Shown here: positions 1 to 64,000 of the stretch, piece after piece | How positions within the stretch are numbered: the stretch's first letter is position 1 | How the letters are laid out: each line of letters begins with the position of its first letter | Assembly: GCA_951406725.2 (NCBI GenBank) | Contig: OX597827.1 | Coordinates: 24,180,001 to 24,244,000, forward strand | Source of the DNA: Octopus vulgaris | Lineage: Eukaryota | Direction of reading: 5' to 3' | Length of the DNA: 64,000 bases | Notes under the pieces: model-generated | What the model was told of the DNA's origin: nothing | What the model saw: the letters and a program-made list of their open reading frames with translations, nothing else | The model's database searches: none | Made by a program: the position numbers and the translations under genes

Positions 1-616
1 TCTAAGTACGATCTAGACGACCCGATGCGGTTTGTCCAAGTCCACATTGGCACATTCGGGTTTTCTAGTCGAAACCTGTCGGACAGCTGAAAGCGGCCGA
101 GTAGGTTGGCGAGACTCTTGCACCCTCCCCTCTCCTATCAGACGCTCCCCTGCCCACCCGATCGAAACGTTCGTCTAAGACAGCGTTCCAATCCCCAACT
201 AGTACTAGAGTGCGTGACGTTCCCAGGAAAACTTCCAGACGTTTGAAATAATCTGACTGCCCTGCTCCTGTCGGTGCGTAGGCAGCCAGCAGTCTGAAAG
301 CACCGCCGTTACTACCGTCGACGTCGAGGACCACCAACTTACCTTCCGGATCCAAGAAGACTGTCCTTATTTTCAGGTCCAGGCCCTTCCGAAACAACAC
401 CGCAGTACCACCACCGCCCGCTCCCGGCCGACACGGAGATAGAAATATCTCGTATCCGCCGAAAAGGGCTGCGAGTTCCTGCGGGTCGGAGAGCCTGGTT
501 TCACTGATGGCTGCTACATCCACATCATGAAACCTCAGGTCGTTTAACAGGTGACCCTGTTTCCAAGGTGACCCGAGGCCTCTCACATTCAAACAACCGA
601 TTCTAAGATTTGCCAT
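1..616 (-). pseudogene. Tx1 ORF2 apurinic-like endonuclease domain, frameshifted near 120
   Basis: GCLNVRGL, AISET, YAP and LVGDWN motifs of L1/Tx1 endonucleases. Confidence 0.88.
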
Positions 617-658
617 GTTTCAAAAGTTAGGGGGAAAAAAAAAAGGAGAAAGAAGGCT

Positions 659-2101
659 CTACTTACTGTTGTTGGTGGTGGGGGTGGCTCCCTTGTGCTT
701 TTGCACGGGTGCTTCAATAATATTTTTGTAAAGTTTCTGAGAGAAACTTTTCCCTAACGATCCCACATCGTTAGGGAATATTTGTTTTATTTCGTTGTAA
801 ACTGTTTTGTTTATTTTTATTGTGAGAATGTGTGCTGGTGGTGTGTTGTGTGTAGGTATTATGAAATCTGTAATGTTTGTGCTTGTTTTGTTTTTCAAAT
901 ACTCAACCAGTTCCTGGTTTCTTGTATTCACTGCTGTAATTGTGTCTGTGTTTGTTTGTGTCTGTGGCAGTGGCAGTAGTGGTGTCGAAAGTGTTGTTGT
1001 TGTTGTTTGTTGTTGTGAATGTGTATTGTTGTTGATGTTGTTGTTGATGTTGGGAAGTACTATTTGTTCGTGTTTCCCCTGTAAATCTTTTTGTTTTTTC
1101 CTCCTTTTCTTTTTTGGAGGCACTATGTTCCATTCTCCTTTGTTGGAATCAGAGCTCGCACAATCCGAGATCTCTTCATCCGGCAAAGGAATGGTTGAGG
1201 GGTCTGCTTCAGTAGCAGGACGAAAGGTTTTTGGTTCCGCCGGTATCGGTGGTGCCGCTGCTCCTGTTGCTGTTGATTTTGCTGCAGTTGATTTTCGAGG
1301 TACTGGTGTCGGTGTTGGTTTGGTGGCGGTTGTTGTTGTTGGAGGTGGTGTTGTTCGTCTTGGTGCTGGTGTTGGTGTGGCAGCCTTTGGTGTTTCGTGC
1401 TGTTTTTGTTGTTTCTGTTGTTGTTGTTGTTGCTGCCTCTTGCTATACTCCTCCATTCTCTTTTTCTGAATGGGGCAGTCCCTTTTCAGGTGGCTTTCGC
1501 TACTGCAGAGGAAACATTTTGGCTTTCGCCCCTCTACAGTAACATTTAGCCTGGTCCCATCCAGTAAGATGACAAAGTCAGGTATGGCATTGATGTTTTC
1601 CTGCTGGATCTGTACCAGCAGTTGAATACCCATGCCCGACCAGTTCTTTTCTCGTACCCTCCGAACATTCAGAATAGTGGCAGTGTCCTCTATGCCATAG
1701 AGGACAGCCGCCACTAGCCATGAGATTTTCTGTTCGGGGGGTATTGTGTTGATTGTTATTTTTTGTACCTTACGCCCGAGGTACGTCGGGACGAGGAACA
1801 AATGTTCATTTTGCAAGGGCGAAATGGCGTTCGCCCTTGCAAGCTCCTCTGTTGGGAAGCGAACCTCCACGGTTCCAAAACGCTTCCCTCTTGTCACATA
1901 ACTCTTCTGGCCCCAAATGGGCTTCAGAGCCATCTCTAACTGTTGTGGTGTGGCGTTAAACAATCTTTTAGTTTTCTTTTCGAAAACTTTATAAAAGATT
2001 GTTCTTTTGTTTGTCTCTTGTGTGAGTTGTTGAGGTGTGTTGAGGAAAACACTGTTTCCCTCCTTTCTCAACAAATCTTGTGCCATTTTTATGTCTTCCA
2101 T
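659..2101 (-). CDS. Tx1 ORF1 (gag-like nucleic-acid-binding protein with zinc knuckle)
   Basis: CFLCSSESHLKRDC (CX2CX4HX4C), polyQ and Thr/Pro-rich linker; frame stays open upstream to about 2431, likely original ATG at 2441. Confidence 0.85.
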   Translation of the reverse strand: MEDIKMAQDLLRKEGNSVFLNTPQQLTQETNKRTIFYKVFEKKTKRLFNATPQQLEMALKPIWGQKSYVTRGKRFGTVEVRFPTEELARANAISPLQNEHLFLVPTYLGRKVQKITINTIPPEQKISWLVAAVLYGIEDTATILNVRRVREKNWSGMGIQLLVQIQQENINAIPDFVILLDGTRLNVTVEGRKPKCFLCSSESHLKRDCPIQKKRMEEYSKRQQQQQQQKQQKQHETPKAATPTPAPRRTTPPPTTTTATKPTPTPVPRKSTAAKSTATGAAAPPIPAEPKTFRPATEADPSTIPLPDEEISDCASSDSNKGEWNIVPPKKKRRKKQKDLQGKHEQIVLPNINNNINNNTHSQQQTTTTTLSTPLLPLPQTQTNTDTITAVNTRNQELVEYLKNKTSTNITDFIIPTHNTPPAHILTIKINKTVYNEIKQIFPNDVGSLGKSFSQKLYKNIIEAPVQKHKGATPTTNNSK

Positions 2102-2661
2102 TGTTATTTCTACATCTTCCGAAATTTGCTTCGCAGCAGAAGCAAAATCGTTAGAGACTTTTACATTTTTTTGTTGGTTCTTGTCTGTGTTTGTGTCTGT
2201 TATAAGTTTCTTTTCCTCCCTCTTCGGTACAGCATCACTTGTTGAAGGTAGAGGGGGGAAATCAAGAGTAACGTCGAACGCGACGTCCAGACAAGCATTC
2301 TCCCTTCGAACGGTGCGCGTGCTTTCCGTTTCGGAAGGAAGAGCTCTGTTGCCTTTTACGGCCTGAAATGGGTTGTACGCAACCCGTGACGTTGTCTTTT
2401 GTTCTTGTGGAGGGGGTGTTGCAAGCTCGTTTCAAAGCCATTTTGTAAATATGTGTGTGCAAAAAATGTCAATTTCAAAATAAAAAACAGCAATTTCACC
2501 CCGAAGGGGCAAAATTTTCGCCCAACCGACGAGCTCCGCAAGAAGCCGGTCGGTTTGGCTACAAAATATTAAAAAATATTCAAGCTTATTAAAAAATTTT
2601 CCAATAAAATTGGCACAAAACTCACAGAGCTGATTCACGTACGTCCATCGGCGTCGGAAGG

Positions 2662-5600
2662 AATAATAATAATAATAATAATAATTAATTCTTTTTTATT
2701 GGCCACAAGGGCTGACACACATGATTGGTAAACATAAAGGGACAAAACAGGACGAAAGGTTACAAAGGTTTTTTTTCGCTTTTGAGAAAATCCGAGTAAA
2801 AACAGTTCAACAACGAAAAACTCTCAATAGGGGGAGGCGCTTCGAAAGGTTCCTGGTGGAAAAAACCCCGTAAAAGCCAACGGGAACCTGGTCAAAAAGG
2901 GGGGTAGAGAGTCCCTTTTCTCCTTTTATATTAATTTTTTGAATCACAGGCGAAACCTGAGAACCGGTCCATTTATACTGGCCATTCTCCCACCTTTCAT
3001 AAAACTTGCTATCAGACAGCACTCTCCTCTCTAACCTCATCTTCCTTTTCAAGTGAAACTTGAAAAAGTTGATGAGGCCTTGACCAAAGAGGAAAGTGTC
3101 TGACTTTAGCCCTTTCAAACGGGACAAGGGACGACGGTCAAGCGGTAATAGATGACGGATGCGATGTACGCATTTACCACCTCCGCTCGACCTTTCAGGG
3201 ACAGCTTCCTCTCGGCCTATTTCTGGGTGAGACATGTCACCCTGCTCATCACCTCTTCCCAGTTTTTAATCCACCTGGAGGTCCGGACCGAACCAGACCC
3301 CGAGCAGTTTAACGGGTCCGTCTGTCCAGTGCCCTACGACGCTGTTGGACGGCATGGGCTTGCCTCTCCAGGTGCCCAGTTGCAAGCCCACAGACTTTTC
3401 CGCGTTAATTTTTGCCCCTGTCACCGCTTCGTACTCGTTTAGTGTCTCGCCAAGCAGGCCAATGTGCCTGTGGCTCGACACCACCACGGTGACGTCGTCG
3501 GCATAGGCAGACACGCTGTTTCCGCCTTCTAGATCGCGCGGGATACCACTCAAAGCCTCCAACTTGCGCAGTAATGGCTCGAGAGTCAAAATGTACAAGA
3601 GGGAGGAGAGAGGGCATCCTTGGCGGACCGAACGCGAGATGTCGAACGGTTCCGAAAGGTGACCGTTCACCCGTATCACCGAGCAGGCTTTACTCTGATC
3701 CAAGTTGATCAAAGCCCCACCCGCGCCAGCGTCGTTACCCACCCTCTCTATGATGTAGCGCATGAGATGGAGGTTGTCGTGTATCGACCTGGTCGGCACG
3801 GCACATGTGTGCGTCTTGCCGACCAGCTTGTCCACGGCAAGCGCCAATTTCTTGGCCAAAATCTTCAACTCTGCATTGAGCAGAGTTATGGGCCGAAAAT
3901 TCCCTATAACGTCCCCCTTGCTTGGGTCCTTTTTTAGCAAAGCCACCACCCCTCAACAGACAAAAGCAAGAATTCTCCCGTTTTGCTGCCAGTTGCAGTA
4001 GACGTTTGCCAACAGGCCCGCAAACAAGTCTGGCATTGAAAAGTAAAGCTCGTAGGGCAGACCATCAAAACCCGGCGATCTACCTCTCGTGCAACTCTTC
4101 AACACCGCAGTACCACCACCGCCTGCTCCCGGCCGACACGGAGATAGAAATATCTTGTATCCACCAAAAAGGGCTGCGAGTTCCTGCAGGTCGGAGAGCC
4201 TGGTTTCACTGATGGCTGCTACATCCACATCATGAAACCTCAGGTCGTTTAACAGGTGACCCTGTTTCCAAGGTGACCGGAGGCCTCTCACATTCAAGCA
4301 ACCGATTCTAAATTTTGCCATGTATCAAAGGTGGGGAACAAAAAAAGAAAAAAGAGCAAAAGGCTCTACTTACTGTTGTTGGTGGCAGGGGTGGCTCCCT
4401 TGTACTTTTGCATGGGTGCTTCGATTATATTTTAAATAGTTTCTTTGAGAAACTTTTCCCTAGCGATCTGACATCGTTAGGGAATATTTGTTTTATTTCA
4501 CTGTACGTTGTTGCGTTGATTTTTATTGTGAGAATGTGTGCTTGTGGTGTGTTGTGTGTTGGTATAACGTAATCTGTTATGTTTGTACTTGTCTTTTATG
4601 TATGCAACGAGTTTTTCATTTTTTGTGTTTATTGCTGTAATCGTGTCTGTTGGTGTTGGTGTGTGTGGCAGTGGTAGTAGTGGTATCGAAAGTGTTGTTG
4701 TTGATGTTGGGAAGCACTATTTGTTCGCGCTTCCCCTGTGTGTCCTTTTGTTTTTACCTCCTTTTCTTTTTTGGAGGCACTGTGTGTCATTCCCCTTTCT
4801 CGGTATCAGTGCTCGCACAATCCGAGCTGTCCTGATCCGGAAAAGGGATGGCTGTCGGGTCCGCTTCATCAGCAGCAGGGCGAAAAATTGTTGGTTCTGC
4901 TGGTAGCGGTGGTGTTGCTGTATCTGTTGGTGATGGTGACTGTGTCGGTGAGTTTTCTTCTTCCTTTTGTTGGTGTTGGTTTGGTGGTTGTTGTTGGAGG
5001 TGGTGTTGTTCATCGTGGTGATGGTGTTGGTGTGGCAGTCTTTGGTGTTTCGTGCTGTTGTTGCTGCTGCTGCTGCCTCTTGCCGTTTGCCTCCATTCTT
5101 TTTTTGTGAATGGGGCAGTCCCTCTTTAGGTGGCTTTCGCTGCTGCAGAGGTAACATTTTGGCTTTCGCCTCTCCACAGTAACATTTAGCCTGGTTCCAT
5201 CTGGTAAAATGACTGAGTCAGGTATGGCATTAATGTTTTCCTGCTGGATTTGTACGAGCAGTTGAATACCCATACCTGACCAGTTCTTTTCTCTTACCCT
5301 TCGAACATCTAGAATAGTGGCAGTGTCCTCTATGTCTGGGAGGACAGCTGCCACCAGCCATGATATACTTAGTTCGGGGGGTATTATGTCAATTTTTATT
5401 TTCTGGACCCTCTGCCCGAGGTACATTGGAACGAGGAACAAATTTTCATTTTCCAAGGGCGAAATGGCATGCGCCCTTGCATCCCCCTCTGTTGGGAAGC
5501 GAACCTCCACGGTTCTGAAACGCTTCCCTCTGGTGACATAGCTCTTTTTGCCCCATATGGGCTTCAGAGCTATTTCCAATTGTTGGGGTGTTGCGTTAAT

Positions 5601-5712
5601 CAGTCTTTTGTTTTTCTTGTCGAAAACCTTGTAAAATATTGTCTTCTTATTAGTGTCATGTATGAGTTGTTGAGGTGTATTGAGGAAGACACTGTTCCCC
5701 TCTTTTATCTCA
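2662..5712 (-). mobile_element. Tx1-clade LINE, copy B: 5'-truncated and internally deleted, with 3' UTR, AATAAA and (ATT)n tail
   Basis: ORF1 remnant closely similar to copy A (5010-5579); EN start at 4321; RT motifs NFRPITLLN, RQGCPLS, YADD in 3266-3949; tail at 2662-2690. Confidence 0.9.
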
Positions 5713-6489
5713 TGTAGTAGTGGCTCTCATGGCTTCTCATCTTTACTGATTGGAAATGTTAATTTTTTCTTGGGCTACAGCAAATATTCTGCTCAATACC
5801 ACAGGTTTGCTTGTCAGTTGCTTGACCGTAACCAGTTGAGCATGTCCCTTAGTCTAATACTGGCTGGACATTTATTTTTTCGACCAAGCAACAACTTCTC
5901 CCTCACTACAAAATGGCCTAACCATCTTGTTTGAAACATGACCAAACCATTATATGAAGAATGCTGTTGATACTGTGGGTTCCTGTAAAAATAATAAAAA
6001 AAAGCACAAAAAACATCCCATAGGGGGTATGTCCATTCTTTAACTCCACCTGATTTTCCTCTTGGCCAATCAAATTTAGCATGGTCTCTTGCCTTGAAGT
6101 ATGCCTCAGGTTGTTCCAGGTTAATTTTGTATGATGTTCCCTACTCTTTCAGTTGCTATATAGCTGGATAAAGTTAGTGTTGTATTGACTGTCTACTGGG
6201 CACTCACTGTTCACCCTACATTATGCACGCAGCTGAATGAGACCCTTAAATTTTGTCTATTCAATAATCTGTGAAATGCTACAAATTTGAGGAAGACCCT
6301 TCCAATGCTGGTTTTTCTGTTGAGTGAGAAAGGTGGGGCAAACCAAAGGAACTAGTGGTGACCCTTTCTTTTGTGAGTGTTAGGGCCTGGCATATTGGTG
6401 ATGAGTCAAAATATTGCTTACAACAGACAGTTAAAAAATTCAAGAATGAAAGTTTGCAATACACTTTAGGATTTTATGAAATAGATTCT

Positions 6490-6830
6490 TTCTCGCATCT
6501 CCTTCTCCACATAAATTTGCAAAGATAAGAGCCAACCATGGAACGGTGTGTCCCACATCAGCATTTGTTTCCACACTTTAAAGATGCCCGTGTTCTCTGT
6601 TGAGTATGAGTCCCATCTTTTGAGTTAATAATTTCAATGCTATGGTTTCGTTTTATGTTTGAAATCATGACCATTGATTTCTGGGATAAGCTCACCACAG
6701 GTCACTGAAGATGGTGGTTCCTGGAAGAACTGAGTCATATGCAGTCCTCTAGTGTTTCATGGTTACGACTTGGTACTGCGTAAAGGAAAACTTCCCTCGT
6801 CTTGGGACATAGTCCTCCAATGTTATGTTC
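6490..6830 (-). mobile_element. Degenerate Merlin/ISXO2 (IS1016-like) transposase fragment
   Basis: Manual minus-strand translation across frameshifts: GGLCPKTREVFLYAVPSR..LPGTTIFSDLW*AY..NHS..GTHTQ..CGTHRSMVGSYLCKFMWRRR. Confidence 0.7.
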
Positions 6831-8184
6831 ATTTATGTTCGAATTTAATAAGTTATTTTACAAAATACTTCATTATTTTTTAAATCGTTTAAAGCAGGCA
6901 ATGTTTTTCAAAAAGAAATTTAATAACAGATGGGTTAATTATTGAATGGCTGTAAAATGTTAAATCAAAATTGCCAGTTTTTCTCACAAAAAATCTTTCT
7001 CTCTCTTCTTTGGACAGTTGAAAGCTAATTTATACTCTTTTAGATAATTTACAACAGTATTCTTCAGTTTCCAAAATCTGTTTAGAACAGCATCCACAGC
7101 ACACCTCACAATGGAGGTCTCTCAAGAGCAGCAAGTTCTTCAAAGATCCTAAAATTATAAATTCTTCTAGTAATTTCATATTGTGTTGTACCGTAAATAT
7201 TGGTACTTTTTCCAAACCTAAAGAGGATTTTCAGCTGTTTAGAAGCTATATCACTAGAGTTCCTTGGTGCATTATAACTGTTTCCTTGGACTGTCACTGA
7301 TTTTGGAAATATAACCGCTAAGGAAGCAAAATGTATCACTTTCCATGTTTTAGATAAAACTGACAGAATAAGGACCTTCAAAGTGATGTGCTTGACAATA
7401 CATTCTAGCAGCAACTGAACTTAACTGAAGGCACATTCTAGCCTTGGGTGGATGTTGTTGCTTGAATCTGTACAACACTGACCCTACCTGGTTAGCATCT
7501 GTTCAAGCACAACTAACTTGTGCCCCAGGGAAAAAAGTTTAGCCTCATTACAGAGCTCTTTGTAAACAGTTATAGAATATGTAGTAGTTGCACTTATTGG
7601 TTACTATGGAAACGGTGTTCTTTGCTTACTATGCTAACAGAACTGCATGGTGATATACTCACTTCTGATTGGCTAATTTTTCTGATTACCCAAATTTTAA
7701 AAACTTTAATGGCTAATAACTTTTTAGTAGTAAATATATAGGAAAATGACTTTCATTTTCATAATTAGTGTACAAAACTTAACCTATATACCAAATTTGA
7801 AAATAATTGGAACAAAATTGGAGATGGTGATTCACACCACCAAGATGCTAAATCCCTTACCCTTATCTACCATGGCTTGAGCACTAAGCCAATATACAGG
7901 ACGCCAGATTTTCAAAGGGTTTTTATTTTACATCAGATCAAGATTTTTAGTTTCAAAAATAGATAATCCAGTTGTCAGCTTCAAAAAGGTTTATGACCAT
8001 CTCTACACAGTTTGCAGTCTTCATCTGTGAATCAGGCGTATGCCTTAACAACAACTCTGTTGTTGCTTACTGTAGATTTGTCAATTTGAATTGAGAATTT
8101 ACTGTTTACTAGTCTTCATTGTATCTCTCCATGTCACATCTTACAGTCTTTCTGGTGTTCACAGAGCATGGACAACAGTCATGA

Positions 8185-8490
8185 TATAGGTAACTCTTTT
8201 TCCGTATTCAGATGGCTTTCCGTCTTCCATATCAACTAACCTTTTCTCCGCCAGGAGCTGAGGCGCAAGCCAATGGACTTGTCCTTGTTAACTTTTGCCC
8301 CTGCCACTGCCTCGTATCCTTTGATAGCTTCCTCTACTCAAGGTAGCTGAGCTTCATTGGACACAATGATGGTGATGTCATCTGCATAAGTAGAGATCGA
8401 CTTACCGATCTGATTTCATTGTAGGTACATCCCAAATTCTCCAACTTCTGCAGTAATGGCTCTAGCCAACATCGAAAACGGCTCCTACAG
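8185..8490 (-). mobile_element. Tx1 ORF2 RT fragment, probably the distal part of copy C
   Basis: LEPLLQKLE..STYADDITIIVS..YEAVAGAKVNKDKSIGL, homologous to the copy B RT. Confidence 0.8.
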
Positions 8491-9329
8491 TTTTGATTCC
8501 TCTTTCAAAAGTTTTACAGGCCAAATTGAACAGGCTGCACCTGTATCAACCAAAAACCTTTCTGTTGAGTTTGTGTAAAAAATGGAAAATACGTGACTTT
8601 TAATGTAGCTGTCTACAGATTTCATCGCATCTAATCTGTGTCTGAGAAGTTTCCCGAATTTTTTTGTTGTTGTTTAGAAAATCAAATGCACATGGCTTAA
8701 TCCACTTGAATGATCTGTCACCAAATTTTGCATTTTACCAACATATGGCATTAATCTTGGAACTTGGACTTCTTGATCACTTTCGCCATTTTGCGTTGTT
8801 TCTTTTAGCAGAGCGACTCACTCTTTGGAGTTGAAAACTTTCAATTTTCTTTGTCAACAACTCGAATTGTTTCTCATAAATTTCTTTCAATGCCTGTATT
8901 TCGGTAGAAATAGATGGGAATGCGTTCACAGATGCTCTAGATGACAATTCCAAAATGCCTTCTGCCAATTGTTAAAGATAGTTTTGATTCTTAACAGCCG
9001 AAAGCAAAGTTTGTCTTGTAAGGCAATTTAGTAAAGAAAACCTCTTTGAAGTAGGATTCTTCAATTTGTTGATCCCCAAGAAGTTTGTTCATTCTCCGAA
9101 GAAGTTGTGTTGGCTTCTTATTGCCTAATTCATAATTATTAAATAGTGAAAATTCTTTTGTTTTGAATTTGAAGTTCTTTTTAAGATTTCTTCCTTTATA
9201 GCAGAATATGAAACTGGTTCGATAGGATTTAAAAATAAATCTCTAATCTCATTGCTTAGAGGTGGAGGTAAATTACTCAGCATTATCTTATATTTTTGCT
9301 CTTCATTTGTTATACGGTTTGCTTTAACC
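8491..9329 (-). mobile_element. Gypsy (CsRn1/Kabuki-like) gag-protease remnant
   Basis: gag motifs KEEILKRT, KPTQLLRRM, CW.xAKFG..KPC; slippery GGGAAAC at 8649-8655; protease FLVDTGAACSIWP near 8520-8560. Confidence 0.75.
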
Positions 9330-12210
9330 CAGGGGTGGGCGAACTTTTTTGATCGCGGGCCGCACAGTGCGTCTTTGGAACCTTGGCGGGCCTCATTTAT
9401 AAAAATCAAGTGAAAATATTTTTAAAGGCGGTTATAGACCTATAAACACACAATTGATTGAAAGGAAATTTTGTGAAATATTCCTGGTTTAAGTGATTTA
9501 ATTTATTTTTTAGAGTATCGGGTTCATGTTTTTCGGTTATTTGCTCCTATAGTTGAAATTATTACAGGAACCTCGGTTATTTTGGACAGCCTGTTATTGC
9601 TTACAAATTGCCAGGAACGGAATTTTCCTAGTAAAATCTGCACTAATTGTGGACAACCACCTCTTAATATTATGGACAACCATAATTCTAGGATACCCAA
9701 AATAAAAGATTTTAAAGAGAAATAACAGTTTATTAATATGAATTGAAATCTGAAATTAGAAACGTCACCTGAAGCATTTATTTGAAAAACAAAGCGGCTC
9801 TGTAAATAACAATGTCAATGAGAATGATGCAGCTGACTACTGTCATTTATCAGTTTGTCAAAATTAGGTGTCAAGTTGCTTGTGCTGATTCTTAACACTG
9901 ACTGAAGATTTGAGTCTGTGAGAAGTGATCGATTCTTCCCCTTGTTAATTTTCATGATGGAGAAAGTCTGCTCACATATGTAAGTTGATGCAAACAACAC
10001 AAACATCTTTCTTGCAAATTTTTTTAGATTTTGAAACTTTTTTGAATGTAGAGAAGCATAAAACTCAACCAGTGGTTTACTTTCAAACATCATCTTTAAA
10101 GAATTGTCGGCTTGCAAATGAATCAGTTCTATCTGCAGTTCCTCGGTAGTTGTTTCAATGTCACAGGCAAGAGGTGAGTTAAGCAAATCGAACAGGCCTT
10201 CAACTGCCTTGAAATCAGCAAATCTTCTAATGAATTCCTTTTGTAAAGCCATCAACTGGGAACTGTACTTGTCCGATGATTCTTGTGTAACAGACTGTGT
10301 TTTCAGCAGAGGGAAGTGAATAAATTTTTGCTCATTCAGCTGCTTGGCAAAAAGTCCAAGCTTCCATTGAAAAGCTTTCACTTCCAGGTACAATTCATGA
10401 GCAAATATACCTTTGCCTTGCAGTTTTGTGTTAAGTTCATTCAGCTTCTGCATTATGTCCACAGCAAATGTAAAATCACAAACCCATTCGTCACTCTCCA
10501 TTTCGTTTAAAAAGTCACAGATGTCTTGCATTTTGAGAAACATAAGAATCTCTGCTTTGAGGTCCCATACTCTCTTAAGAACTTTTCCAATGCTTAACCA
10601 GCGGACATTTGTGTAGTACAGCACATCAGTAAAATCAGCATCCACATCCTCCAAGAAACTTTGGAATTGCCTGTGTTTCAATCCCCGTGATCTTATTAAA
10701 TTCACTGCACGCACCACAGGTTCGATGACATGTTTGAGTTTTAAAGATGACTTACAAAGGCTTTCTTGATGTATGATGCAGTGAAAAGACAACACACTGT
10801 GTAGTGGAAAATCTTCTTTAATTTTGTCATTCAATAACTTCACAAGGCCGGAATGTTTACCGGTGAGTGAAGGAGCTCCATCGGTTGTAATGCTGGCCAG
10901 TTTATTTAGGGTTAATCCAGACCTGATTGAACTGTTAATGACACTGTTGAACAAATCTTTTCCAGCAGTAGTGTCTTTGAGAGACTCCATAGATAACAAT
11001 TCCTCTGTAATTTCAAAGTTCTCGTCAATTCCTCTGATGTAAATGAGTAACTGAGCAGTATCCTGAATATCAGTGCTCTCATCTAAAGCAATAGAAAACC
11101 ACTGAAATCGACCACTGGCTGTTAACAGCTGTTCATGAATATTCACGGCAATTGCATCAATGCGAGGAACAATAGTTCTTCGTGACAGGGAAATGGCTTC
11201 TACTTTTGACTTAACTTCAGGACACACAACGCTGACAGCATCAACCATACAATCTTTGATAAATTCTGCTTCTGCGAATGACTTGTTTTGCTTTGCAATT
11301 TTGTTGGCCAATATAAAACTTGCCTTTGTCGCGTTCCTTTGTAAAGAGGAAGTTTTATCAAACACATTTTGCTGTTGCTTCAAACGTTTTGTCAGATCAT
11401 TTGCTTTCTTTAGCAGTTCTTGTTTTGATAAATTGTGTCCAAAATTGGCATGCTTCGTTTGAAAGTGGCGTTTCAAATTATATTCCTTGAACACAGCAAC
11501 TGTTTCAGAACAAATCAAACATGCAGCTTTCACTCCAACGTCGGTAAAGAAATACTTTTCAGTCCAATTTTCATTAAAAACACGACATTCCTCTTCAATT
11601 TTTCACTTTTTAGATAGCTTCGAACAACTCATTTTGGGTAAATTTTGTCAGACAACAAAAGCTAGTTTGAAACACTCGTGTCTGTACTAAATTCAAATAA
11701 TCGATAGAGTGAATGATAACCAACCACAGCTCTGTGTCCAGAAAAAGCTGGTTCAAGCCCTTTTATTAACCTGGCCGGCTTCTTCATTGGAACGAAACGC
11801 ATCGTCCATCATGCCCTCTTCACCATCTATCATGTGATTTATTTATTTGAATGTTTCAAGCATATCGATTGACTCGTTGTATTGCCACAATACTTGTTTC
11901 ATTGTTCTATTAATTTTTGAGTTTGTAGGGTCTGACGAGAAAACAGAAAAGATATCTTCACCCAGAAATGTGTTTTATTATGATGTCATGGGAATATTTC
12001 TCGAAATTTTTCATCGCTTCACAGTAGCTGAAACAAACAGCGGACAATTTTGTGATGGTACGAAACAGTGAACTGAAATAAAATGCAAACTATTGTGAAT
12101 TACCGTACAACTGAAACAGTTACGAAGTATCTGCATAGAAGTTGGGATTTATAAAAGCTCTCGGCGGGCCGCATGAAAACCTATGGCGGGCCGTAGTTTG
12201 CCCACCCCTG
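9330..12210 (-). mobile_element. hAT DNA transposon, Buster/SPIN (GTF2IRD2-like) type, full length
   Basis: TIRs caggggtgggcgaact (9330) and agtttgcccacccctg (ends 12210); subterminal gcgggccgca motifs; internal transposase. Confidence 0.95.
9815..11632 (-). pseudogene. SPIN-like hAT transposase, 605 codons with a single TGA at codon 10
   Basis: MSCSKLSKK*KIEEECRVF..; BED-like CLIC..HFQTKH; catalytic LDESTD, TTDGA and CEQTFS; HCIIH; RWLS. Confidence 0.9.
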
Positions 12211-14760
12211 GTCTAGACGTACCCAGGAAAACCTCTAGACGTCCAAAGAAATCCGCCTGACCCGTTAAGGACAGTGCATAAACTGCCATCAGACGGAATG
12301 CACACCCATTTCTGCCATCCACGTCCAAGACAACCAGCCTACCCCCCGGGTCTAGGAATATTGTTCTTACTTTTACATTTAGATTCTTTCGAAAAAGCAC
12401 CGCGGTACCTCCACCACCCATGTTCGGCAGACAGGGAGAAAAATAAATGTCGAATTGATCGCCAAACATGGACGCGAGGGCCCGCGGCTTGCTGAGTCTG
12501 GTTTCACTGATAGCTACTATATCCACGTTCAGTGACTTGATGTTGTTTAGAAGGTAACCTTGTTTCCAAGCCGACGCCAAGCTACGCGCATTCACACAAC
12601 CTAATTTAAGCATAATTGACGTTTAAGAAATTTCTGTTTCACACACTACACTGGAAGAGAAAAGAGGCAAGAGGGAAGGCGACTTACTCATTTTGAAAGT
12701 TTCAGTTTTTTCTTCATCTTTTGTAGTGTCTTTGAGGAGGTGTTTGAATAGTTTTTTTGAGAGGTATTTTTGAAACCCCCCTACCGCATTTGGAAATATG
12801 GTTTTCAGTGTATGGTGTTGTGTTATGTGTACAATTCTTGTGTGTTTCGGTGGAGTGGTGCGCGGATGATTATTTGTCTTAAAGTCATCTTCGCAGATGT
12901 TCGTGTTTTTTATTGTCCGTGATTGTCTAAGGGGATGCTGTCCGGAGTTAAATATCTCCCTGCTTTACTTACTTGTTTGGTGGGCTTTTTTGGTCTTTTC
13001 CTTTTACCCCCTGTGGCTATTTGCCATTCCGTTGAACTTTTGGCGGACTCGTCGTCCAACGAATCAGAAGGGTGTAAAGGCAAAGCGTTTGGATCTATAT
13101 GTGTGTTTGTAAAAGGTGTTGTTGTTTTGTGTGGTGTTTGTGTTGTTGGGGTATTAGGGGCAGAATTTGTCTTTTCGTCATTGTTATTTGTTTTTTTGGT
13201 TGTTGGTCTGTCTTTTGATGTTGGTGGTGATGTTGTTTCTTTTGTTGGTTGCGATGTCGGAGGTAATTCTCTTCTTGGTGAGGGGGAAACAGCTTTTGTA
13301 TCGTCCGCTGTTTTTCCTGTCTTTTGGGTTGAAGGTGGTGTGGGTAGCAGGGGTTTCCTTCCAGGTTTGGGGAGTGGTTGCTGTTGCCTATTTCTGACAG
13401 CAGTTGCATAAATAGCATCTTGGCCTCTTGCCCTCCATCACTACATACAATTTTTGATCTTTTGCCAGTTGAACACTAGTTGGTAAATTGTTTATTGCTT
13501 CTTGGGAGATTTGAAGCAATATTTCGAGTTTTTTACCAGTCCAGCTTTCCTCTGGAATGTCAGCTATTTCTAAAATATCTGCTTCTTCTATATCGAAGCA
13601 GATGGCTGATACCAGCCACTGGGTATTCACTACTGGCGGCACATTGTTTATTGTAACTTTCGTAACTCTGCGCCCAAGGTAGCTAGGTACCATTGTTACC
13701 TGGTCTGTGTGCAGAGTAAGGGTTGAAAACTTTTATGCTAGTTCTTCTGTATGGAAGCGAACTTGCACGGTAGCAAATTTACTTCCCCAATTCACATAAT
13801 TTTGGAATTTCCACACGGAAAAGAGGCACTTTTCAATTTTTTCTTTAGGTAGGTTTTCTGGTCTTTTTGTTTTGGTGTTGAGTATTCTGTAAATGATGGT
13901 CTTCTTTTGTGTTTCTTCTATGATGTTCCGTGGAATATTTAAATGCATTGTGTCGCCTTCTTTGGTGAGCAAGGACTTTGTGTCTTGTATTTGTTGGTGA
14001 GTAAATTTTAGGATTCTTCTTTTCGGTCGTATGGCTTCCGCAAAATTGTTTTTTGTGGAGGTGGTGGTGATGTTTGTGGCAGAGTCGTTCGTAGTAGATA
14101 ACTGTGAAGTCGGGTTGTTTACCAGTTTTTGAGTGGAGGTCGCGATGTTAGCGTTCATGCTCACATTTGTGTTTGTGTTGTTTTCCCCCATTTCCCCTGC
14201 TTTATGAAATTGTGGTGAAAGCAGTATGGGGAACTCAAGGAGGGTGTCGGTGTTGATGGTAGAATCATTGGTTGCAATGACAGGGATTGGCCTTGTGACC
14301 TTGGTTTTGTTGTTGTTGGTAGTGGTACTGTTAGCAGAGGAAGCAGTTGTCATAGCAGAAGCTGCTATGGTGGTGGTGTTGATGGTGGAATCATTGGTGG
14401 CGACCTTTGCTTTGTAGTTGTTGCTGTTGTCGATGCTGATGGTGGTGGTGGTGTTAGTAGCGTTCAAACTATCAAGGGAATCCTGCTTTTTTGTTTTGGC
14501 GTCACGCTTGACTTGCGCCTCAGCCTCCTGGTGACCAGTAGCCATTTTGAAAATAAAAATGGCTAAAATATAACAGGCCTATGAGAAAATTTAAAATTTT
14601 GCCCACAAGGGGCGAAATTTTGTGTAGATATTAATCAAGGTTTGCAGTGGATGTTGTTGCACAACTTTTAAACACAAAATATTTGACAATAAACACTTTT
14701 GAACGTACAAAATGACCAACTTACTTGGAGCCCATTTGACTTGCGTCTGTCTGTCCAGAG
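12211..14760 (-). mobile_element. Tx1-clade LINE, copy C (divergent subfamily): 5' UTR, disrupted ORF1 (ATG 14545) and EN start (12613)
   Basis: ORF1 fragments homologous to copy A (KEGDTMHLN, VRF.TEELA, YLGRRV); EN MLKLGCVNARSL..AISET; cut by the hAT TIR at 12210. Confidence 0.85.
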
Positions 14761-14970
14761 ATAGATAGATAGATAGTTTGTACCTAAATAGGTCAGCCCT
14801 TGTCCAGTTGAACTTCGCCTGACATGCTGAGGTCGAAGGGACAAAGAAAACCTTTTTTTGCACCTGTTGATCATCTTGGTTTGGAGGATTCTTGGATTCG
14901 AATCTAGGCTTGGAGAAGGAAGTGTTAATTTTTACATATCACATATTATTTCTTCAAATCACATATTTAA

Positions 14971-15020
14971 TTACATATTTAAGAGCTTTCAACCACTCCT
15001 GTAGTTTCATCAGAAATGTA
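14971..15020 (-). ncRNA. Minimal type I hammerhead ribozyme motif in the PLE 3' region
   Basis: Minus strand: tacattt CTGATGA aactac-agga-gtggtt GAAA g-ct-cTT aaatatgtaa; 6-bp helix II; helix I pairs with one 2-nt bulge. Confidence 0.65.
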
Positions 15021-17092
15021 CTGTATTTTCCGCACTATAAGGCGCACCGGATTATTAGGCGCACCTTCAATGAATGGCCTATTTTAAAACTTTGTCCATA
15101 TATAAGGCGCATAGAATAGACGCTACAGTAGAGGCTGGGGTTACGTTATGCATCCATTAGATGGAGCTGCGCTGAAAGGAATGTCAACAAAACAGTTGGG
15201 TAGGTCAGTCAAACTTTATTAATAGATTACAAACCAGCGTTCTGACAACTCCGTTCACTCCCAAAATGAATAAACTGCTGTTTTATTATTTTCCCCGAGG
15301 TAAAGTCAGTGATGTGGTATTTTGTTTATTTTTTAACAACAGCAAGGTATAACATGTAGTGCAACATTTAGATCACATAGTGGAGGGGAACTTTTCCTCG
15401 ATTCAATAAACACGTAAAAACAGTCTGATACTATTACAGTAAATCAAACGTTAGTGCAATCACAATATAGTAACACTCGAAATAGTGCAAAGCAATAAAA
15501 AATATCAATAACTTAACGTTGCTCAAACGTTAATGTCACACAACACAACACACAAAATAAACATATAAAGCTCACTTTATTAAGTTATTCCTCATTCACG
15601 AATCCCTCGAATTCTTCTTCTTCAGTGTCCGAATTAAACAGTTGGGCGAATACGGGATCCAACACACCTGGCTCTGTCTCGTCGAAGTCGTCATTAATCG
15701 AGTCAGTGTCGCTGATGTTGTCTAGCAGTTCAGTGACAATTCCTGCCTTCCTGAAAGCTCGGACCACAGTTGAGACTGATATATCAGCCCAGGCATTTAC
15801 GATCCATTGGCAGATAGTGGCGTATGTCGTTCGGCGCTGTCTCCCTGTCTTGGTAAAAGTCTGTTCGCCTTCTGTCATCCACTGTTCCCACGCAGTTCGC
15901 AGTCTAGCTTTGAATGCCCTGTTGACACCAATATCTAGCGGCTGGAGTTCTTTTGTCAATCCACCTGGAATGACAGCGAGTATTGAATTTGTGTGCTTCA
16001 CATGTTTTTTGACACCATTTGTGATATGGGAGCGCATGGAGTCGTAGATCAAAAGGGACGGAGCTGTGTGAAAAAAGCCACCCGGTCTCTTCACGTAAAT
16101 TTCTCTCAACCACTCGCTCATCTTTTCCTTATCCATCCATCCCTTTGAGTTAGCTTTGATGATGACGCCGGCTGGAAAGTTTTCTTTTGGCAAGGTCTTC
16201 CTCTTGAAAATAACCATGGGTGGAAGTTTCTGGCCATTAGCTTGGCAAGTGAGAACTACAGTGAAGGATGACTTCTCATTTCCTGTGGTGCGAACATTTA
16301 CCGTACGTGCTCCCGTTTTTTCCACAGTGCGGTTCACAGGAATATCAAAGGTGAGTGGAACCTCGTCCATGTTGATGATGTGCTCTGGCCGGATCTTTTT
16401 TTCAGTAATCTTGTTTTTGCAATATGCGCGAAAAGTGACCAGCTTTACTTGGTAGTCTTTTGGCAGTTGCTGTGAAACAGTAGTTCGTGTGCGAATGGAG
16501 AGATTACATCTTTTCATAAACCGAAAGCACCAAGAAGGACCGCCTTTAAATTCATTAATGTTAAGTTCGCTTGCTAGCGCTGTTGCCTTCATTCGAATAG
16601 TGATTGTACTGACACTTCTACCTGCTGCTCTCTGTTCAACAACCCACTGTTCGAGTTTGTTCTCCAACTGTGGCCATCTCGCTTTGTTCCCTCGGAAACT
16701 CTTTTTAGTCTTCTTTACTTGACTCAGGTCATCTTGTTGCTTCCTCCACTTCCGCACCATTGATTCGTTAATGTTAAATTCTCTCGCTGCTGCTCTATTC
16801 CCGTGTTCTACTGCGTGACTGATCGCCTTGAGTTTAAACTCTGCGCCGTAGGCGTGTCTCTTAATAGGAGCCATTTTGGGGTCTCTATATAAACACACAA
16901 ATGGAAATGAAACGGCATGCCTCGCGCAGTCATATATCCCAGCATGCACCGCACGCTTCTTCTACGAGGGAAAATGAAGTCAGCGGCTGCTTACCGTAGT
17001 TTCGAGACCTGTTGTGGCTCAATATTGGTGCACCGTCGGCTTTTGAGAAAATTGAAGGTTTTTATGTGCGCCTTATAGTGCGGAAAATACGG
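15021..17092 (-). mobile_element. pogo-superfamily (Passer/pogoR11-like) DNA transposon, full length
   Basis: 27-bp TIRs c(t/c)gtattttccgcactataaggcgcac; TA target duplication at 15019-20 and 17093-94. Confidence 0.95.
15585..16874 (-). CDS. Intact pogo/Passer transposase (429 aa, DD35D)
   Basis: MAPIKRHAY.. Brinker-like DBD, CENP-B HTH, NMDEVP / YDSM / QPLD triad with 35 residues between D2 and D3, acidic tail. Confidence 0.92.
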   Translation of the reverse strand: MAPIKRHAYGAEFKLKAISHAVEHGNRAAAREFNINESMVRKWRKQQDDLSQVKKTKKSFRGNKARWPQLENKLEQWVVEQRAAGRSVSTITIRMKATALASELNINEFKGGPSWCFRFMKRCNLSIRTRTTVSQQLPKDYQVKLVTFRAYCKNKITEKKIRPEHIINMDEVPLTFDIPVNRTVEKTGARTVNVRTTGNEKSSFTVVLTCQANGQKLPPMVIFKRKTLPKENFPAGVIIKANSKGWMDKEKMSEWLREIYVKRPGGFFHTAPSLLIYDSMRSHITNGVKKHVKHTNSILAVIPGGLTKELQPLDIGVNRAFKARLRTAWEQWMTEGEQTFTKTGRQRRTTYATICQWIVNAWADISVSTVVRAFRKAGIVTELLDNISDTDSINDDFDETEPGVLDPVFAQLFNSDTEEEEFEGFVNEE

Positions 17093-17379
17093 TAAGTTTG
17101 CAGAGTTTTGCCTGTTTTTATATTATTGGAGGATGAAGTGGAGAGAGTGAGTGTGTGTATAATGGGGAATAGAGGGAGGGAGAAGGAGAGTGATAGGGAA
17201 ATAGAGGGAGGGAGAAGGTGAAATAGAGAGAATATGGGTGTGTGTGTTTTAAAAATGTGTTTTTGTGTTTTTCTTTTTTTCTTTTTGGGTCCCTTTGTAT
17301 TTTTTAGATGACCATGTAAGAAATGGAAAGAGAGAAGGAAAAAGGGGGTTTGTTTTTCAATAGTAGGAGTGTTGCTATG

Positions 17380-17915
17380 TACGCACACACACAAATATCC
17401 TTACAAATATATACATACACACACACATATATATGAAGGAACTTATTATGTGTGTGTGTTTTCATAAACATTCATACATATATTGTGTGTCCTTGAAAAT
17501 GAGAAAGAAAGAAAAAAAGGGAAAAAATAAAATATAAAAATAAAAGAAAATATTGTGTCCCTTTTCCTACTTGGCACTCCCTGTGGGTTTCTAAAAGAAC
17601 AGGCGGTTTACCATTCAATGTTTGATATACATACATAAACACATATCTATATATACACACACACACACATACATATACACATATATATATACATACAGAC
17701 ACACATATATATATACACATGCATATATACACATGCATATATACACACATACATGCACATACACATTTACACATACATATATACCCACACATACATGCAT
17801 ACATACATATATATGATCACATATACCAACATGTAAACATACAAATATATTTGCACATTTACACACATATATATGTCTACATGCATATAAGAATGTATAA
17901 ACATATACATACATT
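17380..17915. repeat. Compound (CA/TA)n microsatellite inside the PLE 3' region
   Basis: Directly visible CA/TA runs. Confidence 0.9.
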
Positions 17916-18099
17916 GTTAGAAGTTTAAGGTATTAAATTGTATAATTGTATATATAAAAAGAAAAGAGAGAATTCTTTCATTTGTATATAAAGATATAGA
18001 AAGATTCTTTCTTTTTTTATGTATCACATATTTTAACAGATCAGGTTTTTTTTATTATCATCATCGTTTGATTTTTTGCTACTTATTTTTACTTTTTTT

Positions 18100-20890
18100 T
18101 TAACCGTTCAATTTTGGGCTAAATTTTTCTATAAAATGCATTTCCATAGCTTTACGATATTCTGGGTCATGCCGTGAGCATTTGTAGAATGGAATAATTT
18201 TAAATTTTCCATTTCCGCATACATCCAGGTGTTTTCTTAATGGTATCTTGCATAACTCTTCCTGCTTTATATGTTGTTTATGTATTCTAGTGCGTTGGCA
18301 GAGAGAGTTGTTCGTTTTGCCAATATAATTTTCCTTGCAGTTTGGGCAGGTAATGCAACATATGAGGTTTTGTGTTTTGCAGGTCATATTTGCATTGATT
18401 TTAAAGAGAGGGCCACTTTTGAATTTTAAGTGCGAACCAAATTCTAAGTATTTGTAATTATTGTCATTGTTGCATATTCTGCATCTTTTGTCTCCACATT
18501 CTGTTACTGAGAATTTTGGTCCCTTCTCCAATCTGAATTCTACCCTTGTGAGGTGCTTTTTAAGGTTTTTCAGTTGGCGTTTGCTGTTAAGTAAAATTTT
18601 TTTTGCTCATCAGGTTCATCATTTTGGGGCTTTGTAGAAGGATGGGTAAGTTTGATCTTATAGCCTGGAAAATATTTGTTATGCCAGAACTATGTGTGGA
18701 GACATGGTATTGTCTGTTTGTTGGTTTTTTTCTTTTGGTGTTCTTAATTCGGTGGTGTTGAGTTTCAGTGCCTTTTTAAAACTTTCCTTTATCATTCCTG
18801 AGGGGTATTTTTGTATTTTGAGGAAGTCCTGGAGTTCGTCGAGTCTAGTTTTAGATGTTGCAGTGTTTGTTACTATAGTGCATATGTGTCTTGCTATGCA
18901 GTAAGGTATATTTCTTTTACTGTGTGATGGGTGGCAAGAGTCAAAGTTGAGATAGTGATGTGTGTCTTTTTATTTTGTAATAAATGTCTGTAGTTACTCT
19001 GCAGTTTTGTATTTTTATGAGAATGTGCAGGAATGGTAATTCATTAAAGTTGGATTCTGTAGTAAATTTTATGGATGGGTGCAATTTGTTCAATATCTCT
19101 TTAAAGGTCTCTTAGGTCCGTGTCTGAGTTTACCCAAAAGATGAAGCAATCATCAAGAAATCATTTCCATTGCTTCCTGGTCAAAGGTTTTTTTCTACTT
19201 CTTTGTAGAGTTTTTCCCCCGGGAACCCCATGACTAAGTTAGCTTATGAGGGTGCAAAACGCATACCCATAGCTGTGCCCTTTATTTGTTTATGTTTTGT
19301 GATCAAATTTGTGTTTTCCTCTAGTACTATGCATGTGGCTTTGGTGATGAGATCCTTCTTAAAATGTTCATTTTATCTCTATGTCTTGTCACTCAGTATT
19401 CCACCGCTTCCAGACCTAGAGTGTAGGGAATGTTGGTGTATAGGTTGGTGACATCGAAACTTGTGAGTACGGTACCTTCTGGGACAGTGTCCAGGATATG
19501 TTGTAAGAAATCGATGCCATCTCTTACATAGCTTGGTAGGAGGGGGCATAGAGGCTTAAGTATGATGTCCAAAAAGTGGCTAAGTTGTTAGGTTGGTGCT
19601 TGGGGTCCCGCCACCATTGGCTTTGGTTTCAGGTCTGTAGGTCTTGGTATTTGCATGTATTTGTTTTTTTTTTGTTCGTTAATGGCATTTTGTATTGCCG
19701 AGCTTTTTTTGATTTTCGGCAAGCCATAGAAGTTGCTCTCTTTGGTTTGAGAGTAGCATTTATACTCTTTCTCTTTTTCTGTGAAAGAGTCTCGGTATTC
19801 TTCGATCAGTTTTCTGATTTTTGATCTTGTTGTCTTTTCTGGGTGCCTTGGTTCTTCCTTGTAATACGTTTCGTCTGTCAGCTTTTCCAGTATTTTGTCT
19901 TTATAGTAGTCCTTATCCATGATTACTATCGCTCCACCCTTATCTGCTTCTTTTAAGATGATTGATTTATCATTTTTTGGTGTTTGTAGGGATTCTTTTT
20001 CTTCTTTAGAAAGGTTTTGTTTGCATTTTTGTGACTTCAGGGGAAATTTGGTGATTGTCTCAATATGTGTCCAGATATTTGTCACTTCCCTTGTAGGGGG
20101 TGAAGTGGGATTTCTTTTTGACTATTGATCCCTCATCAAAATCCTTATTTCCTAAGACTTCTAGAAGTCGTAGGTGACGGCTGAAGTGTTCCACATCTGA
20201 TTCCAGTTCGACCAAATTAGGTGTGGGTGCAGGGGTGAATTTAAAACCCCTTAGTAGTAGTGTCATTTCATTCTTATTTATATTTCTATTTGATAAATTT
20301 ATTATTTTGGGGTCTGTGTGTTTGTTTAGAGTCTGTATTTTATTGGGTCCGGTGGGTGGTTTCGGAAGTTTTTCCCTAAAAAAGAAAGTGTGTGGTTTTC
20401 TCTTTGTCTTCTGAGTTCGGGAATTTGTTTTCCATATGGTGGAGGAGGTGTTGGTTTGAATCTACTGTATGGGAGTCTTTAGTATTGAGCTCTGTAGCCC
20501 TCCCACCTGTCATAAGTTATGGGTCTTTTGGGGTGTTTAGAATTTCTTGGTTTTTCTATGTGGACTGTTGTGGTTTTTGTGTTTTTTGTAGTTGGATATT
20601 TCATCATTTCTTCGGTGTACCTGTCCAGTGTTTTTGGTGTTGTAGGCAGCTGGTTGTCTTTTATGTCCTTTTTGATTACTCCATTCAGTGTAATTGTGGT
20701 CATGGGTGGTTGGAAAGTGTGGGTTCCTCATCCTCACTCGGTGAGATGTTTCTACTTTTCCCGTATATGGAGTTGAGAGATATTCATTTTGGTAGCTTTT
20801 TCTGGTTCTGTTTTGTTTGTAGTTTGAGTTTGTATTCCATTTTCTTGTATTTTGTTGTTTTTGGTGGTGTTGTCGTGTTTTTGTTGTCAT
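18100..20890 (-). mobile_element. Penelope-like element (Neptune type): disrupted RT plus GIY-YIG ORF; 3' region extends to about 14860 across the pogo insertion
   Basis: GFKFTPAP, ADKGGAIVIMD, FYGLPKI, SFDVTNLYTNIP, GTAMG, FLDDCF, CGDKRCRIC Zn finger, CPNCKENYIGKT..E..FI..LN. Confidence 0.88.
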
Positions 20891-23697
20891 GGTTGATTTG
20901 TCTGTACATCACCCCCAATACTTCTTGTGTGAGTGTGTGTGTGAGGAGCTTACTGTTGTTAGTAGTTATTAATCATGTGCCACCTTTCAGCAGTGTTAAA
21001 TTTGCTTAGTGTGTTGAGAAACAGCAAAGCGTTGTTGAGATGCGGTCACTTGTGTCTCGATGATAGTGATGGTGGTGGCACAAGTGAGTTACATTGACAA
21101 AGGACGAGAGATTTGCAGAGACGGTTCAACTGACATCTTGGTTGGTGAGTTGAGAAACTGTGTAGTATTCTATTGAGGTGACCAGTGTAAGATATTTCAT
21201 TGCTTCATAATCAATCCTGGACAATAACTCGTTACTGTTACTTTTTTTCATCTAAAAACAGTTACCTGGGTTCAGTTTCTAGGCAATGAGTTGGTGTTTC
21301 GGACTCTGCCAAATATCCCTGCTACAGGGGAATTTTTTTTACAGGTATCACAGCAAAGTTTTTTTCTTTCTCTTTATATCATCAGAAAAATGAATATTTT
21401 TACATTTCATCTTGCATTCACAGAATAACATTTTCTGTAATTTTTCTTCTCTCATTTATTTATAATTTTTGTTTAGAATATTTTTCCTTTGTTATATTTC
21501 CATTATCTGTTATCTTAATCAGTGTCTGGAGATGCTGCTGATTATTTTATGATCCATGCTTATTTAGAATGCAAAATCCTTTTGTATGTATTCCCGAAGG
21601 TGTTATCGAATTCCTTTTAGTAAATTGTCATCCGATGTTCTGAAGTTGGACAGAATATCATAAAAGAGGAATCTTTCACTTATGTAGTGGAACAAAGAAT
21701 GAATGTGGGTAGAGTAAGGGATTGCTGTTTCAATATTCAGCGACTGTGTTGTGCAGCTCTGTAGCAAAACTGACAAATCAAATTGAAACAAATTGTGTAA
21801 TAATCTAGAAAGAGCTAGTAAGAAAGTAAGGCAAACTCGTGGTACAGTAGTGACAACTTTCAAGGGGTTTATGTTTATTGGTGCTCTTCTTACAGGTGAA
21901 TTAGCATGTATAGGAAAGCACTTTGTGATGCAAACTTGGGATTAAGGTAGTTGAGAAAGCAAGTAAATGCATTAGATCACAAATTAATTGGGCCTGTCCT
22001 TTTGAAAGGACCACTGGTGTACTATTTGATGTCAGTCACAAGATTAACTGTAAAAACTAGTAATGTTACCAGATAAAATGTGTGTGTGGTGGGGTGTGAA
22101 CAGGGAATCTTTATGTGGGGGAGGGGGGTGCATTTACAACCTGGCCGAGAGATTTTGAACACCACTGGCATGTAGGATAGAAAGTTTTCTACATCAGTAT
22201 TCTATGATAAATACAACAGCATTAAAAAAAAAGAAACCCTTAAACTCTAAATATTGATCCATCCACACAAGGCAGCATCAGAAGATACATGAAGCTGCAA
22301 TGTATAACAAAAGAGAAATTTATACTTGAAAAGAAATATGAGAACTATGCATGTGTGTACGGCTTGGTCAAAGGCTATACAGGATTCTCAGGATGTAATG
22401 GTGGGAGGACCTAGTGTATATAGTCATGTAGGGGGCTACAGGTAAGATAATACACACCTTTCCTCATGGGCTACAAACTTCATCCTTGCAGTTTTGGCAG
22501 ATGTCTGTGTGATGAAAATTTTTTACTATATAACTCTTTTCCTGGCTAAATATAACCTGCATTTTCTGCTGTTATTAAAATAAGGTTTGCACTTCTCCAA
22601 AATTTTCCACTTGATGTTGTAATCTGTGGTGCTTTTCTTGAAAATCCATTCATGTCTAGCCAAGGCTGTGACATTACATTTCTCCTAGATATTGAAGTAG
22701 GACTTATGATTGATCTGAAAAGACCTTCTGTTGGGGCTCTGACATTATCTTTGCTTCATATACAACTGCCTTGGTGTGGGCCTACCTATCAATATCATCT
22801 TTACAGTAGGTGCACAGCTAAAAGAAACTCTTAAAGTGGGTTAGGGTTAACCCTAATTTTTACACACCCTATTCATCCAAGAAAAGTGCTTATTCACTAA
22901 GCTAAGGAAGATCTTACCCACAAAAGTTTTTGTTTTAGGGCATAGTGGGTTACTTTTTATAGTCACCAGTTTTTCTACAACAGTTATAGTAATCGTTATT
23001 TGAAGGCTGCTTATTTTACACTCATTTACTAGTGTATATTTTGTCTTGGGTGGAAGTTGATATTGATAAAGCCATCCCTTAACTTGTAAAGGATATCAAT
23101 AATTATTACCTCTCAAGTTAAAATGTACGTTATGTTAGTGTACGGACACTAATGTACACTTATACGTCTTACGAAAATGTATGTTGATGATCGTGTCCTT
23201 ATTACATACCGTTATATAAAAAAAAAAACTTTACAGATTATTAAACAGAATTAAACATGTTAAACAGGTTGGGAAGAATTGCAGAAAGATGAAATATCAT
23301 TTTATATAGTTTATTTCTATACATTCATACGTATATTATTTTTCTAGCTAATTCTTAGGCTTAAACAATGAAACACGACGACCAAAATAGGTGTCGGACT
23401 TTTAAAGAGTATTTCTCATGGTAACAACCATTCCTCTGGATTTGAGTGACGTGGATTCATTTAGACAACCACCGACACTAAAGTTTTCTCCCAAATCTAG
23501 GGTTTTTGTAACTGCTCATCTTGACTTTTAAGAATTGAAATTGCATAAAAATATTCTTTAATTTTCAGAATTCCTATATGAGCAGTTATTTCAACCAATG
23601 GGAAATCTACAATCATATTTCCTCGGTTACACGACATTACGTCATATTGTCGGCTGTTATGAATTGGCTTGTAGTGACGTGCGCAACTTCTCCAAAG

Positions 23698-24395
23698 CTA
23701 GTTTAAATGTTTAAAGGTGCATGGCTTATGCACTTGTGTGCTTTGTCTCCAAATTTGGAGTGGTACCAACACAGTCCGGACTTTGACTGTGAGGAACAAC
23801 TACGACTACGTAATCTTGAGAAACGCTTGTCATCGCGTCCATCCTTTTGGTAAGAATTTCAATTTCTTTAGAAAAGCCATCAATTGAGTCTGCAGAAGAT
23901 ACCTCGGAGCAGACGCAAGCAGCACGTGATGATGGCTGCACGGAGAATTCAGCAATTTTATCAGCCATGGTGGCTATTTGGTCCACAGTATTTGATTCAA
24001 GTGCTGTGGCCAAAATTGTTTGTATATTGGAAGGCAACCTTGAAAAAAATATCTTCCGAAGTAGAGGAGCGTCAGCGGATTTACTGCTTAACTCTCTCAA
24101 ACGGCGCAAAAATTGTGACGGTGTTCTATCCCCCAACTCCTCATCTGCCATTAGCTCATTAAATCTACTTTCCTCACTTCTTGTATTTCTACGTAAAATT
24201 TCTGCCTTCACAGGCATCTGGACTAGGATCTGTAATGAGATCTCTAGCAGTAATTGCAAGTTGCGGAAGCATGCAGCTATAAAGAAGTTGCAATTGTTTC
24301 TCAGAAGAAATACTACGAGCTGAAAAATGTGCCTCTAGTTGCACAAACCAAAGTGTTGCATCTCCAGTGAAAACAGCTAACGATGCAAAAGACAC
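23698..24395 (-). mobile_element. Gypsy (CsRn1 clade) gag remnant
   Basis: LWFVQLEAHF, ELGDRTPSQFLRRLREL, FFSRLP, LCWYHSKFGDKAHKC; ends T TTA AAC TAG. Confidence 0.85.
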
Positions 24396-24510
24396 TGTGT
24401 CGCCAGGCGCTTCTGTCAGCAGCGGCGGATTCCCATGTTTGGGTGTTGATCTGGCATAGCTTTAGGTCCTTCTTGCAGATATCCTTGAAGCACAGTTTAG
24501 GGCATCCCAT
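24392..24510 (-). mobile_element. RTE-type LINE ORF C-terminal fragment
   Basis: G.PKL.FKDICKKDLKLCQINTQTWESAAADRSAWR. Confidence 0.7.
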
Positions 24511-24514
24511 ATTA

Positions 24515-25400
24515 CAACATTATTGTCTTTATATTTCATAACACAAACTGCATATGGCGATGTCAAGTTAGATGATCTCTTGGGTTGTTTTTTGAAAGTT
24601 TTTCTTTTCACTAGAGGACAATTTAGCAATCCGTTTTCTCTAACAGTGCCTGTTGCACAATTCCTGCTGATCCGAACTCAACAGGTAGTTTACTCGACAA
24701 GCAATAGTAATTTTTCCTGTGTCCCTTTTTTTTTGGATGCTATACATTAATGAATTAAGATGTTGGGGAATCTTTTTCCAGCTGGTTCTTTGAGAAATGA
24801 TTGTTCTTGCTACCATAAATGTTTTGATTTGTTTTCTGGTTTTGAACTCTTCTCAATCCATATCTCGTGCATTTTCTCAGCTATATTTCCTGTTACCTTT
24901 AACATTTCTTTGAGAATTTTATTATCGAAAGCTTCATAGTTTGCCTTGAAACAAGATTATTAATGGAAATATCTGTTTTGAATTTCATGTGGTGAGTTCC
25001 TTTCCTCCTGGTTCTCCTACAATTTATTCAATCATGCATGAGTAAGATATGGGTGCAGCTAATTAAGCCCAATTGAATATATTTCAGCATATTTCTCTCA
25101 TTTGTATGCCTTCCAGATAATTTGTTTACATATGTCCACATTTTTTTCTTTTTAATACGCTTCCTTGTCTAACTTTGGTTAAATTCTAATATCCAAGATG
25201 CTTGTGGTAAACATTCTGTTGGTAGGTTCAGATAAATTCTTAATATCAAGATTTAGTTGTCTACCTATTTGTTTTCCTCGTTTAGGATGCTTTTCCATTT
25301 CTCATAAAATAGATGTTTGTGGATCTGTATACATTATCATCAAAGCAAATTATGTCTCAACTTGGAGACACTGTATGTCCTAATTTTTTTTCTTGAAATT
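24515..25400 (-). mobile_element. Degenerate piggyBac (PGBD-like) transposase fragment
   Basis: Manual translation NYY..GI/CATGTVRENGLLNCPL..KKQPKRS..KDNNVV. Confidence 0.65.
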
Positions 25401-26515
25401 CTTTGTGATGTTTGTTCTACCTTGAGTTGCAGATAGTTCCTTGTCACTCCTGCTGTCAAAAATGAGCCAGTGCTTAACCTGTTAGATACTTAAAGGCAAC
25501 AATGCTGAAAGTTGTCTACGTAAAACAGGGAAAAAATTACGCCTATACATGGCACAGCGCATGTGAACATCCGACGTTCTATGAGTCGGGAAAAGAATTA
25601 AGCTAATGCAAACGTGTTGCAAAAAACAAGGCAGTACACGTGCAGAGCAAAGGTGCATGAATGCAATAGGGCTTGCCAGACCGAAAAAACAGCAATGAAT
25701 ATGCCAGTGGTTGAGCGATTATATGCCTCATTCGTACAGGAACAAAAGTATGGCATGCTGGCGCGTTATAATGGACAAACAACCCTCTCTATGTATACGT
25801 GACCGACCTAGGGTCTACAGAAATGAGGTGTGTCCACAAAGGCAAATTAGCATGGAAAAACAAGTGAGAAAAGCATGTGTGACGTATGTGTGTGTACGTG
25901 TGTGCGACAGAAATACAAACAAGGTGAATGCGAGCAAAAATAAAAACACAGCGCCTAGGAAAAAAGTCTCTCAGGGCTATTTCAGACAAGATGGAATTAG
26001 TTTACCAGTCTGTAATAGCCTGATACACAATAGCAGTTCGTTCTGTAACAGAATGTTGAAGATCACAAATGCAGATGCCGATTGAACACAATGTGTAGCG
26101 GTTGTAGCTTCGATGCTGTGACAGGTTAAATCGTTACAGAAGAATCTCGCAGATAGACTGGGCTGTTAATTCCTTGGTGTGCCATGCACAAACAGCAAGT
26201 GGGCTAAACTTCCGCGAGTTGCTATTTACATCTTGTTGTGTCGACGGTGTTGAAGGCGACTGTGGTGTGGACTTGAGACAACATTGTTCTTAGTGGTGAT
26301 GGCGACGAAGATAACGACGACGGCAAAGAAAAAGCATCGATGATATGAATGCGTCCGTCATTATTGTTGAAGAATAAGAAAGGCTCCTTCTATAACTGTT
26401 TGTGGTGGCCGGAAACAAATCGTCGAAAGATGATGACTGCGTAGAGTTAATCGTGTTCCGACTCGCAGAAAACTGGATTTCTTTGTTGTTAAGTGATCTC
26501 TGGTTTTAGACCAGA

Positions 26516-26534
26516 ATCACGTCGGGGGTCACCA
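26516..26534 (-). promoter_or_regulatory. Primer-binding site complementary to the tRNA-Trp 3' end
   Basis: TGGTGACCCCCGACGTGAT versus canonical TGGTGACCCCGACGTGAT of CsRn1-clade elements (one extra C). Confidence 0.85.
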
Positions 26535-26535
26535 G

Positions 26536-27124
26536 TGAAACGAAATGTGAATATCTTCTCTGGACCTTTTGGGGGTGCGAGAAGCAATCACTATCCGTTG
26601 CTTTTAAATCCAGATTCTACCAGTCAGAGAAACACAAAACGCGGACGTAAAAAATATATATCTACTTTATTCTCTTATGACAGTAACAGATAATTGGTAT
26701 ATCTGGGTATCCCTTTGGTATAGATGTGTCAGAGCTGAACGTTATCGCTGTAGAATTTACAATGTTCAAATGCTAACGACACTGGTCAAAGATGGCGTCC
26801 GGAACAGGGAGAAGATGTGGTCTGCAACAATTTGGTTAAAGTCTTCAGCCAACTGCTATCAAATTCGGACAGCGAGAAAATATACGTCCGTTGCCTTCGG
26901 TCGCTTTGTCTCAAGTCAATGACTGCTGCTGGACGCTAGTGGTCAACGTCCTACAATCCCCCTGCCTCGGCTAACTGCCACGTAGGCAAAAGGGTCCTTC
27001 TTCCGGTGCTTCGCGCATGCGCGAGAGGGCCCTTCCTCTCTCTGCCTTGGTGAAGGCACAAACTCCGCATGCGCGAAACAGGAATGGACGGTGCGCGCGC
27101 GCGCCGCTGTATAGCGTCACTACA
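26536..27124 (-). mobile_element. 5' LTR (589 bp, TG...CA) of the Gypsy element whose gag lies at 23.7-24.4 kb
   Basis: Minus strand starts tgtagtgacg and ends ..tttca, 1 nt before a PBS. Confidence 0.8.
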
Positions 27125-27640
27125 AGTTCAACTCCAATCGACTGTTAATTATCAGGTTGAGGCAGTGGATCAGTAGAGCCTTTTTATAAGTAAATTACCA
27201 ATGTTCCTCTCTAAGGCTAGTATGGAGGCATTTATTTCCTTGGTGGTGTTGCCACATCTGGTCAGGTGTTTGCAGAAGGAGGATGCATTGGTGAGATGCT
27301 CCTTAATTCAGATGTGGAGTGGTTGTGCTGTGCTACCGATGTAGTGAGCATTTGTAGCATCATTTTTGCTATACTATGCATATATGTTGGCACATGTTGG
27401 TGTCATGAATGGGACAGTCTGTTAGTATGCAGGGATGTTGTACTGCATGGGACCACCTCATTGATGCAGAGGAGAACATATTCCTTCCCTTGTAGATAGC
27501 AGAATTGGTGAATCTCTATGTTGTGTATAAGTGTAGAGGAGACGTAATTGGTTTTAAACTTGGTTAGGAATTCTGGGGGGAAGATTTAAGGTGGATATAC
27601 TGTTGTCAGTAGTACAATGTGTTTATCAATAAGGATTAGC
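27125..27640 (-). mobile_element. Second Penelope-like element remnant (GIY-YIG endonuclease end)
   Basis: NAHYIGSTAQPLHI*IKEHL..CKHL..ALLI..IINSR. Confidence 0.7.
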
Positions 27641-27873
27641 CATAACATTCCTATTTAACTCTTTTTATACAACCTGCCTGTGGCTACCTCTGGTTATGTG
27701 ATCCAAACTTTGTTTTAAAGCAATTTAAAACTTTTCTCAAGTTTTCATGTTAATTTATTCCTAATACTAGTTGAAGAATTTGACATATTGTCATTAACCC
27801 TTTCTGTGACATATTTCTTTTGAAATACAATTCAGTTTTGAATATAATGAATTTAGTAATGTAATTTTGTGAT

Positions 27874-27907
<34 letters not shown>

Positions 27908-29337
27908 TTTTATGTGTGTGGGAGCAATAGAAGTCTGCCAGATGATCTGGGCTATGATTATTACAAAACATGTTTGACAATAGTAAAAAAAAAACATCTT
28001 CAATATATGAACATTTGGGAGTATTTCCAATTCACAGATGTAGGACGAGTTGATTGTATCCATTTAGGAACCAACAGTTGAATTTATGGTGAGAAGCAGC
28101 TGGTTTTGTTCTCCTTTTTGTGAGGCCAGATCTTGTTGTCACTGTCATAACCACACACACAAAAAAAAGAGCCACTCCAGTTATATAACACCAAGTCAGG
28201 ATTCAGACCATATTAACCCCTCATCTTCCCCTGAGCTATTCTATTATGATAGGGTAACACATCTGTTCACTACCCTCCTTACATGCCTACCTAACCTAGC
28301 TATTACTTCATACAAGTTTTTGTTTCTTTTAAACAACTGGGTCCAAATTTGATAAAGGACCCTTTCAGTGCCACTACTTTTGGGTGGATCCTTTGTTCTT
28401 TGTTTATATTTTTCGTTATTCTTTGTAATATTTTTTGCAAATAAAGAAATGATAAATATAATAATTGTTGTTTTTCTGTGATGTCTGGAAAATGCCATAA
28501 AGTAGATTTTCTGGAAGCCAAGTCAGAATCATTTCTGATTTCCTGATGCTAATGGCATCTAAGAGGTATGTATGAGTAGTAATTTGGGTCTTTTTTGTTA
28601 AGACAAGTTGGCACGATTCCAGTGGGTCATTCTCTTGGGGTCTAAACAGGTCATCATCAAATATTTATTTTGGCAATTAAAAAAATCGCCAATGAGTAGA
28701 GTATGATTATGCTACAATTAAGCTGGCGGGGGTGACTTTATTTGAAATAATGGGAAAAAAATTTATTCTTGTCATTTTTTATTTTAGTTCTTTACAATAT
28801 TGTTGGTTAGGAAATGGAAAAAATATTCTTAATTTCAATATAATTCTCCATTCTAAGGCAGCACTGGACAAAATGCTTGATATTTCATCCATTTTCATGG
28901 ATATTCTGTTTTGTTCAAACAGGCCATATCTGGCCTCTCTTACCTAACCCACAATGTCATTCTCAATATAAACAATATCATCATTTCAAAGCTATCAGAT
29001 GATGTGCATGATCAATTCAAAACAAAGTGAACAAGTATCTAACATTCAAATAAATGTTAAATATAACACTTAAGTGTTTAAAGGAGTTAGGGGAGATGGT
29101 GTTAGGGACATAACTGCATGCATTTAACGGAGAAATTATGAAAATTGCCATTTAATTTTTTTTTTTTACACATGTATTAAAATTATATATGGATAACAAA
29201 CTTATGAGAGCCAAGACAAAAGAATTTTTAATAAGTTTATTTTGCAAAATCTCAGTCTATTCAGAAAATAGGAAGAACAATCTCTTTTATGAGCAAAGAT
29301 CTTTGTCCTCATAAGTTCATGTCCTTAACGACCAGAA

Positions 29338-29543
29338 CTACAAGCGCGAGCGTTTTATTGGAGGTAGTTTGACAAGAGAAAGACATTTGGAAGTATTATA
29401 AGTTGGTTGGTTACGAATGCGCTTTAGTTTCAAGTTTACAGCATTGGGTAACAAAGCAGGTCGGGTGAGACAACCATGACCACCAGGGGTATAAGCACGC
29501 AACGTAAAAGTGTGTCTGGATTTCGTGCTTACACCGACCCAGC
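29338..29543 (-). CDS. NOA1: NOA1 exon 8 (last coding exon)
   Basis: [20 protein letters not shown]..; TAG at 29338-40. Confidence 0.88.
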
Positions 29544-29791
29544 CTAAAAATGTAAAGAAAAAAATGAAGTTTAAGACAGTATTGAGGGATGAAACCACAC
29601 ATGCTTATATATATATATATAAATGTAGTTTAACGCAGGTATAAATCAAATACTTTTACTTTTGACACGTGTTTTGAAGATTCCACTGATATTATTCATA
29701 AGAATAACCTCTTGTGTGATTTTTTGCTACCCTGGTAACTATTTTTTTTTTTTTCTGTTTTAATTGTTAACAAGGCAAAAATACACTCATC

Positions 29792-29825
<34 letters not shown>

Positions 29826-32800
29826 CAAACTTTGGAAGCACTGAATGTGTTGGTATTTTACAAATTTTGAATGCAGTATAACTGAAAATAGCAGAGAAAG
29901 ATTAAGTATTTGCCTTAGAGGATGGAAAAAGGTTTCCAGCAGGTGGCTTGTCTGTAAAGATATATATGTATATATCACAGGTAAAAATGATTAATAAATC
30001 CAGGTAGATGTCTTGTAAGTATTCAGTGATTGAGTTTACATATCTACACATCAAATAATCAGAAACCAATAGCGTCACATTGAATTAACATTTGTGGTAA
30101 TTCCTCCGAAATCCAAAGATCACTTACAATTTCAGAAAACCTAGAGTATGTAAACTGAACAAGACTAGAGATTACCTCATACTTAGAGATTCTCATCTTT
30201 ATCCGATGATTATTACATCATACAAGACCAACAATAGTTTCTATTGTGTAAAGAATCTTTGGATAAAGAGAAAAATTCAATGTATTAGAAATTTATGAAA
30301 AGAAGTTTCAGATAGATTCATTTCTATTTTGTTCTTTTTACTTTATCCAAAAAAGGCTTTGATCACATCAAATTAATCTCCAAACTTCAAGATTAATGCA
30401 TGATTAATTCATCATCATCATCATCGTTTAATGTCTGCCTTCCATGCTAGCATGGGTTGGATGATTTGACTGAGGGCTGGCCAACCAGACAGCCGCACCC
30501 TGGCAGAGTTTCTACAGTTGGATACCCTTCCTAATGCCAACCACTCCATGAGTGTAGTGGGTGCTTTTTAAGTGCCCAGAACTGAATATACATGCCTTTC
30601 ATTTGACCAAATAACCCTAAATGCTAAAGGGTTATAATATAAAGGAAGAATAGAAGGTGAATGTAGCAATAAGTGGTTTAGAAATTCTAAGTTTCAGTTT
30701 AAACAGAATCACAGATCAATTTATTTACCAAACAAGTAAAACTGAATAATTCTATAAAAACAAATTATAAAATAAAAAAAGAAAAAACGTGAAAGAACCT
30801 TACCAATTGAGGACAAAACAATATCACAGACTGTTTTTTTAAAACCAGTACCAGTTAAATGGAAAGTTTTCCCAACTAAGGGTGGGATTAGACTAAGTCT
30901 GTCTTCATCTCCTAAAGGAATCTGCAAATAAAAGTTTATATAAAAAAAAAGTCATTTCTTTTAACATTTCATAGTAGTGTGGCTATCTCTCTCTTTCTCT
31001 CTCACTCTCAGTGGTTAGGGCAGCGGACTCATGGTCGTAGGATCACGGTTTCGATTCCCAGACCAGGCGTTGTGAGTGTTTATTGAGCGAAAACACCTAA
31101 AACTCCACGAGGCTTCGGCAGGGGGTAGTGGCAATCCCTTCTGTACTCTTTCACCACAACTTTCTCTCACTCTTTCTTCTGTTGGCCTACTTGCTTAGCC
31201 AGCGGGGTGGCGTCATTTGAAGGCTAAAACAATGTGAAGCGCATTGTGACCAGCGATGTGTAGCAACATCTGATAGCCTGGTCAGTCACGATGATATATA
31301 TATTGCATATGTAAGATAAAACATAGAGAGGACAAACAAGGACAAAGGGATTAAGTTGATTACATTGACCCCAGTGCGTAACTGGTACTTATTGGACTCC
31401 GAAAAGATGAAAGGCAAAGTCGACCTGGTGGAATTTGAACTCAGAATGTAACGGCAGACATACCTATTTCTTTACTAACCACAAGGGGCTAAACACAGAC
31501 AAACGGATTAAGTCGATTATATCGACCCCAGTGCATAACTGGTACTTAATTTATCGACCCCGAAAGGATGAAAGGTAAAGTCGACCTCAGCGGAATTTGA
31601 ACTCGGAACATAACGGCAGACAAAATACCACTAAGCATTTTGCCCAGTGTGCTAACACTTCTGCCAGCTCGCTGCCTTATGGTTACATGCAATCAGTATT
31701 TAGGTCAAATTTGTGCCTAAACTCCAGTTTTAAATGCCAGGATGTGATAGCTGTGTAAATGAGAATTGGCTGTGAGCAATGAACTGATGAAACTGGTGTG
31801 TAACAGAATGAAAGCAGAGACAAGCAAATAAAGGAAAACAACTGCAGAAAGGAGTCTATATTGGTAGGAAGTCATGAAAAATTCTGAGGTTCTTAACAGT
31901 TGAGATGGTAGACTCCAGGAAAAGGTAGAAAGGAAGTCTACAAGATTGATATTGCAGAGCTTGGTAGGGAAATAAAGTTACCATCATGGTATTTTATTCT
32001 ATCATTTTCAAGGTTTTTATGTCAGGGTATATAAGGAGTGAATGATAAACAGTGAGGTGAAGTATAACGGTTGGAAGGTGAACAGTGAGGGCATATGTAT
32101 AATTATAGGTGGTTGAAAATTAATTTACCTGAAGCACATCTTTTCCAATATTTTCTTTGTAGAAATCTTCAGCTTTTTCTATTTCCATGACATGAACCAC
32201 AATTTTATTATTATTTATTAGAGTAAGGAGAACATTTTCTGTGCCCTGGTTAAAGAAAAATAAAAATAAAAATGTTACAAAAACACATTGAAGGAAGTTT
32301 TTAATATGAAAAACTTGATTAGAAAACAAAATTTAAAACTATAATTTTGAAATCTGTTGTATGAAATAATTTTAAATGTTTGTTAATTTGGTTTTGTCTA
32401 ACACCACTTCAAGTTTTTCAATTATATTTTCAGTATTACTAACAAATATACTGATAGGTATTAGGTTGCAGAATTACCACCCCGACCAGGAAATATTCTT
32501 TTCTACTCTGGACTCGAAATTGGGGGGCAGTCGATTAGATTGACCCCAGTACACAACTGGTACTTTATTGACCCCCCAAAAGGATGAAGGGCAAAGTCAA
32601 CCTTGGCAGGATTTGAACTCAGAATGTAAAGACAGACAAAATACTGCTAAGCATTTAGCCCGGCATGCTAATGTTTCTGCTAGCTTGGCACCTTCCCAAC
32701 CAGAAGATATTGGACCATGGATTATGATGCTGGGGTCATAACATAGGATGTCATTGGTGAGATGTGTATTTGGAATGGTGAAGGGGAGACTCTTTATCAA

Positions 32801-35329
32801 AATGGAATGAAATAAACTGGAATGGAAGTGCAATTATGAAAGGCTGCTGAACATATAGAACGCATGGGATAAACAGGGATTACTCCATGATGACCCAACA
32901 CAGGGACCAGCAATGTGGTGGAGAAGAAAAGCCACAGGTCCATCGAGGATAGTTGCAGAGGTGTTTAAAACCTCTGGAGAGGTAGGATAAAAGATGACCA
33001 CCCAGATAGTTAATGATGTTGTACAAGAAAATGCTATTCCCAGTGATTGATGGAGCAGTATCATCATAAACTGCTACAGAGGCAAAAGAAATTCCAGAGA
33101 TAAGCGACTATAGATGAATTAAACTGCTCAACGAGGTTATGAAGGGACCTAATCCAATTGATCAGGGATAGAGAAGATGGACCTGCCTGAGATGCAATTT
33201 GTTGTCCTCGGGTACCATAGATGCTATCTTTCTAGTGAAGCAACTGCAGGGAGGATACTTGGCTAAGAATAAACAGCTGTTCCTGGTTTTCCTTTCTTTG
33301 AGTTGGAAAAAGTATCTGACAGGGTGCCATATTCTAGAATTTGGTGATCACTGAGGAAACTAGGTAAAGATCAGGGGTTCTCAACCATTTTTTATCCATA
33401 GACCCCTTTGATTACTATTTTATTCTGGTGGACCCCCATAGCCATACGATGTTTAAAAATTAGTTTTATAGAAATGTCTTTCAAATTCTTATTTTGTTTT
33501 TCTAACATTGACTTGTGTAGGTTGAACTTTGCAAAATGTTGGAGAAAGAAACCTTGCTGTTCCTTCCAGTACACCTAAAGCAGAATTTTTCAGGGGCCCT
33601 TAAAATATTGTGGATTCCCAATTTACTATTTTGTAGCATGGACCCTCAAGGTTGAGAACCACTGGTGTAGATGAATGACTTGTGAATACCGTACAAGCTA
33701 TGTACATGGATGCTGGAAGTGAGAGCTGGTATTGAATTCAGTGATAAATTCAATATAAAGTAGACACCTTTCAAGGTTCAATCTTTAGGCCCCTTCTATT
33801 CGTCATAGTCCTAAAGGCCATCACAGAGTAGTTTAAGACTGTCTACAAGAAATCCTATACACTGATCTAATTCACAAAGCTGCATCTACAGGGGAATTAG
33901 AGAGGAAATTCCAGGCATGGAAACGTAACTGAGAATCAAGTGGCCTTAAGGTAAACCTAGCAAAGATGAAGATTTTAGAAAGTAGGAACCTGAAGAACCC
34001 TGAAGATACCAAGGTTCTGTAGAAAAGAAGTAGGTATAAATTCCATATGTTGCACCCAATGTAAGTAATGGACCACAAGATTAGATATAATTAGCAAGGA
34101 AGATGGTTGCTTTGAAAATATAGTAGCCAGGATGGGTTGGAGATGGTTCAAGGAGATACTACCACTGCTGATAACAAAGATCTTTTCCCTTAAAGTGAAG
34201 GACGGATTGTGATAGAAGTTCAATGTCGTATGGTAGTAAAACATGGGCCTTGTCAGCACTGGATTAACCCTTAAGCGAAATAAGCATGTGCTTAGGGCAT
34301 TGAAGGGAGGGTGGGGATCACAGAAATATGTAAGACTAATTAGGAAGATCTGTTTAAAGACTTTGCAATTAAAGAAAGTTGGAGAAAACTTTTCAAATAT
34401 AAATGAAGTGGAAATATACAAAAACATTATTTTACATTTTTCTGTTGTTAGTTTCGTTTCATTTTGAAAAATAAAAATCTATTTTATGGTTTATTATTTT
34501 TTATACTTTGGATTACATATATGTGGGAGCACTAAAACCTTTTAAGTGCTTGGGGCCTCAATGGGTTTTAGTCTGGTCCTGGGCCTTGTATGCAGAGGAC
34601 TTGGGTTAGCATGTTGCATTGGATGTGCATGAGACAACGTCAACCTATGATGAAGGGCTGCCACTGCCAATAAGGATCTCATCATCGTTTAATGTCTGCT
34701 TTCCATGCTAGCATGGGTTATCATCATTTAGCATCTGTTTTCCATACTGGCAGCCCTTCCTAACACCAACCACTCCTTCTTTGGACACTAAAACTGCTTG
34801 CGAAGACCTGTTGAGGCAAGTGAAATCAAAATCAAATTCAAATTCGATGACTGGCGTCCATGCTAGCGGGGTGCAAAGAGCACCATACGAATGTGATCAT
34901 CGACAGAGCAGGTAACCGACTTCCGTGTCAGTGGCACTTAAAAGGCACCATTCGAGTGTGATTGTTACCAGCATCGCCTTATGGCACTCGAGCCCGATGC
35001 TAGTAGGGTGTTAAGAGCATCATCCGAACGTGATTGTTGCCAGAGCAGCTAACTGGCTTCCATGCCAGTGGCATGTAAAAAGACACCATTCGAGTGTGAT
35101 CGTTACCAGCATCGCTTTACTGGCACCTGTGCCGGTTGCATGTGTAAAAGATTCGCGCAAGGTCGTTGCCAGTATTGCCTGACTGGCCCTGTGCCGGTGG
35201 CACGTAAAAGCACCCACTACACTCTCGGAGAGGTTGGCGTTAGGAAGGGCAGCCATCTGGTTCGCCAGCCCTCAGTCAAATCGTCCAACCCATGCTAGCA
35301 TGGAAAGCAGACGTTAAACGATGATGATA

Positions 35330-35371
<42 letters not shown>

Positions 35372-38300
35372 CTGCTCAATATATATGCATTCTCACTCAC
35401 CAGATAAAGGCCCTAAACTGTGAAGCAAAACATCACAGAATTCAAATCTTTAATAACATTTACTTGCAAACTCACATCAAAAGTCCCTCACCAAATAATT
35501 GAAAGATTTATGTGTTTCTCTTACCTCGACATAGTCAATGCGACCAAGTCCAGTCACAAACATTGCTTGGTTTGGTTTCAGCACAAAGGTGCGTGGTCGG
35601 AACATTTTACATGATAACAAGATTTGAAGTTCCTCAGGGTTCAGAAATGATGTAATCTTCAAAAAAAAAAAAATAGAAATTATGATAATGATTTATTAGT
35701 CTTAACACCTGCTCTTCTGGACTGGTTTTTGCTGAGGCAGATTTTTCTACAGCTGGATGCCTTTCCTGTTGCCAACGCTCAACTATTTCCAAACAAGATA
35801 TTAATTCCCCATGAGTCAAGTACATCAACATCAAAATAAAAATTCAAATGGAAATTGTAGTTAAGACACCCGTACCAGTGACACGTAAAAAGCACCGTCC
35901 GAACGTGGCAGATGCCAGCGCCGCCTAGCTGGCGTCCATGTCGGTGACACATAAAAGCACCAACCGATCGTGGCTGTTTGCCAGCCTGCTCTGGCCCCTG
36001 AGCCGGTGGCATGTAAAAAGCACCCACTACATTCATGGAGTGATTGGCGTTAGGAAGGGCATCCAGCTGTAGAAACACTGCCAAATCAGACTAGAGCCTG
36101 GTGCAGCCTCCATGGCTTCCAGACCCCGGTCAAACCGTCCAACCCATGCTAGCATGGAAAATGGACGTTAAATGATGATGATGATGACTTGACATGTTTT
36201 CATGGAAGATAAGAAATGAAAAGACACTGACTGCATAACAATGACTCTTGTAACTATAATATTGGTTGATGTTGAAAGAAAGGCACACACACATCTTTCA
36301 TCATGATCATTGCAGAACATGTTTCCCATGCTGCCATGGGTTGGATGGCTCAGCAGGGAGCCAGAGGACTACACCGAACTCTGCACTCAGCTTTGGCAGG
36401 GTTTCTATGGCTTGATGCCTTTCCTAACATCAGCCGCTTTACAGACTGAATGGGATAGATTTTCGTGGCACAGGCAGGTCACTGAGTGACTCACAGGGCA
36501 AGACTCTTCAACAGAGGAAGGAAGGAAGTATTGCGAGAGGTGAAAATATGATAGAAGGAGAGGAATGAGTGTCTTGCTGAAGAGGATGCACGTGATTTCC
36601 CCAGCTGGAGGACACAGCCTCAGGTTACAAGGTGAATATAATACAAGAGAGAATCAGAAAGGACAGGTAGGTGAGTGAGTTTGCAAGATGGTTAGCATCC
36701 GTTTTCCATACTGGCAGCCCTTCCCAACACCGACCACTCCAAGAGTGTAGTGGTGGTGCTTCTTAACTGTCACTAGCACAGGTGTTTTTATGTGTCACCA
36801 ACACTGGCTTGATTTGGACACAGTGAATGGGGCACGGGTGGGGATATGGTCAAGGTGGGGGTGAATGAAATAAGGGTGGTTTAGGGAGAAAAAGGACAAA
36901 GGGCAACAACAGGGAGACAAGGTGAAGTGCAGGGGAATAAATTTAGATCATTTACTGTGGTCAGAACTCTTTAGCATTTAAACAAGCCACATCTGGCCTA
37001 AATAATCTTGTTCTATGTTTAGAATGACCAGATCTGGCCTCTCGCACTCACCCTACAATGTCATTCTAAAAATAAACAATTATATCATTGAAATGTCAGA
37101 ACTATGAGATAATCCAGGATTAATTCAAAGCAATGGGAATAAATAAGGATTACTTTTGACAGTAATTTGAATGCTAAAGAGTTAAAGAGGGAAGAAGTGG
37201 TTGCTGCAAAAATAATTATAATTAGACAAAATATTCTTTTATTTTGTTTGCTTCAATTATTAGTTTATCTCTATTCTGTTTTACTCTGTCTATTTCAGCA
37301 CCATGCCATCATGTTAAATATATAACTCTAAAGTTCCGTCTTACTTATTGATGTCTAAGCAACATATTCCCTCACTCATGAAAGTCCATCACACAGACAT
37401 TTCGTCTACCCTCTCTCTCTCAATTATATTTCTTAATACCTACAACGAAAGAATACGTTCCCCAAGAGATGCGCTCCTTCATAGCTGCTAGTTCACGTAT
37501 TTTGTCATCCTTGGTTGTCTCCCATGAACACTTCTAAAGGCTTACGCCACCCCCACCCCTTCTATATAAAGTAGTGATCATACAGTGCAAAATATGACAG
37601 TGTAGTGTACGCGGGTTGAACTGAAGACTATTGTTCTTTGTCTATGAATCCTGCCAAATGTGAGCTCTCTTTTCAGGTACATGATGCTGCTGTCCCCCGC
37701 CCCAGGGTCTCAAGGGCCCATACTTCCCACACCCTCAGGGTTGGCACTCTCAACATTGGCACACTGAAAGGTAGGTCTGGTGAGATTGTTGAGATGCTTG
37801 AACGGAGACGTGTAGATTTGTGCTGCATCCAAGAAGTTAGGTGGAGAGGAGGTTCTGCTAGGTTCCTCACTGGCAAAGAACACAGGTACAAGATTTTCTG
37901 GGCAGGGAACACTGACGGGGTTGGGGGTGTGGGTATACTTCTTGCGGAGAAATGGATAGATAAGGTAATTGAGGTAGTCAGAGTATGCGACAGAATACTT
38001 AAGATTAGATTAGTGCTCCACCATGGGTTAGCAACCATTATCTCAGCCAGGGCTACCCGATAGACAGAAAGACTGATTCTATGACACCCTCTTGCAGACT
38101 ACCTCGTTGACGAATGACAGGGACCTTTTCTTTGTGGCTGGTGACTTCAATAGACATGTTGGACAACATGTCAGGGGTTTCCATGGCGTACATGGAGGCT
38201 ACGGTTTTGGTTCTCACAATGAGGGAACCAGGCTGCTGAAGTTCTGTGACGCAAATGATGTTATGGTTTGCAATACTAACTTCAGAAAACCTGCCAGCCA

Positions 38301-41300
38301 CCTAGTCACCAACCGCTCTGGCAGACACACATGTCAGATTGACTACATCCTCACCAGAAAAAGGGAAAGATGGCTGCTTATAAATGCCAAAACTTTCTCA
38401 GGTGAAGAATGTACCCCACAACATAGACTGGTAGTTAGTGACTTCTGGGTAAGGGCTAAATGGATGCCCAGAAGACGACCATCAAGGAGAAGAAGGGTCT
38501 GGAGACTTAAAGATCCCACAAATCGACAGAGATTTAGAGACATACTTGCAGAGATACCCGACGTTGCCCGGTTACATTCAATTGAAGAATTAGACTTTTC
38601 TGTTATATATATATGGATACACACATATATGTATATTAATATAAATACATGAAAGTACATGAAGTTTGTTAAAAAAAAGGGGATCATGTATATACCTCCT
38701 GGCTGTTGAGATTATAACACCTCGTTGTAAACAATGTTCCTTGTTTTTCCTTGTGGAGCATATACAAAAAGGTTTCTTTTGGTTCCTACTCTTGAGCAGC
38801 GAACATACAGTTGTCCATGCGAGAAGCAGGGCTCTTCCAAGAGAAGACCAGCTACAGAGAGGGTTTGACCCTGAGATTTGTTAATGGACATGGCAAAGCT
38901 GACACGAAGGGGGAATTGCAGTCTTCTGAATGTAAATGGAATTTCTGCTCCTGATGGAGTAAGAGGAATTCTTGGAATAAAGACGTCATCACCTTTTCCA
39001 CATCCAGAAAGAATGATCGCTTCGATAAAGTGTGACATCAGTTTCTTTATCACCAGTTGTGTTCCATTGCAAAGTCTTGGTGGTTCCAGATTGCAGAGCA
39101 GCATTACAGGAGTTCCAACTTTAAGTGCTAATATGTGTGGAGGTAGTCCAGGAGGCTCCAGTGAATTGAGAAATTCAGGAGGATAGTTCACAACTTCATT
39201 TATATCTGGAATTGTATCAACAGACTTGTAAGTGTGTGTAGTGCCGGGAAGAGAATGCATTAGCTGTTGATAAATTATGTTAACAGCGACGTTTTTTTGG
39301 AGCTAATATTGCTCTTTCACACAGCCAATTGTGATTTTGGTAGTTTTGTGTGAAGTTGGGAAAGACTTTGTTTTTGAGGTCATCTACAGAATTAACATTT
39401 TTTTTCATTCCAAGTGTAGTATGATGGAATCTGTAGATACAGCAAGGTTTGAGCAAATGGATCCACTTGACAAAGCTTGAAGAATGCAGTGAGTGTGCTA
39501 TCCCTTGGTTCCTCTGCCAACAGAGAAGCATTAGCATCGGTGAAGTACACTCTTTGACCATTTTCCAGGTGCACTGCAAGCTGTTGAATGGCAGGGTGTC
39601 GTTGGTGAATTGAAAAGCCAAAGATGCACCAGAAAGCCTTGTTGCTACTTATGTACCGTCCCACCTGATAATGCGTCACTTCATCCTGGCAGTATTCTTG
39701 TTGGAGTCCAAACATTGCAGTGTCAGAACCCTTGTTTACATATTTGCAAATGTACTTGATGGATTTAACGGAGTTGCAAAACTCAACGTTGATGTGGGCA
39801 TTGAAAGTCTTTGACAGGAGTGGGCAGTATGGAACAATCCATCTATTATCAATATCATGCTGTCCGATAGTTGCTGTGAAACCTCCGTCTTCTGGTTTTC
39901 TGCATCTGTATGATGGATACCCATCAGCACCTGTCTGCATTTCTTGTAGGAACCTCCTTGGAAAGCTTTTTGAACATATGCTGTCCTTCAAGCATGGTGA
40001 GTTTATGTTGAATCCATACCCACATGGACCATGTACCATGTTTGCTTTAACTATTTCGTATAGTTCTTTGTCTAAAGCTGGATCAGGAAGCTCTGCAGAG
40101 ATTATCTTTTCGATGTCATTGGAATTGATCTTGACTGAGAGCCAAAGCAGGATATGAGCTTGTGGAAGCCCCCTTTTTTGCCACTCGATTGTGTACATGT
40201 CACATTGTATGGGCCCAAAGACTTGCCCTTTTTGTATGAGCTCCATGAGACAGATTAACTTCAGATGGAAAACACGGGTGTTGAGATTCCGGTTCGAATG
40301 TAAGGCAGGTTTGAAAGTGTTCCAAACAGTCATTAGTTGTAGTGGTAGAGTGTTTATGCCGAATATGTACGTATGCATGTATATATATGCCTGTATATAT
40401 GTACAAAATCCACTGAGAAGGCTTTTGTTGGTCTGAGGCTACAGCAGAAGACACATGCCAAGTCACCACACAGTGGGACTGAACCCAGGACCATGTGTTT
40501 GGAACGAAGTTTGTTACCAGACAGCCACACCTATGTGTGTGTGTGCGTATGCATGTATGGGTAGATATATTATGCATGTATATATGTGTATATATATGTG
40601 TACATATTACATGTACACATATATATATACATCTACACATAAAATACAAAATACAAAGTTATATCTTGATATCGCTAGTGATAACAATACTCAAAATATA
40701 TAACAGACTGGAATTGTAGGCCCGTCTCTTGCAATTTGGATCAATTGGATCTTGTCCTCCCTCTTGTATAGAAGTGTATGGCTGCAGCGAAATTCATTTT
40801 TGGACTTTCTTCTATCGAAAGCATTTTAACAAAAATGCTTCTGTAAAGACGGTGAAAATATTGTCAATTTCCCCAAACAGGGACACAATTCAATTTTTAA
40901 ACAATAACCAAAGCCCCTTCTCCAAAAGGGGGAGGGTTACGGTTTACAATTATTTAACAAATGCAACACAACAACGTTTCCCTGACGAGGAACCAACAAA
41001 CGTGATTACAATAGTCAAACAGTAATAATAATAACAACAAACCTTTTTAATTTATCCCCATTTATGTGAAACCACTTATTCAAGTTCAAGTCATTGATGC
41101 AATTTTATACGAATTGCTAATACACACGCACACACATAATAAGGGTGAAAAATTGAATATTAATTTGATTAATAAAGATGTCATCACCTTTTCCACATCC
41201 ATAGCGGATCTTCTTCTAGCAAAATGGATGACCACTTGTTAATGGTTCATCCCTGTTATATAACACTTTCACTATAATAGTTTCAGTATAAAAATGAAAG

Positions 41301-44300
41301 TGTCTGCATTACAATAAAGAGATGTTTTTGTTTCACTTTTAACATGTAATACTGAGATAGTGGAGAAGATATGATATTGCTGTGGAGTCGCCCTAGGCAA
41401 AAGAACTCCCTGGACCTTAAGTAAGGCATGTGTAAAATTTGAATGAAATTGGTTGTGTAGTTCTCAAGTTTTAGGGAAACACACAGAGACACATTCTCAG
41501 TTTTATATATATAGAGATTACTCGAAGCCTTTGACAAAATAGAAGGGGATACAGCTTCACATGGGATAGAAGACAACTGGAGGTTCCTACGGGACAACCT
41601 GCTAAGGGCCACCGACCAGATCTGTGGATGGTGCAAAGTCCCCTCTCAACCCAAAATAACGTAGTGGTGAAACAATGTTGTTGACTGGGCTATTAGACAA
41701 AAGAGACAGGCTTGGAAGGACTGGAAGAACGGTGGTAGCAGAGAAGAGTATCAGACTGCCAGAAGGGAAGCTAGGAAGCAGGTTTATTTAGCAGGAGGGA
41801 AAGCAAATAAGAAAAAATTTGCCAATGTTCTGCGCCATGAAGAAGAAAGACTAAAGGTATTTCATGTTGCAAGACAGTGTGTGAGTGAGAATCGTGATGT
41901 GGTAGGTGAGAAATGTGTTCGCATGGATGATGGTTCAATTGCGCTAAATAAGGATGCAAAGAGAGAGGTTTGGAGACGCCACTATGAAAGGTTGCTGAAT
42001 AAAGAAAATGAATGGGATAAAGAGAGTTTGCCAAATGTTGACCCAACAGAGGGACCAGCTATCTGAGTTGACAGTACCTTGGTAGATAAGGCAATTAGAA
42101 GTATGAAGACAGGGAAAGCCCCAGGCCCATTGGGAATTACTGCAGAGATGCTCAAAATATCTGGCAGTGTCGGCTATAGCCTAGTCACCCGTATAGTTAA
42201 CCAGGTGATACACGAAGGAGTCATACCCAATGACTGGTGTAGCAGCATAATAGTCAACTGCTACAAAGCTAAAGGTGTTGCTCTAGATACATAATTACAG
42301 AGGTATTGAGCTGTTGGATCAGGTAATGAAGGTTATGGAGAGGGTCATAGTCCAACTGATTAGGGAGAGAGTCAGCTTGGATGAGATGCAGTTTGGTTTC
42401 GTGCCAGGGAAAAGCACCACTGATGTCGTATTTCTGGTAAGACAGCTGCAGGAGAAATACCTAGCCCTTGTACCTGGCTTTCATTGACATGGAGAAAGCC
42501 TTTGACAGGGTCCCCCGATCCCTTATCTGGTGGTCAATGAGGAAACTAGGGATAGATGAATGGTTAGTGAGAGCTGTGCAAGACATGTACAGGGACGCTG
42601 TAAGTAAGGTAAGGGTTGGCAACGAGTACACTGAAGAATTCCGGGTAGAGGTAGGGGTCCACCAAGGTTCAGTCCTCTGCCCCCTCCTATTTATCATAGT
42701 CCTCCAGGCAATAACGGAGGAATTCAAGACAGGATGCCCCTGGGAGCTCCTCTATGCTGATGACCTTGCTCTAATTGCTGAGTCACTATCAGAACTAGAG
42801 GAGAAGTTTCAGTTGTGGAAACAAGGATTAGAATCGAAAGGCCTTAGAGTCAACCTAGCTAAAACCAAAGTACTAATAAGTAGGAAGGCAGGCAAACCAC
42901 AAATCCCTTCAGGTGGATGGCCCTGCTCGATCTGTAGTAGAGGCGTAGGTAGAAACTCTATAAGATGTACCCAGTGTAAGCTATAGACACATAAGAGGTG
43001 CAGTAATATCAAAGGAAGGCTAACAGGGAAGATAGTTTTTGTATGTGGCAGATGCTCGGGAGCAATAAGCACTGAAAATGCGCAGAAAACAACTCCTGCC
43101 ACATTCCAGGGAGGAAAACTAGAAGTAGTTGATAGCTTCCATTACCTAGGGGACCAAGTCAGTAGCGGGGGTGGGTGTGCTGAAAGTGTAGTTGCTAGAA
43201 TAAGAATAGCTTGGGCAAAGTTCAGAGAGCTCTTACCTCTGCAGGTGACTAAAGGCCTCTCGCTCAGAGTAAAAGGTTGGCTGTATGATGCATGTGTACG
43301 AACAGCCATGCTACATGGCAGTGAAACATGGGCCATGACTGCTGAGGACATGTGTAAGCTTGCAAGAAATGAAGCCAGTATGCTCCGATGGATGTGTAAT
43401 GTCAGTGTGCATACTCGACAGAGTGTAAATACCTTCAGAGAAAAGTTGAACCTAAAAAGCATTAGATGTGGTGTGCAAGGGAGACAACTGCACTGGTATG
43501 GACATGTGACGAGAATGGATGACGACAGCTGTGTGAAAAAGTGCCACACCCTGGTGGTTGAGGGAACCTGTGGAAGAGGTAGACCTAGGAAGACCTGGGA
43601 TGAAGTGGTGAAGCACGACCTTCGAACTTTGGGCCTCACCAAGGAAATGACTAGTGACCAAGACTTCTGGAAATATGCTGTGCTTAAGAAGACCCGGCAA
43701 GCCAAATGAGACCATAATCTCGTGGCCTATGCCAGGGGCGTTACCAGCCCACTTATGCGTACCTTTCCTTCTTTGGACACTAAAAGTCTGCTTGTGAAGA
43801 CCTGTTGAGGCAAATGAAATCAAAAATCAAAATCAAATTCGATGACTGGCATCCGTGCTAGTGGGGTGCAAAGAGCACCATACGAGTGTGATCATTGACA
43901 GAGCAGCTAACCGGCTTCTGTGCCAGTGGCACTTAAAAGGCACCATTCCGAGCGTGATCGTTACCAGCGTCGCACTACTGGCACTCGAGGAGCCCCGTGC
44001 TAGTAGGGTATTAAGAGCAATATTTGAGCGTGATCATTGACAGAGCAGCTAACCGGCTTCTGTGCCAGTGGAACTTAAAAGGCACCATTTGAGTGTGATC
44101 GTTACCAGCGTCGCACTACTGGCACTCGAGCCCCGTGCTAGTAGTGTATTAAGAGCACCATCTAAGTGTGATCATTGCCAGAGCAGCTAACTGGCACCTG
44201 TGCTGGTGGCATGTGTAAAAGATTCGAGCGAGGCCGTTGCTAGTGCCTCCTGACTGGCACGTAAAAGCACCCACTACACTCTTGGAGTGGTTGGCGTTAG

Positions 44301-47300
44301 GAAGGGCATCCAGCTGTAGAAACTCTGCCAGATCAAGATTGAAGCCTAGTGCAGCCATCTGGTTCGCCAGCCCTCAGTCATACGTCCAACCCATGCTAGC
44401 ATGGAAAGCAGACGTTAAACGATGATGAATGAATGAAATCATAGTTGTGGCCAGTGCCACCTGACTGGCCCCCATGCTGGTGGCACATACAAAGCATCAT
44501 CCGAACGTGGTCGATGCCAGTGCCGCCTGACTGGTTCCTGTGCCGGTGACATGTCAAAGCACCCATTACACTCTGTGATTGGCGTTAGGAAGGGCATCCA
44601 GCTGTAGAAACCTTGCCAAATCAGATTGAAGCCTGGTGCAGCCTTCTGGCTAGCCAACTGCATGTCAAACCGTCCAACCCATGACAGCATGGAAAGCAGA
44701 TGCTAATCGATGATGGTGTGTGATTGGGCTGTGTCCATGCACTGGGGAATCAATTTGAAAGGTCTGGTCATACAAACTGATCCCAGTCTTTATTCCCTTT
44801 AAGTTTGGAATTTTATTCTATCAATCTCTTTTGTTGAACTGGTAAGTTATGGAGATATAAACAAACTGTTATCAATTCTCAAGAGGTTTGGAGACAACAC
44901 ACACACACACACAAGGAGCTTCCACAGTTTTTGTTTACCAATAAAGAATTGGTTGGCCTAGGGTTACACTGGAAGGTAATTGCCAAAGGTGCCGTGTAGC
45001 GGGACAAAACCTGGAACCTTGAGGTTGTGAAGCAGAAAACTTAACCACACAGCCATGCTTGCACCAAAACTCACCTGTTGTGTATTTATGACTCCAGGTG
45101 TGTCATAAAGCCAACGACTCCGTTCCAAGGTTGATTTAAATGTTTCAAGTCGTTTGGCTTTTTCAGATTTTAATTTCGCATCAAGCTCTGATGGTGTAAT
45201 CGAGGCATTTGACTTCGCTGTATAGGAGGTGACACTAAAACCTTCATAATCATTGTCAGGAGGAGTGACAAACTGTGTCATTCGAACCAGTCCTACGATA
45301 AAGGGAAACAGAAAATTTTAATTTAAAAAACTGAATAATGTAAGTGAAATGGACATCATCATCATCATCATCATTAAACATCTGTTTTCCATGCTGGTAT
45401 GGGTTGGACAGTTTGATAGGAACTGGCAAGCTGGAGTGCTGTACAAAGTTCCAAAGTGTATGTTTTGGCATGGTTTCTACAGCTGGATGCCCTTCCTCAT
45501 ACCAACCACTTTACAGAGTGTACTGGGTGCTTTTGCATGGCACAAGCACATGTGCTTGTTATGTGGAACCAGCAAAGGTGCATTTTATGTGACACCAGCA
45601 TGTACATTCCTTTATTTTATTTCTGGAAAAAAAAAAAGGTATTAACTCCATGAAACTGGGCATGAGGAAAGGTAGTGCCTCTGATCTTAGTGAGAAAGAA
45701 AATATCTTCAAACCAGAACACACTCCCAGATGCTGGCAACCAAGTCAGCTCCTCTGAAAGTACCCAAGAACCAGGTAGGCAACCAAGTAGGCCACAGCAG
45801 AAACAGAATTCAGAACACAGAGCTGAAACAAATATCACAAGAATCCCATCTAGAAGTCTAATGATACAGCCAGTCCTATATTCTAGGCTGGTACTACTCT
45901 CCACTGCTCCCAGTTGAGGGGTTTTGTCTTACAAGGTACTAGGTGATCCTGTCGATGCTGGGGCCACATACAAAGCACTGATGCTGGTGCTGCAGAAAAA
46001 AAGCACTGGTGATGGTGCCATGTAAAAAGCATTTGGTACACTCTGTAAAGTGGATGCTGTTAAACAGGGCATCCAGCTCTAGAAACTTTGCAAAAACAGA
46101 TAATTGGAGCCTGGTACGACTCCTGGTCTAGCCAGCTCCTGTCAAACCATCTAACCCATGCCAGCATGGAAAGCGGATGTTAGTTGATGATGGTGATATT
46201 TTGTCACAAAATACATTGGCAGGTAGTATGACTAACGACTGTTTTTCTGGAACAAAGTACAATTGTTGAAGAGTTTGATTTTCAAGAAGACCATCAATAA
46301 ATACTCACCTCTCAAAATAGCATTATAACTCAATCCATATTTTTCTAATTTGATTCTTTGATGCATCTTCATTTCTTGAAGCACCTCTGCATCTTCTTGA
46401 AGTCTTGCTCTACGTTTATACATCCGTTCTGATGTTGGTGATAAAATCGGGAATTTTAGTAAATTTAAAGTGGTGCCTAAAAGGAATTTAAAGCAAAGAT
46501 AATAACTATCGTCAGAAATAAGGATAATATGAATTTTTTTTGCAATTGAAAGCAATTCCTGTATAAAATTCTTAAAATAAATGAAGACACATTAACCCTT
46601 TCGTTACTGTATATATTTTGAGATGCTCTGTGTTTCTCGCAGTTATTTTAAGTATAACAAAGAATTTAGTAAAATAACTCAGTTATCATTAAGCTAGTGT
46701 TAGGAACATAAATTGTGACTAAAGTTTGGTGGAAGATTTTAATTTAGAACTTTTGAAAGCAAGACATTTGTACTCAGAGCCAGAGGTGGTTTCAGCTGCG
46801 TTGGTAACGAAAGGGTTAAAAAATGAATTCTTGAAATAATTACAGAAATGAGATACAACTCTTTATTCTTGTATTGGTTCCAGTATCATCATCATTTAAC
46901 GTCTGTTTTCCACATTGGCATGGGTTGGATGGTTTGTTTGGATCCAATGACCCAGAAGTCTACACCAAGCTGCAATGTCCGCTTTGATATGGTTTCTATG
47001 GCTGGATGCGTTTTTCCTAATACCAAATACTTTACAGAGTGTACATGGAGCTTTATTCATGGCACCAGCACTAGTAAGGTCACTAGATAACATGCAAGTC
47101 AAAAGTTCTTTTGACTGGGTAGGGGTACCGTATTGGAAGGGGTGGCTTTGTGCCATGTGTTGAGAGGTGAAAGTATGATGGAGAAACAGGAACAGGTGTC
47201 TTGCAGCAGAGGAGATACATGGCTACTCTAGCTGCAAAGGATGGTGGCACTAAAGTACCAGTTTACCCTCAAGTCATGAGAATGTGGATTAAGAAAGAAT

Positions 47301-49522
47301 TGGGGCAGAGAAGTTAGTATTTACGTTATTTTGCAGGATTATTTGAGACCTCCTGTTGTTTAATTTTCCAAAGGAATGGTGAGTTGGACATATTCATGTT
47401 AGTCTTACTAATGTTAGAGGCTCATCACAAAGACCCGAGGCACAGCTCCTTTCTTTGGAGCAAATCAATAAAAAAAATATAAATAACAGGTTTGTACTAT
47501 TCTATATTTTTGAGACGAGGAATTGTCTAAATTATTTACAATGGACGGAAAAGTGTCCCCCTACTTGTTTGTTGTTACCACAACGTTTCAGCTAATGTCC
47601 TCTCCAGCTTTTATCAGCTGAAATGTGGTAACGACAAACAAGATGAACACACCTCTCTGTCCATTGTAAATAACGTAACTGGTTATTTATTAAAGAAGAA
47701 GAATTCAGAAAAATTTACCTGGCCAAACAGAGACGGTTGCTTTTTGGAAAATTTCGCGTGCTTGAGATTTACAGAAATCTGACTCCAACAAAATGTTGAA
47801 GATAGACGACTTTCCAACATTACTGCTTCCCACAAGATAAACATCACCTATTTCAAAAAATAACAAACATTTCATTCGATAAAAAACTCTTGATAATTCG
47901 AAATTTCAATGTTTTGTTTTATTTAATGCGCTTTTCATAAAGAAGCATAAATCAATAATTAGATAAAAGCACCTCCCCCACCCCAGTCAAGTGTCCAGCA
48001 TTATGAACAATTGGTTACAAATTTATCATTACACCTTTACGCACACAATCATGAAGTAGTGAGTTCGATTCCCAGACTGGGCTGTGTGTTGTGTTCTTGA
48101 GCAAGACTATTTCACATTTACTCGAAAATTTTACCGAACTTTCTAGGTGCAATCCCAAGGTCATTAATGACTGAAGGGGGTCTTTTTATATGTATATATG
48201 TGCGTGTCTTTATGTCTGTGTGAGTCCCCAACCACCCACTTGACAACTGGAGTTCGTTTGTTTACGTCCCTATGACTAGAGGTTAGAGAAAAGGAATACG
48301 TATGCAATATGTACGAAGCTTAAAAAAGAAAGATTAAGGGCCGGGCGTCGATTCGTTCGATCGAAACAATTAAATGATAAAAGAGGAGAAACTGATAATA
48401 AAAGAAATGTCTCTCACCATTCTTTCCATGATCGTCGAACAGTTTGTTTATAAGATGTTCAATGCCATAACCAGTCTTGGCACTAACTAATTCTATATGT
48501 CTAATGTTGTAACCGGAAGGATTCCAACCAGCTTGGGAACAAGCTGTGAATAAATATTTCTCCAACCTTTTTAGATAATGTGGAGAATCCATTGGGATGA
48601 GATCAACCTTATTTCCAATGATATAAACCGGTCTTTTACGACCAATAATCGGTAATATATCGTGAAGCATACTATTATTGATATCTGACAGATCAACGGT
48701 GAACAGCACAATAGCGCGAGAGTCGTGGATTTTAGATAAGATTTGGGGATAACCTTCAATAGGGATTTTCATGTTTAAACAATGTTTGTGATATGTCATT
48801 AACAAACATCGAAAGCAAAGTGTTTTTTCCATTTTTTCAAGAGTTAAAGAAATGAATTTTTTACTGCTTATATATCCTGGCCGATTTTGGTCTTGACAGT
48901 GTAATGTTGCTCCACACCCGGGGCAGTTCACATTACTGGCCTCGACGGAAGGGTCTGGTTCCCCAACTGAGTAAGATTTTTTCTTTTGTGGATCTTCATA
49001 AGTTTTTATACTTAGTCGTAGTTTATGTAAAAAGCTTTCGGTCTGGTCTGCAGAAAAATTTAATTCTTCATAAGCCTTAAGTAACTTTTGTGTTGCATCA
49101 CTTTCGTAAAAGACTTTAGAAAGTCCAAGCTGACCCTCAATGTTTGGCCTTGAAATTTCGGTTGATTCCATCAGTGGCTCGTTTGTAATGTTTTCCTTAT
49201 TCAAAATCATGCGAGTGGCAAGAGAAAATCCTTCGAAAGGATCATCAGCCTTTTCGCCTTCTTCTTTTAATGCTTGTTGCATTTTTCTTCTCCGATATTT
49301 CTTATATTTTCGGCACAATATCATCTTTGGTATTTCCAAACAAATACTTCTTCGCGTCAAAGGACAAGGAAGTGTAATCTCTCGTTCGTAACCAAACTTT
49401 AGAGTTTGTCTCTGAGTATTTAACTTCACATTACACAAACATTTCATCAGATTTTCGTGTTTATTTCCAGGGTTTAATGTAAATCTCCGAAGAGGCAATC
49501 GACCCAACATCAACACAGACAT
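29338..49522 (-). CDS. NOA1: Nitric oxide-associated protein 1 (mitochondrial circularly permuted GTPase), 8 exons, 730 aa
   Basis: Exons 49522-48418, 47847-47719, 46476-46309, 45292-45075, 35656-35525, 32245-32129, 30921-30804, 29543-29338; all GT-AG with compatible phases (2193 nt); CPGCG..CFRC Zn finger; G4 NKVD, G5 SAK, G1 GSSNVGKS, G2 PGTT, G3 DTPG order. Confidence 0.93.
30804..30921 (-). CDS. NOA1: NOA1 exon 7
   Basis: [24 protein letters not shown]. Confidence 0.88.
31005..31295 (+). mobile_element. tRNA-derived SINE
   Basis: A-box-like tcagtggttag and B-box-like gtttcgattccc, followed by a non-tRNA body. Confidence 0.7.
31318..31680 (-). mobile_element. Two tandem tRNA-derived SINEs with a Meta-like central domain and Tx1-like 3' tail
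   Basis: B box gagttcaaattcc; core gtcgactttgcctttcatcctttcggggtcgataaattaagtaccag, also at 32490-32695, 51445-51600, 60408-60600 and 60733-60920. Confidence 0.8.
32129..32245 (-). CDS. NOA1: NOA1 exon 6
   Basis: [23 protein letters not shown]. Confidence 0.85.
32700..34110 (+). mobile_element. Old degenerate RTE LINE fragment
   Basis: Colinear nucleotide similarity to the RTE at 41.9-43 kb (gagatgcaattt, gacagggtgcc, gaggaaactagg, aaacctagcaaa). Confidence 0.75.
33372..33664. mobile_element. hAT-type MITE inserted in the old RTE
   Basis: TIRs caggggttctcaacc / ggttgagaaccactg; flanks gtaaagat and gtgtagat (6/8 TSD match). Confidence 0.75.
34770..35330 (+). repeat. RTE 3'-UTR-derived dispersed repeat
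   Basis: Near identical to 43765-44430; ends acgttaaacgatgatga. Related copies at 30410-30575(-), 35860-36185(+), 44440-44715(+), 45355-45600(-), 45930-46195(+), 46885-47090(-), 59915-60360(-). Confidence 0.85.
35525..35656 (-). CDS. NOA1: NOA1 exon 5
   Basis: [24 protein letters not shown]. Confidence 0.9.
36965..37184. mobile_element. piggyBac-like MITE
   Basis: Inverted ends aactctttagcatt / aatgctaaagagttaa; partial copy at about 28860-29060. Confidence 0.65.
37670..44430 (+). mobile_element. RTE-clade LINE (EN + RT, disrupted), antisense in NOA1 intron 4, interrupted by a Helitron
   Basis: [25 protein letters not shown] (EN); [23 protein letters not shown] (RT); GRGRPRKTW; (GAT)n tail. 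Confidence 0.92.
38545..41517 (-). mobile_element. Internally deleted Helitron with Rep and PIF1-helicase remnants
   Basis: 5' TC at 41517; 3' hairpin ccgggcaacgtcggg and CAAG (CTAG variant); inserted between A and T with no TSD; [24 protein letters not shown]; [26 protein letters not shown]. Confidence 0.9.
45075..45292 (-). CDS. NOA1: NOA1 exon 4
   Basis: ..[13 protein letters not shown]. Confidence 0.9.
46309..46476 (-). CDS. NOA1: NOA1 exon 3
   Basis: [10 protein letters not shown]..; GT-AG, phase 1-1. Confidence 0.9.
46596..46815. mobile_element. piggyBac-type MITE
   Basis: TTAA TSD on both sides; TIR ccctttcgttac / gtaacgaaaggg. Confidence 0.85.
47500..47680 (-). mobile_element. PLE 3'-end remnant with inverted duplication and a degenerate hammerhead (CUGAUAA)
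   Basis: Same family as 53188-53670 and 55700-56190; fold-back centred near 47600. Confidence 0.65.
47719..47847 (-). CDS. NOA1: NOA1 exon 2
   Basis: [22 protein letters not shown]. Confidence 0.93.
48418..49522 (-). CDS. NOA1: NOA1 coding exon 1
   Basis: ATG 49522; Zn finger, [13 protein letters not shown]; donor GTGAGA. Confidence 0.92.
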
Positions 49523-49664
49523 CTTGTAAACACGTGTTTCACTTGACAAAACCAGATTCCAATCTGTCGTCCAGCTGACACAGAAACCTTAAACGAATAA
49601 ACTGCAATTACCTACAAAATCTAAAGAAACTAAATTAATTCCTATAAGATCAATAAGTTCTGTG

Positions 49665-50349
49665 GGTACTACTTGAGAACAGTGGTCCCGGTGCGCGCAC
49701 TCGCGTAGTCGCGCATCCGCGCTAGCTAGTCATGATTAATCGATCCTACAACGACTACCAAGCAAAGTAAATAAAACACAAAATAAATAATTTTTTTACA
49801 CAAAGTAAATAATTTTTGTTAAACAAAGTGGATCTTTTCGGTTTGAACGGCAGTTTTTTCTAGCGGTGTCATATGAAATTGTCATCCATAATTATGACCC
49901 TGGTATCGATCTATTGCATTTCAATATGTTTTAGGGTTAGAGGTGGGGGGAAGGGTATCTTTTTTCTTCACAAATGTAAATAAACCCAATCTGTTTCTTA
50001 AACGAGGGACATATTCATACGGCACAGAATGTTTTTTTACCTCAATAGACGTCAGTGATTGGTTGAAATCGCAGAAATTGAAGAAAAAAACAACAAATAT
50101 CTTACAAACTATAGAATTTTCTCAATAAAGCCAAGAGAAAAAGATGTTTTATAAACACATTCTACCAGTATACGAAGTTTAAAATTTTTTTAGTTACCTA
50201 GAAATTATGTTAAAAACTGACGTTCAAAGTGAAAAGATCCAACAAAGTAAATAAAACAAAAAAAACACAAAGTAAGGATCGACTAGTCATGACTAGCTAG
50301 CACGGATGCGCGAGTGCGCGCACCGGGACCACTGTTCTCAAGTAGTACC
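49665..50349. mobile_element. MITE with about 85-bp CpG-rich TIRs and a 13-bp target duplication
   Basis: ggtactacttgagaacagtggtcccggtgcgcgcactcgcg.. inverted at 50272-50349; aataagttctgtg at 49652-64 and 50350-62. Confidence 0.88.
49830..50240. mobile_element. Nested Merlin-like MITE (GG..CC ends, 8-bp TSD)
   Basis: TIR ggatcttttc..gaacg.cagttttt; TSD aacaaagt at 49822-29 and 50241-48. Confidence 0.85.
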
Positions 50350-51308
50350 AATAAGTTCTGTGTCCCTTCAGCAGTTTTATTTATATTTCTAGTCATACTT
50401 GACAAAATATTACATTCCACATTGTTACCAACGGATGTCTGTTCGTTTGAAGATCTTTGAAATAATGGTCCACAGCGCTGCTCCTTAGAATTTCCGCTTT
50501 ATTATGTGTAAATAGTGGACGAGGTAAGAACCACGATTTCATGTTTCCGTTTATTTTGTTCCCCTTTTTTATGGATTTATATTTTAATTAAATTATTAAA
50601 TATTTATATAATCTTAAAAACAGAAACATATTTGAGTTTAGTATCGCATTAAAATTTACCGTTTCGTAATTAGTGATTCGTTTCTGGTTCTTTGGTCTGT
50701 CAGCTGAAGATCCATGAACTTCAATTAAAACAGATGAAGCTATTTAATTCCTATTTCTTTACTACCCTCAAGGGGCTGAAGCTATTTAATTCCAATCAAA
50801 CCAAAGCATTCCTTCGATATAGCTCGACAAAGTCAAGACATTTCACTTGGGGTATTTCCGTGGTTTGTGGAGTATAGATATAACGAAATTATGCCAGCAA
50901 TGTCTCATTTTAAACTTGAAGAAAAAAAAAAAGCCTTGCATATTTGTTCTAACCTGTTTCATGTGTGTATGTAAAATCCGCAAATTTCCAAGCAGAAAAC
51001 AGAATCGAATTGTAATTTGCTTCCACGGAAATACCCAAAGTGAAGTATTTTGGTTTTGTCGAGTTATATCGAAAGAATGCCATATAATCTTAAAAACAGA
51101 AACATATTTGAGTTTAGTATCACATTAAAATTTACCGTTTCATAATTAGTAATTCGTTTATGATCATTTGGTCTGTCAGCTGTAAAGTTTGGTTTTACAA
51201 TGAACTGCAATTAAAACAGATGAAGCGATTTAATTCTAATCAAATCAATTATGTTTGTGTAATAATTACAAAGTTCTCTTTCTGCCAGACTCTTTAAATG
51301 TAAATCAA

Positions 51309-51392
51309 GGCGGGGGTAAAGAATACGTATACCCCTGTTTTCGGCGTAACAAACCCCCTAAACCCCGGGTGTACGTATTCTTTACTTTCGCC
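51309..51392. mobile_element. 84-bp hairpin mini-MITE with 9-bp TSD
   Basis: ggcg..gtaaagaatacgtatacc / ggtgtacgtattctttac..cgcc; gtaaatcaa on both sides. Confidence 0.8.
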
Positions 51393-51641
51393 GTAAATCA
51401 ATATCTTCGAATAAATCATCCGGTTGTTTTGATTTGGCAATAATTAAGGTAGGGTTCAAATTCCGCCCAGGTCGACTTTGCCTTTCATCCTTTCGGGGTC
51501 GATAAATTAAGTACCAGTTGCATACTGAGGAATCAATCAAATCAACTGGCCTCCTCCCGCAAAATTTCGGGCCTTGTACCTAGAGTAGAAAAGAATAATT
51601 GAGGTAGGCTCGAACTAAGTTGTGCTGCTATTAGTCATTTC

Positions 51642-53068
51642 TATAGATATGTACCCTTCCGACTTTGTTGCCTCATAACCTCCAGAAGATTAGATACTTT
51701 TTAACGATATTTGCAAGAAATACAGCTGAGGTGCCCTAGATTAAAAGTATGTAAGGATTTGCTGGAAAGAATTTTTCCGAGAGGGTGACGAAAGGAGTTT
51801 CGGAAAATTCACACGACCCAACTTTTTTTCCCCACAACTTTCATGCAAATTGATATCTTTTAATGAAATTTTATTAAGATAAAATACCTTTCAAACGGCG
51901 GCATGGCATAGATTACGATTAGAAAGAAATTTGTTGGGAATTTTTTTTTTGTCTGAGGAGTGGAGAGATTTCGGACCAGGGTGCCTACGTAAATTGGAAT
52001 TTCTCCGTTTTGACAGGGATTTTCCCGTTTTTCTTTTTTGTTTTTTCACCACAACCTTCGAAATGACGACGATCGTGTTTATGTGAAAAAATGATTTGGA
52101 AATTTTTTTTTTTTTTTTTCACCACCTAACTCCAGGCGAATTTTGGCGAATTTTCTTGGCACTTCGCACTTAAAAATCGTGGAAGCCTTTAAGGTGAAAG
52201 AAAAAAAAAGTGTGCGATTCAAGGGAGATAAGTAACAAAAAAAAAAAAATGGTCTTTTAAATTTTTACCCCAACCAAGCGAGTCCGTGTGTGTGTAAGAA
52301 AAAGAATTTTCTACCTGAAATATGATATTAAAATAAATTATCTTTTACATACCTATAGATAAATCTCAGCAATCACCTTGTCAGACTCTCCAATATTTTA
52401 AAATTATAAACAAAATACAATCGGGGGGTGCGAAGTGGGGTTGAAAAAAATCAAATTTTCAAATATTTTTTTTTACTGCATAAATTTGTTTATGAGGAGA
52501 AAAGTATTGAAAAGCCACAATACATGTAAGAGTGAGAATAAAAAACCAAGAGGGTGATCTTGGGATGTGCTAGAAACAATAGCCAAATCTCCCTTAAATT
52601 ACACTTTTTCATCTGAAAATATTTACAAAAATCAGTCTGGAGGGAGTGGGAGCAATGAAAAAATAAAATCATATATTTTCAAAACTTTTTTCATAGAGAG
52701 ATACCACCCGCCCCACATCATTTCAGAGGCTGTGGTGCAAAAGAATCAGAAAAATCCCTGTCAAAATGGAGCAGCTCCAACCTATGTTGGCTCCCTGATC
52801 CGAAACTCCTCTCCCCACTCTGTTGGAAAAATTTTTCCCAACAAATTTTTTATAATTGTAATCTATGCTGTTTGAAAGATACCCATTTTCCTGAAAGTTA
52901 TGAGGTAAAATGTGAGATTGTGTGAATTTTCCAAAACTCCTTTCACACCCTCTTAGAAAAATTCTCTCCAGCAAATCCTTACATATTCTAAATCTTTGGC
53001 ATCTAAGCAAAAGTATCCATTTTTCTGGAGGTTATGAGGCAACAGAGCTGGAGGCATACATATCTGTA
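51642..53068. mobile_element. Non-coding fold-back DNA element with long imperfect TIRs
   Basis: tagatatgta..ttgcctcataacctccagaa..gtaaggatttgctgga.. mirrored at about 52750-53068. Confidence 0.75.
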
Positions 53069-53187
53069 CTTATGCCGAATTTATTTCCAATTGTGTTTTT
53101 AAAAAAAGTTTGTAATTAGAGCAAAACTGTTCATTAAGGCAGTTTAATTGAGAAGTCTACATAATCATCATAATTCTTTGGTTTTGC

Positions 53188-53670
53188 AGTTCTATATTTA
53201 AGAGATGAAGAATTATGCTCATTATTTACATTTGTCTTGGGGAAATTTCAAACCTGGGTTTTCATTCCTAAGGTATTTTTCGATGTTATTATTCAGGTCA
53301 CTGCTTGGAATCGAACTTGGAATTAGTAGCCCACAATCTTAACCACTACGCCATATGCCCATGGGCAATTATGGAGTGAATTTTAGGTTTTATAAATCTA
53401 ATATTTTCCTATCCTTCCCTAATACCAGTTCCCATATGCTACTCATATCTGCACTCGGTCTGCTTAGGAGGTTTTTGTGTCCTAGCATATGTGCTGCTTC
53501 TTTTAGTTTTCGTATTTTCCAGTGGTGTTCTCTGTTTATTATTTTAACTTCATCCCACAGGGGAAGGTGGTCTCCAAGACACCTGATGAAGGCTGGGGGG
53601 TATATCAGCGGAAACGTTGTATTAACAACAAACAAGATGAGGACAAATATCAGTCAAATGTAAATAATCT
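53188..53670 (-). mobile_element. Penelope-like element 3' end: GIY-YIG C-terminus, tRNA-like segment and tail, plus an inverted tail copy carrying a hammerhead
   Basis: EVKIINREHHWKIRKLKEAAHM..* (stop 53390); A box TGGCGTAGTGG and B box GTTCGATTCC at about 53300-53358; plus-strand hammerhead 53578-53623. Confidence 0.8.
53578..53623 (+). ncRNA. Minimal type I hammerhead motif
   Basis: gacac CTGATGA a ggctg..cagcg GAAA c GTT gtatt; mismatches in helices I and II. Confidence 0.6.
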
Positions 53671-54339
53671 TTGGTTTTGGGTTTGATCTCATTGTGCAGC
53701 ACCATGGCAATTGACTTCTGCTATAACCTCATGTTGAAGGAGGGAACCAAAGCTAAACCATTCATCATCATCATCATCATCATTTAACATCTGCTTTGCA
53801 TGGGTTGGATGGTTTGACTGAAAACTAGTAAGCCAAGGAGCTGCACCAAGTTCCAATCTGATTTCGCACTAGCACGGTATATCGCCAAGGGCCTTGGTCA
53901 CCCATCACTGCCTCCATGAGGCCCAACACTTGAATGGAGCTTTTTATGTACCACAGGCATGGGAGACAGTCAGACAGCACTGGCGTCGGCCAAGACTATG
54001 ATTTCACGTGGCTTGACAGGTCTTCTCAAGCATAGCATATTGCCCAACATTTGGTGAGTGCTTTTTACATGCCAGTTATGTGACACTGGCATCAGCCATG
54101 GCTACAGTTCATATTCTATAGTATATTTACGGTGTTACTCATAGCATATTATTGCCCAAAAGACTGCCTTATTGCCACTTGTTACTTTATTGAGAATCCT
54201 ATGAAAGGAATAAATTCTTAAGTTTAAGAATCTTGTTTGTTTTTAAAAAGTTGTAAAACATGAAAAAAATGTTTCTAAAACTTCAATGTTTTATTTTTAA
54301 TTTTCTTTTTCTTCTAAAGTTGATTATTTCTTAGCTAGA

Positions 54340-54512
54340 ATGTCGTTCCAAGTGAATTTGCCACCCTCTGTGGTGACGAAAATGGCCATGTCTGAACAGA
54401 CTGAGCAAGATGAGCCGAAAAAACAGTCTCGTGAGGATTGGAAAAAGATGAAGGAGTTAGAGGAGGCTCGTAAAGCTGGTACGGTTCCTGCAATGCAAGA
54501 TGAGGAAGGAAA
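54340..54512 (+). CDS. SLU7: SLU7 coding exon 1
   Basis: [33 protein letters not shown]. Confidence 0.9.
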
Positions 54513-57500
54513 GTAAGTCATCTCGTTTTTTTTCACTTTTTACTTCCTAAATTTTTGGTGAGGTGTGTGGGGAACCAAAAACTCTTTCTAATTTCTCTCC
54601 TGTCAAAAACTAGATTTGAACTTCTCACTGTTGGAAAGGATTTTTGAATGTGGTCAGTTTTACTTGAAATTTTATTCCAGTTAAATGTATTTTATTAAAA
54701 TACAAACTTGTTAAAAATTCTAATATGTTTGAAGCATATTTGAACCTGAAAAAAAACATTCATTGTATTTTGTGATGAAGAAAATTTCTTGCTGTAGATA
54801 AATAAATGTAAATACACTGAGTCAGCTTCCTGCGTACCCTGGCCCAGACTCTTTCGGCTGCTTTGCATTTCAGAGTGGTCGTCCTTCAGCAACAATATTT
54901 AATTGCTCCAAATAATCTGTTTTGAAATTTTTGAAGTGTTATCTGTCCATGAAATATATTATTTTCTTTCCGTATTTTTCTTTCAGAGATATCAATCCCC
55001 ATATTCCACAATATATTATGCAGGCCCCTTGGTATTTTGGGGCAGATAAACCAACACTGAAACATCAGCGACCCCAGGAACAAAAGGAGAAATATTTTGC
55101 CAAGTTAGATGAGCACTACAAGAGAGGAGTAAAACAGGTGAGTTCTTTTCTTTGACAGTTCCTTTGAAATTCTAAATATTGACTTGTTAACCATTTTGTG
55201 AAGGAACATCTTATTGTTTGCTTCTTAACCCTTTTGTGGCTATATTTCTTATGATATACACCAAAGGTTCTCAATAGGGGACATTTGGAGCTTGAGTGGG
55301 GTGTTTTGGAGCAAAGGGACTCTCTTGTACCAAAGAGCACTCTTTCGATAGACAACATGTTGATCTCATAAGAGTCGCACGGTGGAAATAGACGTAATTG
55401 TCAAACTTATAATTTATTATTTCATTTTTTTTGCATTTCAATTTGTACATCTGTTCTCCCAACTGTGTACAAGCGCATATGTAAAACAATGTTCTTTATT
55501 TTTTAATCATTATCTGCTGATATCAAAATAAGTAGTATATTGAAAAATCAAAATATTTTCTACGTGGGTGGGATCTGTGACTCTAAGGATCAAAAGGGGC
55601 CTTTGGCCAAAATGGGTTGAGAAACTTTGATATACACTATCCACGATTTTAAAAATAGCCAAGAATTTGGAAGGACTTAACTGAATAATTAATTTTTTCA
55701 TACAGTTCTATATTTAAGAGATGAGGAATTAAGTACATTATTTACATTTGACAGATATTTGTCCTCATCTTGTTTGTTGTTAACACAACGTTTCAGCTGA
55801 TATAAACTCCAGCCTTCATCAGTTGTCTTGGGGAAATTTCGCACCTGGGTTCTCATTCCAAAGGTATTTTTCGCCGCCGCCAACGACGAGGAGGAGGAGG
55901 AGGTCACTGCCTGGAATCGAACTTGGAATCTTGGTGTTAGAAGCCCACGCTCTTAATCACTACGCCATATGCCTGCAAGCCCAAGATTCTGAATTTGATT
56001 CCAAGCAGTGACCTGAATAATAATAATAAGAAGAAGAATGACATAAAAAAATACCTTAGGAATGAGAACCCAGGTTCAAAATTTCCCCAAGACAGCTGAT
56101 GAAGGCTGGTGGGTATATCAGCCGAAACGTTGTGTTAACAACAAACAAGATGAGAGCAAATATCCATCAAATGTAAATAATGTAAATAATGCTGCTGATG
56201 ATGATGTTGATGGTAGATCAGTGATGGTCTGTAGCAGAGTCTACTCTGTTGCAAGAGGAGGCAAGCACCATATCTTAATGTGCTGCTTCCTACAGGAGCT
56301 ACTCTTGAGAGTTTTTCTTTTTCAACTCCTATATTTTCCCATCGGTGTCTGAAACCCTTTAAAATAGTCAGGAACACTGCCTTTTCTGCTTTGAGTAAAC
56401 CATTAAAATATTTAAGATAGAAATTACAATGTATGTCTCCAACAATAAAACCCTATCAGTGTGTTTTGTTTTGTCTTATATGACACGCTTTTATCTACTT
56501 GTTTCTTAGGTAGTCGTTGCTACTAAATACCGAAAAGGCTCTTGTGAGAACTGTGGATCAATGACACACAAAAAGAAAGATTGTTTAGAGGTAAAGGACT
56601 TTTTTTATTGTGTTTTTATATAGCTACGTACATCCAAACATTTTTATATACATATATATATATATATATACATGGTGCGGTGAATATACTGACGTCTAAA
56701 TTAAGCAAAAATAGAAAATAACACTGACATCTCATTTTAACAGATATATTTATCAAAATTACATAAAAATATCTTGAAATACTAAAGAGTAAATTTATTC
56801 AATAAAATCGTCATTGGCTTCAACCATAACCTCCAGACAACTTCGGAATCTCTTGCACCTCTTCTGGATGGCCACCTTGTTTAAGTTGGTGAATGCTGCC
56901 ATAATCTTTGGCTTCAGTTCATCTTTCGTGTTAGGAGGAGTTTTGTTGGTCTCTTGCTCAACTGCACCCCACACATAATAATCAAGGAGGTTGCAGTCTG
57001 GGGAGTTAGGTGGCCAGGAGTTAGGGGCGATGTTGTCGCAGAAATTGTCTGACAGTCATGACTAGGTTCTCCTGCTTGTGTGGCATGGTGCAGAGTCCTG
57101 TTATCAGACATAGGGTCTTCCAGCAGCCACCCTCTTGACCCAGGACAGCATTACCTCCCCCAGGCACTTGATGTAGGCCTCCATGTTGATTGTGAGGCTG
57201 TGTAGGAAGATGAATGGTGCATAACATAGCCATCACTAGTGATCACTCCAAAACACCATGATGTTGACTGGATGTTTGATTTTTATCACTCTTGGTACAT
57301 TTCCTCAGATTGACACCCAAACACTCTGAAATGTTTGTACTGGAGCTTCCAGTGTGAATGCTAAGCAGTACAGCTTGTCGTTTCCAAATTTCTGGCAGAG
57401 TGAATTGTGTCATGCTGTTGCTTTTTGCACAGACGGTGCCTAAGCAACCCTACTATACTGTGTAGTCAACAAAATCAAAAACAAACAATGTGTACGCGTG

Positions 57501-57744
57501 AAATTTAAAATTTAAAATGGCGACAATTTACACATAACACCCTCTGTATGTGTATATATGTATATATATATAATATATAGAGAAAAAAACCACTATTATG
57601 TAATTCAAACAATGATAGACATAAACAAAATCATAAATAAAAGATAAAATATATTTTTATAAAACATAACTAGATCACAAAAAGTATAAAAATGAATAAT
57701 CAATATATAAGTTTGGAGATATACTCCCTAATATTATTATTATG

Positions 57745-57776
<32 letters not shown>

Positions 57777-60700
57777 GAATTAGAGATATATAATTAGTAT
57801 ATATTTATACTGTGAAATTTGATTTAATACTAAATCTAATTTTTCCATGTAAGTTTGGAGCTATACTCCCTAATATTATTAAATATATATATACACACAT
57901 TTGTGTGTGCAGGCATGGCTGTATGGTTCATTATTCTGTGTGTAAGAAGAGGTATGTTACTGACTGAGATAGATTGTTACTGTACATTCCTATTAAATTC
58001 ATGTGTGCACTTTAATAGCATTATTATATTGTTTTTATTTGTTTTATGATTATATCTTCAAGCCACCAAGCTATTCGTCTAAGAAGATCAATTTGTATTT
58101 TTGTTTGTTGTAACACTTAAATTCAATAAATAAGTTAACAATCATTTCTTATACATGATCAATATGACCTAACTGAATAACTTTCAATATTCATAGTACA
58201 ATTTTGGCAGTGTTTTCAAACTTGTCAATGACAGGTGTTTCTGCTAGTAATCACATATTTACTGCAAAGAAGAATTTTGTTCTTATCTAAATTTATTTTT
58301 ACTGTTTTTATCAAATTTCAGCGTCCACGCCGAGTTGGTGCTAAATACACAGGTGATCACATAGCAGCTGATGAACATATCGTACCTGTAATGAACTATG
58401 ATTATGATGGGAAAAGAGACATCTGGAATGGTTATGATCCTGAAGCACACCAAAAGAAACTCTTTGGAGAATACTCAAAAATATTACAGGTAATAACAGG
58501 CTTTTGATGTTTCACAGCTAAGCAGTTACCTTGTGGTAGATTAAATCTGCCATTTTGAAGTAGTTGTCACATATTATTGAGACAATGTCATATGTTGTTG
58601 TGAGGCAGTAAATTGCTTCTGTTTCATTGAAAGTCATATATTGTTGCGATACGAATGTCATATAGAAATGTGAGACCATATTGTATATTACCTGTGAAGG
58701 CCCAAGCTTAGCTGCACAGGTGTAAGCATAGCTGTATAGGCATAACAAGGCTGCATAGATGCAGGCTTGACTGTGTGGCTTGCTTCCCAACCATGTGGTT
58801 GCAGGTTCAGTTCCACTGTATAGTACCTTGGGTAACAGTCTCTGCTACAGCCTTTGGCTGACCAAAGTCTTGTGAGAAAATTTGGTAGACAAAAACTGAG
58901 AGGATAATCATTTATATATACATAGATGCAGGAGTGGCTGTGTGGTAAATAGCTTGCTTACCAACCACATGGTTTTGGGTTCAGTCCCACTGCGTGGCAC
59001 CTTGGGCAAGTGTCTTCTACTATAGCCTCAGGCCAACCAAAGTCTTGTGAGTGAATTTGGGAGATGGAAACTGAAAGAAGCCTGTCATATATATATGTTT
59101 GTGTGTATGCTTGTGTCTGTGTTTGTCTCGCCACCATCTCTTGACAACCGATGCTGGTGTGTTTATGTCCCCGTAACTTAGCAGTTTGGCAATAAAGACC
59201 TATAGAATAAGTACTTGGCTTACAAAGAATTAGTCCTGGGGTTGATTTGCTTGACTGAAGGCAGTGCTCCAGCATGGCTGCAGTCAAAAGATATAAAATG
59301 AAAGATTATCCACTTAATTGCCCATGTTCTCGGGTTCCCAACTGGGAACCAAAACCATGATTAGTGTTTATTTCTGATGAACCTATATCACTCACTGGTC
59401 TTTGTAAGATACTGGTATCATAGCTAGACTAGGCTTTGCTGATGAGGTCTAACAAGATCAGAACATTCCTAAAGTTATCACCCTTGCTACTAAAGCTCAA
59501 ACTTATTCTTCCCTGTGTTCCAGATTTTATTAATCATAATACGAATTTTTTTGATTGAAAAAGTTGTCTTCCATCCTTGCCTCTTCTTTTTCTTTATAAA
59601 ATTCATCACTGAAATAATTATTTGCTCTCATTACTTCAGATATAATTTTAAATTAATTAAAATTTTTTTTGTTTACCACATCGACAACACCAACACTCTG
59701 TCTTCACTAACTCAACATGCCATAAACTGTCTTACACTTGAATATATTGGTATTTGTTTGAAATAGTCACCGTTCGCTGTTCTACACAAACTAAACTATT
59801 TGATTACTTTGTTACAGGCCAAACAGTTGCTAAAAGAAGAGAAGGATATTGAAGATATAAGGGAGGACACTGTACAGAGGGTGAGATAAACTTTACTATT
59901 GTTGTTGTCATTCATCATCATCATCATCGTTTAACATCCGCTTTCCATGCTAGCATGGGACGATTTGACTGAGGTCTCGTGAACCAGACACCAGTCTGAT
60001 CTGGCAGAGTTTCTACAGCTGGATGCCCTTCCTAACACCAACCAATCCGAGAGTGTAGTGGGTGCTTTTACGTGCCACCGGCATGAGGGCCAGTTTGGTG
60101 GTACTGGCAATGGCCACATCCAAATGGTGCTTTTTATGTGCCACCTGCACAGGAGCCAGTCCAGCGGCACTGGCAACGTCCTCGCTCGAATGTTTCACAT
60201 GCCTTAGCACAAGTGCTAGTAAGGTGATGCGAAAATGATCACACTCGAATGGTGTGCTTAATGTGCCACCGGCACGAAGGCCAGTTTGTTGCTCACGCAA
60301 CGATCTCACTCGTATGGTACTCTTAGCGCTCCACTAGCAATGGATGCTGGTCACCAAGTTTGATTAATATTATTATTATTAATATTATTATTATTATTAT
60401 TATTATTAAGGCAGCAAGCTGGCAGGAGAGATGCTTAGCAGTATTTTGCCTGCGATTAAATTTCACTAAGGTCCACTTGCCTTTCATCATTTTGGGGGTC
60501 AATAGATTAAGTACCAGTGAAATACTGGGGTTGATGTAATTGACTCATCCCCTCCCCCTAAAATGGCTGCCTTTGTGGCAAAATTTGAAACCATTATTAT
60601 TATTATTATTATTATCATTATTATCATCATCATCAGCATCAGCATCATAATCATCATTATTTTTATTATTGTTGTTGTTCTTATTTATTGTTAATATTAT

Positions 60701-63177
60701 TGTTATTATTTCTTGTTAATATTATTATTATTATGGTGGTGACCTGGCACATTGGACGAAATGCTTACGTTCTGAGTTCAAATTCCACTGAGGTCGACTT
60801 TGCCGTTCATCCTTCTGGTGGTGGTCGATAAATTAAGCACCAGTTGCGTACTGGGATTTGATGAAATCGACTGGTCCCCTCCCCTCCAATTCCAGGCCTT
60901 GTGCCTATAGTAGAAAGGATTATTATTATTATTATCATTATTATTATTATTATTATTATTTAAGGTATGAAGGCACATGGCTCAGTGGTTAGAGTGGTAT
61001 GCATGGGTGACTGCTGGTCTTCCTAAACAACTTTGCCCGGACTTGTGCCTGAGAGGTTAACTTTCAAGGTGCAATCCCATGGTCAACCATTCCGAAAGTG
61101 TAGTGGGTGCTTTTTACATGCCACCGGCATGGGGGCCAGTCAGGAAGCACTGGCATTGACCATGCTCAAATGATGCTTTTTATGAGCTACCAACACTGGA
61201 GGCAGTCAGGTGGCATTGGCATCGACCCACGCTCAAATGGTGCTTTTTACATGCCACCAGCATGGGCGCCAGTTGGGCGGCATTGGCATCGACCCACGCT
61301 CAAATGGTGCTTTTTACGAGTCACCAGCACTGGAGCCAGTCAGGTGGCATTGGCATCGACCATGCTCAAATGGTGCTTTTTACGTGGCACCAGCATGGGC
61401 GTCAGTCGGGCAGCACTGGCATCGACCTATGCTCGTATGGTGCTTAACAGATTGGTGAAAATGTTAGAGTGTTCAGTCAGGATGTCTTACTGTATCTGTT
61501 TCAGCTCTGTTCTGCATTCAAGTGATTATATTGGTACCATTGTCTTACCATTCTCTTGGGTTCATCATTGGCATAAAGAATAACTTGCATGCAAAGACAA
61601 CTGCATGTCTTCCATCGAACAAACTTTGCCCAGGCTTGAGCATTACGGGTCTAAATCCATGACCAACACTGACTGACAGAGGTCTTAGAATTTTGCTGCT
61701 CGTTTTTAAAGTTGAAAATATATGAAATATAAAAAAAAGATGTATATTTAATGCAATGAGGTCAACAGTTCTGAGAATTATAACCTGAGAAGATAAATTG
61801 TTGTTTATTTTATTTGGAAATACTCACATTTCTTATTTTGTATCTTTTTTTTTTTTCAGACGCGGGACAGTGATGATGAAGACAAATATGCAGATGATGT
61901 TGACATGCCTGGTCAGAAGTTTGAAACCAAACAAAGAATCACAGTTAGAAACCTGCGTATTCGAGAAGACACTGCAAAAGTAATTTCCATTTTCCAATTT
62001 ATTTTTGTTTCTGCAATTGTTCTGGTTTTCCTTCCATGTGGCTCCGATCTGTTACCATTCTTGTCTTCAACATGTTGATTTTTTTCATTACTCTCTGTTC
62101 TGTTTTTAATCAGCCAAGATTCTATGTGGTGTCTGGACCTGTTAGACATTGCTTAGCATCACACTGTGCTACCTTAAAACAAGGTCACATTGGACAGTGT
62201 ATTTTAAGAGGTACAAAAAGATGAGATGGTCAAGGCTGGAATGCCCTTGATCATAAATCTGCTTCATAAGGGCTGCAGTGTCCTAAACAACAACACTGGT
62301 TAGAAAATTACTATTTGTAAATCTCACAACAAGAGATATTCAGCAACAGTATTTTGGAGTAAAGATTGTTTGCCAACATAACATGGCAGTAATATTCTAA
62401 TTTATAGATCAGTGACTAGTTGTCATTTTAAAAACTATATATTTCAAATGGGAATTTGGCAGTGCCACCTCTAGCTGAACAATTATGCTGTGCTGATGAA
62501 GGGAAATAACCCAGAAATCTCGATACACAGATATTGTTTTGAGGTGAGTTGGGGTGCTAGATTCCCTTGTTTGAAAATATAAGGACACAGATTGTGTCGC
62601 ATAGCCAGCTTGGGATGATGTCTCCTGAGGCTAAATTACAGCAACATTCGTCCTAAACCAGGACTGCTGTGTTATGTTGGCAAACAATCTTTACTCGAGC
62701 AACACTGGTGTCGAGAGAGAGAGAGAGATAGAAAGCCCATCAGCCAAAATCTCCTCGAATACTTCAAGTTAAACGTTCATAAAATTTTCTCTCTAATTGC
62801 CATCAGAATCAGCTGTAAGAACTAGGATCATCACCATATTGAAATTCTCAGTGTCCAATTCATCTGTTATTGCCAGTAGTTAAGCTGCTGGAAGCTGAGA
62901 ATTGAACTCTGATGGACACCTGCATGCTATATTCTTCATTGAATTCATTGTTCCCTCCCTCATCTTGCTGACAGCATATCTCTACTTAGATTTCTTGTGA
63001 TACAATTTCTGTGCCTCTTTCTTCTCAATGTCAGCACTCTTTGCAAACTACTCTTATTAACTTTTCTTATCTTTTGCAGTATTTATATAACCTTGATCCA
63101 AATTCCAGTTTTTACGACCCTAAAACAAGGGCTATGAGAGAGAATCCTTTTAAAAATTCTGGAAAAGAAGAAACAGA
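54340..63177 (+). CDS. SLU7: Pre-mRNA splicing factor SLU7, first 7 coding exons (gene continues beyond the window)
   Basis: Exons 54340-54512, 54987-55137, 56510-56590, 58322-58489, 59818-59880, 61860-61979, 63080-63177; GT-AG, phases consistent; [34 protein letters not shown] knuckle, [26 protein letters not shown]. Confidence 0.95.
54987..55137 (+). CDS. SLU7: SLU7 coding exon 2
   Basis: [21 protein letters not shown]. Confidence 0.93.
55782..55827 (-). ncRNA. Minimal type I hammerhead motif
   Basis: gacaa CTGATGA a ggctgg-agtttata-tcagct GAAA c GTT gtgtt. Confidence 0.6.
56091..56136 (+). ncRNA. Minimal type I hammerhead motif
   Basis: gacag CTGATGA a ggctgg-tgggtata-tcagcc GAAA c GTT gtgtt; palindromic AACGTT in place of helix III. 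Confidence 0.68.
56510..56590 (+). CDS. SLU7: SLU7 coding exon 3 (zinc knuckle)
   Basis: [22 protein letters not shown]. Confidence 0.93.
56670..57548 (-). mobile_element. Degenerate Tc1/mariner (maT-like) element
   Basis: [48 protein letters not shown]. Confidence 0.75.
58322..58489 (+). CDS. SLU7: SLU7 coding exon 4
   Basis: [24 protein letters not shown]. Confidence 0.93.
58925..59290 (+). mobile_element. tRNA-derived SINE with CORE-like segment
   Basis: tggctgtgtggta..gggttcagtccc..ccttgggcaagtgtctt; related copies at 58757-58900, 40340-40530(-), 44790-45065(-). Confidence 0.75.
59818..59880 (+). CDS. SLU7: SLU7 coding exon 5
   Basis: AKQLLKEEK..; GT-AG, in frame, low conservation. 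Confidence 0.75.
60361..61000 (+). repeat. (ATT)n tracts alternating with tandem SINE copies
   Basis: (ATT)n, SINE 60408-60600, (ATT)n, SINE 60733-60920, (ATT)n, then another SINE head near 60970. Confidence 0.8.
61105..61445. repeat. Minisatellite of about 66-bp units (about 5 copies) related to the RTE 3'-UTR repeat unit
   Basis: Repeated ggtgctttttacatgccacc.gcatggg.gccagtcagg..gcattggcatcgacc..gctcaaat. Confidence 0.85.
61860..61979 (+). CDS. SLU7: SLU7 coding exon 6
   Basis: [29 protein letters not shown]. Confidence 0.93.
62488..62530 (+). ncRNA. Type I hammerhead ribozyme motif, sense strand of a SLU7 intron
   Basis: ctgtg CTGATGA a ggg-aaataa-ccc a GAAA tc-tc-ga TA cacag: perfect 5-bp helix I, full core, AUA cleavage triplet. 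Confidence 0.72.
63080..63177 (+). CDS. SLU7: SLU7 coding exon 7
   Basis: [23 protein letters not shown]. Confidence 0.93.
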
Positions 63178-63509
63178 GTATGTACTTTTGTTTTTTTATA
63201 GAGAAGAATAAATCAATTAACAATACAACTTGATCTCGTATTGGTTTTGATGAGAGGAACTACACACTCATTATATAGAACATTATATAGTGTGAATGGA
63301 TCAATGTGTGTATGACAAGGCTGGGCCCTCAGTGTACTTGCAACAGACCCTCCAGTAGGTATCATCACAATCCTTGTCTGTCCATTTTCATTCACAAGCT
63401 CTAGGTTGAGCTAAAGCTTTGATGGTAGACACTTAATTAAGCAGCCACAGACTGGGATCAAAGCCAGTTCTTCATGAGAGCCTTTTTTCTCTTTTATTTG
63501 TTTGATTTG

Positions 63510-63900
63510 CAGTCCCTCCAAGACTGGTGAGATTGATGTTGTTAATGGTCTGTTTAAACTGTTGCAGATTAACACTTGCAGGGAACAGATTACAGGGGGA
63601 CAACATTCTGGGGAGGAAAGATTGGTCATAGTGGCTAGTGCAGGGTAAGCATGATGGGGCGACTATAACAAAGGTGATGAGAGTTGAAGAGATAAAAGGG
63701 TCAGAGGTGATTAAGTATGAAAGGTATGAGACCAGTCAGCTCCAGGAAACGTAGATCAATATCGTAGTAATAGAAAAGATAGAGCGAGGAGACAGCATGA
63801 CTGGAGTCCATTAGTGATGGAATGCCAATTAACTGAATGTGTCTTGATAAGCAAAACATAGCCAAACTCTTGGACATTCATTTGGCCATGAATGTCCTAG
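63510..63900 (-). mobile_element. Degenerate CR1/L2-like LINE 3' ORF fragment
   Basis: ..TSHYDQSFLPR..FPASVNLQQFKQTINNINL resembles CR1-group ORF2 C-termini. Confidence 0.5.
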
Positions 63901-64000
63901 AGTTGAATACATACAAGCTTTTATTTACTAATTTAGATTCCTAATTGATATTGTTTATTTGTCCAATTATTATACTACATGTTGATAGTCCTTCGTTGTC

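Follow-up and report, generated by a model that had tools for sequence, protein, structure and literature searches.

A transposon-rich block between POMK and NOA1

The window analysed is a stretch of 64,000 nucleotides of the Octopus vulgaris genome; coordinates count from its first letter and are negative upstream of it. Its first part (1..27700) belongs to a TE-dense, SINE-poor block of about 41 kb, from -13.1 kb to 27.7 kb, with a left edge at about -13,089 (G000:C14:24,166,911). The initial annotation had described a block of 27 kb, which is real but extends further to the left. The block is flanked by the last exons of two convergent genes. POMK, on the plus strand and identified by its match to PDB 5gza (E 4e-70), ends at about -16.7 kb (L003:2571-3332), with its stop codon 3.6 kb before the block. 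NOA1, on the minus strand (29386..49588), forms the right boundary; its last coding exon is at 29,386-29,547, and some 1.7 kb separate the end of the gene from the block. POMK is antisense to all the block TEs counted below. Searches for tRNA genes and Rfam families gave no matches.

The elements described here lie on the minus strand unless stated otherwise. The block's left part in the window is a head-to-tail array of a Tx1 LINE, Tx1-A (1..5726, with more copies to -11.5 kb), with Pfam matches to APE, RT and zf-CCHC domains. This family forms tandem arrays with a period of about 5.87 kb elsewhere in the genome. Because the copies annotated initially as Tx1 A and B are part of such an array, they were counted once, as a single orientation event. 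A second Tx1 element, Tx1-C, is represented by its 5' part (12212..14776; ORF1 and the start of APE) and adjoins a (TAGA)n repeat, as other copies do. An older Tx1-like RT fragment lies at 8242..8465 (tblastn E 1e-12; profile E 4e-6), and an RTE LINE 3' remnant at 24391..24543 (tblastn E 6e-8). A high-copy retroelement has left a 3' fragment that carries a (TAT)n tail (5719..5853); its orientation was taken from the tail, whose side was read from five natural copies.

Gypsy elements are present as a Gypsy-B gag fragment (8490..9329; DUF7041, E 4.8e-12) with a 77% copy on C15, a Gypsy-A gag fragment (23675..24400; DUF7041) and a weak 40-bp related fragment (14897..14936; E 4e-7) that is co-oriented with minus-strand pol in L090 and L091. 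The Gypsy-A fragment is matched at 97% by a local duplicate at -13,089..-11,934, so that its pieces were counted once; one Gypsy piece may have inserted in sense and been turned to antisense later. A Penelope-like element with RT and GIY-YIG domains (14943..20903) carries a full-length pogo nested in its 3' region (15016..17094), a clean insertion with a 458-aa ORF (DDE_1, E 2.7e-30), TIRs and a TA duplication. A second Penelope-like remnant lies at 22336..22823 (tblastn E 5e-6; DNA copies of about 70%); a homolog search for a wider PLE profile found nothing. The other DNA transposons are a Merlin transposase remnant (6408..6730; tblastn E 2e-5 against outside proteins, profile E 0.028) and a full-length hAT of the SPIN/Buster-like type (9330..12210; 595-aa ORF, both TIRs). 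The hAT has differing 8-bp flanks and no TSD, and shows 22 private changes in 2,859 columns. As both terminal repeats are kept in the hAT and in pogo, these two elements entered as DNA.

A non-coding LTR element that the initial annotation did not list occupies 25524..27124. It has a 5' LTR (26,536-27,124) that points into the block, 1 kb of internal sequence and no 3' LTR, and a motif on its minus strand presumably corresponds to a primer-binding site. With 0.8-1.0% private changes, the block's copies of hAT, of pogo and of the LTR element are young, and their families are dispersed in the genome, so that the block holds young copies of active families. Two features could not be oriented: a multi-copy non-coding element (22942..23668) and a TTAA-ended MITE of the piggyBac type (27655..27790), with a further piece at 6,848-6,939. 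Three possible remnants were left out of the tally: one at 27140..27640, in which a GIY-YIG-like motif was seen by eye and for which Pfam and homolog searches were blank, and two at 21.6 and 7.1 kb, which had no Pfam match.

Strand of the elements against the genome background

The Pfam scan was strand-neutral and covered 233 stop-to-stop ORFs of at least 52 aa starting before 28,600 (125 plus, 108 minus). TE domains were found in ten minus-strand ORFs (APE three times, RT, zf-CCHC, DUF7041 twice, hAT, pogo DDE_1 and GIY-YIG). Among the 125 plus-strand ORFs none contained a TE domain, and none had a credible Pfam match of any kind. When tblastn was run with a library purged of block-derived proteins, all 14 in-block matches were on the minus strand. 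A coding TE cover of 56% was obtained for the block with a library that did include such proteins, which inflate the figure.

With the self-inserting Tx1 array and the duplicated Gypsy piece each merged into one, 14/14 orientable insertions were on the minus strand (p 1.2e-4), as were 11/11 in the subset with coding homology, which spans seven superfamilies (p 0.001). Four minus-strand items were additional: the Tx1-like RT fragment, the non-coding LTR element, the tailed 3' fragment and the 40-bp Gypsy-related piece. The claim that every orientable TE lies on the minus strand is thus borne out. Of the 12 insertions from eight superfamilies on which it had been based, 11 were recovered; the coding piggyBac was not, as neither tblastn nor a profile of eight piggyBac proteins from the same genome detected one in the block, where only the non-orientable MITE pieces were seen. 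The plus-strand exceptions are two tiny inverted junction pieces of 88 and 39 bp. A plus-strand Merlin remnant lies just outside the block, at -14,453..-14,237, where POMK read-through would read it in sense; adding it gives 14/15 on the minus strand (p 0.001). The block is a dense array of TE fragments that are nearly all on one strand, an anatomy that fits a uni-strand piRNA cluster.

The strand bias had been proposed for comparison with the genome background, and it stood out there: none of 15 control windows with at least six elements was one-stranded. Neighbouring control elements showed no linkage of strand (49 same, 49 different), nor were the neighbours of outside Tx1 copies co-oriented (14 vs 22). 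The same Gypsy and pogo families were found in mixed settings at 5/5 other loci, with no one-way block. The scarcity of SINEs also held, with high-copy repeats covering 0.9% of the block; the figure was 17.6% for the rest of the window (27.7-64 kb) and ranged over 6.1-22.8% among 15 arbitrary windows. The RTE-tail SINE motif, at 1.2 per 40 kb, was too sparse for use. The joint pattern of the block was present in 0/30 control windows.

Substitution patterns and a search of sequencing runs

CpG transitions exceeded the non-CpG rate 5.0-fold in five block copies and 2.4-fold in outside copies. The CpG-decay excess of the young block copies (stratified OR 2.0, p 0.008) is strand-blind, reversed in one of the five strata, and at p 0.085 without one Tx1 stratum. 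In octopus, 5mC is found on expressed gene bodies and not on TEs, according to the available part of the report (PMC9476566). The excess is consistent with a transcribed, methylated domain, and it could spread from either flanking gene. Substitution strand asymmetry, used as a test of direction on 284 private changes, gave no signal (A>G 28/4828, T>C 33/6007, p 0.9), the asymmetry being either absent or below the power of the test.

In a search of sequencing runs with the segment 17,900-25,500, 20 of the 24 entries contained all or part of it, and 16 at least half; none was recorded as RNA. Entries guessed to be RNA included 14, from four studies and with 61-105 million letters of contigs, that contained 0.31-0.81 of the words; four others contained 0.00-0.04. 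These entries serve as a lead and carry no weight either way in what follows.

A candidate read-through source of antisense piRNAs

We consider it likely, on balance, that read-through from POMK makes the block a uni-strand source of piRNAs. The plus-strand precursor postulated initially would then have a likely source in POMK, and the block begins just after this gene on the precursor strand. Read-through would produce a plus-strand transcript across the block, in which every element would be read antisense; the predicted piRNAs would target the active families among Tx1, hAT, pogo, Penelope and Gypsy elements, and the one-way orientation would result from selection in favour of antisense insertions. 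We infer each of these components: that the block is transcribed and methylated, that the plus strand is the one read, that POMK supplies the promoter, and that antisense insertions were selected for. Against this reading stand the plus-strand AATAAA signals, which are not depleted in the block and two of which follow the POMK stop before it, the plus-strand Merlin, which would be read in sense, the strand-blindness of the CpG excess, the lack of a signal in the substitution asymmetry, and the number of chance runs expected genome-wide.

The organisation of the block resembles that of several known clusters. The piC-DoG clusters, known from mouse, human and hamster, are located downstream of genes (PMC11615739), and, like the block, they span tens of kb of dense TE fragments directly after a gene and antisense to it; unlike the block, which also holds DNA transposons and Penelope elements and is known from genome sequence alone, they capture LINE-1 and ERVs. 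The core clusters of Aedes, Culex and Anopheles mosquitoes are read-through loci that start, as the block does, less than 5 kb after a same-strand gene, and no promoter of their own is evident; the enrichment in those of Anopheles extends to all TE classes with the exception of SINEs (bioRxiv 2022.08.22.504762). Aedes clusters differ in trapping non-retroviral EVEs, of which Pfam revealed none in the block. Fellow molluscs are the slugs Arion vulgaris and Deroceras laeve: in the available parts of the reports their clusters are mostly uni-strand with TE fragments antisense, and an Arion example is antisense to packed TE fragments (PMC11615739, PMC12506671). In the pond snail Lymnaea, clusters show an enrichment of young Gypsy and hAT elements, as far as the accessible text goes (PMC6128900). 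The accessible parts of these slug and snail papers do not describe read-through from a gene upstream (PMC11615739, PMC12506671, PMC6128900).

An unlikely alternative is that POMK has a long plus-strand 3' extension, or is followed by an lncRNA, from which sense insertions were purged without any special piRNA output. The geometry of POMK and NOA1 would be the same, and any transcribed domain would fit the CpG excess. Purging alone, however, does not account for so many young and diverse TEs or for the absence of SINEs, and the transcribed neighbours (NOA1 and an upstream minus-strand gene) have 18-22% high-copy repeats and TEs on mixed strands. Moreover, plus-strand AATAAA signals were not purged, as 20 were observed in the block and 15.8 expected.

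It is unlikely that the block is a neutral hotspot of insertion and deletion, in which nesting, self-targeting Tx1, local duplication and chance made a one-way run. The Tx1-A self-arrays, Tx1-C beside (TAGA)n, pogo nested in a Penelope-like element, the local duplication, the many truncations and the hAT without a TSD are all features of this kind. By a rough estimate, about 84 chance runs of at least 12 are expected genome-wide, and orientation alone is therefore not decisive. Such dependencies, however, had been merged beforehand in the tally; the three TE-dense control windows were mixed (+8/-7, +5/-5 and +6/-3), and the old Merlin, RTE and second Penelope-like remnants lie on the same strand, also without SINEs.

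That the block is a uni-strand cluster driven from a promoter of its own near -14 kb, comparable to flamenco beside DIP1, seems improbable. Two canonical poly(A) signals (AATAAA) do lie between the POMK stop and the block, and the plus-strand Merlin would lie outside the precursor. Yet the peak of CpG o/e is at -28 to -24 kb, the value at -16 kb being 0.23, and the interval from POMK to the block (-16 to -13 kb) has no CpG-rich island of the host type, in contrast to the 5' ends of POMK and NOA1. The uni-strand part of the initial proposal fits the anatomy, but the label flamenco-like is loose. In the strict sense it calls for a cluster that has its own Pol II promoter and is expressed in somatic cells of the ovary. 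Flamenco and flam-like loci share the strong one-way TE orientation, visible from the genome alone (PMC10643416), yet in them Gypsy alone accounts for the bias, and flam possesses a promoter of its own (PMC10643416; bioRxiv 2022.08.22.504762). Here LINEs, Penelope-like elements and DNA transposons dominate with the same bias; Gypsy is a minority among seven superfamilies, and the block measures 41 kb, as compared to 227-1,085 kb for flam-syntenic loci (PMC10643416). Closer parallels to the block than the Gypsy-specific flamenco are piC-DoGs, the read-through clusters of mosquitoes and the clusters of slugs.

It is very improbable that the block is transcribed on the minus strand, through NOA1 read-through or from the inward LTR at 27.1 kb, so that its TEs would be read in sense. 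The end of NOA1 is close by and the 5' LTR aims into the block; but the open transposase ORFs of hAT and pogo would be expressed, 47 minus-strand AATAAA signals lie on the path of any such transcript, and we know of no selective reason for a sense bias. Largely refuted are an intron of an unseen plus-strand coding gene, the alternative raised initially, and a chain of cDNAs joined by template switching. Antisense bias of TEs within introns is established, and a cDNA chain would be co-oriented by construction; the block, however, lies between the stop-bearing terminal exon of POMK and the terminal exon of NOA1, genes on opposite strands, its plus-strand ORFs lack credible Pfam matches, real introns of this genome are rich in high-copy repeats, and the TIRs and TA duplication of pogo and both TIRs of hAT speak against the cDNA chain.

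If confirmed, the POMK read-through locus would be another case of an already known cluster type. In our literature search we found no published cephalopod piRNA cluster, and it is a tentative suggestion that this may be the first, a read-through trap of the piC-DoG type that fixes every TE class antisense, including cut-and-paste DNA transposons. Its unique anchors, the remnants at 5.9-8.2, 20.9-22.9 and 24.4-25.5 kb, and the predicted strand and promoter make for a cheap and sharp test. Because octopus genomes are TE-rich and 5mC is not on TEs, at least in the available part of the report (PMC9476566), small-RNA control likely matters in these animals. If the reading is true, the formation of clusters by read-through would be common to mammals, mosquitoes and molluscs, its biogenesis thereby reaching the lophotrochozoans, and strand bias together with the absence of SINEs could alone identify such loci in octopus genomes, a genome-only signature for finding more of them.

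Orientation of the insertions in the block

A Pfam scan of the window (C14:24,180,001-24,244,000, in a 2.8-Gb assembly of 227 contigs) covered 233 stop-to-stop ORFs of at least 52 aa starting before 28,600, with 125 on the plus and 108 on the minus strand. TE domains were present in 10 of the minus-strand ORFs and in none of the 125 plus-strand ORFs. A tblastn library of ORFs from the same genome, from which all block-derived proteins had been taken out for the orientation test, gave 14 in-block matches, all on the minus strand. The two approaches confirmed 11 of the 12 minus-strand insertions listed in the initial annotation; the twelfth, a coding piggyBac, was not found, and only TTAA-ended MITE pieces were detected. 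The one-way stretch itself held, but it does not start at the window edge: it runs on upstream to -13,089, for a total of about 41 kb, with a T over A skew of +0.12. Negative numbers denote positions before the window start, covered by stretches L002-L021.

After merging, all 11 insertions oriented by coding homology lie on the minus strand (p 0.001): Gypsy-A, Tx1-A, Merlin, an older Tx1-like RT, Gypsy-B, hAT, Tx1-C, PLE1, pogo, PLE2 and RTE. Two merges reflect possible non-independence. Tx1-A forms head-to-tail arrays with a period of about 5.87 kb at several other sites, and its copies in the block were therefore taken as a single event; likewise, the 23.7-kb Gypsy piece and its 97% duplicate at -13 kb were counted as one. 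Non-coding marks oriented three further minus-strand insertions: an LTR element (25,524-27,124) missing from the initial list, with TG...CA ends and a minus-strand motif that we take to be primer-binding-site-like; a 3' fragment, by its tail; and, weakly, a 40-bp Gypsy-related piece, by its relatives. With both kinds of mark, 14 of 14 orientable insertions are minus (p 1.2e-4), or 14 of 15 (p 0.001) when a plus-strand Merlin remnant 1.2 kb left of the block is counted. The plus strand also carries two short inverted pieces at junctions (88 and 39 bp); three remnants without a family call and MITEs that cannot be oriented were left out of the tally. We conclude that the one-way block is a real, unusual feature.

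The Tx1-A arrays (window 1-5,726; C1:202.33 Mb, C4:93.8 Mb, C5:1.62 Mb, contigs C47 and C50) include many 98-99% copies, and Tx1-A is a young, probably self-targeting LINE. In copies of Tx1-C (window 14,560-14,776; L212-L215 elsewhere in the assembly), the 5' end bears an (ATCT)n/(TAGA)n microsatellite, which suggests specific targeting of microsatellites. The left Gypsy-A piece (upstream stretches L002/L003, about -12,660 to -11,502) is followed by the inverted 39-bp piece, 100% identical to an intact copy, in which it belongs beside the other end of the element; this fits an in-place plus-to-minus flip or a templated insertion at a deletion junction.

Control windows and repeat content

The same pipeline was applied to 30 control windows of 40 kb, of which 15 were placed arbitrarily, 10 were chosen for Tx1 copies elsewhere and 5 for Gypsy or pogo copies elsewhere. 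None of the 15 with at least six elements was one-stranded (nearest, 8:1), and the three one-stranded windows had at most four elements each. Of 98 adjacent pairs in the first 25 windows, 49 had both elements on one strand, and in those windows neighbours were co-oriented with outside Tx1 copies in 14 of 36 cases. The TE-densest windows gave +8/-7, +5/-5 and +6/-3. Across the genome, about 84 same-strand runs of at least 12 are expected by chance (a rough estimate from control TE density), so that the case is built on the combination of orientation, TE load and a lack of SINEs. The paucity of SINEs proposed initially was borne out: high-copy repeats make up 0.9% of the block, versus 17.6% of 27.7-64 kb, 18-22% upstream, 6.1-22.8% in arbitrary windows and 3.0% in the lowest of any control.

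In one arbitrary control (L102-L105, C1:50.00-50.04 Mb), 8 coding TE fragments are plus and 1 is minus, most of them from LINEs; this window may fall in an intron of a gene on the minus strand. A candidate dual-strand or heterochromatic region lies at C4:97.8-99.9 Mb (L250-L261): it is dense in TEs of mixed orientation, in part poor in SINEs, and includes several full Gypsy-A copies.

Neighbouring genes and arrival of the elements

POMK (PDB 5gza, E 4e-70) lies upstream on the plus strand, with a putative earlier coding exon at L004:9549-9893 and a terminal exon ending at about -16.7 kb, 3.6 kb short of the block. On the other side, the last coding exon of NOA1, whose best named relatives are molluscan, occupies 29,386-29,547 on the minus strand. 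The block therefore lies between convergent terminal exons and is intergenic, which disfavours the alternative of an intron raised initially. Relative to POMK, every TE in it lies in antisense. The CpG o/e ratio has peaks at -28 to -24 kb and 48-52 kb, where the genes probably have their 5' ends, and a value of 0.23 at -16 kb.

A large gene encoding EGF and PSI domains, presumably attractin/MEGF8-like, lies upstream on the minus strand (L013:685-1218, L016:174-554, L017:7529-7912) and may be arranged head-to-head with POMK around -28 kb. A 187-aa minus-strand ORF (L004:3756-4319) with a basic, retroelement-ORF1-like start and no Pfam match sits in the CpG-rich sequence that precedes POMK. In a NOA1 intron, a Helitron fragment on the minus strand (38,712-40,438) splits a plus-strand RTE (37,620-43,709). 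Beyond the CpG-rich 48-52 kb, the region 49,600-64,000 shows T over A skew and fewer plus-strand AATAAA, possibly a plus-strand gene sharing a promoter with NOA1.

A chain of cDNA copies is ruled out, since hAT and pogo entered as DNA, which also makes their orientation informative. Pogo, inserted cleanly within a PLE, retains its two TIRs and is flanked by a TA duplication. The hAT (9,330-12,210) retains both TIRs and adjoins a Gypsy piece on one side and a Tx1 piece on the other; its unlike 8-bp flanks, two different nnnTAnnn, suggest a later adjacent deletion or recombination between two insertions. Private changes relative to the family amount to 0.8-1.0% in hAT, pogo and the LTR element and about 6% in PLE1; the Merlin, RTE and PLE2 pieces are old remnants. 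Young copies and old remnants in one orientation indicate that the bias acted over a long time.

The LTR element (also L226-L235) is a multi-copy family of about 2.7 kb with CpG-rich LTRs of about 590 bp; no recognised ORF was found in the portion present in the block. Its LTR, directed into the block, carries GCGCATGCGC-like and AAGATGGCG motifs, which we take to be NRF1/YY1-like.

Signs of transcription and a candidate piRNA source

CpG transitions numbered 41/1550, versus 31/5903 at non-CpG sites, in five block copies, and 130/14,734 versus 202/54,244 in copies outside the block (stratified OR 2.0, p 0.008); one Tx1 stratum was reversed, and p was 0.085 once the other Tx1 stratum was dropped. 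According to PMC9476566, 5mC in octopus marks expressed gene bodies, and sequence extending beyond them, rather than TEs; the excess, although strand-blind, therefore fits a transcribed domain. Substitution strand asymmetry gave no signal of transcription direction, and plus-strand AATAAA was not depleted in the block (20 versus 15.8 expected). Past the POMK stop, two AATAAA precede the block, and read-through would need to pass both.

Most likely, Pol II would run beyond the POMK poly(A) sites and across the block. The predicted RNA would be antisense to each element and might be cut into primary piRNAs, and antisense insertions of active families would be retained while sense ones were lost. 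We lean slightly towards the block being a piRNA source through POMK read-through, and only a little more towards its being one from whatever promoter. Searches lying outside most subscription journals found no cephalopod piRNA cluster by title and abstract opening, and no literature linking POMK to a piRNA cluster; PIWI genes are reported in Octopus bimaculoides (PMC6128900). The likeness to flamenco drawn initially holds for the one-way orientation but not in the strict sense, since the flamenco bias is Gypsy-driven (PMC10643416). The block is proposed to work in the manner of piC-DoGs in mammals, read-through clusters in mosquitoes and uni-strand clusters in slugs, and makes a good candidate uni-strand piRNA cluster of the read-through type.

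Follow-up and report, generated by a model that had tools for sequence, protein, structure and literature searches.

The window analyzed here is a stretch of 64,000 nucleotides from Octopus vulgaris (contig OX597827.1, forward strand, 24,180,001 to 24,244,000), and overall it is repeat-rich animal DNA. Its long open reading frames (ORFs) include what we take to be a hAT transposase (9815-11602), a pogo-type transposase (15585-16961), a Penelope element (18100-21000), a Helitron fragment (38712-40438) and an RTE LINE (41671-43709). A 422-aa ORF on the minus strand (48320-49588), for which no Pfam match was found, is presumably an exon of a host NOA1/YqeH-type GTPase. A further repeat that is abundant, and that contains internal tandem units ~65-130 nt long, was seen at 34770-36190, 43770-47070 and 59910-61450. 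Three LINE copies are central to this study, and their features are as follows.

1..2660, minus strand: LINE copy A, with a 5' UTR, an ORF1 with a CCHC knuckle and the start of ORF2; it continues beyond the window edge
2662..2690, minus strand: (TTA)n separating the 3' end of LINE B from the 5' end of LINE A, a likely target site
2691..5712, minus strand: LINE copy B, Tx1-type, with Pfam RVT_1 and Exo_endo_phos, its parts placed by tblastn
2691..2943, minus strand: 3' UTR of LINE B, with the ORF2 stop at 2944-2946
2691..2759, minus strand: tail of LINE B common to SINE tail type 1, with a U-rich block, a hairpin and AATAAA at 2695-2700
2701..2713, minus strand: LINE B hairpin GCC-CUUGU-GGC, three pairs, a suboptimal fold
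12200..14758, minus strand: LINE copy C, of a different family, its 5' end adjoining (GATA)n at 14760-14776

The window LINEs encode an APE endonuclease and a reverse transcriptase (RT) in ORF2, as identified with Pfam, and this combination is that of the L1 group. When a 64%-identical relative was compared with solved structures, human L1 ORF2p was the closest (1e-50, against 1e-24 for R2). ORF1 of LINE A contains a C-x2-C-x4-H-x4-C knuckle, and its atlas neighbours also have CCHC. Such a Type I ORF1, with a CCHC knuckle and not Transposase_22, is characteristic of the Tx1 clade according to the available portion of PMC5203782. Pfam gave no match to LINE ORF1, and the only three homologs of LINE A ORF1 were from Octopus sinensis and O. 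bimaculoides (58-77%). The named matches to the window RT were from Argonauta and a cuttlefish; no named Tx1 element was among the RT matches, and cluster and atlas look-ups also returned no Tx1 name. We refer to LINEs A, B and C as putatively "Tx1-type", a label based on domains and ORF1 type and not on a tree with named Tx1 references.

LINE B is 5'-truncated and has internal deletions, leaving an ORF1 remnant, the endonuclease, the RT and the C-terminus, and it is 82% identical to LINE A across the part they have in common. Its true ORF2 terminus is the TGA at 2944-2946, downstream of a frameshift, and the tail of B is therefore the terminus of a 3' UTR of about 253 nt, ending without poly(A). 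Target duplication was looked for at the ends of LINE B and was not found. Both intact LINE 5' ends adjoin microsatellites (A at (TTA)n, C at (TATC)n), and 2.3% of the window is near a microsatellite; this putative target preference is seen in n=2 only.

Six SINE copies were found in the window. Their bodies are 73-85% identical and diverge past the body into three tail types. These copies and one tail-only insertion are listed below.

31313..31464, minus strand: older SINE copy, starting at the head site, with the proximal half of tail type 1 and without its end
31465..31682, minus strand: SINE with the distal half of tail type 1 and an internal deletion, ending GAAATA at the head of the older copy
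32498..32694, minus strand: SINE with a degenerate tail type 2 and a 17-bp duplication (14/17)
50752..50776, minus strand: tail-only insertion of type 1, 25 nt, flanked by 17-bp repeats at 50735-50751 and 50777-50793
51454..51593, plus strand: 5'-truncated SINE with tail type 2 and a 15-bp duplication (14/15), without a repeat tail
60408..60592, plus strand: SINE with tail type 3 and (ATT)n on either side
60733..60918, plus strand: SINE with tail type 2 and (ATT)n on either side, the tail being 28/33 identical to distant Tx1-type 3' ends

As is expected of SINEs, the six copies are short, non-coding and dispersed, and target duplications are present among these elements. The body may be that of a Nin-domain SINE. 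ARAGORN and Rfam found nothing when a tRNA-related head was looked for, and box patterns were seen in the four heads searched as a B box in 1/4 and an A-like box in 3/4. Target duplications of 15-17 bp were present in 3 of the 8 elements tested, plus one empty site, 51221-51237, which is paralogous to the site of the tail-only insertion. The 15-bp and 17-bp type-2 duplications were matched by 3 and 7 of 400 null pairs, respectively. No duplication was found at the two nested copies (31313-31464 and 31465-31682), and the test was uninformative for the two copies flanked by (ATT)n, owing to that repeat.

From the tail-only insertion, the type-1 tail can be seen to end in GAAATA, with no poly(A). 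This end lies before GG, in one case in the SINE's own head. For types 2 and 3 and for LINE B, the sequence that follows the end is AAT/ATT, and the two type-2 copies with duplications end AAAAG before AAT, like LINE B. Two side observations concern these ends. In the tail-only insertion, truncation falls precisely at the hairpin stem's 5' base, and the type-1 end GAAATA is matched in reverse complement by TATTTC/TATTTT, which lies directly behind the insertion point in the SINE head (31450-31480). The original prediction described a cct(t)tgtg motif just before an (ATT)n tail at about 60570 and 60897. The motif is real and corresponds to the loop of a 4-bp hairpin, but the repeat did not hold up as a tail. 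We rejected (ATT)n as the default SINE tail, as it is present at both ends of two copies and at the 5' end of LINE A. Because of these two-sided flanks, the 5' ends of A and C at microsatellites and the three copies that have 15-17 bp duplications but no repeat tail, (ATT)n/(TTA)n was read as the likely target, and (ATT)n is probably a target rather than a tail.

Over its final ~70 nt, LINE B aligns with the tail of a single SINE subtype, type 1, in two blocks that are collinear (26/31 and 22/30). Scored jointly and in order, these blocks reached 64, compared to a mean of 30.3 and a maximum of 46 over 2,000 shuffles, and the best joint score elsewhere was 40 among 12,648 other 80-nt windows; the SINE pieces used for this score were picked with the match already known. 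Single blocks were modest, their scores being reached by 6-37 of 2,000 SINE shuffles (p 0.003-0.02). The type-1 pieces agree with each other at 23/25, and the LINE B tail is more divergent from them. Each of the four strings on which the match had originally been proposed occurs once, at 2689-2721 and 2730-2759 in LINE B and at 31468-31497 and 31319-31348 in the SINEs, and all four are at the 3' end of minus-strand elements, in agreement with the claim of a common orientation. The two SINE strings are genuine tail matches, but they come from two different nested copies with half a tail each. The expectation that the similarity would exceed shuffled controls was borne out by the joint score. 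A 3' end of the RTE LINE (~43740-43830) was rejected as the type-1 donor since its joint score against the SINE pieces was only 29; in a permissive scan against the LINE B tail, this RTE end reached 40.4, near the 43.6 of the SINE.

The family of LINE B is probably not the exact partner of the SINE subtype that it resembles, given its 73-84% identity, ~16 extra nt and different junction. The sequence of its tail is like that of type 1 and its junction is like that of type 2, which makes the family a probable relative of the direct drivers. A search for the two-motif pattern gave 13 metagenome matches, none similar to the window; viral contigs yielded nothing. Among the metagenome contigs, a ~200-nt repeat beside an L1-like RT (L003:600-760, L008:2370-2588 and L013:110-310, on GC-rich contigs) has both motifs internally, with a joint score of 42-45 that is probably due to chance.

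The match could be misleading if a SINE had merely inserted at the end of copy B, which the original prediction had recognized as a possible refutation. Contigs from four public runs were aligned to 2600-3260, with 2600-2700 masked. Starting at 2692, contig cover extended unbroken into ORF2 and was lower at 2784-2806. The substitution T2769G was found in 21-41 contigs, in almost all of the depth and in 4/4 runs, with 25-32 letters remaining to the contig end. G2786A was found in 10-14 contigs; one contig joins 2760 to 2818 and another spans 2811-2970. No substitution in 2701-2768 exceeded 8% among the 40 of 52 rows listed; summed contig depth is not equivalent to copy number. The contigs with T2769G and G2786A indicate that copies other than B join the tail, the UTR and ORF2 in 4/4 runs. 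The tail belongs to the LINE family and is not a SINE dropped on copy B. With this masking, the contigs bear on the family's tail short of its last bases and junction.

Each of the three SINE tail types has a 4-bp hairpin with a YUNGW loop. A motif with a three-GC-pair stem and a YUUGW loop, defined after the tails were seen, occurs 8 times in the window, compared to a mean of 0.45 and a maximum of 3 in 60 shuffles; 4 of the 8 are at tails, 1 is in the 5' UTR of LINE C and 3 are unassigned. RNAalifold predicted the 4-bp stem unprompted from an alignment of 17 rows, with 94% of the cells able to pair. In this alignment, 3/4 pairs change on both sides, a count that is inflated by kinship among the rows, with the double-sided changes all coming from 4 window rows and the 11 distant rows nearly invariant. 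The LINE B hairpin has 3 pairs and is not the minimum-energy fold (z +1.2; -2.8 vs -3.1 kcal/mol), and single-sequence folding gave no support for a stable structure in the LINE B tail. The stem-loop that was expected to be shared was thus recovered as a covarying hairpin common to the SINE tails and to the distant Tx1-type 3' ends described below, and it is weak in LINE B. The SINE tails retain the hairpin but without an exact AATAAA. Two hallmarks of a stringent LINE/SINE pair are present: a shared 3'-terminal sequence and a conserved stem-loop with compensatory changes, the latter only 4 bp long and recognized post hoc.

Similar hairpins were noticed around LINE C. Its 5' UTR (14590-14620, minus strand) contains a long hairpin with a CUUGU loop, as in the SINE tails, which matches tail type 3 at 25/32 and type 2 at 16/18, each reached in 1/2,000 shuffles; one background window equals its score for type 3, and we regard it as a lead only. 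LINE A has a homologous hairpin at 2492-2516 (minus strand), but with a UUCG loop. Across the (TATC)n from the LINE C 5' end, the unassigned segment 14776-14875 (minus strand) is predicted to form a long hairpin (z -2.4). The segment 14776-14960 was considered as a homologue of the B UTR and was rejected, its score being reached in 863/2,000 shuffles.

More distant Tx1-type LINEs were found at 66 loci (L014-L076, L078, L082 and L083), all from one record, CAXXMW; L077 and L079-L081, partial matches from other records, were excluded from all counts. CAXXMW is filed as a bacterial MAG and contains many contigs of head-to-tail eukaryotic Tx1-type LINE arrays with a period of ~6.5 kb, which are probably host contamination. 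The ORF2 of these loci is ~45% (42-50%) identical to the window RT. They form at least two families, ~50% apart, and for one of them a cuttlefish protein with 74% identity was found. GGC-CUNGU-GCC lies 29-33 nt upstream of AATAAA in 63/66 loci, with no poly(A) there and no occurrence elsewhere, and the other 3/66 stop before the 3' end. The hairpin was placed at the 3' end of the upstream copy by the 5'-truncated downstream neighbours in L047, L048 and L057 and by foreign flank in L044. A second, variable hairpin seems by eye to precede AATAAA in the distant 3' ends; it was not predicted by RNAalifold.

The type-1 pieces had no match in 63/66 distant loci in a first control (maximum joint score 44), and the motif count in that control gave rise to a match of type 2. 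The type-2 tail at 60866-60918 agrees with distant 3' ends at 28/33 and 29/35, and against six loci its score was reached by 0, 0, 1, 1, 2 and 1 of 300 shuffles. A second type-2 copy matched the distant loci weakly (4-179 of 300 shuffles), and the type-1, type-3 and LINE B tails were at chance level (50-295 of 300 shuffles). When the SINE head and body were compared with the distant LINE UTRs, 10/12 comparisons were at chance and 2 were nominally high (1 and 6 of 500).

In these comparisons, a single SINE body carries at least three tails that share the hairpin of poly(A)-less Tx1-type LINEs, and we consider it probable that the tails were taken from different Tx1 families. One alternative accepts a Tx1 origin of the tails and sees in the hairpin a signal for 3'-end formation or stability, in a LINE that is not stringent. 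AATAAA does lie downstream of the hairpin in LINE B and in the 63/66 distant loci, and the similar hairpin in the LINE C 5' UTR means that it may be a general RNA-binding element. However, the hairpin is kept in SINE tails that lack the exact AATAAA, and a Pol III transcript needs no polyadenylation signal. We consider this explanation unlikely. Another possibility is that only type 1 is linked to Tx1 and that types 2 and 3 were driven by an RTE or CR1/L2-type LINE whose tail is (ATT)n. This would fit the published partners of Nin SINEs, which are CR1/L2 in the portion of Ohshima Table S1 available (PMC3472496), and of bivalve SINEs, which are CR1, CR1-Zenon, L2 and Nimb in the available text of PMC11481361; in addition, type 3 had no significant LINE match among those compared. 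The agreement of type 2 with Tx1-type 3' ends and the two type-2 copies with 15-17 bp duplications and no repeat tail argue against it, as does the RTE end, scored against type-1 pieces only. The rival donor compared was the RTE 3' end. We regard such a driver as quite improbable.

Convergence, in which SINE and LINE would each have acquired short U-rich tracts and a small hairpin independently, has in its favor that the blocks are short with modest single-block p values and that the two-motif pattern is also found in an unrelated repeat (3/13 metagenome matches). The joint score is nonetheless far above both the shuffles and the other windows, the three repeat loci score 42-45 and the distant UTRs ≤44, and the match is 3'-terminal in both SINE and LINE. 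We think convergence very improbable. We give about as little weight, or slightly less, to a flow in the reverse direction, in which a SINE tail was inserted at the end of B or the LINE family acquired it by 3' transduction. In its favor, no duplication was found at LINE B, the contigs cover the tail short of its junction, and two head/body comparisons were nominally high. Against it, other copies bridge tail and UTR, the remaining 10/12 comparisons are at chance, the LINE B tail differs from the SINE tails more than they differ among themselves, and lineages whose ORF2 is 42-50% identical carry the hairpin at their 3' ends.

Tail sharing between SINEs and LINEs is a textbook principle. In the reading that we favor, that of one SINE with tails from several Tx1-type families, the SINE would have taken its tails from the 3' ends of these LINEs, with the direction from LINE to SINE. 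The Tx1 ORF2p/RT would bind the tail hairpin, the endonuclease would nick the target, and the RT would copy the SINE RNA into the nick by target-primed reverse transcription; each tail would then steer the SINE to its donor's target. The hairpin rather than poly(A) is likely the means by which Tx1 LINEs recognize and spread the SINE, and recognition would then be "stringent", with mobilization in trans. A broader possibility, which we put forward tentatively and think somewhat doubtful as a whole, is a cephalopod Tx1 hairpin code (4-bp stem, YUNGW loop, no poly(A)) that spans LINEs of 42-50% ORF2 identity. The SINE would swap tails among target-specific families, and the tail would choose both carrier and site, its own head for type 1 and ATT repeats for types 2 and 3; the hairpin may also mark a LINE 5' UTR.

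Most LINEs read a structured tail, whereas mammalian L1 takes any RNA with poly(A), and the reason for this difference is still to be explained. If the broader possibility is true, it would provide an animal stringent system in the L1 group and would back the idea that the L1 clade was stringent in its ancestry. With a 13-nt hairpin, natural stem variants and passengers, a poly(A)-less animal relative of L1 would make ancestral stringency testable by standard assays and would identify a probable driver of some of the SINE load of O. vulgaris, which is up to 11.6% of the genome according to the available part of PMC13282606.

Our literature searches gave no Tx1-tailed SINE; Repbase, Dfam, the 1994 octopus SINE paper and the O. 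vulgaris annotation supplements may contain the pair. None was named in the portions seen of PMC3747384, PMC4758252, PMC5786205, PMC5804259, PMC10294476, PMC11481361, PMC3531059 and PMC13282606, and the portion examined of Table S1 of Ohshima 2012 (PMC3472496) has no Tx1 partner. The comparisons that follow draw on parts of the papers cited. Crocodilian SINEU and Tx1-Mar (Kojima 2015, PMC4494074) are similar to the octopus case in that SINEs were inferred to be mobilized by target-preferring Tx1 LINEs. SINEU differs in its snRNA heads and poly(A), and no LINE with the SINEU-1 3' end was found in that study. The link there is shared targets, whereas in the octopus it is tail homology and a hairpin. 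Kibi, Koshi and the crocodilian (TTCC)n families (PMC4494074) target microsatellites, which the 5' ends of LINEs A and C likewise adjoin; the octopus units are (TTA)n and (TATC)n, and the preference is from 2/2 intact 5' ends only.

Bivalve conserved-domain SINEs that swap tails (PMC11481361) also have one body with several LINE-derived tails, and their tail homologies of 35-61 bp at 72-95% span the octopus range. Their donors differ, being CR1, CR1-Zenon, L2 and Nimb, with no Tx1 in the text available. The mechanistic model used here comes from zebrafish ZfL2-1/ZfL2-2 and eel UnaL2/UnaSINE (PMC4176376, PMC3747384), which likewise have a 3' stem-loop with a loop that gives specificity. In zebrafish L2 the loop sets specificity and the ZfL2-1 stem can be swapped (PMC4176376), a precedent for the fixed loop and varying stem seen here; "TX1" in that paper, in the part available, is a construct name and not the clade. 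These stringent systems are of the L2 clade and were shown by experiment, whereas the octopus system is of the L1 group and is proposed from sequence. A further likeness is to ZmSINE2/3 with LINE1-1_ZM in maize/sorghum and SINEX-3_CR with L1-1_CR in Chlamydomonas (Ohshima 2012, PMC3472496), in which an L1-group LINE and a tRNA SINE have a common 3' end of 45-80 nt and, as in the octopus, a hairpin with a conserved loop and a variable, compensating stem. Those LINEs are green-plant L1s, and the Chlamydomonas pair has poly(A). The octopus case, in contrast, has an animal host, Tx1-type LINEs, no poly(A), a YUNGW loop and three tails on one SINE body.
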